Of a stretch of DNA of 64,000 nt, positions 1-64,000 are shown piece after piece. The notes under the pieces are model-generated. The model was not told where the DNA came from and did not search any database. It worked only from the letters and a program-made list of their open reading frames with translations. Each line of letters begins with the position of its first letter. Positions within the stretch are counted from its first letter, which is position 1. A program made the translations under genes and the position numbers. The stretch lies in contig JANJGN010000034.1 of the NCBI GenBank assembly GCA_026770705.1, positions 4,278,001-4,342,000 of the forward strand, in the 5' to 3' direction. This stretch comes from Isurus oxyrinchus. Its lineage: Eukaryota.

Positions 1-759
1 CATTAACGAACTGAAGATTGTTGTGACCATCACGATTCTCATAGACTGATATTTTTTTTCCACCAGCCATCCCCCCGAACAGCACAACCCCACAAATTGC
101 CATTTCCTGTACAGGTTGACAGCCCTGTTATACCACTTTAAACACATGACCATGTAATTATATTTTTGAATCATATTTGGAACGCTTGCCAATAATTCCT
201 CGGCATGCTGGTGCCCATTTTTCCATTAAAATTACGTTATGACTATGTTATTCCGGAACTGACAAAAATGTTTTCATCTCCAGTTGAATTATCTGTGATG
301 TATGTGCATTGTTGATGAATACGCTCCATATATACACCGTCTCATAATACAGTGACCATTAAATCCTCATTTAATTTGTCACAATGCCGAATGTTTGTGT
401 CTGTGCAATGAAGGCTGATAAGTATATCTGGTTTACAGCGTTTTGCTCAAGCCTTAGACGCCTGATCTAACAACGTGACTCTTTCTGAGAATTACCTCCA
501 GTTAAGACCATAAGACTATTCACAAGCGACTCTTCTGCAGAAGCCAAAAACCTGAAAACACGCAGGCAGCAGGGGTTTCCAAAGAGATTTTCTGCAATCC
601 TGAAGAAAGTCTCTAGAATTCCATGTTGCATTGATGTATGGATGAACCGTTTGTCTTGCTGAATTTAAGAATTGATGGCCAAAATTCCTATACATTCAAA
701 TTATGATCTATCCTATCATATTTCACCATAAATTTTAATAGGTTACCCGAAATTTGTTC

Positions 760-1330
760 AGTGTCCAGCTGGAGAACATTTGCCTTTCAAATGCATTGCA
801 CCTAACGCTACTTTCTTTAGAAAGTAACAGTTTCAAGGCCATTCTTAGTCTCTTTGTTAAGTTCATAATCCGTATGCACTTATCCAATTTTTTTCCCCAT
901 CCGGTGGTTTGAGATTAACTAGCCATGACACTTCACCATTGCTTTGGACCATTCTTATCAAAATAATCAAATACATTAATATACTTCGTATCTAGTTGAG
1001 ACCACAGAGCTCAATCTTATGCAACTTCACTCGCTGACTTTTCCAGTCACGAGAAAGTTCGATTCCCTATGGCTGTCTGCTTCCTCTTAGATAGCTAACC
1101 CTCTGATGCCTTTTTCATCGCCATGAACATCATGTGTAGGAACTTTTCTTTGTGACATAGTGTCATCATACTTGGATATTCAATTACCCTACATCTACTG
1201 GCAACTCTTTATGCCGCCTTCATTCCCATTCTCAGAGTTCTATTAAATTTGTCAAGCGAGATAACCTTTCACAGGGGTATGTTTTATCTGCTTTATTGAA
1301 TTGTGATTTCTAATTCCATGCTCTTACCTC
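760..1330 (-). mobile_element. Heavily decayed CR1-type LINE RT fragment
   Basis: Resembles by eye the RT segments of other minus-strand CR1 relics here (aaatttgtcaagcgagataacctttcac vs tttgaacatgatttccctctcag near 52815). Confidence 0.35.
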
Positions 1331-1674
1331 ATTATTAACGGGTTCCAGTATTTATCCATACCAAATTTCAGATTATTTAAGCAAAAAAAAAAATGCTACG
1401 TTCTGTCTCCGCTCTGCCTTGGTTAACTGAAATCTATTTGTGCTTTGTGACTTTTTTCCACAAAGCAGGACTGCCCTGCTGACGTTATCAATCTTCATGC
1501 AAGTACATTTCCCCCTTGTTCGGAGTGCTGGCGTCACTCTCATTTTCGCTCTTTCAGAGTTCAGTGAGTCAGCACAATGTCGAATTTACTCAGGGAAGTA
1601 ATTTTTAAAACACATTATGTTGATGTATTTAATTTGAAGCATGGTAAACACAAAGTACAAGAAAGAGAGTATGC

Positions 1675-2380
1675 GGGGTTTCTCCAGCCGGCATCTGAAA
1701 GGGCGGCTGTAAAACTTTTTACGCCGAGGCAGCTGCCCTACAGCCATTAACAGCTCCTTGGAGAGTTAAATAGTTTGATGTGCGACTACCGACACCCAAT
1801 CGGGATTGCATCTATCTCAAACGGCTGCCAGCTCATTCCATTAACTATAAGGTATGTTGTCCAAGTAGAACGACAGGGCACCTCGGACACTGACTGGATG
1901 ACAAGCGCCAAGTGCGGTCTAAGTGTGTGAACCCACAGGACTAAGCATTTTCACCATCTCCTGGGGCATAACAGAGGGGATGTGTTGATCAAGGTTAGGT
2001 GGCGTAAGTAGTTGGGGACTAAATGGAAAGGCCAATCGGGCACGGAGCAGCGATCTCAGCCATGTTGTCGGGGTAGATTATTGGAGAGGGTGCATTGATT
2101 GAAGTGCTTTGCATCCCACTAATTTCCGAGGCTGAGGTGGAAAGGGGCGTTTAAGTGATCAGCTGCTTAATTGCCTAAATGTTGGTAGGGAGGCCATCTA
2201 TCTGTCAGCATGTGGCGCCATACCACTCTCCCACCTCCAATCCGGCCCACCAACCCCTCCCCCACCTCACTAAAATTGAGGATGAGGCGGGCCGGTGGGA
2301 CCCTAGATGGCACCTAAACTGGAGGATTTTGCTAAGCCTCTCCATCCGCTTGCGATGCCAGGTCCATTAAATCTGACCCA
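1675..2380. repeat. GC-rich interspersed repeat, probably a non-autonomous DNA element
   Basis: Abrupt GC-rich island ending in taaatctgaccc; similar terminus (taaaatctgacc) near 13300; no coding signal. Confidence 0.3.
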
Positions 2381-2653
2381 CAATGTCTAAATAAATTGCT
2401 TTGTGTGCCTCATTTTCGATAACCACAATTCAATAATGCCACTGAGGTGCAATAAAACCTTGCTTTACTTATTCCATGTTATATAATGCAAATAATCTGA
2501 TCATCAGATTATCTGAGATTGTTTTTGTAGCTACCCTGTTGAAGAAATTTCTCATTTCAACACTCAATTTGCTTAATGCACATGCAATGTTTTCATCAGT
2601 GAAACATTACACTATTACGCTCTCCAAATTCTGTAAATATATTTATCTTACAG

Positions 2654-2680
2654 GGGTACAAATTCACGATCTTAAAAAAG
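2654..2680 (+). CDS. Micro-exon (27 nt, phase 1-1) of unidentified coiled-coil micro-exon gene; xVQIHDLKK
   Basis: atttatcttacag|GGGTACAAATTCACGATCTTAAAAAAG|gtatat; symmetric length, open in phase 1. Confidence 0.6.
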
Positions 2681-3307
2681 GTATATAAATGCGGAATAAC
2701 CACTTGGTGTTGCTTGGAAATTATATCCAAAGGCTAATATTTTACACGTACGCTCAATGGTGATGAGGGCAAATTGTAGCAACGACACACCCTGGAATTG
2801 TTAGGTCCACAGGCAACAGAAATCGACCGGGTTCTGTAAGAAGTGGACCTACGCTAGTTGACTTCATGAAGCGCAATATTGCACACTTTCAAAATGAGCT
2901 TCGGACATGACTCTGTTCTTTGCGTGCTGATTAGGAAACGTAAAATTGATACACGACATGACTTCAAAAACGTAGGGCTTGAGGCATAGTGCATGTTACA
3001 AGTTAGGAATGTTTGGCTTCAAAAGTTTCGTCAAGCTTGCGGCAATTCCCACGAGATACTCACAAAATGTAGAAATACTTCAATCGGAATTGTACTGACT
3101 TTTCATCTTAGAACCACGGAAAACACATAAAATGGCATTGGCCCAGATAATACAGAAATTAAAAAGCTTAAACTGAGCAGGGGGTTGTTGATGTTTTTCC
3201 TTTGTTATTTCGGCTATAAGTAAAGAAACCTCATCGGTGTTCCCAGAATGGTTTTCAATTTGTTTTGCGAGCTTCAAATCGAGACACAGTTATCATTTTT
3301 GGTGTAG

Positions 3308-3328
3308 ACCAAAAGCAGAATATAATAG
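3308..3328 (+). CDS. Micro-exon (21 nt, phase 1-1); DQKQNII
   Basis: tcatttttggtgtag|ACCAAAAGCAGAATATAATAG|gtaaca. Confidence 0.5.
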
Positions 3329-4516
3329 GTAACACGAATGCAGAATAATTCCAATGTGGAATTTGCGAAAGAAAGCCATTACGCAGAATACGTCTACAGT
3401 TTGAATTTGCCGTTTTTTTCAATGATACAGCATAAAGACAATTAAGGGAAATCTTGATAATGCTTTACGTAAAACTAAAATCAATATTTGGTGATGACAA
3501 TCGATTCCGAAGAAATAATGTTGGAACGATTTTTTTTTCCTTAAAAGTATTTCAAAAAGCGTGCTCCCGTCGAGAAGGAAAGGCTTTGGCTCGAAAAAAA
3601 TCGTCAGTAGTTAATCTAAGTTGGCATAATGCAACATTTTGTAAGGCTAGATGTGGTCCATGCTTGTCCTGGTAAACAGGCCTTTCTAGTCATATCTACT
3701 GGAAAGGGAGAAAACTGGCTCAGGAAGAAAATTCGATTCCTGTATGGCCGTGTTCTCGCAGCATAGCTTTTCAATACTTCTAAGAATGCGCAGCCCTTTC
3801 ATGCACCTAGCAGTTGTTTCCTCCATGAAGATTGCACGTGCATAGCAACTCATGACCAACACTTCGAAATAGTCCAGAACTCCTTCAGTAATTCATTAGC
3901 TTAGGTAGTTAACTAATCTGAGATTAATCAGTTCACAGCCAACCTTGAGATACGTCGATGAGTTATAACCATCCTATCTGAAAATAGAGCTTAACGTAAG
4001 TGCACTTGAGAACATATTGCCAGAGAAGTATAAGGCAGCACACCATAAATTAATGTCAAATCAAATTTTAGCCTGTACATTTTAGCATCAAACTAAAGAC
4101 AAATGTCGCAGCCAGAAACAGCAAGATGTTAAGGACGGTGAACAAATCCAGAGAGGGAACTGACAAGAGAACAGGTATATAACTGCACAATTTAGTCATG
4201 CTCAATCCATGCCATGCAATTACATCCCGTCATCAGGCCGGATTGCAGAGCTGAATGCCTGAAAATGCTAATCAGAGTCCTTCTACTAAATACAAGTTGC
4301 AGTGTTCAAAAGCCATCTTGCTGCTAGGAGAACTTTGCTGTGTATCAATTATCTGCCGCTGTCCCCTGCGTTACAACAAGGACTTCATTAAACACTTGTA
4401 TCGTATTGGATGTCTTGAGGCCTGGAAAGGCAGCCTGCCAATATTCTGAAATAATTACCTGAAAAAAAAACAATTTATTGAATTACGCAAGCTGATGCTA
4501 GGCTCTTCCACTTCAG

Positions 4517-4552
4517 CACTGAAAGAATGCAAATATCAGCTTAAAGAAAAAG
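4517..4552 (+). CDS. Micro-exon (36 nt, phase 1-1); ALKECKYQLKEK
   Basis: ctcttccacttcag|CACTG...GAAAAAG|gtcaga; ends LKEK like exon 31124-31159. Confidence 0.7.
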
Positions 4553-5081
4553 GTCAGAACTGAGAAAAAAAATTATGAATGAGAAATGTGATTGCTAAAT
4601 GTTGAGCTGGTTCCACATAATGTCCCATTATAGTACAGGCAACTTGTTAAACCACGGTTGAAATAACGTGAAAAAATATCTAGTCTGCACCAAGTAAGTT
4701 TCGATGTGGTGGAAATGAAAAAGGGGACGTAGCGATTTATATTTCAAAACTGAAAGTTCATTGAAGGAAAATGGTTCCAAAAGCTGGAAATCCCCTCGCT
4801 TGTAAATATAACCTCATATGCTTTGTGCTTATGAACATATTGCCTATGTAAATATACCAAAGGCTAAGAAGGTATACTGACATTGACGGCCCCTAATTGA
4901 TGGTTTAGAAAGTCACTATATTATCCACATCCCACCATTTAATCCCTCTGTATCTCTGTACACCGTCATGAAAATTCCCCACATCTCTCTCATCATCCCT
5001 TTTTATCTCTGTATACCGTCATCAACATTCCAATATATACATATACAAATAGATATATATAGGGAGAGACTACTTGAAATG

Positions 5082-5115
5082 TCTTCTTCTGCTTCTTCTT
5101 CTTCTTCTCCTCCTT
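5082..5115. repeat. (TCT)n microsatellite
   Basis: Direct observation. Confidence 0.8.
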
Positions 5116-6799
5116 CCCTATGTTGTTTTATTTTTCCAGTCGCTTACCAGAAGCTTATGATGCAGTGACTAGTGTGCAATTAAAATTCACATAATGAACT
5201 TTGATAACATGGTAAAGGGTGCAGTGCCGTAGCCTCAAAACTGAAAGACAGTAGTTAGCTTTTTCACAAAGTACAATATATGTCCTAGGCGTAATTACAA
5301 GATAACATTAATAATTAGAAGGATAATAGTAATAATAATAATAACATCAACAATTATAATAGTAATAATCACACAACGTATCATCCTTTACTTTTTCGTA
5401 TCACCTGCTGCTGAGTTTCCTTTGACACATTTGATTTGCATATCAGTAGGAACGTACGACTGAAAGCAGAAGCGTGTGCGATATTCATTCTGCTCTGCCT
5501 CACAAATAGCACAGAAAGGCTTGCAGAACTGTTCAGTATCTGTGGTGTAGGTTATAATCCTGATAACCATTTGTTGAAATGCCTTGGTCATTTGTGTTTG
5601 CGTGTTCATGCAGCAGGAGGGGAGGCATGGTGCCACTCCACATCACTACCATTTTCACACTGATGTGCATTGGTACCTAATCTGGCAATTGCAATTTGGA
5701 AAACTTGGGCTATATATCAATTCTTCTCTGCCCTTGGATGTGCCTGGTAAACTGTTTAGGATGCCGTCTATTCTCATCTACTTCAACACAATATTTTAAC
5801 ATTCCATGGTTTGTTCGGCTATAGAAGGCAATCGTCAATCTTAGCAAATATTGACCATCGCAGATTATCGTTGAGAAGGACTAAGCAAGCCCCGTTGTAA
5901 ATATGCATCCTTCTTTGAACTATGAAATCGGTACTGTTCTCCTGAATCACTTTGGAATATTACTGTATGATGAGAAACATGTAAAAATATACAGTTTATT
6001 TTGCCTTTCAATAATGAAGGATACGGTCAAGAAACTAGAAACAGTTTATAACATTTGTGAATACAATTCTGACATGTGTTTTTCAAATATCTAACTTCAA
6101 CGGCACCTGGAATAACAGTTGTGTTCCCAGAGACTTGCAGTAGAAATAATGCAATTGTCCTGAACTTGCCGTATCAAATGCTGCCGCAAAATTTTGTTTT
6201 TCGTCTCCATTGTTTTCGATGCTGAAAAGAGAAGTGTGCGCCATCCTATTTCGCACAATGTAAGATTGTGTAATTGTCAAATTAATATTAAAGCTTTTGA
6301 AACATTGATTTGAAAAAGCATTTGCAGTTATTGCCGAGACGTTAATTGGAGGAAATGATGGTATGGTGTCACCAAATGTTAAAATTCTGATCCTTGTTAT
6401 TATGCAGAATGGTGCCAGAAATATTATTTCATATGACACATTCATGCCTATGCCTATTGGATTAATTTTGGAATTTGTAAATATCAATAAGTTAGAAATT
6501 TTGAATCTGCCATCCTTATTCCTTTTCTCCATAATCATGCAGAGGTTACCATACGCAACAGTAGGAGGCCATTCTCCACATTAAATTAATGCTATCTCCA
6601 TAGGGCAATCCAGGCAAATATATTACCCCATTATATCCGTCTCGCAATTTGCCCATACAATTTCATGAACAATATTTTCTTATCTGTTCCCATGACTATC
6701 ATTAGTAATGATAAATACTACTGAACATGTTACAAAAAAATTTTTCCTCACATTTCCCTGTTCTTCATTTTCAAATCCAATCTTTGCATCTCATGTTCA

Positions 6800-9700
6800 G
6801 CAAGATCATGTCTGATACGATTGTCAATTCGAATCCACATTCCTGCCAACATTTCACCCATTTGTCTGCCAAGAATCTATCTCTGCCTTAAACAAAAGGA
6901 AAGCCTTAGCTTCCAAACCCTTTCGATGTAGAGAGTTTGAAGGCAGACGATTAGTTAGAGGTCAAAAAAGCTCGTCATCTCGCTCTAAAATGGGCGACAC
7001 CATATTTTAAGACTCTCACCCTTGACTCAAGAATTTACTATATGAGACAACGTTTCCACATCCAACACGTCTCGACCCTTCAGGATATTTTATGTACCAA
7101 AAATATCGAATCATGCTCTTCTAATTAATCTCCAATAGAACTAGCCTTTCCAGCCTTACCTGAAAAAAAATAACCAAGCCGTTCCAGATATTGGCCTCGT
7201 ATATCATCAGTGCTCCGCTTCCAAAGCATTTCACATCCTTCTTTAAATAAAGACACTAAAACGGTTTTCCACATGTGGTCTCACCAATGTGCTGCCTAAC
7301 CGAAACACAAGCTCCAGAACAACAATGAGCCATTTAAAACAAAACTTCAATGTGAATTGTAAATTGTTGATGACCAAGCAAGGATCTCTCTGATACGCTA
7401 CTCATTACATTTTTCCACCGTTATAATTACACTTTTGTCCCTACTCTGTCTCCTGTAAGCAAACTAATATTTTACTCACGACAATTTCTAATGCCGGGCG
7501 CCATGGGCTATATTTTCAACACTAGCCCTTGCTTTGGTGCCTTATTTTATGCCATCTGGAAATCTAAGAACACAACATCCATTTGTTCCTTTTGATTCAT
7601 TCCCATTTTCTTCTGCGAAGATCTCTGTTAGCTTCGCTAAGCACGATTTCCCAAATAAAATCAATGTTGAATCTGCCTAATTATCGACATTTGTTGTTGT
7701 GCTTTTTTTCTAATTACCCCGCTGCAACATTTTTTACAGTCATTTCTATCCGGTCTAAAATTTTCCTTTTCATTGTTATTAACAAAACCAAGCATTAGTT
7801 TTTTTTTGATTTCGCCCCCCCCCCCCCAACCCCATCTTCCATACCTTAATAAAGAAGTTATTTTAGATATTTTCAACTCTAATGTAACCTTCCCTTAATC
7901 GAGCCAATGTTGTTAGATTGAAATTAACGTGCCAGATATCTCACTGGCAAGTTGCTTTAAGCTCCTGTAATGAAGCAGTAAGTGTCCGGGAATTTGTCAG
8001 TCAGCGCATACAATAATTTCATCAGTAACACATCACTGGTGACTGTAATTTTCTCCAGATCCTCCGTCCCATCCATTTTCTGACTAACAGCTGCTTATGA
8101 GATGTTAAGTAATGATGAAAATACCTGCACAATTCATCTGCCATCTCGTTACTTTACATCATCACTTCGCCAGAATCACGTCTTTTTGAAGCAACACGTC
8201 ACTTTAAGAAAAAGTTTATATATAAATTCATACTACCTCTTTTTGCATTTCAGCTTAGATTGCTCCCATACTCCATTTTTCTCTGTCCATATTGTTTTTT
8301 TTAGTCATTCTTTGTTTTTTTTTCATTCTGCTAGGGTTCTCTCCATCTTTGTGCAATATATGTTTTGATTCGGCAATTTGATACCATTCTTTTTCTTTTA
8401 GTTAACTATGGATCGTGCTTCCTCACCTTGAAATTTTTATTTGCTGGTGGAATGAGTTTATTCTGTGAATTCTGCAATACCTCCTTAAATGTCTGCCGCT
8501 GCGCCTCAATTCAGTTATCCCTGAAATCAGTGCGCCAGTTCATGATATAAATGTTTTTGCTTAAGTCCCAAATACTAGTTGAGAGCCACTTATATCTCCC
8601 TCAAACTGAATGTAAAATTCAATCACTTTACGCTTATTGCTTTCGAGGGTGACTTCCAGTTTAGGGCAATCAATTAATTATGCCTCGTTGTGCAATAGCA
8701 GGTCCAACATAGTCTATATTCTGGTTGACACGAGGACTTGCTGTTCGAAGAAACAGTCCCCAAAGCAATATATGAATTCTTTCTCTCGGCTCCCTAGGTT
8801 CATCTTATTTTCCAGCCGATATGCCGACCAAAATTCCGCATGGCTATCGCCGAAATTTTCTCAGGATCTCCCATTATTACTCCCTTTGTACGCCTTCCTA
8901 CAGCATTGTACCTGTTAGACGGCCGGTATACCACTCCTACAACTGGCTTCTTGCCTTTAGGTTTCCCGTTTCTACCGCAACCACTTCTACATCCTGTATT
9001 CCAGAGGTCAGATCATTCCTTGTCTTTTTTGTGATTAATGATGTCATCATTAATGAAGAAAGACAGCTCTGCAGCATTTGGTCGCTTACTGTTCTCCTAC
9101 ATTTCAACTACCCTTCAAAATTAATAACCTAATTTATGTCACATTGCAACCATGTCCCTGTAATAGGTATCAAATCATAGTAACCTTTCTCTATTTTCCC
9201 GATAACTTCATCTGCTTTGTTTCGAATGTGTTCAAATAAAGAAACTTTAGTTTAGACATTAGATTTTTTTGTAACCTCTACACGTATCTGATGTCTCAAT
9301 CATTCAGTTGTACTCCTGTCCTGCACTGTCAAGGCCTGTTCATCATTTGGCATGTTAATAGCTTTTTCCCTCTTCCTCCTAGCTACTCGTTCATTTAGTA
9401 CTAATTCCTAATTGTTATCCTTTCTCACTCATTTATTTATGTTGAAACCCTCTCTACTTCCATGGTGCAAGAGCTCAGTAGATCACTGGTTCAAGCGCAG
9501 ATCAAGTGTAGGCAAACCCAGCCCTGCAGCCTCAGATTGTCAAGAAAGTTTTCCAGCGCCCCACAAAATTTAATATAAACCAAGCACACAATTCTATAAG
9601 GTGCGCTTTTATCTCTCTGATTTATTAAACCCTAAGATATTTTGCACGTGGTTTAAGTTATAAACGAGATGTTATTTACTCAAGGTTATTTTTTTTTTAA

Positions 9701-10100
9701 AGATAGTAACTGGAATATTGTAAGCCCTATGCAGGACCTCTTCCTTAGTCCTAATTATATCCTCTGCAACTACTTGCACTTTGAACCCTTGGTTCCACGC
9801 CCTTCGCAGCCTTTCCATTGCAAGTTCCTTTCCAGCCCTGAGCAGACATTGCGATCTTTGGGACGGGGCAGACAATACCGCCTTGTGCAATCTCACTCTC
9901 GAAGGCATGGAACAGTGAGTATCCAACTGAATATACTGTCGATCACTGCCACTGTACAACATTTAACTGCCCCATTGCTTAGTTTTCTGAAGCGTTTTGT
10001 CATCGTCAGGCTATACATTAACACTGCAGCCATCGCCCTTGTCCATACCAAGTAATATAAGCAGTTCAGTTGCAGGTTGTGGAGGCGCGTTCACACAAAC
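6800..10100 (-). mobile_element. Decayed, internally deleted CR1-type LINE (ORF1 esterase-like, endonuclease and RT remnants)
   Basis: Minus-strand 9670-9960 resembles CR1 ORF1 SGNH-like region; colinear with relics at 27570-30720 and 52200-55700; many stops. Confidence 0.6.
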
Positions 10101-12467
10101 CTTCTCGACCCTTTAATTGCCTGTCTCAAAGCCATACACAATTTTCCCTGAACAATGATCAAATCAGTTGATATTACCCCTAAGAGTGTTGAGTGCATCT
10201 TGGAACAAACTATTCAGATTATTTATGTCACATCCCTCGCCCCTTCCTGATTGGCTAACATAACTACAATTCAGTCTGCAGCTCATTAACCCTAATCTAA
10301 CGCACCAGACAAACCTTGCAAATTGTTTGCCATGGATTGCTGCAGCATCCAGGAGCCCCACATGCTGACGCATTGATTAGTAACTCTTTCGAGTACAAAC
10401 CCATTTTCATCTGTTTCAGATGAAGTTACATTGTTTCATAGTTTGCCATTGTGAGATCTGAACTCTGGATCTTGGTGTTACAAACCCAGTACCATAACCA
10501 CTTGGCTATTTAGGCCAAGCTGCATTGATTTGTAACCCGCCCTGCAATCTGCAGTGTGTTTATTAAATAGCTCAATGTTTTCCTACACATTTTATGTTTC
10601 CCACCCTCACTTAACTCCTCACACGGCATATCATCAGTTTTAAATCTCGTGCATTCAAAGCAGTAACCACTGCAGATAAAGCAGCAATGAGGAACCATTG
10701 CTCTATAATTTTGAAAAAAAAATAAACAAGTGAGTGAATCACTGAAAGCCACTTTAGTTTACTGACCCAATTAAATAGCTGTAACTTCTCTCATCGAGCC
10801 TGTATGACCATGTTCAATGCTGGAATAAAATTTACTTATCTTCATTTAAAGAGTAAGTTTTAGTTTATTGCTAAATTAAAAGAATAATTGGACTTTAGAG
10901 ACAATTTAGCTTTTAAAACTTCCTCAACCACTACACTCAGGAGTTCTCATTGCCGTCTGAAATAGTCTCCTTGTTCTCCTTTATTCAAAGGAAAACAACC
11001 ACATCTTTCCTTTCGCCACGTGGAAATATTGCATTCTGATAAACCACCTGGGCGCCCTCTCAAAGATCCTCACATTCTTCCTAAATGATGCGTTGCTGTG
11101 AAGTGCTAAACAGAATTATATATATATATTCAGCATAAGCTGAGAAAATCACTAATTTGTTGCCATTGGCATAAATTCTGAAGGTCACAATCTAATATTA
11201 TCTAATTATATGAGGAGAAACTTGATTGCAGTGTGAAGAAAAAAATAACACCGGCAGAGGGTTACTGGCGGCCTATACTCGGTGATAACATTTATTACAG
11301 TCGAAAGTCGGCAGCTGGAGCAAACTTGGGGTGAATAAATAGCAGAAGGAAAATATAAGTTGAGGCCTGGGCTCTGACAGAGATCTTGGAAAGTTGATGC
11401 ATTGGAGGAATCCATAACACCTGCAGAATCTGAAACTGTGAGTTACCCGAGGGAATTTTCGGCAGTTGAATCAGAGCTGTGAGGGACAGGCAATGACATC
11501 ACAGCAAATTCGTGAGTGGTTAGCTTTTGAGTCTTACAGCTGTGTTCCAGTATCTCCAAAAGAAGTGGCTGAATCTAAGCAGTGAGTGATTAAGCATTAA
11601 AAAATCATGCTTTATGTATTCAATAATTATCTCTAAAAAGTGTAGAGAACCAACAGAAAAGAGGAAGAGGTAAATCCATATGTTAAGATAACATTGCCGT
11701 GCTGGAGAAGTAAACGGTGCTCCAGGGGGTTAACTGTGGAATCTTGTTAGCTAGGGCTACGGAACAACAAAAGGTGCAATTGTAATGCCCCTGTCGCCTA
11801 TAAGCTGCCGACTACTGTTAAAAAATAGAGTAGCACATTTTCAAGAATTTTAGTTAGGGACAAGAATAATACCGTTGTCAAAATGGAGTGTTTGAATTAC
11901 CAGGATAAAGACTGAGATAGTACTTTGTTAAAGGGCAGAGCCCGGCTAGACTTCCAGCATTGTGCTCAGGATAATTCACCACTACAAGTGGTCATTGCTG
12001 CTGTCAACAACATGGCCAAGAAAAAAATGTGAACGCTCTAAATTTAAAGCCACATAGGTTCACAAGTAAACAGCGCCCCAAATACTGGATCATTGATTTC
12101 CATAGAATGGAATAAAGACAGTCCCTCCACTCATGGCCCATGCCTTCCCTCTTAATTTGTGGACATGTCAATGAGCAACGTGAACCATCAACAACCTGTG
12201 TTTCTGGCTCTTTGGTTGAGCGAGTGTACCTGAAAATACTTAATGTGCCATTTCGAAAAGAAGCACTGGCAATTTCTTTGAATCTTTTATTAATGTTTTT
12301 TTTTTACGTGCTTTTAAACATCTCTAGGAAAGCCGGGCAACAAAAATTGTTCACAGAATGCAAAGATTTTTATTTGCATTTGGTACAATTCCATTGAGTA
12401 GATTACTATTTAGCAAACAAAAACTGCTTGCTCATCCCTTCTTTTACTTATGTCACTTTGGTTATAG

Positions 12468-12503
12468 AAACTTCACCTCCTGGAGACCGCTGTCAAGTAG
12501 ACG
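12468..12503 (+). CDS. Micro-exon (36 nt, phase 1-1); ETSPPGDRCQVD, Pro/Gly hinge-like with Cys
   Basis: Pyrimidine tract then gttatag|AAACTT...AGACG|gtaagt (consensus donor); similar to exon 44342-44377. Confidence 0.8.
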
Positions 12504-13499
12504 GTAAGTGGAGAGGGATTGGATTCAGATCGCATGGCAGCAGTCATGGAACGTTTTAAGAAGGCAGTAATACAGCCAGCATTATAGTGGTAATATCTGC
12601 GAGACATTACTAAATGGGCCAAATCACATCTTTATTTTTTAAACGACCTTCAGGCTTTATGCATTCACACATCTTGACAGTTAGGGCAATAGTAGAAAAT
12701 TAAACATTTTGGATGAGCTATTTGCACAGATGTGCATCGAAATGCAAGAAGCAGACATTTGAGCCCAATGGTATTTTCTGTTGAGTGTGTCCCATGCGAG
12801 TGTTAACTCACCTGGCTTCACTGAATGGCATCCCAATTTGAATCTATCTTTTCTTGGGCGTTATTATGGACCTTTCCCTTAAAAGACCCAATATCATATA
12901 TCTTTGCTAGGTCATGTGAAACTACATTCAACATTCAGTCAACACACTTGACATGGAAGATTTTCGTTATTAGAAGTGATTGTATTTGTTGGGAAATTTC
13001 GATCAAAATAATTTGTGCAGGATATGTGATAGCCCTTTAGAAACTAAACTGAATGAATGCATTCATTGATGGTTCGAACACAAAGTATGATAAGCTAATT
13101 ATTGCTCGGATATGAGGTGACCCATCTTTCGAACCAGGTATGTTCCTTGAGTGCGAAATTGATAATAGTTAACATATTCAACTAGGCATCACTTAATTGG
13201 TGTGGTGACAGACATTCTGTCTAATTATAGCAGATGGCAGCCAGAAAGGTGTTTCAGATGGCCCCTTGCTTTGCTTGGCACGAGAGGGAAGCCAGAGGTT
13301 AAAATCTGACCTAAAGCCTGGCATGTTGACCAGCAACATCGATAATGGGTAGCATGGAATGTTGTCGATCATAAGCGGAGTGTGACCTCTTCTTAAAGGA
13401 TGACAGGAGCAGGTGATTTCATCATCAAGCAGCGATAATTCAGATTTGTCATATCCCGCACCTGTTCCACCTCTTGCAGATCTCCACTATTCATAATAT

Positions 13500-14170
13500 C
13501 ATGCACTCATTACATGGCCATTTTATTGAAGGTTGACCATCACAGTTAAGGTTACCCTTGCAGAAACACATTGGTGAGTTCCGATCAACCAGTCGTGGCA
13601 CCACACTGACATCTTGAGAAGCCCGATGGCCTTCTGATTTTATGTCCTAATCGCATGTCCCTGCCCCTCGACCTGAGACTCTGGCAGAATGATAAATTGG
13701 TACAGCATCATTGATGCATGTTTCCCTTGGATACCTACGCGGAATTTAGGTGTTGGTGAGAGGGCCTGAGATAATAGCTTTTGACACGGGATGGAAACGA
13801 TTGTTCCAACTTTTAGGAAAGTGTGCCCTCACGCATACATGCTTTTGCTGCAGATGAACCAGAGGATGGCCCTCCGAATGTTCTGCGTGTACACGCATTG
13901 GTTGCCCGGTGATTAATTGCATGACCTACAGCTGGACGAATTCCATAAAAGTTATGAAATCAAATGACTCATCTGAAGGTCAAATCTGATCTGAATTAAA
14001 TGCAAACCTAGATATCTGGCAAAACAACCTTTACTAACCTGTGGGTCTCCGAGATGCACTGGCATCTGCGAGATTTGCCAAGTTTCAGACTTATTTTTAT
14101 TTTTATGACCTAGTGATGTGCCCTGGCTAGTATTTGCTAAGAAGTCACGGTGAACTCTTGCCACGAAATC
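13500..14170 (-). mobile_element. PIF/Harbinger DDE transposase relic
   Basis: Minus-strand peptides in expected order: DFLANTSQG..QISQMPVH..QVSKGCFAR, HVCVRAHFPKSW, QKAIGLLKMSVWCHD..ARVTLTVMV; these match remembered Harbinger blocks (GISQS.VHRCI..V, VCARYPGS.HD, E.AIGLLKMRFRCLD). Confidence 0.65.
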
Positions 14171-14689
14171 AATCTTCGGAGCAGTGGCAGAAATTAATCA
14201 ATTGACGTTGCTCCCGACGTTTATCCTGACACCAAACACACTTGTAACAGGTTCCAATTATTCAGGCTGTTAAGGAGTTTTGAGAAACAGTGTACTCAGG
14301 GGAGCTCAAACGGGGCAAAGTGCTGTCGGGGTGATAGAGGGCGCAGTCCATTTTGGAAGCAGTGTGACAATTTTTAATGTCCAGCCTTTGAAAATGAGTG
14401 AATGGATGGACAATGGTTTGGGTAAGTGAATGAATGGATCGGTATTGTGGTTATAGAGTGTAGTTGGGTAGAGAGATGAATGGTTAGGCCTTTATGTGAT
14501 CGAGAGGCAAGCGTACTCAGAGTATTTGGTGTATGGGGAAGATGGGCATGTGAACATACTTCTATTTGGTTAAGTGGATGCTTGAGCCCGAGCGTTATTT
14601 CAGTAGATGCATGAAGTTTTTTTTTTATGGACATTCATTCCCACGTCGGCTTCTGTGTAATCTCTAGTAAGTGTCACACTCAATGAGCG

Positions 14690-14742
14690 CACGCGCACTG
14701 ACACATACACACACTCACACATACACACACAAATACATACAC
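14690..14742. repeat. Imperfect (CA)n microsatellite
   Basis: Direct observation. Confidence 0.8.
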
Positions 14743-15319
14743 CTGCAACTGAAAAAATCTTTCAGAGTTTGAAGTACATCTGCAATTGCAATCAAATTAT
14801 GAGATCAGAACCAAAAACTCTGGCCTGGCGTCCCTCTATGCTTGCATGATTACATTGCTTGAACTCATCATCATTGCCAATTTGCACTGACTAAATGTTG
14901 TCACTCAGCCTTGTAGTACCAGGCGGGTCATTCAAGTTTTCAAACATGGGGCTCCAGGTCATGTACGGAAACCACATAAATAAACATCACTCCAATATTT
15001 GTTTGGTTGGCCTTGGTCAGGCCTTGTACTGACATCCCTGGATTTATAATCTCCCACCCTTGCCATATGCCCGGCAAGAGGGTCTTCAGGGAGGAATCAT
15101 GTAACAGTGCCCCTGCTTGTATTGTGTACTAGGGTATTTTTCACTTTAGCACGGGATCGCATCAGCTACTGGCCTCTTGTTGTCTCGTTATGAGTGTGCG
15201 GCTGTAACTCCACTGATCCCGATGTTACATGGAGAGGATGTTATAATAGTTGAACTTCGAATACACCGCTCAGCATGAGGGAATTGTGCTTGGCTTGCAG
15301 GGGATAATTGTGTTTATTT

Positions 15320-15630
15320 ATTTATTTTCCTTTGTTCATTTTTAGCATGTGGGATTCGCTGCCTAAGTCATTATGTGCTGCCTATTTCTATTAACACCAT
15401 AAGCTGACTGGTTTGCTTGGTGATTCCATTGGACGGATAAGAGTCACTTGTAGATCTTCTTCCACAGAGCGATTTATTCAACGAGATGTTTGTTTTTTCT
15501 CACTACAATGAATTGCTAGGACACAATTTCAGATCTAATAGGTGAAATCAACTTTCTCCAGCTTTGGAGGTGGAATTTGAATGCATTTCCCCAAGCATAG
15601 CCTCAAGCTCTGGGTTATGATGACCCCGCT
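15320..15630 (-). mobile_element. SINE relic sharing its 3' tail with the LINE at 47250-48095
   Basis: catgtgggattcgctgcctaagtca is the reverse complement of the LINE tail motif (gccagcga..cacatccc.tg at ~48060 and ~44657). Confidence 0.45.
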
Positions 15631-17199
15631 TTAAACTCAAAGAGTCGCAAGTGAGGCCTTAGTGCTAATATCACTACCGCCACTGCTGGAATCTTTCCTC
15701 CACTCTTCGACCATGAATCATTAAAAGGCTGCCCGATGTGTGATAGCAAATGGCAAACAGTCCTGTGATGAGCACAAGTACTGCTCACTTCTGCTCACCC
15801 CTTCAACATTTATTCTACTTGAATATTCTGACCTATATTTCCAAAACCAATGTCCCGTGTCCGCCATCATCGCGCTTCAGTAGCATAATCATATTTAAAT
15901 GCATTGTATGCAATTAAGCTGAATATCCGGCGCTGCCAATAAATAGGAACGAATGATCTCCTGCCCGTCATAACCTACCACTTTCGATAAAATTCTACAT
16001 TCTGCATGCCATTGTTGATGCATGTTTACTGCAAAACAATTCTGCTCTTCCATAGCTGCCCGCTATTTATTCTATTGCCCTTTTTAACTGCACCGGGGAT
16101 AGGTTATCCTGTTTATAATTTAATCACTATATATTTTTAATTTAGAACAATATCGGGATTGAAAGCTTATCCGTGTCAGAAAGTAAAGTGGAGATGTTTT
16201 CTCCAGATGGAAAGGGTTGACGAAAATATTACATGAAAGCACCAAGAACAATTATGACTTTTGCTGAGCGAGATGTGGAGAAGATTGTGCCATGTTGTGC
16301 GAGCTACTATCTGTGACACAGAAATGCTTTATTTTTAATCATAAATATGCTGCATAATTCCAAAACAATATATGAAGATCTACAATGCGGATACAGGGTT
16401 ACCACGTGTGCCACAAACATGAAGAAGGAAAGCTTCAGAAAATTTCATGAAGCAGAGGCTGAAACGTAGGCAAAACTGTTTTGTAATCTGAAAACGTCTG
16501 AGATGAGGATTATATAGAAATTAAACATCAGCACATTGTTTATTTTTTTTTATGTTTGTTTCCTGAGATGTTGTTTCTACGTTGAAAGCAATCAATACAG
16601 GAACTAACCGTTCTGGTCACTTACAATCATTCATTCATGTGCATGGTTCTCCTTCACCTAACCCTGGATTAAGTTTTTGATCATTTTGAATGATGTAGGC
16701 TGATGTATAAACGCTGATCCAGTGCCTCTGGAATACAAAGGTTAACACGCATGGTTGCCTTCATTTAATCATCAGATCCTTACATCCTAAGTGCATTTAC
16801 TCTGCACAGCCATTGATCTCCAGGGGCGTATCTTATTGATGCATCAATGCTCATTGAATTTTGCCATATTTCTACATCCCGCATCCTCAGTTGTGCTCAC
16901 CATACGATTGATTATCATTCATCCCTGGTTGACTTCGGAAGGTCCACTCTGAAATTCAGCCTCCAATTCTAAATTCTGCAGAGCGCAATCATTAAAAAAC
17001 AAAAATGCTTTTAGATTTGTGTTTTTGTTTTACCTTAACTTGTATCTTTTTTCCCCAATAGCTCCAACAGTGTCTCACTCCCGTTTTTTGACAATACAAC
17101 ACTGGAGATCATTGGGAGCCCAAATTACCTGAAACAAACATGTGCATATATATCATTGTTTTTTTTTTACCTTCATCCAATTGCATTCTTGTCTTCCAG

Positions 17200-17226
17200 A
17201 AATTCAGGCAATGCTTCAAAAGACCA
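17200..17226 (+). CDS. Micro-exon (27 nt, phase 1-1); EIQAMLQKT
   Basis: cattcttgtcttccag|AAATTCAGGCAATGCTTCAAAAGACCA|gtaagc; similar to exon 47123-47152. Confidence 0.8.
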
Positions 17227-18744
17227 GTAAGCATCGTTCTATATTTTTGATGAATTGGTAATTGAGCGAATCAATGAGATTCCAAAAGTGAATCAGCCTA
17301 GATCTGTTGCATCTAATGTTCTCCTGGACAGGGGTTAAAAAATGCCAGTTCAAAATTAATATTGAGAACTCTCGTACAATATATGCCATAGCACAGGCAC
17401 TCGCCATCCAACTGGATGGGTATTCAATTCGTTTTAGTACAGACGCCTCTGCATTCATCCTGTGGATTGTGTAGGTGTTTCAATGGAATAACTAACCTTA
17501 TGCTAGTGGAGCTTCGTTCTAAATTTGTAAGGTTATGTACTCGAAACATATCTCTTGATAGGAAGCAAATAATAATCCAAAACATTTGACGCATTTGTGC
17601 AGAAAAGCCAGATTATTTCTACAGTCTAGAACACATTATTTGAATTGTTTTGCGCTGATAATTTCATTGTTTCCGTTACAACTGTACTTTTGGGCGTTGC
17701 TTTAAAAGTGGTTGATATTGAATCAGCTGCCCCTATGTCCACCATTTAAATTTCCTCCTTGTAGACAGCATTACGAAGTGATCTTGATGACACCGTTTAA
17801 TATGGTATCACTCATCCTAAATTTTACAATTAATGCTACTTGGCACGACTTTCATATACGAGCAGAGAGGATGCGATTTTTAAGGAATGACTCCGACAGC
17901 ATTATCTGGAGTTCATACATATGCAATGAAACAATGAATCCCGGCACTCTGATCCTCCACAGTTGAGCAGCTTGAGCCATACAAATCGGCTCAACTGTAA
18001 AAAGAAAGCAGTTTATTGAAATTGGGAAACTTACCCAATCCTTTCACACGAGTTCTGCTGTTTTCAAAACGTACTGTTGTTTAAGATTTACTGCTGATCA
18101 CATTCTTGGGCGTACAGGATCCCCCTTCGAAGTAAGTTAATGTTAAGACTTTGCAAGACATCACAGGCACTTTTTTATTCTTTTCATTCTTCTTGTTCAT
18201 CGTTTTCCCCTCTTAATTTGATCAGAGTTTAATATTTGGCTGTAGGAACTTGATTTGAAGAAAATGTATTTCGAATGCTTTCAATTTATGTTTCTTTTTG
18301 AGGCTGCGTTTCTCACTGAAGTTGATCACTTTTGAGTGATTGAGGAGCCACTGCTCCTTCTCCTTTATTAAGATTTCAGATATCACTTGGTCACACTGGT
18401 CAAAGTTATGCTGCTGACGAGACAAACCAAAGCAACTGTAGAACAGCAGTGCTTTGGACAAGCAAGCTAAAGAAAACTGAACACATGTGCCAGTAATGTG
18501 AAAAGTGTGCTTTACCATTTGGAACGCAATTCGAATCCATATTCAGGAAGGACATTGTATGGATTCAAGTGAAAATAATCCCAAATAAGTTAAAATAATG
18601 TTCTGATTATGCAGGAGAACATAATATGTGATACTGATAGAGAAAGATGTAGTGGGATTCGAGCATAAATAATTACATAACCAGTTGTGGGAAATATGAT
18701 GAGTTATATAATGCATTTAATTTATTTTATTTGCCTCTTTTCAG

Positions 18745-18771
18745 TGGACACACTATTTGAAAAAAAGAAAG
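18745..18771 (+). CDS. Micro-exon (27 nt, phase 1-1); MDTLFEKKK
   Basis: ttgcctcttttcag|TGGACACACTATTTGAAAAAAAGAAAG|gtatgg; 21/27 nt identical to exon 49679-49705. Confidence 0.82.
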
Positions 18772-19010
18772 GTATGGATCCCCCAACAACAGGAATGAAA
18801 TTTAAAAAAAAAACGGATATGACAAAGAACAGAACTCAAATAGTCAATCGCAAGTCTGTAGTACCTACTATCTCCATATAAATTAGAAATTAATGCAGCA
18901 AATAGCAACGAAATTGGAGAATCTATTTCAAATACGGTGGAAAATAAATTATCAATGTATATTCTAAAGCGCCACAAATATAATAAAATGAGGTTTGTTT
19001 TCTCCAATAG

Positions 19011-19028
19011 CAACAGGGGGAGATTTTC
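19011..19028 (+). CDS. Micro-exon (18 nt, phase 1-1); ATGGDF
   Basis: tttgttttctccaatag|CAACAGGGGGAGATTTTC|gtaaga; second in-frame acceptor would start the exon at 19017. Confidence 0.55.
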
Positions 19029-19779
19029 GTAAGAAAATGTCATCAACCCATTGCATAGACTGGTGATTTATATCGATTGCTTGTTTAATATAGCAGGCTG
19101 GTGTGACTGACTTGGATTTTGGAAAGGCTCACAATGGATATTTCCAGCAAAGATAGCAGACTTGTGCTAGGTTTGAACGTCAAATGCATTTCATTGGATC
19201 AATACCTATATCTGCTAAAGTAAGCAATAATTATCTTAGAACTTGGCACAACATATAATCGAGTATCGATTCGACTTGGAATAGAGCAACAGAATTCACT
19301 ATGACGGAGAGCAGAACACCAGTTTTTTGAACAATCCAGGCATTGCAGCGTTTCATCTACAATGTGCTTTGATCGTCTGGGCATCATTTTCCTGAATCTG
19401 ATTCGACATTGCGATCTGCTACTCAATGAGAGAGTCGTCCCCTGCAAAATTTCCCAATGTATTCTCCATTTGTGGAAGCAATTATTGATGCTGTGAAACA
19501 GTTGCCAAGAACACAAAGTTGTTTCCCTCTTTCGTATTCCCCATGTGCAGGATATGTTATCATCTTTGGCACTGTTGTTGGGCTTTTTTCTGCAGCCTGC
19601 AATGGCCCCATTGAGAATCAATCAACATTGCAAATGGCATCCATTCTATTTTCATGAATACAAAACTTCGGGAATAATGTATAGTGTCATGAATATCACC
19701 AATAATATAATGCTGAAGATAAACAAGCCCCTAACTTGTGATGCAATTTCCAACATCTCATTATTATTTTCTTTTCCAG

Positions 19780-19815
19780 ACCTGAAAATGTGCGAAATTG
19801 ATCGTGTGAAGAATG
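19780..19815 (+). CDS. Micro-exon (36 nt, phase 1-1); (H/D)LKMCEIDRVKN
   Basis: ttattttcttttccag|ACCTG...AGAATG|gtaaga; strong splice sites. Confidence 0.8.
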
Positions 19816-22800
19816 GTAAGAGCCAACGATGTGAATCTTCTTTAAAACGTCAATGAACAGATAGGAAGTGCAGTTGATTCTTGGCACATTTCCCGTTCAA
19901 ACATAGCGAGCACGTTCTTCCAGTAGCAGGGATCGATAAAAAAAAATCTCTTCTGGTTGACATTTTTATCTGTGTGCGTTCATGTTGACAAGATATATTC
20001 CTACACACTGTTCAAAAAAAGAGAAGTTCTTGATAGTTATTTCTGCTCATTCATTTTGAGCTCAAGACAAAATATTTTGGCTCTCTCCTTTTCCCACTCC
20101 CCCTTGCCCTGTCGCTTCCCTTTTCGGTGCTGCTATTCAATCGTACTCCACAGTTGTTTCAGATATTGCCATCTAGGCCATACCAATTCGATTTGAAATA
20201 AAATTTGGGTAATCTTGCTGCTTTGAAACATTCTAATATATGAATTGCATGTAGCAATCCACAGTCTAGTTGGGAAAACGAATTATTTCTTAGACGTTGC
20301 AATTTCTTCATTTGAACTCCTCTAATCATTTCACATCGACCTTCCCGTAAGGATAGATAACAATCCGAGATCCTATATTGTGTCGAAGAAATTGAAGTTT
20401 CCTCAACGCTATGCATCCTGGTGTATATCCTTCGAATGCTATCCAGTTTTATTACAATTATAGGGTGAACTCAGCTAAATCGCTCTTTTGTTCTGGAAAT
20501 ATCTTGTCCAAATTTCCACAAACCTTCCACTCTTAACTGTTATTACGAAGCTCATCGGAACCTCATATTCTGATCATTATTTCACTTTTTTTGTTAATGA
20601 TAGATAACTTGTGTTGTTTCTGAATTCTGCATTATGCATCCCCTGTAGAATGGTTGAGGAAAATATTGCATTCTACAGCTCTTCAGTTGTGGCGAAGAGC
20701 CAGATCCGACAGGCAGTATTATTTCTGCTTTGCGGTGTACTGTCAGAACTGATGCGTCACTCAGTTTTTATTTCAGATGTACAGAATACTCACTATTTTG
20801 TCACGATATGAAAAACGTTCATTTTGCAAATTCACATATCTATTAATTAACATGGCAGAAAAAACATTGATCCAGTCCGAGAAAGGTGGGAGGTTTTTTT
20901 GTTAACCTGTACGACTTATGCTTAACGTTGTTGAAATAATAATTTATTTGAATGCATTCTGAATAGTCTAAAGCTCAGAAGAGGTTATTTATCCCAACAC
21001 ATGGTATCGTCCACACCACTGTCTATTAGATTATCAGCATTATTTCCATTTCTTCCTCCTTGCAGCAGATGTTTAAGTGACACCGTGGAGTCAGAGAATC
21101 TGTCCTAGATCCTCTTGGAACATATCCATAGTGCAAATATTCGATAGCGGTACTTTACTTTATTAGATGTTTAGATCTGGCACACACTGAAAAGTTCATA
21201 TCAGCAAACGATTCTTCAGGACGGCGGGGCACTTTATTAAGGGTGCGGATTGTGGCGAATATGCATGGGGAATTTAAGGAAAACTAATGCGATGTTTTTT
21301 AATGAAGCGGCTGTTAATAAGTATGGTGATGGTTGAGTCATAAATAATTAGTTATTTCAAAAAAATTGTTAGGTTGGCATTCGATTTGAAATTGATTTGT
21401 TCGGGATATCACTTGCAAATTGAAGGGACTTTTCGGCAGGTAGACAGGATTCGTTCGATGGGCCAATTGGTAACATTCTCTGTGGTAATGTTTGTCTGAC
21501 TCTCTGATTGATTTCTGTCTCGTTTCTTCATCATTCGTGCCATGAAATGGATAGCTTTCTTCCCATTTGTTTTGTTTTGATTTCCTGTAAAATGTTTTAT
21601 TGATTTTCTTTATGCCATTCGTTAATATAGTTCCATGCTACATTTTTTGTTTCCCATTGTAGTACTTTTTTTCTGACCTTTCTTTGCAATGACCCCTTTT
21701 AATATGATGTTTCCATGTGATTGTCGTCTCTATATTTTGAAGCCTAGGGTTTCTTTATGCATTTATTCTGTCCTGATAGCTTAGTGGCGAGAAACTTTAT
21801 TTTTCCCCTTTTTAGCGCAATATTTTGCTTCAATTTTGTTGACATTGTTATAAAGGTTGTTCTTTGATACTATGCATAATTGCTTTACAATATCCTTGAT
21901 TAATTACTTTTCTGAAATACTGTCCTTGGCCCCAAGATGACATATTTTATTTTACCTATATCCGGCCCAGATATGACTCCAATTCACGCTCTCCTCTAAT
22001 ATAAAATATATAATTTTGCAATGTTATATTCATTTAACATAAATTCCCCGAATTTTAAATCTTTATTCAGCTTGGAATTAGTCTCAATTATGTGTCCTAT
22101 TCGCGAAATCATACTTCTTAGTCTTTTTAACATATGATGTTTTAAACATTCCGACACGCATTTTAGAAACGTTTTAAACTGCTGACAATCATGTCTTGCC
22201 TCTGTCCATGAATATTCCGGTGTTTTAAGTCATTTCTTGGTGTAGTTCTCTGCTGTTTTTTTTATTTAATAATTAATTCTGTAGCAGTTTTTGAATACTT
22301 AATCCACGATTTCTTCTGACAGAATCACGTGATATCTGAACAATCCATCTTACTTACGACCTTTTTAAAAATCTTTATGCATATACATGATAATTCAGTC
22401 TTATTCTGTTTTTTTTTCATTCGGATAGTTCCAGTTACGTTTGCCAAGACTTTACTTCTTGCTCTGTGTTAATTATCCCTGTCTTGAAGGTCTTTCAGTA
22501 ATCATTAATTGTAAATCTTCACAACAGCATTAATAATCTATGCTTGCAGTTCGCAAGTGATAAATGTCTTGTCATATAACTGAAATAGTCTCCCTCGTGA
22601 TTGCGCATTTTCAGCTTTAATTGCTCTGCCATGCCCCATGTAAATGTTACATTTCTGCGAGTACGCTTGTCTGTTTATCTTTCTTCCTCTGATGAATTCC
22701 ATAGGACAACATTAACATATATACATAATGAAGAGGTATTCAGCTTGACAGATACTGGTTGCTGGAGAATTATCGATCGAAGGCAAATGGAAGAATTCAG

Positions 22801-23026
22801 TTGCCATCATTTGAATAACTGCCATGGAATGTTCTACCACCTCCTGTTGCCAACGGACGGTTGACAGGGTCCAGAGCCAACATTTCACCGTAAATATAAC
22901 CACCACAGCTGTGCAACATTGCGTCAAATCTGTTCTCAGATATCTGACTGGAGCTTGTACTCATGTCCCTGTAGTGTTATTTAAACCGTATAACGTACGT
23001 TTCAGGGGCGAGAGTTCGAAGTAGAA

Positions 23027-23027
23027 A

Positions 23028-23058
<31 letters not shown>

Positions 23059-23059
23059 C
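23027..23059. repeat. (CA)n microsatellite
   Basis: Direct observation. Confidence 0.9.
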
Positions 23060-23399
23060 GTTGACTTGAAATAGCAGTCTTTATGCTTCCTACAATTTCA
23101 ACATTTGTATTTCGGTTGGACAAACTGCCAGCAGTACGTCAGGAGAAGTAAATGAAAACTAAGAGTCCTAGTTTTATCTACGCTTCAGCAAATCATAAGT
23201 GTAAATGGATGGCATGTAAAGAAAAAATCCTTCTGTTGTAAAAAGAAAACAGGCGGCAGTAAAATCGTCGAAGAGGTCAGGATGGTTCAGTTAAAAATCG
23301 TCCCTGTTTCAAGTTGCTTTCTAATCACATGGTCGACAATCTGATGGGTCCTTTGTTGAACCTGTGCACAAGAGGTTCCATTTTTACCCTATTGTTCAC

Positions 23400-23825
23400 A
23401 GCTATATTAAAAAGGTCGCTCTTTCGACACTGCGACAGATGTTTGTACTGTTATATTAAAACCCAGCACTGAGACCACAATAGAGAATAGCGTAAGCGCA
23501 GGTGTTGCCTTTCTGAATTAGATTTTCAGGCAAGAGCAAGCATTCCCCTTGAGCTCCATTCAAATTATCTCGTGACGCTATTTAGAAGAACATAAACCTT
23601 TGCCGCTTTGTGCGCTGCTCAAGTTTATCCCATAAGAAAGAGCAGTAAGATCAGGTTGCTGATCATTACCACATTGCTGTTTGTGGTGGAAGGTTGTGCG
23701 CACGTTGTCTATGCTTTCACAACAGTGTACGATTGCCAGCATTAGGAAAGTTGTTCAGGCGATGTAAAGGGTTAGGAAATTACCCAATTTCAGAAAAAGA
23801 GCACTATACAATGGAACTGTTGATG
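23400..23825 (+). mobile_element. Deu-domain SINE relic (SacSINE1/AmnSINE1-like)
   Basis: Contains tcattaccacattgctgtttgtgg and a 3' gcactatacaatg tail, as remembered for DeuSINEs. Confidence 0.45.
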
Positions 23826-23909
23826 CACAATGCATGTCGGTTTCGTAACCTTGAGCTGTTTGTAATCAAATGCTTTCCAATCAAATAAATTATATCGAAT
23901 TTATTTCAG

Positions 23910-23945
23910 AATTGAAGGCTCTAAAAATAGAGATCAGAGAAGCAG
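23910..23945 (+). CDS. Micro-exon (36 nt, phase 1-1); ELKALKIEIREA
   Basis: atttatttcag|AATTG...AGCAG|gtcagt; amphipathic, heptad-like peptide. Confidence 0.75.
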
Positions 23946-24355
23946 GTCAGTAAGCAATACGAATTCGATAATATTCTGAGAAACGTGTGGCAGTAAATCG
24001 ACATCACCAAAATTTCAACTCAACCGACTCTATCGGCTCTGTTACCTATTAGAGTGTTGCTTGATATTGATCTTTCTTCAAACCATTGCATGGAACTTAT
24101 GGCGGGCAGAGGATGAGATGCAACCCGAAACCTACCAATACCTACAACTAAATCGTATCTGTTAATTATTCTTAGCAAGCAGTGTCCTTCCCTGTTAGTT
24201 GATGGTCCGGTATGGTGCTTTGGCCACAGGTACTATCCTGACAATTATATCCTCAGTGAAAGCACCAACCTGGGCTTATATCGTTATTAAATGCTATAGC
24301 TCTAAAACCTCTGTATTCTTGTATTCTTGATTTGTTTTTTTCTGTGCATGAACAG

Positions 24356-24382
24356 AGCAAAGACGTGATGCAGCTGAGACAC
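24356..24382 (+). CDS. Micro-exon (27 nt, phase 1-1); EQRRDAAET
   Basis: tttttttctgtgcatgaacag|AGCAAAGACGTGATGCAGCTGAGACAC|gtaaat. Confidence 0.65.
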
Positions 24383-24504
24383 GTAAATAAAAAATAGATA
24401 GATGATATCTTGCAAAAATATACGACAATTCATCGCAGTAGCATTTTATTTTTGAGAGCAGGCATTCGAATTCTAATGAAATATCTATGTATTTTTTTTC
24501 CCAG

Positions 24505-24531
24505 AGCTCCTTGCAAAGTGTAAATCAGATG
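24505..24531 (+). CDS. Micro-exon (27 nt, phase 1-1); (Q/E)LLAKCKSD
   Basis: attttttttcccag|AGCTCCTTGCAAAGTGTAAATCAGATG|gtgagt; consensus sites. Confidence 0.8.
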
Positions 24532-24864
24532 GTGAGTTCATATCCAGCAGTACACAACTAACCGTGAAAATTAAATTTCATTTTTTGGGTATCTGCGGAG
24601 GACTTTGAAATAATGCAGCATCCACACTCATCTCTGAAAACATACAGGAAGTGCCTACACTTTATAAGGACGTTCAACATTTCTCTCAGGTAGCCATAAA
24701 TACTTTAAGTGGCGATAAACGGAGTTGTTAGTTTTTTTTGACATAGAAATGGACATATCATCAGATAATTTCCTGGCCCCAAACTTACCCCACACAATCT
24801 GCCCTACTGTCCAAGGAGAACACATCTATTCCAAAGCAATATTACGTACACATTGATCAAAGTA

Positions 24865-25058
24865 TAATACTGAGAAAATGCTAGGGGGAGTACTCAGCAG
24901 TTAACATTTGGAGTCCATCTGACTCTTCTTCAGAGCTGAAACTTCAGAACTAAAGAGCTAATGAAGTCATAGGGACTCGAAAAGTGGTTAACTCTTTTCC
25001 ACTCTCCCAGGATGCTGTTAGAGTTACTGAACTTCCCAGCGTTGCCTGCCTTTATTCC
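24865..25058. mobile_element. Short palindromic Penelope-terminus-derived element
   Basis: Two opposite-orientation copies of the PLE terminal motif seen at 36170, 39175 and 63355. Confidence 0.55.
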
Positions 25059-25164
25059 CGAACAGAGGCTCTTTGACTGCCCCAGAGGAGCCTTATTTCA
25101 CGTGCGTGATATTTTTACAACTAAACATGATTGGATTTTTAAAATCCAAATTACAAAAGTAAAG

Positions 25165-25337
25165 NNNNNNNNNNNNNNNNNNNNNNNNNNNNNNNNNNNN
25201 NNNNNNNNNNNNNNNNNNNNNNNNNNNNNNNNNNNNNNNNNNNNNNNNNNNNNNNNNNNNNNNNNNNNNNNNNNNNNNNNNNNNNNNNNNNNNNNNNNNN
25301 NNNNNNNNNNNNNNNNNNNNNNNNNNNNNNNNNNNNN
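25165..25337. other. Assembly gap (173 N)
   Basis: Run of N. Confidence 0.99.
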
Positions 25338-26620
25338 ACTGGACTATAATTGTAAAGCTTTGTCATTCAGCACCATTCCGTTGTCGTGCAACCCATGCTG
25401 CTTGGCCACAGATTATTTAAAATTCAAAAAGAATCAATGATACATAAATAAAAGTCACTTTAGCTTGACGCAGGTAAACATAAAGTATGAAAGTGACATG
25501 AAGGGTTTCATAAAAGTTGAATTATAATCTATAGCCGCCACAGCATTATTTATCAATTTCAGTTTTCACAAGCTATGTGAAAAAAATATGGTGCTCAGAT
25601 CACTCATGCCTGACACCTTGATCAATTCGCAATTTTAGGACTTCACAATCGCCCACATATTTTCAATTGTGCATAACCTAGAAGCGGGAATTCCCCTTTA
25701 AGCGGCTGGAAATCTCATTTTTTATTTCTCTTCCTTGAAGAAAGTACGGAAATGTTGAATTTCATTCAATTGTAATTTCTTTCTGCGATTTTGTTTCATA
25801 CCTGTTGGAGGGAAACAAAGAATTGCACATCCTCATTGGGTACTTCACCTGCCTTAGAGTCGGAAGATTCCGGGTTATAACCCACTCTTGCAATTTTGAC
25901 AAGTGGAGGAACGCATTAACTCGTGAGGGCTATGCAATGTGCAATAGTGTCATAGCCAGAGACATCAGGAACGCTGTTTGCAGGAAGAACACCATCTTTA
26001 AAAACAACAACCACGTAAAATTTAAAAAAAAAATGCTTGTTGACTTCTGAATTGTAATCCAGCGTTGTTGGGGCCAATGTATCAAAGGAAATGTCATAAA
26101 AGAATCCTTAGGAACGGTTTAAACATTTGCAAGTACGGTTTACACTGATCACCCCTTGGAGCCATTGGTAGAAACGCCACGGTCTATGCGCCTCCCATCT
26201 ATTAAAAAGTTTCACACAATTTTCCGCATGAATATCAGATCGAGTATACGCATTTGGTTTTTCATCAGTGATGATACGGTAGTGCAGTGTGGCTGTGATT
26301 TAGGATGTAATTTACAACAGAGCTGGCGTGTTATTGCGTAACTAACGAGGAATGCAATTTGCATTTAAATTGTTGATACTTGCACTGGTTTTCTAAGATT
26401 GACGTAAGCATGTCCTGGAGTTTCATTGACATTGCCAGAAGGCGTCCAATGGTTCATACCCCAAATAAAACTCCTTATCCTATGGACTAAGCACGTCCCA
26501 CCATGAATAATAGGCCTCGTAGAAGCTTTCCAATTTTCAGCATCCTATTATGTAATACTGCTGCCATTATATCGCAGCCTATTCGATATTTTGATCGTTT
26601 GAATACTCTCATCTGTTCAG

Positions 26621-26647
26621 ATAAAAGATTGCTTGATCAACTGACAG
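26621..26647 (+). CDS. Micro-exon (27 nt, phase 1-1); DKRLLDQLT
   Basis: ctctcatctgttcag|ATAAAAGATTGCTTGATCAACTGACAG|gtaatt. Confidence 0.75.
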
Positions 26648-27569
26648 GTAATTAAAAACATGTTAATGGTGTTTTTAGGATGGCATCCCGCCATATAATG
26701 AATAAAACAGGAACACCCCGCCGACGACTGCCGTTGCCCAGCAGCTAATTTATGCTCCATAGAGCATTAGTTTGTGTCAGGTGGGCCATTCGTCCCTCAG
26801 CCGGGAGAAAGGCGTGCATCAGGCAGCTACCGTCTAACCTGATAGGGCTGCAGCTCTCCATTCATTGCACCGAGAGCTGGAGTGAGCAAAAATGAAATCC
26901 TAGAAGACATCATTGGCAAAGTCAAGAAATGGGAGCTGCCAGGCAAGTTCAATGCGGAGCGGTACGATTAGATTGTGTGGTGATGGGATTTGGCGGTGTG
27001 TGGGTTGGTTCTGGGGCACCAGGTAGTGATTGGTTTCACGGGGGATAGGCTGTGAAAAGTGGGGAAGGGCGGAAAGTCTGGAGTAATTGGGGGTGCATCC
27101 GATTTCAAAAAGTGTGTTCTAATGCTTCTAATGGAGGATCCACCAACACCCTCACCCCCCCCCCCCCCACCCCCCACCCACAACACCCACCCCTCCCCCA
27201 GCAGATTCTCACCTTCTACCTGGAAATTAACTTCATGACGACTTACCGGGCGGAGTTTCAGCCTTCACACCTACCTAAAAATTTAGCCTGCTCTGGAAGG
27301 CGACTGAAGTGGCCACTAATTACCCACTTCAGGGCTTCACTTGCAGAAACTACGGACTTCCATTTTGTGGCATTCCCACAGTAGCATAGAATAGCTGTGT
27401 ATTCGCAGCTCGTGGGAAACCATAGGCAAAACAATATCTTGAAATTAGCGCTCCTCAACGCTCCTCACCATTCCCTGCCCCGCTCCCCACATCACCAAGC
27501 CTTAAAATATCTCCGGTGGGGAACATAAAATAACTCGTCTCATTGTGATTATCCGCCTTACCCTCACAG

Positions 27570-30500
27570 TGCTACAATTCGTTCCTTATGTGGAATCCAC
27601 CCAAATTGCCCTTCAAAATATACATTATCGTGGTCCACTGCAATTTTTACAACTTGAGTCCAGAGGCTTTCTACCCTCTGAGAAAGAGAAACAAATCTTC
27701 TTATCGCGGTTTTAAATAGTGAGCCCCCGCTCTATATTCCCCACAACAGGAAACATGCTGTCCAAATTCACCCTGTTAATACCTCTCGGCGTTTTAATGG
27801 GTTCAAATAAATTGCCTATATATTTTCTAATGTCCAGGGGATAGAAGCCTAGCCTGTCCAACCTTTCCTGATAGTGCATCCCTCCTATCCCTAGTATTTG
27901 ATTTGTAAATCTTCTCCGAGCTGTTTGCAACATATTTACATCGTTAATTAAGGAGAAGAATACAGAACACAATAATTGAAATGTGGTCACGCCAGTTTCC
28001 AGTATGACTGAAGCAAAACTGTGCCACTTTGATATTTGATTCACTTGTCAATAGACACTAACGTTCTACGTGTTTTTTGTTTTACCTACCAGTTGTGGCT
28101 CCATATTAACCATGTAATAATAATAACAAGGGCACCCAATTCTCTCTGCAACTCAGAGCTCTGCGAATTCTCACCATTTAGATAATATGCTGCTTTTGTG
28201 TGCTCCCTCCCAAAGTAGACACATTTTTATTTTTTTCCAAATTTCATTCCATTCACCATTTCTTTGCTCAACCACACGGCCTACCTATGTCTTTTCGTGA
28301 CCCCATGATGTCCTCTTCACAACTTACTTTCCTACTACATGTGTAATGAGCAAACTTAGTAAACATACAAATGGCCCCTTCATTCAAGGTATTGATATAA
28401 TTTGGAAAAGGTTGAGGCCCCAGCACTGAACCCTGCGGCACACTGCGTGTATAAAACTGACAGTGAGAAACACAGATTAACTTAAATCTGGTTTCTGTTC
28501 CTGTTATAGAGCCAATCTTCAATCAGTGACAGTATGTCACCCCCTGAACCACGAGGATTTATTTTTCTCATGAACCTTTGATGTCGCAACTTAACAAGTG
28601 CTCTTTGGAAATTAAGTTTAGTCCATTCACTCGTTCCCCTTTTGCCACAAAATATGTGACTTCTTCGAAGTCCTTCATTAAATTGCACAGATATAATTCG
28701 CTTGCAAATAGCCATGTTGAGTCTATCTGATTACTTTGAATATTTTGTCAATGCCCAACAATAGCATATTTAATAAAAGCTTATATGATTGGTAATAAAC
28801 AAACTGTCCTCTACTTTCGTCTGGTCTGTCTGTCCTCTTCTTTGATTAAATGTTGAATTTGCTAATTTCGAATCTCATGGAAACTTCCATAAATCTAGCG
28901 TATTTTGGTGAACAAAAGTCAACCCATCAACTATCTCACCAGCCACGTTACTGAAAGACAATAACAATATGTCCATCAGGGACCAAAGATTTATCGGTTT
29001 CCAGCTGCATCAGATTCCTTAATACCACTACACTTGTGATCGTAATTTTCATGAGTCCTTCACTCGCTTCCAATTCCTGATCAGCAGGTAAAACAGTGAT
29101 GTCCCTTGTATCTTCTGTAGCTACGACTGATGCAAAATACCGTTCAAATCTATCTGTCATCTCCTTGTTACCTTATACATTAATTATGCACATTTCATGT
29201 AACACCAAAGCTCATCATGCAAAATCTTAACCTTCTTAAGTATATATAGACACCCTTAAGTGTTTTTAACAATTCGAGTTTGCTTCCCTTCGCACTCGAT
29301 TTCCCTGTCCTTATTGAGATGTTAGTTTTTATGTGTTGTTCTTTATAGTCTGTCATTCAGTTTTGACCTGCCATCCATTTTTGCACGATTACATGTTTTA
29401 TTTTTCTTTAACGTTGAGACTATATTTAACATTTTGATTAACTTCTGATGATCAATTAGCCCATGCACTTTGTGTGATTAATTTTCTGAGTACTCAGAAA
29501 TACCCCTTTAAATGTGTGTCACTGCATCTCAACTGACCAAACCATTAGCACCATTTGCTAACACAGTTTAGCTGTTGCTGCTTCACACCCTCATAATTTC
29601 CCTGATTTAATTTATAATGCGAATTTTGGCCCTACTCTTATTTCCTTCAAAGTTAATGTGAAAATGATTTCCATTATTGTTGCTTCTACCTAAGGGCGCC
29701 GTTACACCAAGATCATTAATTAATCGTGCCTTATTGCACAAGACCATGTCCAGTATAGCGTGCCCTTTGGCTGGACAGATAATGTGCAATTCAAAAAAAA
29801 AAATCCCTCAAATTCTCTTTGAATTCTCCATCTATGCAAACTTAATTTCTCAATTGTCCAATGTAGTTGAAGATTGAAATCCATAAGGCTGATGCTGTGC
29901 CTTTGTGAAAAAAAACTTCCATTATTCCTTTCTTGATATGCCATGCTGCCATCTGGTTATTGCTGGAGCATTGTAGCAACTCCCACAAGTGATTTATTGC
30001 CTTTACCATTTTTATCTCTATCCAAAGAGCTGATAAATTCTGATTTCCGGAGCAGAGTTCATCTCTCTCCATCAAGGCAATAACATTAGTAATTATCATG
30101 GATGACCCTCCACCTTTTCTGGCCTCGTGGCCTTCCAACTCACCATACACCGTCTGACAGGCTGGTGCCGATATATGTGATCCAGCAACGTTGTCTTTGT
30201 AATAGCAATCGGATAGCATATATTTATGGCTATTCTCTCCGAAGTTCACATATTCTTTAACGGACATCCCATGTGTTCAGAGACAAACCACAAGTTTCAT
30301 TATTCTTTAATCTTTGTAACCAGCAGGCTTACAAGGTCATGTACTTTTAGCTTTGCATGCCATCCCTTGCTGTAACAGTCAGTTAATATTTTTCCACATT
30401 TATTCCCACATTTCGTCCTCGCCATTTCCCTACTCTTTGATTGAACAACTGTTCCCAAATTTCAAGCCTTGCTCCCACTGCTTTGTTTGAAAACCTCTCT

Positions 30501-30720
30501 ACTTCCCCAGTTATGTGGATTGCTTGAATATCGGTACAACACTGTTCAACTTTAGATCATCGAAATGCGACAGAACCAATTTACCCCAGTGCAGGTGTCA
30601 GTGCCCCACAAACTGGAACACACTTCTACGACACGAGCCTTTGAACCACACAGTTATTTCACGGATCATCCCTGTCCAGTGCCAATTTGCATGTGGTTCA
30701 GGTAGTAATCAAAAGGTTAT
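27570..30720 (-). mobile_element. Decayed CR1-type LINE (endonuclease + RT + 3' region)
   Basis: Minus-strand remnants SVPQGSVLGPQPF..YIN..KFA, LSLIEDWLYNR, AILDMVLCN..PLGRS, RRFTNQILGIGGMHYQERLDRLG. Confidence 0.85.
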
Positions 30721-31123
30721 TGAATAAGTCAATGGATCCAGATAACAGTGTTGGGGCATAGAGAGGCCCAAATCAGATTCAGCACTCTCATGCTACAATA
30801 TGGATGTATTGCAACCTCATTTTGCCGAGATTTACTCCTTGCAACTTTCCATTTCCATATTCAGTACGTGCCACACTTTTAATCTCCTTAACTAATGTGA
30901 TTAATGTACTGAATTATTTAACTGGAGAATGGAATGATAGTTAAGACTTTACATTTCCGTATTACATTAAAACATCAATGCCTTTCAAGATGTGTGTTTG
31001 AATGTTCAATCTTAAAGCCCCGTATCAAATTTCTACCATCACCTGGATTATTTGCTTGAGGCATCCGACAGGAATATTATGCAAGTTGACAACATGTTCG
31101 GACGTATTTCCATTTCTCGACAG

Positions 31124-31159
31124 TAAACCTGAAATTGAGAGGCGAGTTGAAAGAAAAAA
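31124..31159 (+). CDS. Micro-exon (36 nt, phase 1-1); VNLKLRGELKEK
   Basis: tttccatttctcgacag|TAAACC...GAAAAAA|gtaaga; ends LKEK like exon 4517-4552. Confidence 0.75.
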
Positions 31160-31933
31160 GTAAGAAATGAAGAGCGTTGCTTGATTTATATTCTGCTGGA
31201 GCTTTAACGGCACATTTACCTCTTGATTCATTGCACAAATACCAATTTAATGTAATTTTATTGTAGAATGCTGCCTTTGGGTAGCAAAATAAAATGATGA
31301 TAACGTACAAACTATCAAGTCAATAGACAGCACCATTCAATTCAAAAGCACTTAAAAACAAGCGGGGCATCTAAAAGGCGGTCAGGGTCATTACGACCAC
31401 CATAAGTCTCTTTGACATCAGTACTTTACATTCTCTGCAATAACACCATGCTAACAGGAGACGTGGATATGTAAGTGCTTAATATGTAACATTGCCCATG
31501 TGCGCTATGCTTTCCCAATTGCAGAAACAAAGATTAAATGCAATGAAGAATGACATAGAAAAAATATATATGCAAATATTGGAGAGAATATCCAAAGCTC
31601 AATCTCAAACTGAACAGACTCTATGGACTAAGGGGGAAGCTTAATAATTAAATACGTAAAGTAAGTGGCTGCAGATAGAGGTAGAGGTAAAATGAGAAGA
31701 AGCCAAGTTACAGGTATCTCATGTGTCACATCAGAATTAAGAAAGAATATTTTGAGAATTGTGTTTTCTTTTTCTCTGCTTCAAACCTCTTGTTATTTTT
31801 AAACATCAAAGCGTTCCCCCACTGAGGCTGTCAGCGTTTTTGGAATGAATTAGAATTTTCTTTGTGCAACCAAAGCATAATAGGTACATATAAATATGGT
31901 AATGATTCTAAATTTGTTGTATGTTTTACACAG

Positions 31934-31954
31934 GTTTCCATCTACAGGGTGGAC
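31934..31954 (+). CDS. Micro-exon (21 nt, phase 1-1); SFHLQGG
   Basis: atgttttacacag|GTTTCCATCTACAGGGTGGAC|gtatgt. Confidence 0.55.
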
Positions 31955-32299
31955 GTATGTTCGATACGGGGGGACATTCAGAAGAGAGATGATCATTACA
32001 CTGCTCATGATTATTACAATGCCATTTTGAAATAATATTTTTTTTTAGTATCTTCTTTTGCATATGCCTAATCGCTGATGCAATACTGTTTTCTTTGCAG
32101 CCAAGTTGTTTTTAATATCACCACCCATGCGTTTTCCGATTGTTGGACATTTCATTTACGAATTGCTGAGTTTTCTGTACGCTGTGAACGTTGCGAACAG
32201 GATTTAGAACTTTTCGATTTAGGTAAACAGATACACATTGAATTAGCTAATCACTCGATACCCAGTTTGACCTACCAGCATGTCAATGGAAGCAGTAAA

Positions 32300-32510
32300 A
32301 CTACATGAGGAACTGCTTGAAAAGCCTACCAGAATCATTAATATCCTTTAGGAAAGGTAATCGTCTTCATTCAGTTATTGCTTAAATGAGACTCCAGACC
32401 CAAAGATCTGTGTTTCAGATTTATCTGCCCACTGAAATTCTGCCAACGCAACTCAGTTCAAAGTCAATTAGTGGTGGGAAATAAATGCTCTACTTATTAG
32501 CGACAGCTTC
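32300..32510 (+). mobile_element. SINE relic, same family as 15320-15630
   Basis: ctttaggaaagg..gactccagaccc..ctcagttcaaagtcaattag..aataaatgct tail. Confidence 0.5.
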
Positions 32511-32519
32511 AACTCATGT

Positions 32520-34075
32520 AACAAATAAGCACCACGTGGTATGTGGAATGCCCTGGGTGCTGTAAAGGCTGGTGGGCCTTGCAATATTCTGGCAAACGGT
32601 ATTGATCATCCGGGCTCCAGAATGAGCTGGACACCTGTAAAGGTTGTCCCAGTACTTCTGCAAAGCTTGCATCTACCAGCCAATGTGATAAATTGTACAA
32701 CTACGTGCCAAGAACAATCAACAGGACATACCCAACACCGCTTATTTCAGCCTATGAATCTACTGTAAATTACATGCAAAATTATGGAAGATTGTGCCAA
32801 ATGCATTATCATGATAAATCCGTTGAATCCTGCTCAGTGTGTATTGAGAGGGCCACTAGCTCCTGAACGCATTACAGTGTTTCAACAAGCAAGGAAAAAT
32901 AAAATGGGATCAAGATGTGATATGGTAGTGATTATCCTTGACACAAAACAATGTTTTTAGTAATCGGGTGACGAAGGAGTACAGGCAAAATAGACTTCCT
33001 GTGAATCTGGGTAGGAACAATCCACTGGTTTTAGCCATATCTTGCACTATTGAAGATATTATGCACATTGGAGGTTAAGCCTTGGACACCGCTGCAGATG
33101 TTCCTCGGTATACGTTTTTCACAGGACAAGTATTTTCAGCTGTTTCATCAATGACATTCTCACCCTCATAACTTCAGAAGTGCTTGGCTGATTGGTGGCT
33201 GAACAATGTTAAGTCCCACTTACAACTGCTGAAATGCTGAAACAGCCCGTGCCGATATGCAGCATGGCTTGCAGAAAATTAGTGCCTGGGTTGCTAGGTT
33301 TAAAGGAATATTCACTCTATGCATTTACCAGGCAATTACCACTTGAAGCCGGAGAGAATGATATGCATCACCCCTTATAAATATACAGCATGGAAAACAT
33401 GTTATTCCTCAATCTCAAAATCGACGGGCCTCCGTTATTTAGGAAGTAATTAGACTAGGCACTAAAACGCAGTGACTACAGGAACAGATCAGAGGATGCA
33501 AATTTGCACCAAATCATTCAACAAATGATTCACATACGACTGATCACCACCTGCCAGGCAGAAGTCAGGGTTTTCATTGAATGTGCTGTACCTGTCTGGA
33601 CGAGAAAAATTACAAAATAGAACGCTAAAGAACCTCAGCTCCACGTAGGTCAGAGTCACCTGCATTTTTGGAAACCCATCTATATCTGTAAATATCTGTA
33701 AACAATAATTTACAGTAGTAATTATGCAAATCAGACATAAGATGCGCCACAGTGCTTCACGTATGATCTTTTGATAGCACCTTCAAAAAATGATGATTTA
33801 TAACTTTTCGATGGACAAGTTCTGAAACAGCATGTGGACAAAGCTACATATAGGTTTTCGCCAAGCACGATCTTGATTTGAGCTATATCGCTATTATGTA
33901 CCCGTCACAGTGTAAACCTTCTGGAACTTCGTCCTGAAAAGAACATTGGGTGCAGCTGAACATCAAGGACAGGAGCATTGAAGAATGCAACAAACATCTT
34001 TTTCTAAATGGCAATTAGCGATGGTCAACAAGTGCTGGCCTAGACAGAGGCAATCATATTTACGACATTTTAAGG
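32520..34075 (+). mobile_element. Decayed CR1/L2-group LINE, RT through 3' end
   Basis: 33250-34060 is colinear with the better-preserved copy at 47250-48095, including the ggcaattag..tgctggcctag tail. Confidence 0.6.
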
Positions 34076-34313
34076 AAACAGGATCCAACTCTGGCATTAT
34101 GATTTTTTGCCGAACTTTCTGCATGATCTTTGAAATTTCTGGATATGTTGGTCTCTGGTTCTCTGGGACCACTTGTCGATCTTCTGAGCTTTTGCATGCG
34201 TCATCTGTTCACATGCCTTTGCATACTGTCAGACGTCAAGTGTTAGAGTCATTGCCGACTGCTTCCAGATGGCTTAATAAATGTGCGTTTTATTCATGTG
34301 GATATCTTTTTAG

Positions 34314-34346
34314 CTCTGATATATGGGTGTAGCAGCACTTCACCCA
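34314..34346 (+). CDS. Possible additional micro-exon (33 nt, phase 1-1); xLIYGCSSTSP
   Basis: atatctttttag|CTCTG...CACCCA|gtaatt; symmetric and open, but no paralog support; not counted in the 20-exon model. Confidence 0.3.
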
Positions 34347-36169
34347 GTAATTGTGTGGTCCCTGTTTATACGACTGGCAATTACACAATAGATGTTACCA
34401 TTCCAAGCGCAGACATTGCTGGATTGATAATTAATCTTTTCGGAAAGACTTCGTGCATTATAGGCCCCTTTATGTAGCTCACTTTGCCTGATACCCAGGA
34501 TACTTCTGAAACAGCGAAGCAGCAAAACATTATATCCCCTTTGTTACCTGCAATATGTGACAGTAATGACAAAGCTTTCAATAAAGGCATGGAGGAAGTT
34601 GTGTTGGTAGACTTCGAGTTTAGTCTCCTCAGGCACGTTCATTTTATTTCAAAACATCTTACTCAGATTGAATGTAACAACTCTAACTAGTCTTGGATGA
34701 AGCAGCAAATGTGTTATGTGCGTTTTGATTTCAGCAGCCAAGTTCAGTATTATACCGCTGAATGTGGCACACAGATATGTAAAGTTTCAAAGATGCTCCA
34801 GTGTTGATTTGCTGAATATGGCATTCTTACAAAACACTGGACGATGATATTCGCCTTTCTGATGCTGGTTGTTTTACAAAGATATTGATTTGCGTGACAG
34901 GGTTTGCACATTTGCTGGTCACAATTTTCATCGGATTCACTCTGACATAATCACAGTAGAACAACTTTTAACAAGTCAATAGTTCACTATTGCCTTGGAT
35001 ATCAGGCAGGCAAGATTAAGCAGGTGTATCTGCATTACGGAATTTACCTGAACATCTTCTGAGGATGACAGAGTGACACATGACAGCATAATAACATGCC
35101 GAAGGATTGCGGCTTTGGAATTCAACCCAGCAGAAACCTCTGCAGATCGCAATGGTTTGTGATTATGAATCCCCATGACGGGCTTTACCGATTATGTTGG
35201 CATTTAAATAGTCCATAGAATTAGACAGTTTAGTGTGACATCAGATGTTTTAAATTTCAGTTTAATTTTGCAGCATTTGCCCCTATGTTCGAAAGACTTG
35301 CTGAGATGGGACAAGGCAAACAAAGTACCCTCCTTTGGTTATTGCAATGTGTTTGCAATACCTGAATGTATAAGGCATTACTTAAGCTGGTTTTCCCTTT
35401 GGGATAACCGCGATTCTGGTTAGATGCGCTCATGCTAAAGGTGCAGAGTGACAATAAGATTTATCCAACTATGTTGTTCGTGTAGGTTATTTATTGAAAT
35501 AGGCGCGACAGTACACTCCTGAAAGTGGTTACAAAGTTTGCAAAACACTATACTTTCTACAATCATGCACACCCACGGCCGACCAGGCAACACACCCCAT
35601 GCCCACCCTGCTGCACCCATTTCAGCAGAAATAGATAATTGATACCAGAGACGTGAATATTGCCCTTCGTTGATGAGTTCAGGAAACATGGAAACATCAA
35701 ATGGAAATTTGTCAATCGCAAGTGAGCAAATACGTTACTTCATTCAATCTGAACATGTGTACCTTAATCTTGACTACCCGCCTTGAATGTTTTAGAACTT
35801 ATGCCCATACAGGTATAGAACGATGCAATTAACTTTAACTAGTCTAAGTGAAATAAATGTCGTAAGATAAAATGTAACTAAGTAAAAAAATATATAACTA
35901 AATGAAAAAAAAGTCTCTGTTAAGACAGCCTAGCTTCAAAAGCTTTGGGTTTCAGGAATGTGTCAAATATGCAAGAAGTGATACCACAAAAGATGCTTCC
36001 TGACATCACAGCGAATTATGTAACTGTAATATCATGATCTCCGTGCACCACCAGCAGCCCCGACCCCCCTCTGCAACTGCTGCACACGCAGATGCTTTTG
36101 AAACAATTGGAAATTGACCTTGTCAGCGGTATCGAGCGGGGAACAGCAGGCCACATCCTAAGTATTATA

Positions 36170-39090
36170 AAAGCTAAAAGCTGCAGATTTGTTGCAAAAC
36201 AAAAACGGAATCAGAAAAACCTGGAAACCCTCAGCAGGTCCAAAAGCATCGGTGGAGGAGAGCACAGTTGACGTTTCGATTCCTCATGACCCTTTATCAG
36301 AACTAAGTAAAAAAAGGAAAGGAGTAATGTTTTAGCTGATTTAAGGAGGAAAGGTGGGTGGGTGGCTTGTTGGGAGAAGCAGCCAGTAATAGGTGGAGAT
36401 AAACAAAATATGTCACGGGCAGAAGGACAAAGAGGAGTTGAAGGTGGTGATATTATCTAAAGCAATGTGCTAATTAAGAGTAGAAAGCAGGACCGACACT
36501 GCACAGATAGATCTAGTGGTGGTAGGGGAATACTAAAAAAGCTAAAAGGTAGAGATAAACAATGGATGGAAATGCATTATAAATAATGGAAATAGGTGAG
36601 AAAATAAATATCGATATAAATTATAGGAGAAAAAAAGAAAAAGGAGGGTGAAGAAATGGAAAGAATGTGGGGATGGAGAGAGAGTTCAGAACCTAAAATT
36701 GTTGAACTCAATATTCATTCTGGAAGGCTGTAAAGTGCCTGGTCAGAAGATGAGATGCTGTTCCTCTTGGTTGCGTTGAGTTTCACTGGAGCAAAGCAGC
36801 AGGTCAAGCACAGACATGTGGGTATGTGAGCAGGGTGGAGAGTTGAAATGGCAAGTGACATGGATGTCTGGGTAATGCTTGCGGACAGAACGAAGGCATT
36901 CCACAAAGCAGTCATCCAGTCTGCGTTTGGTCTCTCCAATGTAGAGGAAACCACTTTGTGAGTAACAAATGCAGTAGACCAAGTTGATGGAAGTGCAAGT
37001 GAAATGCACCTTCACTTGAAAGGAGGTTTTGGACATTGGACGGTGAGGAGAGAGGAAGTGAAGTGGCAGGTGTTGCATCTTCTGAGGTTGCATGGTAAGG
37101 TGCCATGGGAGAGGGCAGCGAAGTACTGGGTGCTGGAGCAGTGGACCAGGGCTTCAAGGAGGGAACAAACCCTATGGAATGCCGCCAGGCTTGGTGAAGC
37201 AAAGATGTGTTTGGTGGTGGCATCATGCTGCATTTGGCAGAAATGGCGGAGGTTGATCCTTTGAATGTCGAGGCTGGTGGGATGGTAAGTAAGGAAAAGG
37301 GGGACTCTATCATGTTTCTAGGAGCGAGGAGAAGGCGTGAGTGTGGATGCGTGGGAGACGGACTGCACATTGATAATGGATCTGTCAACCACCGTGGGTG
37401 GAAATCGTTGGTTGAGGAAGAAGGACAGTATGTCAAAGGAACTGTTTTGAAAGTGTCATCATTACAAAAGATGCAACTGAGACGAAGGAACTGAGAGAAT
37501 GGGATGGAGTCCTTACAGGAAGTAGCGTGTGAGGAGCTGTAGTCGCGGTAGCTGTGGGAGTCTTTGCACTTCTAATGGATATGGGTGGTAAGTCTATCAC
37601 CAGAAATGAGACAGAGAGGTCAAGGAAGTGAAGGAAGTGTCAGATATGGACCTTTTGAAAATGATGGAGGGGTGGATATTGGAAGCAATGTTAATAAATT
37701 TTCCAAGTACTGAGGACAGCATGAAGCAGCACCAAAGTAATCATCGATGTAGCAGAAAAAGAATTGAGGGAGGGGGCCAGAGTCGTACTGGAACAGGGAA
37801 TGTTATACACACCCCATAAAGAGACAGGCAGAGATGGTGCCCATGTGGATACCCGTAGCCACAACTTTTATTTGGAGGATGTGAGAGGAGTTAAAGGAGA
37901 ATTTGTTCAGTGTGAGAACAGGTTAAGCCAGATGGAGGAGCGTAGTGGTGGTTGGGGATTGTTCAGGCATCTGTTCGAGGAAAGAGGTTGGGAGAGTATC
38001 AGGTTGGAACTGTGGATGGAAGTTTTGCAGAGGAGATGAGGTCAGTCACAGTCCTGGAAACAATGGCTTGATGTTCAGTGGTAGTGTTATGGTGCAGGAA
38101 GAGCTCGGAGGAAGTGTCTGTGAGTTGACGCTCAGCCTCCATGAGGTTGAGGTCAGTGCGCCAGACAACAACAGCACCACCCTTGTCAGCGGGTTTGATG
38201 AAAATGGTAGGGTTGTACCTGAGAGTACGGAGAGTTCAGAGAGAGGCAGGTTAGAATGAGTGAGAGAAGCAGAGAAATTGAGACGACTAATGTCACACAA
38301 AAGTTAACAATAAAAATATTAAGAGAAGGTAAGAATCCAGAGGGTGGTCTCCAGGTGGAGGGAGAATATTGTAGATGATAAAAGGATCCATTGAACAGGG
38401 AGAGGACCCCTGCAGAAAGTAATGCGCATGGTGCCGAAGGCGGCAGCAGAAGAGTTCAGCATTGTGCCGATCCCGAAATTCATTGAGGTGAGTGCGTAAG
38501 GGTATGAAATTATGTCCTTTGTTGAGCACTGAAATTTCCACGTCGGAGCGGCGAAGGTCTGGGGGTATAGTGAAAATATGGCCGGGGCTTGTACTTGAAG
38601 ACGGGATGGGGAGAGAGGGAAAGGCTGGGGTGGAGGTTCCTGGATGGGTGTTGGTGTCGATGAGTTGTTGGAGCGTGCTTTCTTTAGCACTTGAGAAAAT
38701 GAGAAAAAGTTTCCAATAGAGGCATCGGATGAGACGAAGAATAAAATGAAATTGGGGGCACGCACAGCTTTGAAAATGGGTGCAGCAATGCTGCTGAAGT
38801 GAGATGACGAGTGTATTCATATGGCGGTGCATGGCACTGAGTGTGCATCTCAGAATGCGATGGCAACAGCAGTCCAAGAAAGGTTGTATGTCTCTGAGAT
38901 ACCTGTATTCCTGGGTGGGTTCAAAACATGAGGGATAGAATTTCAGTTCAAATTCAAGTCGGGTAAGATGGAGATGGAGATAGTCACTGAGAGTGGAGAT
39001 GTGGCTGCGAAAGCGTGTTTTAGTAAACACCTTGTCAAACACTATGTGAGAATTGGAAAGCAATGAAGGTGAACAAGGCAAAAGAGAGTT
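36170..39090 (-). mobile_element. Near-full-length Penelope-like retroelement (N-terminal region, RT, GIY-YIG endonuclease), frameshifted
   Basis: Minus-strand FTCTSINLVYCICYSQSGFLYIGETKRRL..F.E (GIY-YIG), PCNLRRCNTC linker, N-terminal SVLNKGHNFIP; RT region colinear with 40488-41348. Confidence 0.9.
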
Positions 39091-39174
39091 ACGAAAGTAT
39101 GGATGGGGAGTAGTAGAAAACTACTTGAATGTAGGCATATCGTGAAGAGAATTGGCTGTCAATTAAACAAAAGA

Positions 39175-40225
39175 TAAAAGCAAAAAACTGCGGAACTGGA
39201 AATCCAAAACAAAAAAAAAGAACAGAAATACCTCGAAAAACCCAGCAGGTCTGGTAGTATTGGAGGAGGAGAGCACAGTTGACGTTTCGAGTCACCATGA
39301 CCCTTCAAAAAAACTTTGAAAAATAGGAAAGACATGTAATATAAGTGGGTTTAAGGGGTGGTGGGGAGCGGGATCTTTTGGGAGAAGCGGCGAGTAATAG
39401 GTGGAGATAACCAAAAGATATCACAGACAAAATGAAAAAGTGTTACTGAAGGTAGTGACATTATCTAAAGAAATCTGCTAATTAAATGTAGAAAGCAGGA
39501 CAGACAAGGTACAGAGAGCTTTGGGGGTTGGGGGCAGGGTTGGGGGAACACTAAAAGGCAGGGATAAATAATTGTTGGAAATACTTTTAAACATAATGGA
39601 AATAGGTGGGAAGATAAAACTATAAAAAATCTTGGAAAGATCGAAAAGAAGGCGGAAGAAATGGATAGTGGGTGGGGATGGAGGAGATAGTTCAAGATCT
39701 CAATTTTTTAAAGTCAATCTTCAGTATAGAAGCCTGCAAAGTGCCAGGTCGGAAGATAAGGTTTAGTTCCTTCAGTTTGCGTTGAGCTTCACTAGAAAAA
39801 TGCAGAGACCCAGGGAAAGGCATCTGCGCATGAGAACAGGGTGGAGTGTTGAAATGGCAAGCGACAGGGAGCTCTGGGTAATGCTTGGGGATAGACCACA
39901 GGTGCTCTGCAAGCGGTCACTCAGTCTGTGTTTGGTCTCTACAATATAGAGGAAACCACCTTGGGAACAACAAACGGAGTAGATTAAGTTGAAATGCTGC
40001 TTCACTTGCAATGAGTGTTTGCGCCCTTGAACGGTGGGGAGAGAGGAAGTGAATGGGCATTTGTTGCATCTTCTGCAATTGCAAGGGAAGGTGTCGTGGG
40101 AGGGGTTTGAGGAGTTGGGGATGACGGAGGAGTTGACCAGAGTATCACAGATGGAATGATCTCGACGGCATGCTGCTGCGGGGGTGAGTGGAAATTGTGT
40201 TTGGTGGTGGCATCTTGCTGGCAAA
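39175..40225 (-). mobile_element. Second, 5'-truncated Penelope copy (GIY-YIG + 3' terminus) in direct tandem
   Basis: Repeats the 36170-37230 segment; PCNCRRCNKC..LIYSVCCSQGGFLYIVETKHRL. Confidence 0.88.
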
Positions 40226-41712
40226 CCGTCCAACCTCGTTCAGCCCTCTTCTAACCCCTACTCAAAATCCAAAAACAGGATTGTCCCGGAAGAACGTTCG
40301 TGTCAGCCTGTTCCTGCACCAAAGAACTCAATTCTCTCTGTATTTCCTCCCTTCTCTCTCCCCTTGACCAGTCCCTTCCCAGCTCCATCCGTGATTCCTC
40401 TGACACCTAACGTCACATCAACAATTTCCAGTTCCATGGCACCAACCGCCTCCTCTTTCAATCCCACTAGATCTCCATCTGAATTTTGTGTCAGCTCTCC
40501 GCATCGTCCTCGAAGAGAAGCCCAAACAATACCGACCCATCACTACTCTCCTCCGTCTGGCTGAACTTGTTCTCACGATGAAAAATTCCTCCTTTAACTC
40601 CTCTCACAGCCTCCAAATAAAAGCTGTGGCTATGTATAGCCGCATGAGTCCCAGCTATGCCTGTCTCTTTATGGGGTATGTGGAACGTTGCTTCTTCCAG
40701 TCCAAATCCGGCTCCCTGCCTCAACTCTTTCTCTGGTACATCAATGATTACATTGGGGCTGCTTCATGCTGTCGTCGGGACCTGGAAACATTTATTAACT
40801 TTGCTTCGAATCTTCACCCCTGCAACATGATCATATTGTCCATCTCTGATACTTTCCTTCCCTTCCCTCACCTACCTGTCTCAATTTCCGGTGATAGACT
40901 GTCCACAAATATCCGTTACAAGCCTACCAACGCCCACCGCTCCTCGCACCCCACTTCCTGTATGGACTCCATCCCATTCTCTCAGTTCCTTTGCCTCCAT
41001 CGCAAGTTTTCTGATGATGCCACTTTCAAAAACAGTTCCTCTGACATGTACGCCTTCTTCCTCAACCGAGGTTTTCCACCCACCGTGATTGTCAGGGCCC
41101 ACAACCGTGCTTGGCCCATTTCCCGTGCCTCCGCCCTCATGCCTTCCCCTCCCTCCCAGGAGCATGATAGTGTCCCCCTTGTCCTCGCATACCACCCCAG
41201 CAGTCTCTGCATTCAAAGAATCATCCTCTGCCATTTCTGCCAACTCCAGCAGTATGCCAGTGCCAAACGTATCTTCCCTTCACCCCCCCCCCCCCCCCAA
41301 TCACTCCCCCACCCCCAAGGCATTCCTAAGAGATCGTTCCCTCCATGACACACTGGTCCACTCCTCCATCGCCCCCAGCTCCTGAACCCTCTCCCACAGC
41401 ACGTTCCCATGTAACCGCAGAAGATGCAACACCCACCCCTTCACTTCCTCTCTCCTCACCGTCCAAGTGCAGAAACATTACTTTCAAGTGAAGGTGAATT
41501 TCACTTGCACTTCCCTCAACCTAGTCTACTGCATTCGTTGCACCCCATGCGGTATCCTCTACATTGGAGAGAACAAATGCTCACAGGGTGACTGTTTTGC
41601 AGAACACCTTCATTCTGTCCATAACCATTACCAAGATCTCCCTGTCGCTTGTCATTTCATCACTGCACCCTGCTCTCATGCCCACATGTCTTTCCACGGC
41701 TTACTGAATTAA
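40226..41712 (+). mobile_element. Inverted Penelope segment (RT core + GIY-YIG start)
   Basis: LLRLAELVLT..QIKAVAMYSRMSPSYACLFMGYVE..LWYINDYIG..YKPT (PLE RT) then NLVYCIRCTPCGILYIGE. Confidence 0.9.
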
Positions 41713-41739
41713 CGTGAATGGAAAATTCTATCACGTGAT

Positions 41740-42330
41740 CGCCACTAACGCGGGGTGATCTCTCTATGAGGTCATTAATTAATCTCATCTTGTTCCATAG
41801 TGCAAGGTCTAGTTCAGTTTATCTTCTACTTGGTGCAAGAGTGTCCTCTTCAACAAAACTTGCCTGAAAAGTTTCTCTGATTTTGTGAGCACACTAACTT
41901 TTGCAAACTGATTTTCCCAGTCTATAAGCAAATTAAAATCGCCCAACAATATGGCTGAAGATTTCTGATAACCCCCCATTATTTGTTCCTTTATATAATT
42001 ACTGTCAGGAGACCTGCGCAACACTCCCAAAATTTACATCTTGCCTTTATCCTTGCACATCACTACCCAAACTGTTTACATGTCCTGTTTTCCTGAAGTT
42101 ACGTTATCTCTCTCTGTTGTGCTGATACCATCATTAATTTACAGAGCGCATGCTCCACCTTTCTCCTAACTTACTGTTCTTTCTAAAAGTCACATATCCT
42201 TCAATATTCAAGTCCTTACCAAGGCGATTCTATAACTAAGTCTTTCAAATCACTGTCGACCCTAACAATTATTTTCTTGTTTTGCTCCCAATTCATCGGC
42301 TTAAATTTAAAAGTCATGATTAGTGAGACT
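41740..42330 (-). mobile_element. CR1 endonuclease fragment
   Basis: Minus-strand GVLRRSP..AILLGDFNLLIDWENQ. Confidence 0.7.
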
Positions 42331-42750
42331 TGAGTTTTGTCCTTTTACATTTTTCCTTGAACATTATTCTTATCATAAGGCTGCGACCAACCATCATTTT
42401 GGCGACCACGTGTACAATAGGAAAGAGAATGGAATAGAAATTTATACGTTGTTAGTTTTTAAAGAAATATTTATTTCTTTGGTCAGTTGCTCCGCAGTAC
42501 CTTTAACAACCATGACTCTGCCTTATTTTTGAAATAATTAAAGCATTTTCGAACGGTACAAAGGTACTAATACACATGCTGCAATAATATAACAAATAAA
42601 TTATTTTAACATTCTTAATAAAATCAGGTCAAAAAATCATTGCTTTCATTGGGAAACCATTCATTTCGGGCTATATAAATCAAAACGTGGGACTTATTTC
42701 CTTGTATGCATACTGGGTGTTCCAATTTTTTTTTTCTCATGTTGGTGCAG

Positions 42751-42777
42751 CATCAAAGCTGAGAAAAATCCATGAAG
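42751..42777 (+). CDS. Micro-exon (27 nt, phase 1-1); xSKLRKIHE
   Basis: T-tract then ctcatgttggtgcag|CATCAAAGCTGAGAAAAATCCATGAAG|gtcaga. Confidence 0.6.
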
Positions 42778-44341
42778 GTCAGAAGTTAACATTTTCAAAC
42801 AATTTCAGAACTTTATTCAGATTCTTATGTTAAATTCTAGGAAGCAGGCCTTTCGGGTCTGATGTATTATATAATCAGCTGCTTCCCCATATTTGAGGCA
42901 ACAGCATTGAATCTGCGATTCCTGACTTTATGCAGAGAGAAATGTAGTACAAAAGCAAAAGTGTTGTGTTCAACAATTATGACACTCTGTTCATCCCCAA
43001 CGAGCCTAAAGAGTCCAGTTCGCGTGACCACATTTTTGGTATGAGTTAAAGAGCTTTGAGATGCTATGGAAATATATATACTGTTAAGAAATAAATGCAA
43101 GTGCAATTTGAAATGTTTGGTTTATTCACTAAAGAAGAAAGGGGGTTCAAATTAAACATGCTGGTACAAGATAAAGGTCAGTGTAAATAAGTGAAACACA
43201 GCCAATCTGTTTTCAATGCTGCTGCTACAAGGAGAGCAGCACAGATAGTGCAAACATTCACGCACACAGTGAGCAGTAGTTAACTCGAGCTCTCTGCTAA
43301 AAGCACGGTAGAGAAGACGGGTCATTTCAAAATAAAATTGGATGGTGACTTGAGGAAATTTGATTCCAAAGCAATCGTGATAGAGAACAGCAATCGGATT
43401 TACTTGATAGCTGTAGGGTTATCCGGAATTTGCTGCAGTGCTAAGTTGTTGCTTCAGCAAAAACTATTTGACTCTTTTTTTGAAACCAAGCAAATATGTT
43501 AATTTAATCATTGTGTTGTTCTAAGTTAACCCACACGACTTGGAATGGTGTGGGAAGCTGATATACTTTGTACACTGAATAAACTGCCGTATGTTAAATA
43601 ACCGATGGGAACTGACAGCTTAGCTGGCAAGAACTTGCCGAAACTTTAACCCTTTTTTGCTAACTTTTTCAAGCCTTAACGCAGGTGCAAACGGCCATGT
43701 GACATTATCGGTAAAATATCAACCTGTGATACAGCACCTTATCATATGACAATTACAATTTTTTCATGATTTGGCATGAAACCACTTATCATGTTCCTAG
43801 TGAGAGGATTCTAAGCATTAAAGGAATAGAGTCAAAAAGATTCTGCTAGCACAGGTCACCTGTTTCGCTATGCCTCCAATTTGCAAATTATGATGTTCAC
43901 ATGCAGCAGTTCCGGAAAAATGGTTCACAACTTCCATCAAAGTTGAACCATTAGAATTAGCATAATCGTCCAGTTCCGCTAATCGGATTGAGTCTTCAGT
44001 TAGATCAATACTGTTTTCTACCACAGTATTGTTAAGTCACTTTTCAACCCCATAATTGGAGGACTTTGCCAAAGATGCAACCATCTAAGTCCTGAAACAC
44101 TAACTGACTCATGAAACACGCATTTTCGCAACACAAAATGCACCATTGCTTTCCTGTCTCCTCGTGCTGCTATTCAAGATTGAATTAGATATCAAGGTTC
44201 TGGGTTTTTTTTTTTAGCAGTTCAGGGGATTTATAACATATCTGTACTTGAAATGCAAAATTTGCTTTCTTTCTTTTTAAAAGTACATTCGGGAGACAGC
44301 TGCCATACCTATCTAAATGTTTTCATCGATTGTCCTAACAG

Positions 44342-44377
44342 AAGCGGTCCCAGGTGGCAATGAAAAATGTAGAAAAG
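44342..44377 (+). CDS. Micro-exon (36 nt, phase 1-1); EAVPGGNEKCRK, Pro/Gly hinge-like with Cys
   Basis: ttgtcctaacag|AAGCGG...GAAAAG|gtaaga; similar to exon 12468-12503. Confidence 0.78.
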
Positions 44378-46369
44378 GTAAGAAAGCTAAGCAGTCATAT
44401 TATTGTATAGTATGTGCAAGATACAACATATGAAAGGCTTAACGACTGCAACAATGTCTTCAATGTACATGTCCGCCCGCAATCTGCAATTTTTACACCA
44501 AAAGACATACTGATCTGACTTGGGAAGCTATCACCTTCCCATTACTGCCAAAGTCCTGGTATTCCCTACATTGCAGCACTGCGAGTGTAGCTACATTAGT
44601 AGTTCTATAAGGAAGCTCACCAAAAAGCTTTGCAAGGGCAAATAAGAATGAGCCAGGCCAGCGATGCCCACATCCCATGAAGGAAAAACAAACAAACAAT
44701 CAAAGTAAGCTAAGAAGGTTGATACCAATGTCGTTTGGGAAACTGTCAGTGAATGTTCCGTGATGATTGTTTAGTGGTGACTGAGGTTTTGCCGGCTTTT
44801 CTGCAATCAGGCAATGCCCCCTTTATTCAAAGACAATGCGTCCAACAAAATCATGTTGAATCATTCCACTCTGAGCAAATTTTCATCCAGTAGCCAGTTT
44901 TTTAGAGTCAAGTTTTGATTAATGTACGCAAAGGTTTAGACAAAAAAAAATCCCTGTAAGTTTAGTATAAGTAGTGAAGGGGCTTGCCAGCAGAAATGTT
45001 GGAAACAAATGAAATCTGCAGAGAAATAACATATATTACTATATCAATAATAAATCTGAGAGGAGATTAATAATTAAGCCCCGAAAGGACTGACTCAGAA
45101 ACCCGGTGTCTGGACCAGCTGCCTCTCCAACAATTCAATCAATGTGCCTGTAGCACTATAATATATTTTTGTTCAAGTGGTCACCCAATTTCCTGGCAAC
45201 TTAATTCACCGTCTCCACACACACAACCCTCGCAGGCAGCGACTTCCAGGTCATTATGTCTCGTAGCCTTATACTGTTCTAACTCTGTTACCGCCCGCCA
45301 TTTATCATTGGCTCTGAACATTAAATAATTAATTAATAATTAGCGCTTTGTTTATTGGAACTGTTATATACTCTCTATTTGTTTTGCCTACCTTATATAA
45401 TCCAGGCATAACATTTTTCATCTCTAACTAATCCTTTCTTAATGTTTTTCTTACCAGAGAACTGTTCTATTTTAACACTAGAGTTCGCATTCCTCGTCGA
45501 AGAGGGACAGTTTTTTAAAACAATTTCATCCAAAGTTTTCAAAAATCCTCAAATGTTTCCTTTAATGTACTGGCCAGAACATATTGTGTCGCTGCACTTG
45601 TGGCATAAACAAGGCTTTATAATGCCCAAGCATAACCTTCCTGTGTTTGCACATGATATGTTCATATACGAGGCCCAAGATTCACTATGTTTTGCTAAAT
45701 AGCCCTTCAATGATGAAAGCAGATGAATCTCAACTTCCCTCTGGTGTATCCGTTGCCTTAAACAACTGCTGTTCAACATGTATTGTCTTTCCTTCTTGGT
45801 TTTGCAAAGTTTTGCAAATCACATGTTTCATGTTTAGCACTTTTCTGCCATTCTGTTTAAACAAAGTAAAAGCATGGCCCTAACACTGGCCCTTGCAGAG
45901 GAAACGCTGTCTACGATCCTAAATTTTGCTGGGAAAAATACATTAACGCGTTCTTTTCTATTCTTAAGTGAGTTTTTTCTTTCATCTAACCTGACATTTC
46001 CACTCACATTCCACGAGACTCAAATTTATTTATCAGCCTTTGCAGGAACTTTCCAAAACGTTTACTTAAGATATTGAATTTAAATGATCATTTCTGGATC
46101 ATAGGCCAACTTAACCATTTGTCTTTTTACTTCCAAAATATGATTAAAATAGTCAAAGTTGAGATACTTTGTATATATCCTGAAAGAGTTTTATTACATG
46201 AAGCACATTATTGTAAGGGACTGAAAAGGTTATATTTATTCATTTATGCCTAAGTTACCGAAAGACACAGTCACTCAAGTAAATTTTTAGGCAATGTCCC
46301 TTTCTCCATGATCCCATCTGCCAGTTTATCACGTGTCTGGCTGTGTCTGTTTGTCATTCTGTCTGTGTA

Positions 46370-46469
46370 CTATCTATCTATCTAACTATCTATCCATCTA
46401 TCTATCTGTCTATCTATCTAGCTATCTTTCCATCCATATATCTATCTATCCATCCATCGTCCCATCCAT
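46370..46469. repeat. (TCTA/TCCA)n microsatellite running into a gap
   Basis: Direct observation. Confidence 0.95.
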
Positions 46470-46672
46470 NNNNNNNNNNNNNNNNNNNNNNNNNNNNNNN
46501 NNNNNNNNNNNNNNNNNNNNNNNNNNNNNNNNNNNNNNNNNNNNNNNNNNNNNNNNNNNNNNNNNNNNNNNNNNNNNNNNNNNNNNNNNNNNNNNNNNNN
46601 NNNNNNNNNNNNNNNNNNNNNNNNNNNNNNNNNNNNNNNNNNNNNNNNNNNNNNNNNNNNNNNNNNNNNNNN
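46470..46672. other. Assembly gap (203 N)
   Basis: Run of N. Confidence 0.99.
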
Positions 46673-47122
46673 CATTTATATAAATTGCCTACATATCTAC
46701 ATATCATCATCATATCTATTAGATTCATTCCATGATTAATGCATCCAACAATGCAAATACATAAATGTATAAGAGCAAAGTCATAAACCTCCTGGAAACG
46801 CCTGTGTGTCACTTCAGTTACTGTCTTAGCTGAAATGTATCAATAAAATCAAAATAATTGTGTGTTAAGAACACATTACATTATGCACAGCCAGCGTTGT
46901 CATTCGTCGCTATTCTATGCCCAAACACCATTTTCAGCACTTTTGCTGCATATCTCATAAGTAAGGGAAATTAAGTGAATTCTTTTTCATTCTTGTATGT
47001 ATCATCCACTTATTTGTATCCACCAGACGATGGCAACGTAGAATTTAACTTTGTGTTTCAGTTGATGAAAACTCATCCTTCGAAGGGTATTAAAAATGGA
47101 TTCCCTGTACATTTATTTCCAG

Positions 47123-47152
47123 TTATTTCCCAAGAACTTCTGGAAAAGACAA
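47123..47152 (+). CDS. Micro-exon (30 nt, phase 1-1); VISQELLEKT
   Basis: atttatttccag|TTATTTCCCAAGAACTTCTGGAAAAGACAA|gtacgt; QxxLxKT shared with 17200-17226; alternative in-frame start at 47135. Confidence 0.75.
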
Positions 47153-47249
47153 GTACGTAGGGACAATTAGTATTTGCTATGTGGAACTGTTAATTCCTCG
47201 GACACTTTTAGTGTTGAATAAGCGGATGAATTAAAGTGCTATTTATTAT

Positions 47250-48095
47250 CATAACATTCATGTCCCAATGCAGAAAGACCTGGGCAACATCAAGGCCTGG
47301 GATGACAATTGGCAAGTAGCATTTGTGCCATATAAATGTCAGACAATGGTCATCTCCAACAAGAGAGAATGCAACCATCGCCCGTTGATGTTCCATGGCA
47401 TGACCATCACTGAACCACTCACTATCAAAATTCTGGGAGTTACCATTGATCATAAACTGATCTGTATTAGCCATATAAATGATTTGACGACACGTGCAAG
47501 TCAGAGGTTATAGAATCGTGCAACGTATAACTCGCCTCCTGACTCCCCAAAGCCTGCCCGCAATCTACAAGGCTCAAGTCAAGAGGGCAAGGATATACTG
47601 CCCAATTGCCCAGAGCAGTGCAGTTGCAACAACACAGAAGAAGCTTGACACAGTTCATGATAAAGCTGCAGCCGTATGTGCAACAATTCCACGAACATTC
47701 ACTCCCTCCAAAACCGACACATAGAGACAGCAGTGTCTAACATGTATAAGATGCACTGCAGGAATTCACAAATAATCCTTAGTCGGCACCTGCTACACCC
47801 AGGACTACAGCCACCTTGAGCGTCGATGGCAGCAGATAGATGGGGATACCAGGTTCTGGAAATTACCCTCAAAGTCACGCCCAATCCTGACTTGGCATTA
47901 AAGTGCAGTTGCTTCACTGCTGCTGGGTCAAAATCCTGGAACACTCTTCCTGAAAGATCTGTAGGAGTGCCCATACCACATGGACTTGAGCGGATCAAGA
48001 AATCAGCTCACCACAACTTTCTCAAGTGCAGCTAAGGATTGGCAATTGATTCTGGTCAAGCCAGCGAAACACACATCCCGTGAATGAATAAAATA
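47250..48095 (+). mobile_element. 5'-truncated CR1/L2-group LINE (RT C-terminus and 3' tail)
   Basis: MQKDLGNIKAWDDNWQVAFVPYKCQTM..KILGVTIDHKL..HI; IYKAQV; KSWNTLP; tail ending gaatgaataaaa. Confidence 0.85.
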
Positions 48096-48149
48096 ATCAC
48101 TTCTTAGTGTGAAGTCGTTGTTCTCTATCCTCTGAGCCATGTCAGACAA

Positions 48150-49450
48150 CTTCACTGGAAGTGCACTGTTCAATAGAGTGCAAACCTGCCCGGCAAGCTC
48201 GATCCCAGCTGCATTGGGAGGCATCAAAAGGGTTGTTGGAGAGCCTTGGAATACTGGTAAGCTATAAGATGAAGTTTGAAGAACGACAGAAATTCAGGCA
48301 CGCATAGAATTGCGGCATGATATTCAAGGGATTGAGTGCATCCACAGTCGTTAGCTCCTTCACCATTAAAACAGAATTATTCCACAATTTGAGAAGCCAG
48401 CAGAACCCGTAATGGAGTACATCTGAGAAAATTGTGGAGATATAAAGGCATAAGAATGGGCTGCTTTCAAATAATATGAATGAGTAAATTTGGCATAGAG
48501 CCGGTGTATTTCTTGCCGTCAATTTATATCAGTGAGCATGACGGTAATTACTGGATGTGAATTAGAGTGAGATTCTGAAAAAAATGGCATGATGAACTGG
48601 ATGTGCTCATTCTGATGCTGACTGAGTGATCAGAGACAAGCAGGGAATTTCATGACATGAGATTAAGCAGCGGATTGAAACGAGTGACATTATGAAGATG
48701 GAGCAGATATGTCATCGGAAGCATGTCTTGAGTTCAAACGAAATTCCAAGGCCGCAAAGTGTCCGTTTAACCGTCAGCCACCGATCATGGAGAGGACTTA
48801 ATTCATTATGTTCACAAGGGAGTCTACGATGTTGAGCCGAAATCAGTGGTGTTTGAGTTCCCAACATTTTCATAGGCTCCAATTCTGTATTCAGTGCCGG
48901 ATGGTGTTGAGGGGGAAGGCAATCAAAGTGCCAGATAAGAGACATTGAAGTGCAAAAAGAGTTTTTGCTGGCCTGGATTTTGCATAGTTGCAGTCTCAGC
49001 TTGGAGGCTGGCAATTTCGCTCCCAGTTCAGAATTAGATAATGGTTAGTGGCTGTCCCAGATAAGCTGGCAACGTTGGAAACTCCACAGGTAGATGTTCT
49101 GAAGTAGGGGGAAGAAAAACTACACTGCGCAAGTTCCTATGTTCACACGATTATCTCTCCACGATTGAGCTGATATTTGTTAAAACATATGAGGAATGTC
49201 CCAAAAGGCTGAGGGACAGAGGGTGATGTTGCTCGTCAAATGCTTCAACTTTGACAGATTGTTAGAGAAGTTCACAGGGAACGACTTCACCATGTGCTTC
49301 AAAGAATATCTTTGTCAGTAAAAAAATTGGTATCAGTTTCATTTCTGCGGCAGTAGCATGGAATGATTGGCGGTATTCAAAAACAGAGCTTCTGGAAATA
49401 TGGATGCTGACATTGCCGGTTAACTAAGCGCTTCAGTCAAAATGATTTCG
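48150..49450 (-). mobile_element. Possible decayed L2-type LINE RT fragment
   Basis: Weak: minus-strand EAFDEQHH near 49240 resembles the AFDTVDH RT motif. Confidence 0.3.
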
Positions 49451-49678
49451 GTTGAAACTGCAATATAATGTACGTGTGCATACTGAATCATAACCTGCTT
49501 CAGTTATGTTGTGCGTACATAAAATGAGGTGGTATTCCTCCATATTGCAAAGCAAAGCTAATGGCTGACGCTTATGCCATGTTTATGAACAATTGCATTA
49601 TTGCTTTATTATGTCTAAAATGGTAACATTCCTGTGGTTACCATGATTGAGGCAGTGAACAGTTTGTTATTTTCATAG

Positions 49679-49705
49679 TGAAGACTCTGTTTGAAAAAGA
49701 GAATG
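49679..49705 (+). CDS. Micro-exon (27 nt, phase 1-1); MKTLFEKEN
   Basis: tttgttattttcatag|TGAAGACTCTGTTTGAAAAAGAGAATG|gtaagt; paralog of 18745-18771, found where the repeat order predicted it. Confidence 0.85.
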
Positions 49706-51169
49706 GTAAGTGTAATTTCACCCAACGATATTCCAACATTGAACAGCTTATTGTTGCTTTTTTGCTTGCAAACGCTGATTGTCAGTCCTGAATTTGACGC
49801 TATAATTAACAGCAGAAAAAAATACAAGCATTGAGATTCATTGCATATTCTTGTTCTTGGTTTTCTCTAACTGTCTAGTAGGGGATCTCATTCCGATACA
49901 AACCAAGCCTCTTTGTGGTTCTGCCCTCTGCACTTTCATTCGTCTCAATGGCATAATAGAGGAACGTACCCACATTTGTGCAATCCCTTTTGTGTACTCA
50001 ACAGATTTCAGCTTCACATTAAACAAAGCACTGGTTGTCGTGCGGTGAGGGTTGAGAAGTTTCCAAGTGACATCGAATAACCGTGCACCCAACAACTCAA
50101 ATTGTGCTCGTGCTAACTTCAATGTAATATATTTACTTGAGGTGAGGATGATATTGAAAAGTGGAGCCAGTGGAATGGACGGCCATTAACACGAATGATC
50201 GAACTGATTACATCAACTTACGTCACTGTGTCTGGGTGAAAATTGCACACAACAAAAATATATTTACTTTGTTTACCGGCTGAAATGTGTCAGGCATTGA
50301 TTCCGATTTAATGATGCTCTTCATACCTTGATTCAGTTTCAAATTGATTGTATATGGAAATTCACTCATCCCCTGCTGCTTGAAACTTTTCAGATAGATC
50401 ACATTTTCTTCTTTGAAGGGCCTTATGCACATGCATATTAATTATTTAAGAAAATGCCGAGGCTCCCTTCGAACATTAAAATGATAAAGCAGGGGATTTT
50501 TTCTAAGTGTCTTCTTCCCACTTCCGTAATGATAGGCTGCAGCATATTCTTTCTGTCAGTTGATAGAGTAACTCATTTACATTTCTTGCTTCCAACCTCA
50601 CCACATTTTCCTGGACAGTGGCGTTGCATTTACTGCTGCCTTCTCCATTGCAATGCTTCCAAAATCTGGACATCTCGGGAGTTTAGAACGAAATGCGTCA
50701 GAATCCTCCCTTTATAAGACCTTAGCAGGCAGACAGTCAAGTAATGACTTTTTGTCGGCCATTAGTGTAATTAAATGACCTATTAATTATTCCTCATTAA
50801 TCAGCATTGTTTTAAGTTCCTCCATCATTTTTGCCTTTTGCCTCTCTAATATTCTTTGGATGCTCCTGTGTTTGCTGCCGTGGAGGCAGAAATATGATTT
50901 CTAATGTTCCACAATTAGTTGTTTACCAGTTAAATATTGTTCCTTTTCATCCTCTCTTTGATCAAAGTTTATTCTTGCTGTTCCCATCTTGTGTTCATCT
51001 ATTTGTAGAATCAATTACTTGAATACTGTTTTAGTTGTTGCTTGAACCATAACAGCTTGAACGTCTGTGTCACTTATCCAATCTTGGTTATGGATATTGA
51101 TCGTTACATTTTTTCTAGTGGACTACGTGTGACTAATAAATTCCTGAGCAAGCCTTTATAAAGTCAACC

Positions 51170-52190
51170 GCTACAAAGGCAAGAACGGAAAAAAGAATAA
51201 AACCAGACTGGCTACCCGGAATCGACCCAGGCTCGCGTAATGACACAACAAATCCCGGTCATGCAAATCACCAGTCCAGCTATACAGTGAGATTAGTCAA
51301 CCAATATCATACATAGACATAGGCACGGAATCATACGTTACGGATAAGTATCCAGACATCTGAATCACCATTCCTGCTGGGAGGACAGGGTATACCCAAA
51401 TGAGATGGCGGCACAGTGGTATAAAATTTAGAGGGAGTTGCTCTGTTAACGGGTCAGGGATCCCTCCTGGTGTTTACCACATACCGCCATAGTTTCTTCA
51501 TCTTGAGCACCACTTGGAGGAAGCACGGGTGTGGGGAGTGGGTGAGGGGCAGGGGGTGGGGTTGGTGGGAAATGCACAGAATGTACTCTGAGTGGGGGAA
51601 TTGAATGTCCTTCAATCCCCAGCACTAAGTCTGGCTCGATAGCAACACCACAGATTCAGCTGGCAGACTCCTAAATGACTTGTGTTCTACACTGGCTCTG
51701 CAGCAGATGGATAGAGGGGAAAAGCCTACTTGAACTCAACTTCACCAACAAGCCTCATGAAATTTTATCTGCCTGTGGCAGTATCGATGAGGGTCATCAC
51801 CGCACAGCCCTGGCTGAGTGAACATCCCTTCTTCTCTTGAGGATACCATAAATCGTTTTTTATGGCGCTTCTGCACTTCTAGGATAGACTTCGTACAAAT
51901 CTGGACTAGGCAAGTAAGGTGCACTGCTTTCCATCAGCAGTAACAGACTCAAGCACAAAAAGCAAACCCATGGAGGGACATGCCCCATTATACAGTAGGG
52001 TCAGGGCATCAACACTGATTCAAGGATGATTGCAGTAGTGCATGACAGGAGCAGCACCAGGCTAACTAACAATGAGATTTGAACTTATTGAAGCTACAGC
52101 ACAGGACAATTTTCGTGACACACAGCATAATCAGCTGGGTAAGAGGCCGGCCTAAAAGATCCTATAACCATCTGATCAGACCGAAACGCT
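51170..52190 (+). mobile_element. LINE endonuclease-region relic (CR1/L2 group)
   Basis: Remnants DIGTESYVTD, DGGTVV and NVL*VGELNV resemble APE endonuclease motifs. Confidence 0.55.
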
Positions 52191-52199
52191 GCAGTCCTT

Positions 52200-55100
52200 C
52201 CACATCTCATAGTGAAGGTCATGCAGCTACCGAGTAACCGTTTGTGATTCATCCCCTAGGGCACAAAATTTTCATTCAATTTCAGCTTTCAGAAATGTCA
52301 GCTTTTAGAAAATAAGCTTACTTTTTTATTATTATTATTAATAATATTGCCGAAATATAAAACCTCATTTTCACATATAATAATATTTGTGTCACGTCAT
52401 TGCCAAATCAATTAACCTATCCACGTTATTCTCAAAACTTCCATCCTCATTTGCTTCCTTGGTATACTTAACTTCTTAAACTAACTTTGGTCAGAGAGTT
52501 TAGCAACCATAACTTCATCCAAGTCAGTTATATATATTGCAATATATTCAGGTTCCAGCAATAATACATGTAGCACACCACTCCTAACATCTTGCCAACC
52601 AGAAATTATTAATTTATCTCAAGGTTCTTTCCCCTGCTAGCTAGCCAGTCTTCACTTTATGCCAGATTATTATGCCATACACCAACAGTTTGAATTTTCA
52701 CAAAATCCAATAATATGGCACGTTGTCAAGCACCTCCTGGAAATCTAAGTGCAGTTCATCCACGGGTTCTTTTTTTTTCACTGCACGTTACTTTTTCAAG
52801 GAACTTAAACTGTTTGAACATGATTTCCCTCTCAGAAAAAGGTGTTGAATCTGCCTGATGAGATTAATTTCTCCACATGCCCTGATATAATGTCCTTAAT
52901 AATAGCGCCGAATTGTTTACCTAATGAAGATCTTAATCTAACTGTACAGTCGTTTCCTGCATTCTGTCTCTCTTGTTTTGTAATAAAATAATTACAATCG
53001 CTATTTTCCCATTTCATGGAAGCAGCCAGAATATGGGAAATTTTGGAGCATGAAATACAATGCATTTGGTATGCCATTTAAAACTATAAATTTTAGCGCA
53101 TCAAGGCCGAGGGCCTTGTTATTCCACCGTTCAAATACTTTTTGCAAAAGCACTACCCAGCTGTTTGCAGTTCTTTTCATTAGCTCCCTCCATTGCATTG
53201 GCTGATTTAATGCTATTTCAGGGATATTAGTTGCGGTCACTCTAGTGAAGACGAATGGAAAATACCTCTTCAATTTTACTGTCATCTCCATAATTTCCAT
53301 CTTCAATTCCCCAAACTCGCTTTCTATATTACCGGCGCTAATTTTGCTGAATATTTTCATTTTTTTAAATGCCTATTCGTATTATGTCTTATTTTATATA
53401 TTTCTAGCTAGCCTTTTCTGTTAGTCAATCTTTCGCTCGTTGTTAATCTGTAGTAAATTTTTGCTAACTGATATGTTTTGCTGTTGTCTGCATTGCCACC
53501 CATTCTGGCACAAATATATACTTTGTCTTTAAGATTTATGTTATCTTTAACTATTATTTTAGATATCGACAGAAGGAAGTTCTGCCCTTGGATTTCTTTT
53601 TTCTCCTTAGAATATATCTATTGTGTGTTCTGCGATATCCCTCAACATGCCGGCAAATGTCATTCTATTAAACTAGCCTTCAGCTAATTTTCCAATTCAC
53701 TTTATTGAACTCCGATTTCAGGTGCTCATAACTATTATTTTTAATTCCAAAATATTAGCCTTCGACGCACCTTTCTCTCCATCAAACAGATTGAAAATTC
53801 AGCCGTTTTAGGATCACTAGGGGTACCTTCACAACGAGGTCACTAATTAATACTATCCCGTTGCAATGTACAAGATCCAGCGTAGCAAAATCTCTCGTTG
53901 TTTTCTGAATGTATTTTCGACTTAACTATTCCGAAAACATCCAGGCCCTTGTCATCTAGCTACCTTTGCTCATCTGATTGTACATTCTGTATGCAGACTA
54001 AACTCCCCCATAAATACGGCCGTTACTTTCTGAGAGGGCCACATTATGCCTAACTTTGCACTCTGTCCTACATTGTGGATACGATTAGCGGGCCTGTACA
54101 CCAGTTCTACATGTGACCTATTGTCTTTACCATTTCTCATCTCTGCCCAAACCGTTTCTGCATTCTCATTTCCCAAACTGAAGTCATCCTACGCCTTTGT
54201 GCTAATTCCATCACCAATTAACAGAGCAACCCATCCATCTTTTTCTAGCATCCTTTTGTTCTGGCATCCCGTATAGACTTCAATAGTCTGGTCCAAAACT
54301 GCCTTCCTCCAACTTAATCTCTGTAATGGCTTATGTCTCGTATTTACTTATTTCTATTTGAGCTATTAGTTCATCTGTTTTGTTTCCATTGTACGTGCAT
54401 TCGGATACTCACCATTAATTTTCTCCCTTGATTATTTTGTAACCCCTAGCCATTTAAGGTGCTTTGCAGTTTAACATTCACCTTCTATACTTCTTCCTTT
54501 TGTCTGTTTTGTAATTTCTCGTAATTATACTTTTCTCTCATCCATTGCCAATATAGTTGTATGCACCAGGTCTACTCAAATTTGATAGTTCCTCCGCAAA
54601 ATTAATTTTAACATCTTCTCTACTTCTGTAGTTAGGAGGTTCCCTTGAACATTCGACCCAGCATGATACAGGTCTGGCATTTGCCAATGACACAGCCCAC
54701 AGTTGCCCACATAAATGGACAATTGCTGCCACAATGGTCAGTGAGGCGTGCATTCATTTATTTACTCTCATTTGCTGTATGACAGCCTGAACGTGGCTGA
54801 GGCAATAAACGACTGGTTATTACATTTGCCGTTATTCTTTTAATGTTAGTGATTAGTTCCTGATACTGAATATGCAGAACATGTTTTCTTTTCCTGCCTA
54901 TGCTTTGGTATGCATATATTCCAAAACGACAGGATCCTTCCCCTACCACTCCATGTTCCCTTCCAGCACTACGCAGATGTATCAAACGCAAGCACGGGGT
55001 AGGCTATACAGCCTTCAGGACTCTTGCTCATTTTTGCAGAGAACAGATTCAGCGCACTCGCCATACTGTCTCCATACCAGCTCTGCATTCATTATTTGCT

Positions 55101-55700
55101 CACCCCACTTGTATTGCTTCCTTGACTACTGTGGCGTGGTCTGTCAGCTTATTGCCTGTGAATCAGTTATGCTAAACCAAACAAGGTGAAAGAACTCCAA
55201 ACATGGAGTACAATGCAAAACGTTGAAGATTCCGCACTCTTGCCCTCTGGCTCTGCTTATTTCTTCCTCTATGCTGTATCCTACACTATTGTAACTTTTA
55301 GCCCTGTTCGCCTTTTCGAAATGAGGCATATTGCCTTTATGAGTAATTATCTCTGCCAAAACTTCTTTTGCAAGCTGGTTTATTGAACTAACGTCACATG
55401 TGCCAATTCCGTAATCAATTAACTGACCAACCCCTTTCCTGCCTCACTTTGTAGAACCTTCTTCTCCCTACTAACTAATCTGATCAGAAGGTCCTATCTT
55501 AAAGTGTTTTATCGCTACCACAACTAATTCGCCAGGTTAAATCCCCTGCCCTGATGCACCACAGTATCTTCAGCTCAGCCTCCAGATCAAGGACAATGAG
55601 CTGAAGGTCCTCGGAAAATAAAATCTTATGGAAGAACATCGAGGAGCATTCCCAATCTGCAGCCTTGAGCCGTCAATGTCCTACCATCCTCAATATTTGT
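52200..55700 (-). mobile_element. Decayed CR1-type LINE
   Basis: Minus-strand AETVWAEMRNGK..VELVYRP..VFMGEFSL, LKRYFPFVFT, KALGLD, VRLRSSLGK..IIKDII. Confidence 0.8.
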
Positions 55701-56249
55701 CAATGGAACAATTAAAAGCTTTATTTAGTTAATGGTTTTCCATTCTTATATATCACATGAAAATTTGATTATTGTTTAAAAAATACATAGGAATATCATA
55801 AAGCTTAACAACTTAGCAAATAAATCTCTTGATACTAACCAAACAGTTAGCTCCTTCGCTTTAGGAGACGGACAACCCACCGTATAGCGTTAAAATTTTG
55901 GATAACGCAAAGAAAGGGATTTGCATTCTTTCCACAAGTCCATCCCTCACCCAATTCTCACCGATCTTGTTCACAGTCACGTTCCAGTTCTATTTCGCAA
56001 TGAGAGGCCTGTATCAAATTGCCCTGAAAGGAAAGATTTAACTGAGCCTCAGGTGTATAAAAAAAAAGCATAATTAACATGCATTAGAAAACTAGCTTCA
56101 AATCCGCTCCAATGGATAGCTTGTCTAGGCATTCATAAGCCAGGATGAAATTTAGAAATTAAGCAGTAAATTTCAGTTAGATGTGAAATGTGAAATGCAA
56201 ACCAAGTACAATTTTTAGACAGCCATTAAGTTTCCTTCACTCAATCAAC

Positions 56250-56770
56250 TCCCAGCAACCTTGTTCAAATCACAGTCCAATCTCAGTTTATGGAAAAGTA
56301 TGTATCCCAAAAAGTTTATGCCCCATACTCGCTTCCTCCCCTTCCCCTCACATGAATGAATCTGCTGAAATGCAAAACAGTGGTCAGTCTTTTAAGCCTC
56401 ACTGCGTTCTCTGGTCTTGTTCACACTAGTTGCAAAAACAGAAATCTATTGACTCTCACAAGGGCTCAGGTTCGTCTACTGCACACTTCCAGGCCCATAT
56501 ACCTCCCTTACTTGTTGCCACACCCTCCAATTCTTGCGTAGGTGCCAAATGTGGAATGCATAGCCTAAGCGATATGACCTCGCTCTGGAAAAGTTGCAAA
56601 TGTGACTGTACGATCCTTGAATATTCGCTTGTTCTGAGCTCTGACTCCAGCTGATCACTAGTAGCCGGAATTTCTCGAGCTGAAGTCAATTACTGCAGAT
56701 GCATTTGCCTTGGACACGTTGGCATCCACTATTCACATATGCAATAGCTCCAGCAGATCCTCTTCCCCAC
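56250..56770 (-). mobile_element. CR1 ORF1 N-terminal (zinc finger/leucine zipper) relic
   Basis: Minus-strand QLESELRT..FQSEVIS resembles CR1 ORF1 ELE.EL..LR..F.EVVTP. Confidence 0.5.
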
Positions 56771-58329
56771 CATCTTCGCATTTTTCTTTTTCAAATGACT
56801 TTCAAGCTTCTCATTGCTACTCAACTCTAACCTGCAGTTGTGGCAGATAATTTAACAAGCCTAATAGTCGAGAATCATTTTCAGGTCGCTTGCAGTGACT
56901 TTAAGATAGCAATTATATGATATGGCTGAAGAGGGAAGACCCGAACTCACATCAAACTCAGATGATTTGACAGTTCGCCTGCGATTTCAAGCCTTGGAGA
57001 ATAATAGCTAAGAACTGTGACATTGCTGTCTGTCGAATTTGGGACAGACTGTCTCCCATATCACGTTGGTTTTTAGAAACTGAGACGTAAAGATATACAG
57101 CAATGAGGTGTTCTTTGGCATAAATTACACGGCCCTTTCCTCTTGCTTGAGTGCGAGGAAATGTAGCCTCATTCAACTGTAAATAGGCCTCTTGCCTGAT
57201 ATGCCTGAAACAATGTTCCAACAGTCACTTCAAAGCAAATACTGCAATTGTTTATGCTGAAATTTGTTCTCTATTTTGGGTTGAAGGGATCGCAGAATGC
57301 CTTACGTTATTTAGGGTCAACACAGATCCAAGAATTAGTTCTCTGAGATATCTTTTCTGACAATGGCAACGTTTTCATATTGACGCTGACTAAACAAATG
57401 GTCTCCATGCCATTGATAATGATAGCCAAATTCCGGCTTTGTGTATGCATTCTGTGTCTTTTTTTTTGGTTCTCCCGATCGTTTTGACACCTTTAACAAA
57501 GCAGGACATTAATGTACAAAATGAAGATATGGCTGTTAGTGGCTCGATAATGACAGGGCGTTGGCATTTAATCTACGCAATATTCTGCAGTTCCCATAAC
57601 TTGATTATGTAACTTAAGGATAAGCACACAGAAGATGGTAGAATTCCTGACCAGTAAACTTAGTTAGTTCAGCCTAGAACCTGCTTCCTCTTGGACCAGT
57701 AAGGTGCTTTGCTCGAGTAACTTTGAAATACCTCAAGGCCGTTGTCTCGGAAATTACTTGGGCTAGGGCAGTGCTGCCATTGCTGGTACTCTAATTCGAA
57801 TTAAAAGAAAACTAAACTACAGTGAGCAAACGTTGAGTTCTTTCCAAAATATTTCAAAGACTCCTCTGAAGAAGGGTAACTTGGAGAAATGCTGCAAACT
57901 GTGACCGAGCTCCCCAAGACTTCTGTCGTTGGGAATGCTGCCAGAGACGGCGCTGAAGCTCACCTCTTTGCGCTGATAATTGCACCAGCCAAGTAATGTA
58001 TCCAAGCGGGCAACATTAGGACTGAAGCAGCAACATTACACTAATGTGCTTGCGCTCTCTGAAATTGATCCCAGCCTCCCCTTTGTGCTCAAAACCAAAG
58101 GTCAGTTCAGCATCTTGAACTGAAACTGGCTTCACAGTTTGTAAGCATTGACGTTGCGAGCTTTGCAAATAGCATTTTTACAGACATGATCACCAGCAGT
58201 TTAATTTCATGCTGGCAGTGAGTGAAAGTATGACATTTAGGCAATCATGGAGCGCAACACAAGTCACTCAAAATTCCCATGGCTGCCCTTGTTCCCTAGA
58301 CAGCATTTAGTTATGCATACAGTTAAAAA

Positions 58330-60790
58330 TGATACCTCATCTGGAGAGTTCAGACCGGAGCACAGAGAGTGTCAGGATGCAGGATGCACGGCAAAGGTTT
58401 CCTAGGAAATTGGCACCATTTACAGTAGAGCTGGAACCTGTAAAACCGGAATGGTTTCCATCTCATTGACCGATTTGCTAGTGCTATTGTGAAGGGGAAA
58501 ATCAATTGGAATGGTAACTGGGACTCAATAGTTATAATTACGGAATATATCGAAGTTGCATTAGGAGGCGCAGAAAGGAAAAGCATAAGTATTAGTTGGA
58601 GTCAAGGGTAACGTGATACCTTAAAATTGGAGTGACTCCGCACGTGACGATGTGAGAGAATGTCTGAAAAAAAGGTTGGTGGAACTGAGGGAACAAAAGA
58701 TAGATGCAAATATGATGTTATGGTAAAAACAGGTAATTGGTACAAAGAGAGTTATTTGCTACATACGCCTGAATAAAATGGTGCTCATCAAAGATCTGGA
58801 GGCAATGAATGGTGGAAGATGGCAGTAAAGATTGACATTCCAGAACTAGCGGGAGCCTATATCCTAGTATATTTGAGGACAGCGTTCCTTTTTTCTGCTA
58901 AAGCTAAGGAACAATAAGATCAAGGATCAATCCAGTAACAAAGTATTTTACAGGTGAAGGAGAAACGTGAATTTGTTGAGAACGGATCTGGACTAGGTAA
59001 ATTGGAATCAATTTTTTCCAGTCAGAGCTGAAACCAAACCATTATTCACTTCAAAAATGAAAGAGTTTCTATTTTCTTAAGGGATATTACAAACCTGTCG
59101 AACAATTGTGGTGCAAAATATTGCCGAGCTTCCTAGAATTCCTAAAAGTTAAGAAGCAAAATGAATTAGGAGAAATGCTAAGTGTGCATATTTACAGTTT
59201 CATATTACATTTGAGAATAAGGCTCCCTCGAGATTGTTCAAAGCAGAATTTTCAAAAGCGACAATCAACAAGAGGCAAATATAATCTAATGAGTGTTAAC
59301 ATGAAAGAATATCAAGCTGATTTATTTTGACATGTGAGGAGTAAAAGTGTGATAAAAAGAGGAGGGGTCTCTGTTATTCACAAGTAACGGGTTTTGCATA
59401 TGGCGGCAGGTGACATGACGGACGCATTCATTTATCACTTTGACTTTGCCATGACAGAACATGGTGCCAAAGTCATTGGTTGTAGGGAAGGTGGTTGAAA
59501 GTTGTCATGAGTGTAAAATTATAAAGGAGAGGTATTGCATAGAATGACTTCTCTTCATGTTCATGAAGTTTCCAGGGTTATTTGAGATCAACAAAAGGAT
59601 GCTGAGAGAACGTAGGGTTGTCTACGCAGAGGCACAGGGCATAATTTTACGGCCTCTGTACAGATAATGCCGGCATTGTTGGACATGATCCGAAATTCTA
59701 GATTATGCTATGAGCCTTACAGATTGGGCAGGATCCTATATAATCCAACTCCTTAAGAATGGTGACAAAGGGTAAAATGAGCAACTAAAGCCCTGTTAGC
59801 AAGCCATCAGTAGAAGATGAAACGTTGAAATCCATTGTAACCGTTCTGATAATTGGACTTCAAGAATATTATTATATGGTTAGTCAGCGTCAACATAGAC
59901 ATTTCAAAGGGGAAACTTGTTTGACATACATTAAGTTGAAATAAAATCATTTTCAACCTCCTTGCAAGCATTTTACACAGCGAGGAGCACCGCCCTGCAT
60001 TTCAATTTATGTTATTTGATAGGACTTTTATTAACACACTAAATTTAATGTAAGGACGTATTTAGTAACTTCTTTCGACAGCAATGATAGGAGGAGCCGT
60101 TAATAATATACAATATAATTATAAAGGTTTGTCGGAGCAGATAGACGTGTGGTAAATGCGCATACATCAATGAATGTTGCTTACATGTGAAGAGGACACT
60201 TCGAAAAGCACACATGACCTTCGGCTTTTAAACAGGACCATCGAGTACTGAACCAAGGGAGTGATCATAATTCTGTATAAAAACATTGTTCTGCATTGAC
60301 AGGAGTATTGCGCCCGGTTATGGGTAACACACCTCTGCAAGGTTATGAAGGTATTAGTAAGAGTACAGTAAATGTGATGACAATGGTGCCAGATATCCAG
60401 AACTTCATTTACGTCAACAGGGTGAATAGGCTGGCAACATTCCCTTTGTAGAAGACAAAGTTGAGAGGAGATTTGATTGAGGTATTCAAAATCATGACTG
60501 ATCAGAGCAGATTTGGTACCAATAAACAGTTTCCATTGTAAACGATTTAACATGTTGAGAAGAGAATCACTGTATATGTGTATCCACGTACCTGACCTGT
60601 ATGGAAATGTTTTATTGAATGATGGAGGCAGGTTGAATCGTGGTTCTAAAGTGGGACCCTGGGGTATTTAAACTATATGAAATGGGCGAAAACAGATTTT
60701 CTGTGGTACGCGGAAAGACAAGGCAGTGGAACTTGTTCAATCATTGTTTCTGAGAGCATATACAGGGATGGCTGAATTACGCTTAATTTT
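58330..60790 (+). mobile_element. Decayed CR1-type LINE ORF2 and 3' end
   Basis: Plus-strand remnants colinear with the other CR1 copies (gagaggagatttgattgaggtattcaaaatcatg = RGDLIEVFKIM; gatggctgaat tail). Confidence 0.7.
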
Positions 60791-60971
60791 TTTACATTTT
60801 GTGGTACGATTTCCTCACCTCTTCTATGAGAACGAACGTTGGGAGGTTGTGTAGGTGCAACTGTGAGCGCTGGAGTGTTTCTATCACACTTTGCCAAGTC
60901 AGCCATCCCCCCTACTTCGTATGATTTCCTCCTGCAATATTAGAGCTCATCATTTTGATATTCCTTTTCAG

Positions 60972-61007
60972 AGCTAAGGGATTTGTGGAAAGATACAAAA
61001 GTAAAGG
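60972..61007 (+). CDS. Micro-exon (36 nt, phase 1-1); ELRDLWKDTKVK
   Basis: atattccttttcag|AGCTAA...TAAAGG|gtgaga; EL(K/R)xL start like 23910-23945. Confidence 0.75.
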
Positions 61008-61791
61008 GTGAGAGTAGAGGAAAATTATGGAACTTGTTTTAGCTGTATAATTATTATGTAGCACGAGTCACAAATGCAAAGGTCATTCTCTTTAATTTAT
61101 TTGTTCATTCTAGATTATTGCGTAAGGAGTTGCAAATTTTAAATATATGTGTGAATGGTGAATTGTAAATGTAACAATAACTATATCATTTTGTGAATGG
61201 CCTCCACCTTTAACTTGTGATTTTTCCTTCTGTATAAAAGTTATTATATTACAGCAACTAGCTTTCACCCACAACAGAGCATTGCTGAAATATTTGGAGT
61301 ACCGTACAGCAAACATTTTAAAATAAACATAATGGCTATAAAACCTTGCCCCCACCAACACACACACACCCACGGCCTGTAACCTCCTCCAAGCACAGAA
61401 CCAAACGATAGGCCCACAGTGAATGGAAAATGTCCACTGGAACATTTTCCTTTTTACCTCTTCGAGTATTCCAGCCTTCCACTGCCAGAAATAAAAGAAA
61501 TCTGGATTCCATTCCTAAAATGTTCCTCTTCGCTACTGCCATTAAAACATTCCATAACTAATTTTATGGAACTTTGTGCTTATTGTCCTAAAACCAGCTT
61601 TTATTTTTCGGCATCAGATTCTACTCTGCAATGAGTCTAGCTAGCGAATCGGGACCTTTTCAGGGTAAATGCACCACGTAAATTGTTTTTGAGCGTGTTT
61701 CACATCAATCTGAAAAGGAATCATGCTACTTTTCAACAATTAACTCATGTCAATAATTCCTTATTCTAAAAAAGAACTTTAAACTTCATAG

Positions 61792-61818
61792 ATGCCCAGC
61801 TAGCTGATAATATACAAG
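61792..61818 (+). CDS. Micro-exon (27 nt, phase 1-1); DAQLADNIQ
   Basis: tttaaacttcatag|ATGCCCAGCTAGCTGATAATATACAAG|gtaaga. Confidence 0.7.
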
Positions 61819-63354
61819 GTAAGAAATCGCCAAAGGTGTACTTGATAAAGATGATCAAATTGCAGAACGACACAGCCTAACCTATTTTTCCATCAAGTTT
61901 TAACATGCACCTCACTGCTAGTTTATGAGTGTATCTTTGCTTGTGCCAGGTATGGAAACAGTTCAATGTATTACCATCCTTCCATGAAGCATTATGGCTA
62001 GAAATTCGTCTTGGGTAGTTCAACAAAGTTAGCATTAACTGCTCATTTTGCACCGTGCATGTGATACAGTTCGAACAATCTTAAAAAAAAGAAATAATTT
62101 GAATGAAAGGATAAATCTTCTGCTTTACACTAATGCCATTGAGACTCTATATCATGCCTACCACCTTGGTCTCCGAATTGTACCAACACACTTCCGAGAG
62201 AAATTGATTTAACAAAAAGGGAATTCCCAAAAACTGTTGCTATGATACGCTCAATTGCACTCAAAATCCCAGTTCCATTGACAAGTATGGAAATCAGATA
62301 TATTATTCACCGTGTTCCTACCTTACCTTAGGCGCAATTTAACCTACACAGTGTCTTGTTTTTGCCATATCTCAAAGATCTTAAGCCTGCTTCATGATGA
62401 AGATTGTAATGCCCATGCTTCTCCGACTGCCTTCCACATCCAAAAATTTTCATTCCCACTTCCGAACTCCAACCCTGTAAAATAAATTAAATGCATCTGC
62501 ACAGCCGCTGACTCTGTTATTCAACCTTGTTTTCATACCACCGACTGCACCCCCTCCTTGATATTTTAGAAACTTCGATTCAACTACATTCGTCATTCGC
62601 CCGTATTAACTACAGCCACTCGCCGCTTAATTTCTCTGCAACCACCGCAAATGAATGTGCTCCCTTCACCCGACTACAAGCAACAAGCGCAACTCCAATA
62701 ACCAATGCTACTCTGAATTACAGTCCCAGAAAAGTACACCATCAAAAATGTGTTCTCCCCAAACCCCTTTTACCCATCCCCTATTATGTTACTTGTCTGA
62801 ACTCCAAACCCGCAAACATCCTCTGCAAACCCTGGCTATGGTCCCAACGCAGCACTACCAAGCAACCTCTGTGTAACCGCGCCACCCAACCCCCCCCCCC
62901 CCCCCCCACCCTCCATTCCAGCCATTGTCCATCGTACCCACAACTGGCCATCCACCTAACCACTTGAATAGCCCAACTAGCTCCAACTCCCAGCCCCCAA
63001 ACAACCGTCAGCTACCAACTGCTCAACCCCCATTGAACATCGGACCACGACATCCATCACTTCTTCTGACGATCTGACACTACAACATATGCCTTTTCGT
63101 CCCCCTGCACGTGACAATGTCTACATGACCAGCCTGCAATGATAACCGGAGCTCTGCTGGCATTCACGATTGTCTATTCAGGGCCCTTCAGATGTCCTTC
63201 AATAACCACCAGACTCTCACTCCACTGATCTTACGGCCATAAAAGACAACGGCCTCTAACGAAATTATGTACATTTCTAGCCACTTTGTATAGGTGAAAC
63301 GTATTGTCCTATCCTTTTCAATATGAAGATGGGAGTTATGCTGCATTGTAGAAT

Positions 63355-64000
63355 TATAAAAACAAAGAGAACTGCGGATGCTGGAAATGCAAAACAAAAA
63401 CAGAATTACCTGGAAAAACTCAGCAGGTCTGGCAGCATCGGCGGAGAAGAAAAGAGTTGACGTTTCGAGTCTTCATGACCCTTCGACAGAACTTGATTTC
63501 GAGTCCAGGAAAGAGTTGAAATATAAGTTGGTTTAAGGTGTGTGTGGGGGGGGGGGGGGGGGGGCGCGGAGAGAGAGAGAGAGACAGAGGTGCTTGTGTA
63601 GACAAACAAGCAGTGATAGAAGCAGATCATCAAAAGATGTCAGTGACAATGGGACAAAAGAACACATAGGTGTTAAAGTTAAAGTTGGTGATATTATCTA
63701 AACGAATGTGCTAATTAAGAATGGATGGTAGGGCACTCAAGGTACAGCTCTAGTGGGGGTGGGGGGAGCATAAAAGATTTTAAAATATTTAAAAATAAGT
63801 GGGAAAAGAAAAATCTGTAAAATTTATAGGGAAAAAAAAGGGGAAAAAAAGGGGGGAAACAGAAAGGGGGTGGGGATGGGGGAGGGAGCTCACGACCTAA
63901 AGTTATTGAATTCAATATTCAGACCGGAAGGCTGTAAGGTGCCTAGTCGGAAGATGAGGTGTTGTTCCTCCAGTTTGCGTTGGGCTTCACTGGAACAATG
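63355..64000 (-). mobile_element. Penelope element 3' end, continuing beyond the window
   Basis: Same terminal sequence as 36170 and 39175 (gatgctggaaat..ctggaaaaactcagcaggtctggcagcatc..ttgacgtttcgagtc). Confidence 0.9.

What the first reader, a model, noticed from the sequence alone, without database searches (positions are those of the whole stretch)
2654..61818. Hidden gene built almost entirely from symmetric phase-1 micro-exons (18-36 nt)
Seen: 20 plus-strand AG..GT segments of 27,21,36,36,27,27,18,36,36,27,27,27,36,21,27,36,30,27,36,27 nt (585 nt over 59 kb), all multiples of 3 and open in phase 1. Joined, they read xVQIHDLKK-DQKQNII-ALKECKYQLKEK-ETSPPGDRCQVD-EIQAMLQKT-MDTLFEKKK-ATGGDF-HLKMCEIDRVKN-ELKALKIEIREA-EQRRDAAET-QLLAKCKSD-DKRLLDQLT-VNLKLRGELKEK-SFHLQGG-PSKLRKIHE-EAVPGGNEKCRK-VISQELLEKT-MKTLFEKEN-ELRDLWKDTKVK-DAQLADNIQ. 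This is an E/K/L/Q-rich helical peptide broken by Pro/Gly segments, with five Cys. Established: runs of tiny symmetric exons occur in chicken BG cytoplasmic tails (mostly 21 nt), butyrophilin heptad exons, triadin and Schistosoma micro-exon genes. I do not recognise this peptide as any of them. Inference: an unannotated or mis-annotated rod protein whose exons can be skipped in any combination without frameshift, so splicing could diversify its length and sequence. Caveat: I selected for symmetric open exons, so some may be chance. Clustering at 27/36 nt (16 of 20) and the paralogous pairs argue the set is real.
Basis: partly seen in the sequence, partly recalled or inferred. Interest (0 to 1): 0.92.

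Follow-up and report, generated by a model that had tools for sequence, protein, structure and literature searches.

The report
Giant micro-exon coiled-coil B30.2 gene
The tiny exons are real and are the middle of a roughly 810-kb cartilaginous-fish gene made of more than 220 exons of 21, 27 or 36 bases that build a long coiled-coil rod ending in a B30.2/SPRY binding domain, a gene family that public annotation catches mostly as short, misnamed fragments.

Summary
Observation confirmed. All 20 exons exist and join without a stop; 27/36-nt phase-1-open segments number 13 on the plus strand, 1 on the minus, 1.55 in shuffles. The window is the middle of a much larger unit: phase-1 micro-exons run from a 111-nt leader-like exon 272 kb upstream to an intact B30.2/SPRY exon ending at +539 kb. 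The catalogue holds 221 micro-exons (93x27, 83x36, 37x21 nt). A 21-nt exon is one heptad; a 27+36 pair is three. The two sizes alternate in 136 of 163 neighbour pairs, so single skips keep frame but break the coiled-coil register. No Ig, RING or B-box exon lies in 926 kb. Four close B30.2 paralogs sit on the same contig. The B30.2 clade has named members only in sharks, rays and chimaera, labelled TRIM39-like, A33-like or nuclear-pore anchor-like; database models differ by 9- and 12-residue blocks. It works like the butyrophilin/BG heptad-exon tail but fails membership. Not shown: a transcript of this gene (four RNA runs gave no cover), its first exon, or whether it is secreted (my lean) or membrane-anchored.

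The parts
2654..2680 (+). 27-nt phase-1 micro-exon
   Evidence: acceptor 8.9, donor 5.0
3308..3328 (+). 21-nt phase-1 micro-exon (weak sites)
4517..4552 (+). 36-nt micro-exon, L1/C4/L8 heptad type
12468..12503 (+). 36-nt Pro/Gly linker exon, resembles 44342
17200..17226 (+). 27-nt micro-exon
18745..18771 (+). 27-nt micro-exon; paralogous copy at C34:5,459,252 (91% over 44 nt)
19011..19028 (+). 18-nt Gly-rich linker exon (weak donor)
19780..19815 (+). 36-nt micro-exon
23910..23945 (+). 36-nt micro-exon
24356..24382 (+). 27-nt micro-exon (weakest sites)
24505..24531 (+). 27-nt micro-exon
26621..26647 (+). 27-nt micro-exon
31124..31159 (+). 36-nt micro-exon
31934..31954 (+). 21-nt linker exon
42751..42777 (+). 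27-nt micro-exon
44342..44377 (+). 36-nt Pro/Gly linker exon
47123..47152 (+). 30-nt micro-exon; with 49679 and 60972 forms a motif also seen in three database relatives
49679..49705 (+). 27-nt micro-exon, resembles 18745
60972..61007 (+). 36-nt micro-exon
61792..61818 (+). 27-nt micro-exon
1..64000 (+). The whole window lies inside the inferred gene (C34:4,005,537-4,817,027). Parts outside it, as C34 position minus 4,278,000: 111-nt leader-like exon at -272,463; block of 21-nt exons -207,502 to -91,580; 27/36-nt run +65,138 to +533,964; 27-nt penultimate exon +536,251; terminal B30.2 exon +538,507 to +539,027

Best explanation
One very large protein-coding gene (C34:4,005,537-4,817,027, about 811 kb, about 224 exons catalogued) of a cartilaginous-fish B30.2 subfamily. 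SHOWN from DNA: a leader-like exon, then about 221 symmetric phase-1 micro-exons (6,489 nt), then one intact B30.2 exon; 21-nt exons carry one heptad (Leu at a, Cys or Lys at d), a 36+27 pair carries three (L/C, L/L, L/K); the array grew by tandem duplication and loses modules by single hits in GT or AG. INFERRED: these exons are spliced into one mRNA for a protein of about 2,400 residues or more; chains assemble as a parallel coiled coil about 300 nm or longer (at 0.15 nm per residue, textbook value) that holds B30.2 ligand-binding heads at one end; rod length is tuned in register-keeping steps of 7 or 21 residues, in evolution and probably by splicing, while lone 6-12-residue linker exons act as optional hinges. 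MOST LIKELY location (about 55:30 over a cytosol-facing anchor): secreted, with the core Cys forming inter-chain disulfides, as a long stalk-and-head binding or matrix protein. I put the architecture at about 0.85 and architecture plus secretion at about 0.5.
For: Strand and length bias over the 810-kb span: at score >=12, 21/27/36-nt candidates are 40/83/90 plus vs 20/17/12 minus; 195 of 213 are open in phase 1 vs 30 of 49. Cross-fitted classifier: 199 exons of 21/27/36 nt plus, 0 minus. Alternation 136 of 163 vs 0.5 in shuffles; period-3.5 power 7.7 in +286-345 kb vs max 2.4 in 500 exon-order shuffles. pN/pS 0.62 over 85 paralogous exon pairs. One B30.2 in 926 kb, no IgV, IgC or RING/B-box; leader exon occurs twice, the second 42 kb after the B30.2 stop, followed by colinear copies of the next exons; largest gap between catalogued exons 26 kb. 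Pfam SPRY E 2.9e-14; BTN3A1 E 2e-20; TRIM7/BTN3A1 fold E 1.5e-9. The 1,697-aa Callorhinchus model P0067 has the whole layout: short hydrophobic start, long coil, SPRY only; its two model versions differ by five 9-aa and five 12-aa blocks among 16 gaps. For secretion: short hydrophobic N-termini followed by charged residues in P0067, P0165, P0110; four R-x-K/R-R motifs in P0067; Cys at d in 33 of 83 36-nt and 13 of 37 21-nt exons.
Against: The ATG-bearing first exon was not identified: candidates exist but none is shared between the two neighbouring genes. The joined window peptide aligns to the coils of 8 relatives no better than exon-order shuffles (50 to 201 of 300 shuffles reach the score). 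The 21-nt block shows no global heptad signal in my catalogue (367 of 500 shuffles reach it), probably because false exons break the phase. The joined catalogue has 3 stops in 2,162 residues, so it holds some false exons. About 20 exon copies are splice-dead and one (+523745) holds an in-frame TGA with GT/AG intact. Against secretion: only 5 N-glycan sequons and no R-x-K/R-R motif in the catalogued 2,162 residues; B30.2 and heptad tails are cytosolic in butyrophilins and BG; five of eight family models lack a hydrophobic start (likely 5'-partial, not tested).
Confidence: 0.6

Rival explanations
1. Same gene, but the N-terminus is an uncleaved signal anchor and rod plus B30.2 face the cytosol: a butyrophilin/BG tail that lost its Ig ectodomain and acts on the cytoskeleton or as an intracellular sensor, like the chicken zipper protein.
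For: BG tails are cytosolic heptad arrays of 21-nt exons and the zipper protein is such a tail (PMC4046983, passages). In P0067 the hydrophobic start is followed directly by a basic cluster, the positive-inside pattern. Few sequons; K/E/L-rich composition.
Against: The hydrophobic stretch is short and ends in acidic residues in P0165, P0110 and both local leader exons; no 19-residue hydrophobic exon was found among strong symmetric 60-201-nt exons (best mean hydropathy 1.5).
Confidence: 0.25
2. The 810 kb holds two or more shorter genes or a partly decayed array; only the 3' part is still spliced to the B30.2 exon and the window belongs to a relic or a separate coil-only gene.
For: About 20 splice-dead copies; pN/pS only 0.62; most database relatives are 200-950 aa; internal stop-bearing terminal exons without a domain would escape my scans.
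Against: Closed frames among strong 21/27/36-nt candidates are 18 of 213, about what the minus-strand background alone gives (19 of 49); a single leader exon and a single B30.2 bracket the span; a window exon is conserved at 91% further along the contig while 2.9 kb around it is not; P0067 shows that 1,700-aa forms are modelled in a distant relative.
Confidence: 0.12
3. The segments are chance AG..GT matches picked by the reader.
For: Random candidates are common (45 on the minus strand of the window at score >=12) and a few of the 20 have weak sites.
Against: Length, phase and strand bias, alternation, heptad register and paralogy.
Confidence: 0.01

Closest known systems
Butyrophilins (BTN/BTNL, ERMAP; present in cartilaginous fish, e.g. 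P0229)
   Same: Heptad region followed by a terminal B30.2 domain (PMC4046983, PMC8813856, passages); best PDB sequence hit is BTN3A1 B30.2.
   Different: No IgV, IgC or membrane-spanning exon; hundreds of heptads instead of a few; Pfam PRY not matched in any of 9 family proteins; B30.2 falls in its own clade.
Chicken BG proteins and zipper protein
   Same: Long coiled-coil tail from 21-nt exons, with length variation and alternative splicing (PMC4046983, passages: 13-36 exons per gene).
   Different: BG has one IgV plus TM and no B30.2; here a B30.2, no Ig, at least six times as many exons, and a 27+36 three-heptad unit.
TRIM / A33-like / NF7 proteins (the names RefSeq gives the fragments)
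   Same: B30.2 in a phase-1 terminal exon; about 30-35% identity of the domain.
   Different: No RING or B-box; the coil is built from micro-exons; separate clade from the TRIM-type B30.2 domains, including the two tested from the large C21 cluster.
Enterophilins (recalled, guinea-pig heptad + B30.2 proteins)
   Same: Ig-less long heptad run plus B30.2 (recalled).
   Different: Recalled as cytosolic and far shorter; not tested, the word had no occurrence in the 20 papers listed.
Schistosoma micro-exon genes (recalled)
   Same: Coding region mostly symmetric exons of 36 nt or less after a signal peptide (recalled).
   Different: No homology expected; recalled MEG products are short and lack a folded end domain or a register rule. 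No paper on them was read.
Uncharacterised chordate coiled-coil + SPRY clusters in the ESM Atlas
   Same: 1,277-1,802-aa proteins, SPRY 100%, scores 0.92, 0.90 and 0.79 to P0067.
   Different: Automatic names only, mostly with PRY; taxa known only as Chordata; homology of the rod and exon structure not tested.

Membership tests
Butyrophilin | Extracellular IgV (and IgC) domain | tested here: not met
   Profiles from 11 fish butyrophilins: best E 0.8 (IgV) and 0.7 (IgC) over 24,643 six-frame pieces of 926 kb; controls hit 22 and 18 database proteins. 47 kb upstream of the leader exon was covered; gene 2 has only 42 kb to the previous gene and none was found there.
Butyrophilin | Transmembrane helix before the heptads | tested here: inconclusive
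   No TM-like internal exon; the N-terminal hydrophobic stretch could be a signal peptide or an anchor, and exon 1 is not identified.
Butyrophilin | Heptad repeats from small exons | tested here: met
Butyrophilin | C-terminal B30.2 (PRY-SPRY) | tested here: met
   SPRY E 2.9e-14; fold match (model pLDDT 59); the PRY half is divergent and not matched by Pfam.
Chicken BG | Single IgV plus TM | tested here: not met
Chicken BG | Tail of 21-nt exons, no B30.2 | tested here: not met
   37 of 221 exons are 21 nt; B30.2 is present.
TRIM (RBCC) | RING and B-box | tested here: not met
   Profile from 15 fish TRIMs: best E 0.22 in 926 kb, control 64 hits; none in 9 family proteins by Pfam.
TRIM (RBCC) | B30.2 within TRIM clades | tested here: not met
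   16-row family clade, SH-aLRT 100, apart from 60 other B30.2 rows; quick tree, no bootstrap, midpoint root.
Micro-exon gene (MEG) architecture | Most coding exons symmetric and <=36 nt (definition recalled) | tested here: met
   219 of 221 catalogued exons are <=36 nt, all multiples of 3 by construction; the unbiased length spectrum peaks only at 21, 27, 36.
Micro-exon gene (MEG) architecture | Many splice variants shown in cDNA | tested here: inconclusive
   No cDNA of this gene was available; database isoform models of three relatives differ by 6- and 9-aa internal blocks.
Triadin | N-terminal TM and lumenal KEKE tail without end domain (recalled) | not tested
   Not compared directly; the B30.2 end and a/d Leu register argue against.

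The most novel reading that the evidence does not exclude
Cartilaginous fishes carry an undescribed family of secreted giant rod proteins (genes of 0.8 to perhaps 1.5 Mb, 250-300 or more exons, near titin's 363) whose length is set digitally: modules of exactly one or three heptads are added by tandem duplication, switched off by single splice-site changes, and skipped as coupled 27+36 pairs by the spliceosome, giving disulfide-stitched rulers of variable length tipped with a B30.2 recognition head.
Probability: 0.3. Interest if true: 0.9.

Novelty: new variant of a known kind. Interest (0 to 1): 0.72.

Why it matters
It would be among the most exon-rich vertebrate genes (titin has 363 exons, PMC3575840, one passage) yet nearly invisible to annotation, which finds the B30.2 end and calls it a TRIM. 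The family spans sharks, rays and chimaera, so it is as old as their split. The strict 27/36 alternation gives a directly testable question in splicing: are micro-exons skipped in coupled pairs to protect a coiled-coil register? It also offers an early relative for the heptad-exon design of butyrophilins and chicken BG, whose tail function is still open, and a clean case of exon birth and death by splice-site mutation.

Tried and rejected
RNA: no RNA holder listed for window 17000-26800. Four of five same-species runs (contigs, RNA guessed) laid on the last 10 kb of the gene covered only short repeat stretches and one low-depth patch, not the B30.2 exon: no evidence either way. First exon: ATG-plus-hydrophobic phase-1 candidates exist (10 for gene 1, 8 for gene 2; -296512 is the most leader-like) but local alignment found none shared. 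Whole-peptide alignment to relatives was no better than shuffles; the one shared motif (3 of 8 relatives, 0 of 5 controls) was drawn up by eye after seeing the data and is weak. Protein searches with each 111-nt exon found only itself, though blastn links the two at 70%, so these searches are insensitive. A search with the coil of P0067 found only itself and its older model. Single-sequence fold of P0165 was uninformative (pLDDT 45). Two exon-pattern searches hit only this gene. The Pfam V-set scan listed one C34 hit, 8 Mb away (only 150 of 3,319 candidates scored). The careful tree did not finish; the quick tree is used. Earlier scan notes: none returned. Literature: nine full-text searches listed no paper on this family; subscription papers and bioRxiv supplements are not covered, so absence from print is not established. 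Genes 2-5 were only sampled, not walked.
Full report
Coordinates are window-relative throughout; C34 position = coordinate + 4,278,000. The window is G000:C34:4,278,001-4,342,000 in a 4.98-Gb assembly.

1. Observation. All 20 segments are present, AG..GT bounded, 585 nt in total, and join without a stop only in the phase-1 frame. With generic splice matrices (recalled frequencies), candidates of 15-45 nt are equally common on both strands (46 vs 45 at score 12), but 27/36-nt ones open in phase 1 are 13 plus, 1 minus, 1.55 mean and 5 max in 20 shuffles. A DNA search of the genome with 2.9 kb of the window returned one other match, a 44-nt piece at 91% that covers exon 18745 and its splice sites, 1.16 Mb downstream: exon kept, introns not.

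2. Extent. I read 926 kb continuously, -320,000 to +606,000. Between -272 kb and +538 kb the unbiased length spectrum of plus-strand candidates peaks only at 21, 27 and 36 nt (40, 83, 90 against 20, 17, 12 on the minus strand), and 195 of 213 are open in phase 1 against 30 of 49. Adding paralog-supported and reader exons gives 221 micro-exons, 6,489 nt, median gap 1,976 nt. The join has 3 stops in 2,162 residues, so a few are false; the true number is probably 250-300 (inference from the 50% recovery in the window). The array starts at a 111-nt phase-1 exon at -272,463 and ends with a 27-nt exon at +536,251 and a 172-codon phase-1 exon at +538,507. That exon is a B30.2/SPRY domain: Pfam E 2.9e-14, BTN3A1 E 2e-20, TRIM7 and BTN3A1 folds from a pLDDT-59 model. 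It is the only B30.2 in the 926 kb, and profiles for IgV, IgC and RING/B-box found nothing (best E 0.8, 0.7, 0.22; controls 22, 18, 64 hits). A second copy of the 111-nt exon (70%) lies at +581,457 and is followed by copies of the next exons in the same order: the next gene begins there.

3. Grammar. Position profiles: 21-nt exons have Leu at 1 (32 of 37) and Cys or Lys at 4; 36-nt exons have hydrophobic residues at 1, 4, 8 and 11 (84, 82, 66, 45%), Cys at 4 in 33 of 83; 27-nt exons have Leu at 3 (57 of 93) and Lys at 6 (59 of 93). So 21 nt is one heptad and 36+27 nt is three. Neighbouring 27/36 exons alternate in 136 of 163 cases (shuffles 0.5), 54 of 58 at +250-350 kb, and 37 in a row at +301-345 kb. 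Period-3.5 power at +286-345 kb is 7.7 against at most 2.4 in 500 exon-order shuffles; in the 37-exon block removing one exon drops it from 9.4 to 0.4-1.6, removing a pair leaves 8.5-9.4 (12 cases each; this follows arithmetically from the lengths). Results against: the 21-nt block shows no global periodicity in my catalogue (367 of 500 shuffles reach it), and the window is a divergent, linker-rich stretch (alternation 6 of 11; 43 of 1,000 shuffles reach its power). Frame is nearly always safe: 199 of 221 exons end in G and a random pairing makes a stop in 1.1%.

4. Turnover. Tandem duplications are visible: a 26.7-kb unit at +142-196 kb (83-86%), a 7.4-kb unit at +347-362 kb (99.2%), a 1.25-kb unit at -112 kb. 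Best paralogous exon pairs give pN/pS 0.62 (85 pairs, crude count). Of 34 further paralog hits, 7 were intact and 27 flagged broken; I inspected 22, of which about 20 are recognisable exon copies with a change in GT or AG (one of them has a usable AG 9 nt upstream), and one has an in-frame TGA. Modules are thus born by duplication and silenced at splice sites.

5. Family. The B30.2 has four close paralogs on C34 (59, 58, 44, 40%; at 6.396+, 7.496+, 3.474-, 2.709- Mb) and weaker ones on C21. All four, and C21:89.7 Mb, have a 172-codon phase-1 terminal exon; three of the four show the Trp-starting 27-nt exon within 7.5 kb upstream. A profile search of 1.84 billion proteins and cluster look-ups gave single-domain best hits from Scyliorhinus, Leucoraja, Narcine, Callorhinchus, Cetorhinus and Hemiscyllium, named TRIM39-, TRIM69-, TRIM58-, A33-, BTN3A1- or nuclear-pore anchor-like; Pfam finds only SPRY in all 9 scanned. 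In a quick tree of 76 domains nine of these and seven own-genome domains form a 16-row clade (SH-aLRT 100; isoform duplicates left out); the gene here groups with P0067, P0165 and P0026 at 92, and P0067 is a long branch. P0067 (Callorhinchus, 1,697 aa) has a short hydrophobic start, about 1,500 residues of mostly coil with 11 [ED]LxxC motifs, then SPRY; its two annotation versions differ by five 9-aa and five 12-aa blocks among 16 gaps. RefSeq isoform models of three shorter relatives differ by internal 9-aa (three cases) and 6-aa (one case) blocks. These are computed models; I did not see their read support. They suggest single linker-exon skips occur.

6. Mechanism. Shown: exon set, register rule, end domain, absence of Ig and RING, paralogy. 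Inferred: one mRNA, a rod of about 2,160 residues or more (about 320 nm if continuous) with a B30.2 head. Location is open. For secretion: 11-15-residue hydrophobic starts ending in charged residues in P0067, P0165, P0110, echoed by the short hydrophobic start of both 111-nt exons; four furin-type motifs in P0067 and two uncatalogued candidate exons here ending in such motifs (-230,934, -213,390); regular core Cys; and a precedent in bowfin proteins that look like type II membrane proteins with an outward B30.2. For a cytosolic anchor: BG and butyrophilin tails, the basic cluster in P0067, only 5 sequons. Expression remains untested.

7. Comparison. It works like the heptad-exon tail plus B30.2 of butyrophilins and like the BG tail (PMC4046983 and PMC8813856, passages seen; PMC12841164, passages, reports conventional Ig butyrophilins in cartilaginous fish), but it fails the Ig test for both and the RING/B-box test for TRIM. 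The ESM Atlas lists chordate clusters of 1,277-1,802-aa coil+SPRY proteins, so the layout may extend beyond cartilaginous fish. Nine searches listed no description of the family; other papers were seen as listings only. Enterophilin, MEG and triadin comparisons are recalled.

8. Verdict. New variant of a known kind; interest 0.72, held down because splicing is unproven and exon 1 is not found.

Noticed in passing
G000:C34:4,859,457 to 6,396,330: The neighbouring paralog may span 1.54 Mb: its leader exon is at 4.859 Mb, the copy of window exon 18745 at 5.459 Mb, and the next family B30.2 at 6.396 Mb. Only sampled.
   Followed up: partly
G000:C34:2.709 Mb and 3.474 Mb (minus strand): Two family B30.2 exons on the opposite strand, so these genes run away from this one; 27-nt phase-1 exons lie upstream of the 2.709-Mb B30.2. 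Their 5' ends were not found.
   Followed up: partly
window-relative +523745 (27 nt; C34:4,801,745): Exon copy with GT/AG intact but an in-frame TGA, 15 kb before the B30.2 exon; inclusion would give a headless rod or trigger decay.
   Followed up: partly
window-relative +347475 to +362371: 7.4-kb tandem duplication at 99.2% identity carrying exons; very recent or an assembly artefact.
   Followed up: no
window-relative +197148 and -129409: Length shifts by splice-site change: a 36-nt exon with a dead acceptor can be read as 45 nt from an upstream AG; a 21-nt exon has a second, stronger donor giving 27 nt.
   Followed up: partly
window 36500-41700: Degraded retroelement copies on both strands in the intron between exons 31934 and 42751 (reverse-transcriptase-like ORF pieces, recognised from memory; dispersed copies at 79-82%). 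A dispersed repeat also gives a recurring false 21-nt exon candidate elsewhere in the gene.
   Followed up: no
G000:C21:82.9-118.2 Mb: More than 100 B30.2 exons in one cluster (two tested fall with A33-like TRIMs), with two members of the micro-exon family clade at 89.7 and 91.3 Mb.
   Followed up: partly
proteins P0009, P0013, P0278 (Amia), P0089, P0102, P0112: Proteins that look like type II membrane proteins (the Amia ones named TRIM39- or A33-like): one TM, a coil often with N-glycan sequons, then B30.2, implying an extracellular B30.2. Outside this family's clade.
   Followed up: no
window-relative -230934 (30 nt) and -213390 (18 nt): Candidate exons ending in furin-type basic motifs just before the 21-nt block; not in the catalogue.
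   Followed up: partly
window 25165-25337 and 46470-46672: N stretches (173 and 203 nt); an exon under them cannot be excluded. A (CTAT)n array at 46370-46458 abuts the second.
   Followed up: no

Follow-up and report, generated by a model that had tools for sequence, protein, structure and literature searches.

The micro-exons of the window (the whole 64,000-nt stretch analysed, G000:C34:4278001-4342000, from the 4.98-Gb genome of Isurus oxyrinchus) are most probably the middle of a single cartilaginous-fish gene of about 810 kb, with about 245 exons that would encode a coiled-coil rod followed by a B30.2 domain. On sequence evidence, the 245 exons are likely to be joined across the 810 kb into one full-length transcript. 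The chain consists of phase-1 micro-exons of 21, 27 and 36 nt, all on one strand (+), and extends from about -272 kb to +536 kb relative to the window; one 36-nt and one 27-nt exon together make three heptads.

Within the window we count about 18 micro-exons. All ten exons of the original prediction were recovered at their positions; they are 27, 30 or 36 nt long, open in phase 1, and each is flanked by an AG acceptor and a GT donor. Eight of the ten peptides occur verbatim in a six-frame translation. The two MxTLFEK peptides are absent from such a verbatim search because the codon for their M is split and depends on the last A of the previous exon, which the 17200 and 47123 exons, both ending in A, supply. 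A generic scan of the window with an approximate splice-site model yielded nine 36-nt and six 27-nt exons among 68 candidates on the + strand, where these are the two commonest lengths, and two 36-nt and no 27-nt exons among 69 candidates on the - strand. Most window exons recur in the same order in a sister gene (C34 5.38-5.61 Mb), and the comparison revealed two more, at 2654 and 24356. The features are as follows, with identities to sister-gene exons.

1..64000, +: whole window, most probably from the middle of the predicted ~810-kb gene, which spans about 4.005-4.817 Mb of G000:C34
2654..2680, +: 27-nt phase-1 micro-exon absent from the original prediction; moderate support, colinear sister exon 56% identical
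4517..4552, +: 36-nt micro-exon; splice-site scan, sister exon 69%
12468..12503, +: 36-nt Pro/Gly candidate exon; weak support (strong donor, negative trained score, sister counterpart not found)
17200..17226, +: 27-nt micro-exon, first copy of a duplicated pair, ends in A; sister 74%
18745..18771, +: 27-nt micro-exon (xTLFEK), first copy; sister 93%
19780..19815, +: 36-nt micro-exon; splice-site scan, sister 64%
20859..20885, +: 27-nt micro-exon; sister 63%
23910..23945, +: 36-nt micro-exon; sister 72%
24356..24382, +: 27-nt micro-exon revealed via the sister gene; 67% to the colinear sister exon
24505..24531, +: 27-nt micro-exon; splice-site scan, sister 74%
26621..26647, +: 27-nt micro-exon; splice-site scan, sister 81%
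31124..31159, +: 36-nt micro-exon; splice-site scan, sister 64%
31935..31955, +: doubtful, either a 21-nt exon or a short alternative last exon (31954 in the original prediction); acceptor present, sister counterpart not found
42751..42777, +: 27-nt micro-exon; splice-site scan, colinear sister exon 56%
44342..44377, +: 36-nt Pro/Gly linker-type exon; Gly/Ser-rich 36-nt slot at the colinear sister position, 53%
47123..47152, +: 30-nt micro-exon whose last base is A, second copy of the duplicated pair; 70% identical to the sister exon over 27 nt
49679..49705, +: 27-nt micro-exon (xTLFEK), second copy; sister 85%
60972..61007, +: 36-nt micro-exon; splice-site scan, clear sister counterpart not found
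61792..61818, +: 27-nt micro-exon; colinear sister exon 63%

Our first reading of 31935 was as a last exon, and it was dropped as unsupported. Contigs from five RNA runs of the same species cover only short repeat-like stretches of 12400-32399 and of the B30.2 region, and speak neither for nor against splicing.

A scan of the flanking scaffold for further units, as the original prediction proposed, traced the exons far beyond the window, as described above. Across 664 kb around the window, candidates on the + strand peak at 36, 27 and 21 nt (75, 57 and 43 of 723), and the 577 candidates on the - strand have no such peak. A model trained on the chain called, at one score cut-off across the whole gene, 212 exons of 21, 27 or 36 nt on the + strand versus 2 on the - strand, a count that is partly circular because the training set came from the + strand; in a held-out test on the neighbouring 197 kb, the same model found 24 exons on the - strand and none on the + strand. 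The working set of 245 exons (7,254 nt) takes in lower-scoring candidates as well as two exons of the original prediction added by hand, with a median spacing of about 2 kb. Its cleanest calls, at +286 to +347 kb, are 48 exons that alternate between 36 and 27 nt almost throughout and that join into 506 stop-free codons with a hydrophobic period of 3.50. When the whole working set is joined, 3 stops arise in 244 junctions, so some exon calls are false or missing. For 12 exons from -6 to +32 kb, taken before two further exons were found, a clear peak at 3.5 was not seen; the peak lies at 7.18, 3.6 times the mean.

The chain is made of blocks that differ in style, from 21-nt exons at -207 to -92 kb (where most of the 36 exons of this length in the working set lie), through a mixed middle, to the strict 36/27 alternation at +286 to +347 kb. 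The first block holds about 35 single-heptad 21-nt exons, some of them duplicated with their introns at about 1.2-kb spacing, and is the most BG-like part of the chain. Chain-wide, the 2,417 predicted residues include 73 cysteines, many of which fall in an LxxC pattern in the 36-nt exons.

Both ends of the gene could be proposed, with different degrees of certainty.

L079:4507-5027: terminal B30.2/SPRY exon, a 172-codon last exon with a strong phase-1 acceptor, lying about 538.5 kb away from the first base of the window
L024:7537-7647, about 272 kb upstream of the window: candidate first coding exon, unconfirmed

Pfam assigns the terminal exon to SPRY (E 2.9e-14), and it is the only B30.2/SPRY exon in 864 kb. 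The start has two candidates, the second being a short hydrophobic ATG candidate at -268137; a genome-wide search found no paralog of the candidate first exon, and some gene models of relatives start hydrophobic. Only about 30 kb separates the head of this gene from that of a gene on the opposite strand. Motif scans of the region found no RING or B-box exon, and no hydrophobic phase-1 (transmembrane) exon passed. An Ig motif had no match in an open frame across 1.06 Mb, giving 3 chance hits among stops, and none of 37 butyrophilin Ig-C matches fell in C34 2.7-7.5 Mb.

The gene has company on its contig. C34 carries four close B30.2 paralogs, at 2.71 (-), 3.47 (-), 6.40 (+) and 7.50 (+) Mb, and a second chain starts head-to-head with the first at about -303 kb, on the - strand. 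Within the predicted spans of the four sister genes, 35 stretches of 10 kb were sampled, and 34 of them held exons on the same strand as the B30.2 exon towards which they run (11 of 12 on the - strand at 2.71-3.71 Mb; 23 of 23 on the + strand at 5.0-7.5 Mb, one of which also had a single - hit); none of five stretches sampled outside these spans did (2.4, 2.6, 4.9, 7.6 and 7.8 Mb). This strand consistency suggests that the paralogs are whole genes of roughly 0.5-1.4 Mb, and it is likely that five genes of the same build stand side by side at 2.7-7.5 Mb. In one sister gene, at G000:C34:5.565-5.586 Mb, there is a regular 36-27-27-27 unit of 39 residues; as this is not a multiple of seven, it implies one heptad stutter per unit.

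Conservation between the window gene and the sister gene of 5.38-5.61 Mb is confined to exons. Seventeen colinear pairs, 11 of them from the window, are identical at 376 of 519 nt (72%) compared with 33% in their 40-nt flanks, and give a dN/dS of 0.35 (bootstrap 0.26-0.50), a ratio biased downwards since the pairs were picked by likeness and order. That the chain is a decaying pseudogene or a run of chance splice-like sites is extremely improbable given this ratio, the bias in strand, length and phase, and B30.2 frames that are intact in five of five genes, even if a few candidates (12468 and 31935) lack sister-gene counterparts. Clear counterparts of 12468, 31935 and 60972 were not found in the sister gene.

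The original prediction had described the window as a duplicated multi-exon module with a period of about 30 kb, on the basis of five exon pairs recurring in the same order. Judged against all same-length pairs among the exons from -80 to +140 kb, two of these pairs exceed ordinary family likeness: 18745/49679 is among the most similar 0.2% of 465 pairs, and 17200 and 47123 are each the other's best hit, in the top 7% by DNA and 1.3% by BLOSUM. A recount of the MxTLFEK pair agrees with the 21 of 27 identical nucleotides and two synonymous changes among six differences that had been given. The other three pairs are ordinary, with 12468/44342 less alike than the median pair (82% of 153 pairs equal or exceed it, and only Pro/Gly content is common to the two) and 23910/60972 and 4517/31124 standing at 28% and 20%. 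Pair spacings vary from 26.6 to 37.1 kb, and the duplicated pair sits 50 kb apart in the sister gene, so that the 30-kb spacing is incidental. Self-comparison of the DNA, which had been suggested as a check, revealed no 30-kb repeat: the proposed units are not paired by any of the region's 60 longest self-matches, and the long repeats of the window, at 36-42 kb and 63-64 kb, are decayed interspersed copies. For the six exons after 18745 (19780-31124), spliceable counterparts were not found between 49705 and 82000. The lack of similarity in flanking introns was borne out: in none of the five pairs do the flanks outscore 400 random pairs.

Two or three copies of a ~30-kb multi-exon module, whether an internal repeat or small paralogs, are therefore very unlikely to make up the window. 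The module would account for two adjacent exon pairs that are reciprocal best hits, share an unusual A|TG junction and are preceded by Pro/Gly exons, but not for three ordinary pairs out of five, six exons of the first unit without a counterpart in the second, or the 50-kb spacing in the sister gene. What persists is an old duplication of two or three exons only, in keeping with the earlier idea of selection on the exons alone: conservation is exon-only, dN/dS is about 0.35 and both xTLFEK copies exist in the sister gene. Each window copy is nearer to its positional sister counterpart (93% and 85%) than to the other copy in the window (78%), which suggests that the two-exon duplication is likely to be older than the split from the sister gene. 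The choice posed between one very long gene and tandem paralogs comes out on the side of one gene, with a single B30.2 exon and no additional head exon across 864 kb; paralogs do exist, but as whole genes of 0.5-1.4 Mb and not as 30-kb units.

The basic repeat is instead one pair of exons of 36 and 27 nt (21 residues), which recurs many dozens of times. We propose that exon blocks were duplicated in tandem again and again as the gene grew, and that the two-exon repeat is one old instance. Younger duplications that include introns show how the chain grows. At +142 to +196 kb, a ~27-kb tandem duplication with 83-86% identity, introns included, is a true multi-exon module. A 7.4-kb tandem duplication at +347,475 to +362,371, with 99.2% identity, carries a 27-nt and a 36-nt exon, and is either very recent or an assembly artefact.

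Relatives of the gene occur in other cartilaginous fishes. B30.2 relatives with 51-61% identity are annotated alone in two sharks, and a profile search recovered proteins with coil and SPRY in catshark, electric ray, skate and elephant shark, that of the elephant shark being 1,697 aa long. RING and B-box are absent by Pfam from all seven relatives, which have coil and SPRY only, and the B30.2 domains of the window gene and its cartilaginous-fish relatives form one clade (100/100). The annotated proteins XP_042192744.1, XP_038672306.1, XP_069775384.1 and XP_055510696.1 share this clade, the coil-plus-SPRY build and 9-residue isoform steps, but at 175-1,697 aa are shorter than the chain predicted here; they have been named automatically after TRIMs or 'nuclear-pore anchor'. 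Isoforms in catshark, electric ray and elephant shark differ by internal steps of 9 residues, once 6, and the 9-residue steps fit skipping of 27-nt exons. Peptides of 89 36-nt exons score 22.9 against the elephant-shark coil versus 19.8 +/- 0.5 for shuffled and reversed controls, and show zero excess over controls against an unrelated protein with coil and B30.2. Two further proteins, P0009 (bowfin) and P0103, combine a hydrophobic segment, a repeated coil and B30.2 in a similar build outside the clade.

The shortness of most annotated relatives (longest 1,697 aa, others 175-460 aa) would suit a division of the 810 kb into a number of shorter transcription units, or strongly used alternative starts and ends, with B30.2 only in the 3' part and the window exons in coil-only products like the chicken zipper protein. 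We consider this unlikely. The short models may be truncated annotations, and two of them are a B30.2 exon with little else. Blocks of differing style would also suit separate units, but 21-nt exons near 5' ends are found in samples of two sister genes as well, and a second head-type or B30.2 exon was not found in 864 kb. A possible internal end is the 31935 acceptor, which reads into a stop after 19 codons and is followed by AATAAA at 32480 and 32898; this site has no sister counterpart. Chicken BG tails offer a precedent, in that intron read-through often cuts them short (PMC5938342). A single long gene remains the preferred reading.

Several known systems resemble parts of this gene. Butyrophilins have very short 'heptad' exons followed by a B30.2 exon (PMC6790196), and the window gene likewise has short heptad exons ahead of a C-terminal B30.2 domain in one last exon. 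Butyrophilins, however, consist of IgV, IgC, a transmembrane exon and few heptad exons, whereas the window gene has more than 200 exons, mostly of 27 and 36 nt, and no Ig exon was found in it. PMC4046983 and PMC5938342 describe chicken BG tails as presumed coiled coils with 13-36 exons of 21 or 24 nt per gene, and a soluble tail that acts on actin-myosin. BG genes and the intestinal zipper protein, as presented there, share with the window gene many 21-nt exons, a split first codon, an expanding tandem family and conserved tail cysteines. BG genes have IgV and transmembrane exons and lack B30.2, in contrast to the window gene with its B30.2 domain, about 7-19 times more exons and 36+27-nt unit. 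TRIMs (RBCC-B30.2) also place a coiled coil ahead of B30.2, but their RING and B-box were not found in the window gene or its relatives. Enterophilins have a long leucine zipper and a C-terminal B30.2 domain, are not known to carry Ig, and are mammalian and far shorter than the window gene. Enterophilin-1 is reported in a review to bind sorting nexin 1 (PMC13749957). By their defining features, the window gene lies outside butyrophilins, BG and TRIMs, and by analogy it would work like an extended butyrophilin or BG tail. Our literature search, which mostly left subscription journals outside its range, returned no paper describing these genes; supplements of shark genome papers could list them.

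We hypothesize that the ~245 frame-preserving exons encode a stalk of about 2,400 residues capped by B30.2. It could form a parallel coiled-coil dimer, about 350 nm long in the full-length case (with ~0.15 nm for each residue), whose two B30.2 heads would bind a cytosolic partner at a distance. Since all exons are in phase 1-1 and have lengths divisible by three, skipping would shorten the stalk and keep the frame, and rod length may thus be adjustable. The protein might then correspond to a cytoplasmic tail of butyrophilin/BG type, enormously lengthened and stripped of its Ig domains, that serves as a tether or spacer, a mechanism that we put forward tentatively and by analogy.

It is possible, if somewhat doubtful as a complete picture, that the locus is an undescribed cartilaginous-fish cluster of five genes of 0.5-1.4 Mb, each with roughly 150-400 micro-exons encoding 1,500-3,500-residue coiled-coil rods with B30.2 heads, the length tuned by skipping 9- and 12-residue exons and the tether derived from a butyrophilin tail. 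If so, the exon number of the largest gene would be on a par with that of titin, an extrapolation from about 60 exons counted in 230 kb. Some 4.8 Mb of C34 is filled by the five predicted genes, of which the TRIM-named annotations in relatives appear to catch only part. The cluster is an extreme natural case of a coiled coil built from frame-preserving micro-exons, in both sharks and rays and the elephant shark, and a test case for splicing hundreds of micro-exons across ~2-kb introns; it also bears on how the genes for butyrophilins, BG and B30.2 proteins evolved. By comparison, the 30-kb module is of minor weight.

The B30.2 domain offers some hints of ancestry. Its profile matches BTN3A1 best among solved structures (119 bits, versus 98 for TRIM21), and top hits in a word-index search are TRIMs at 29-35% identity; aimed at longer homologs, this search returned only generic B30.2 proteins. 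In the B30.2 tree the genes form their own clade, and 5 butyrophilin and 16 TRIM rows are not separated from each other, so the tree leaves butyrophilin and TRIM origins undivided. A very large B30.2 cluster at C21 82-118 Mb holds most of 150 scored matches and includes two members of the window-gene clade, at 89.7 and 91.3 Mb; C21 is also the contig with the best butyrophilin Ig-C matches. The position of these two members among B30.2 exons and such matches hints that the genes with coil and B30.2 may have originated there.

At 36,160-41,710 and 63,350-64,000 the window also contains an interspersed element in several decayed copies, some in each orientation. Pfam named none of five repeat ORFs; in a motif, the ORF fragments resemble Penelope-like retroelements, to which the element may belong.
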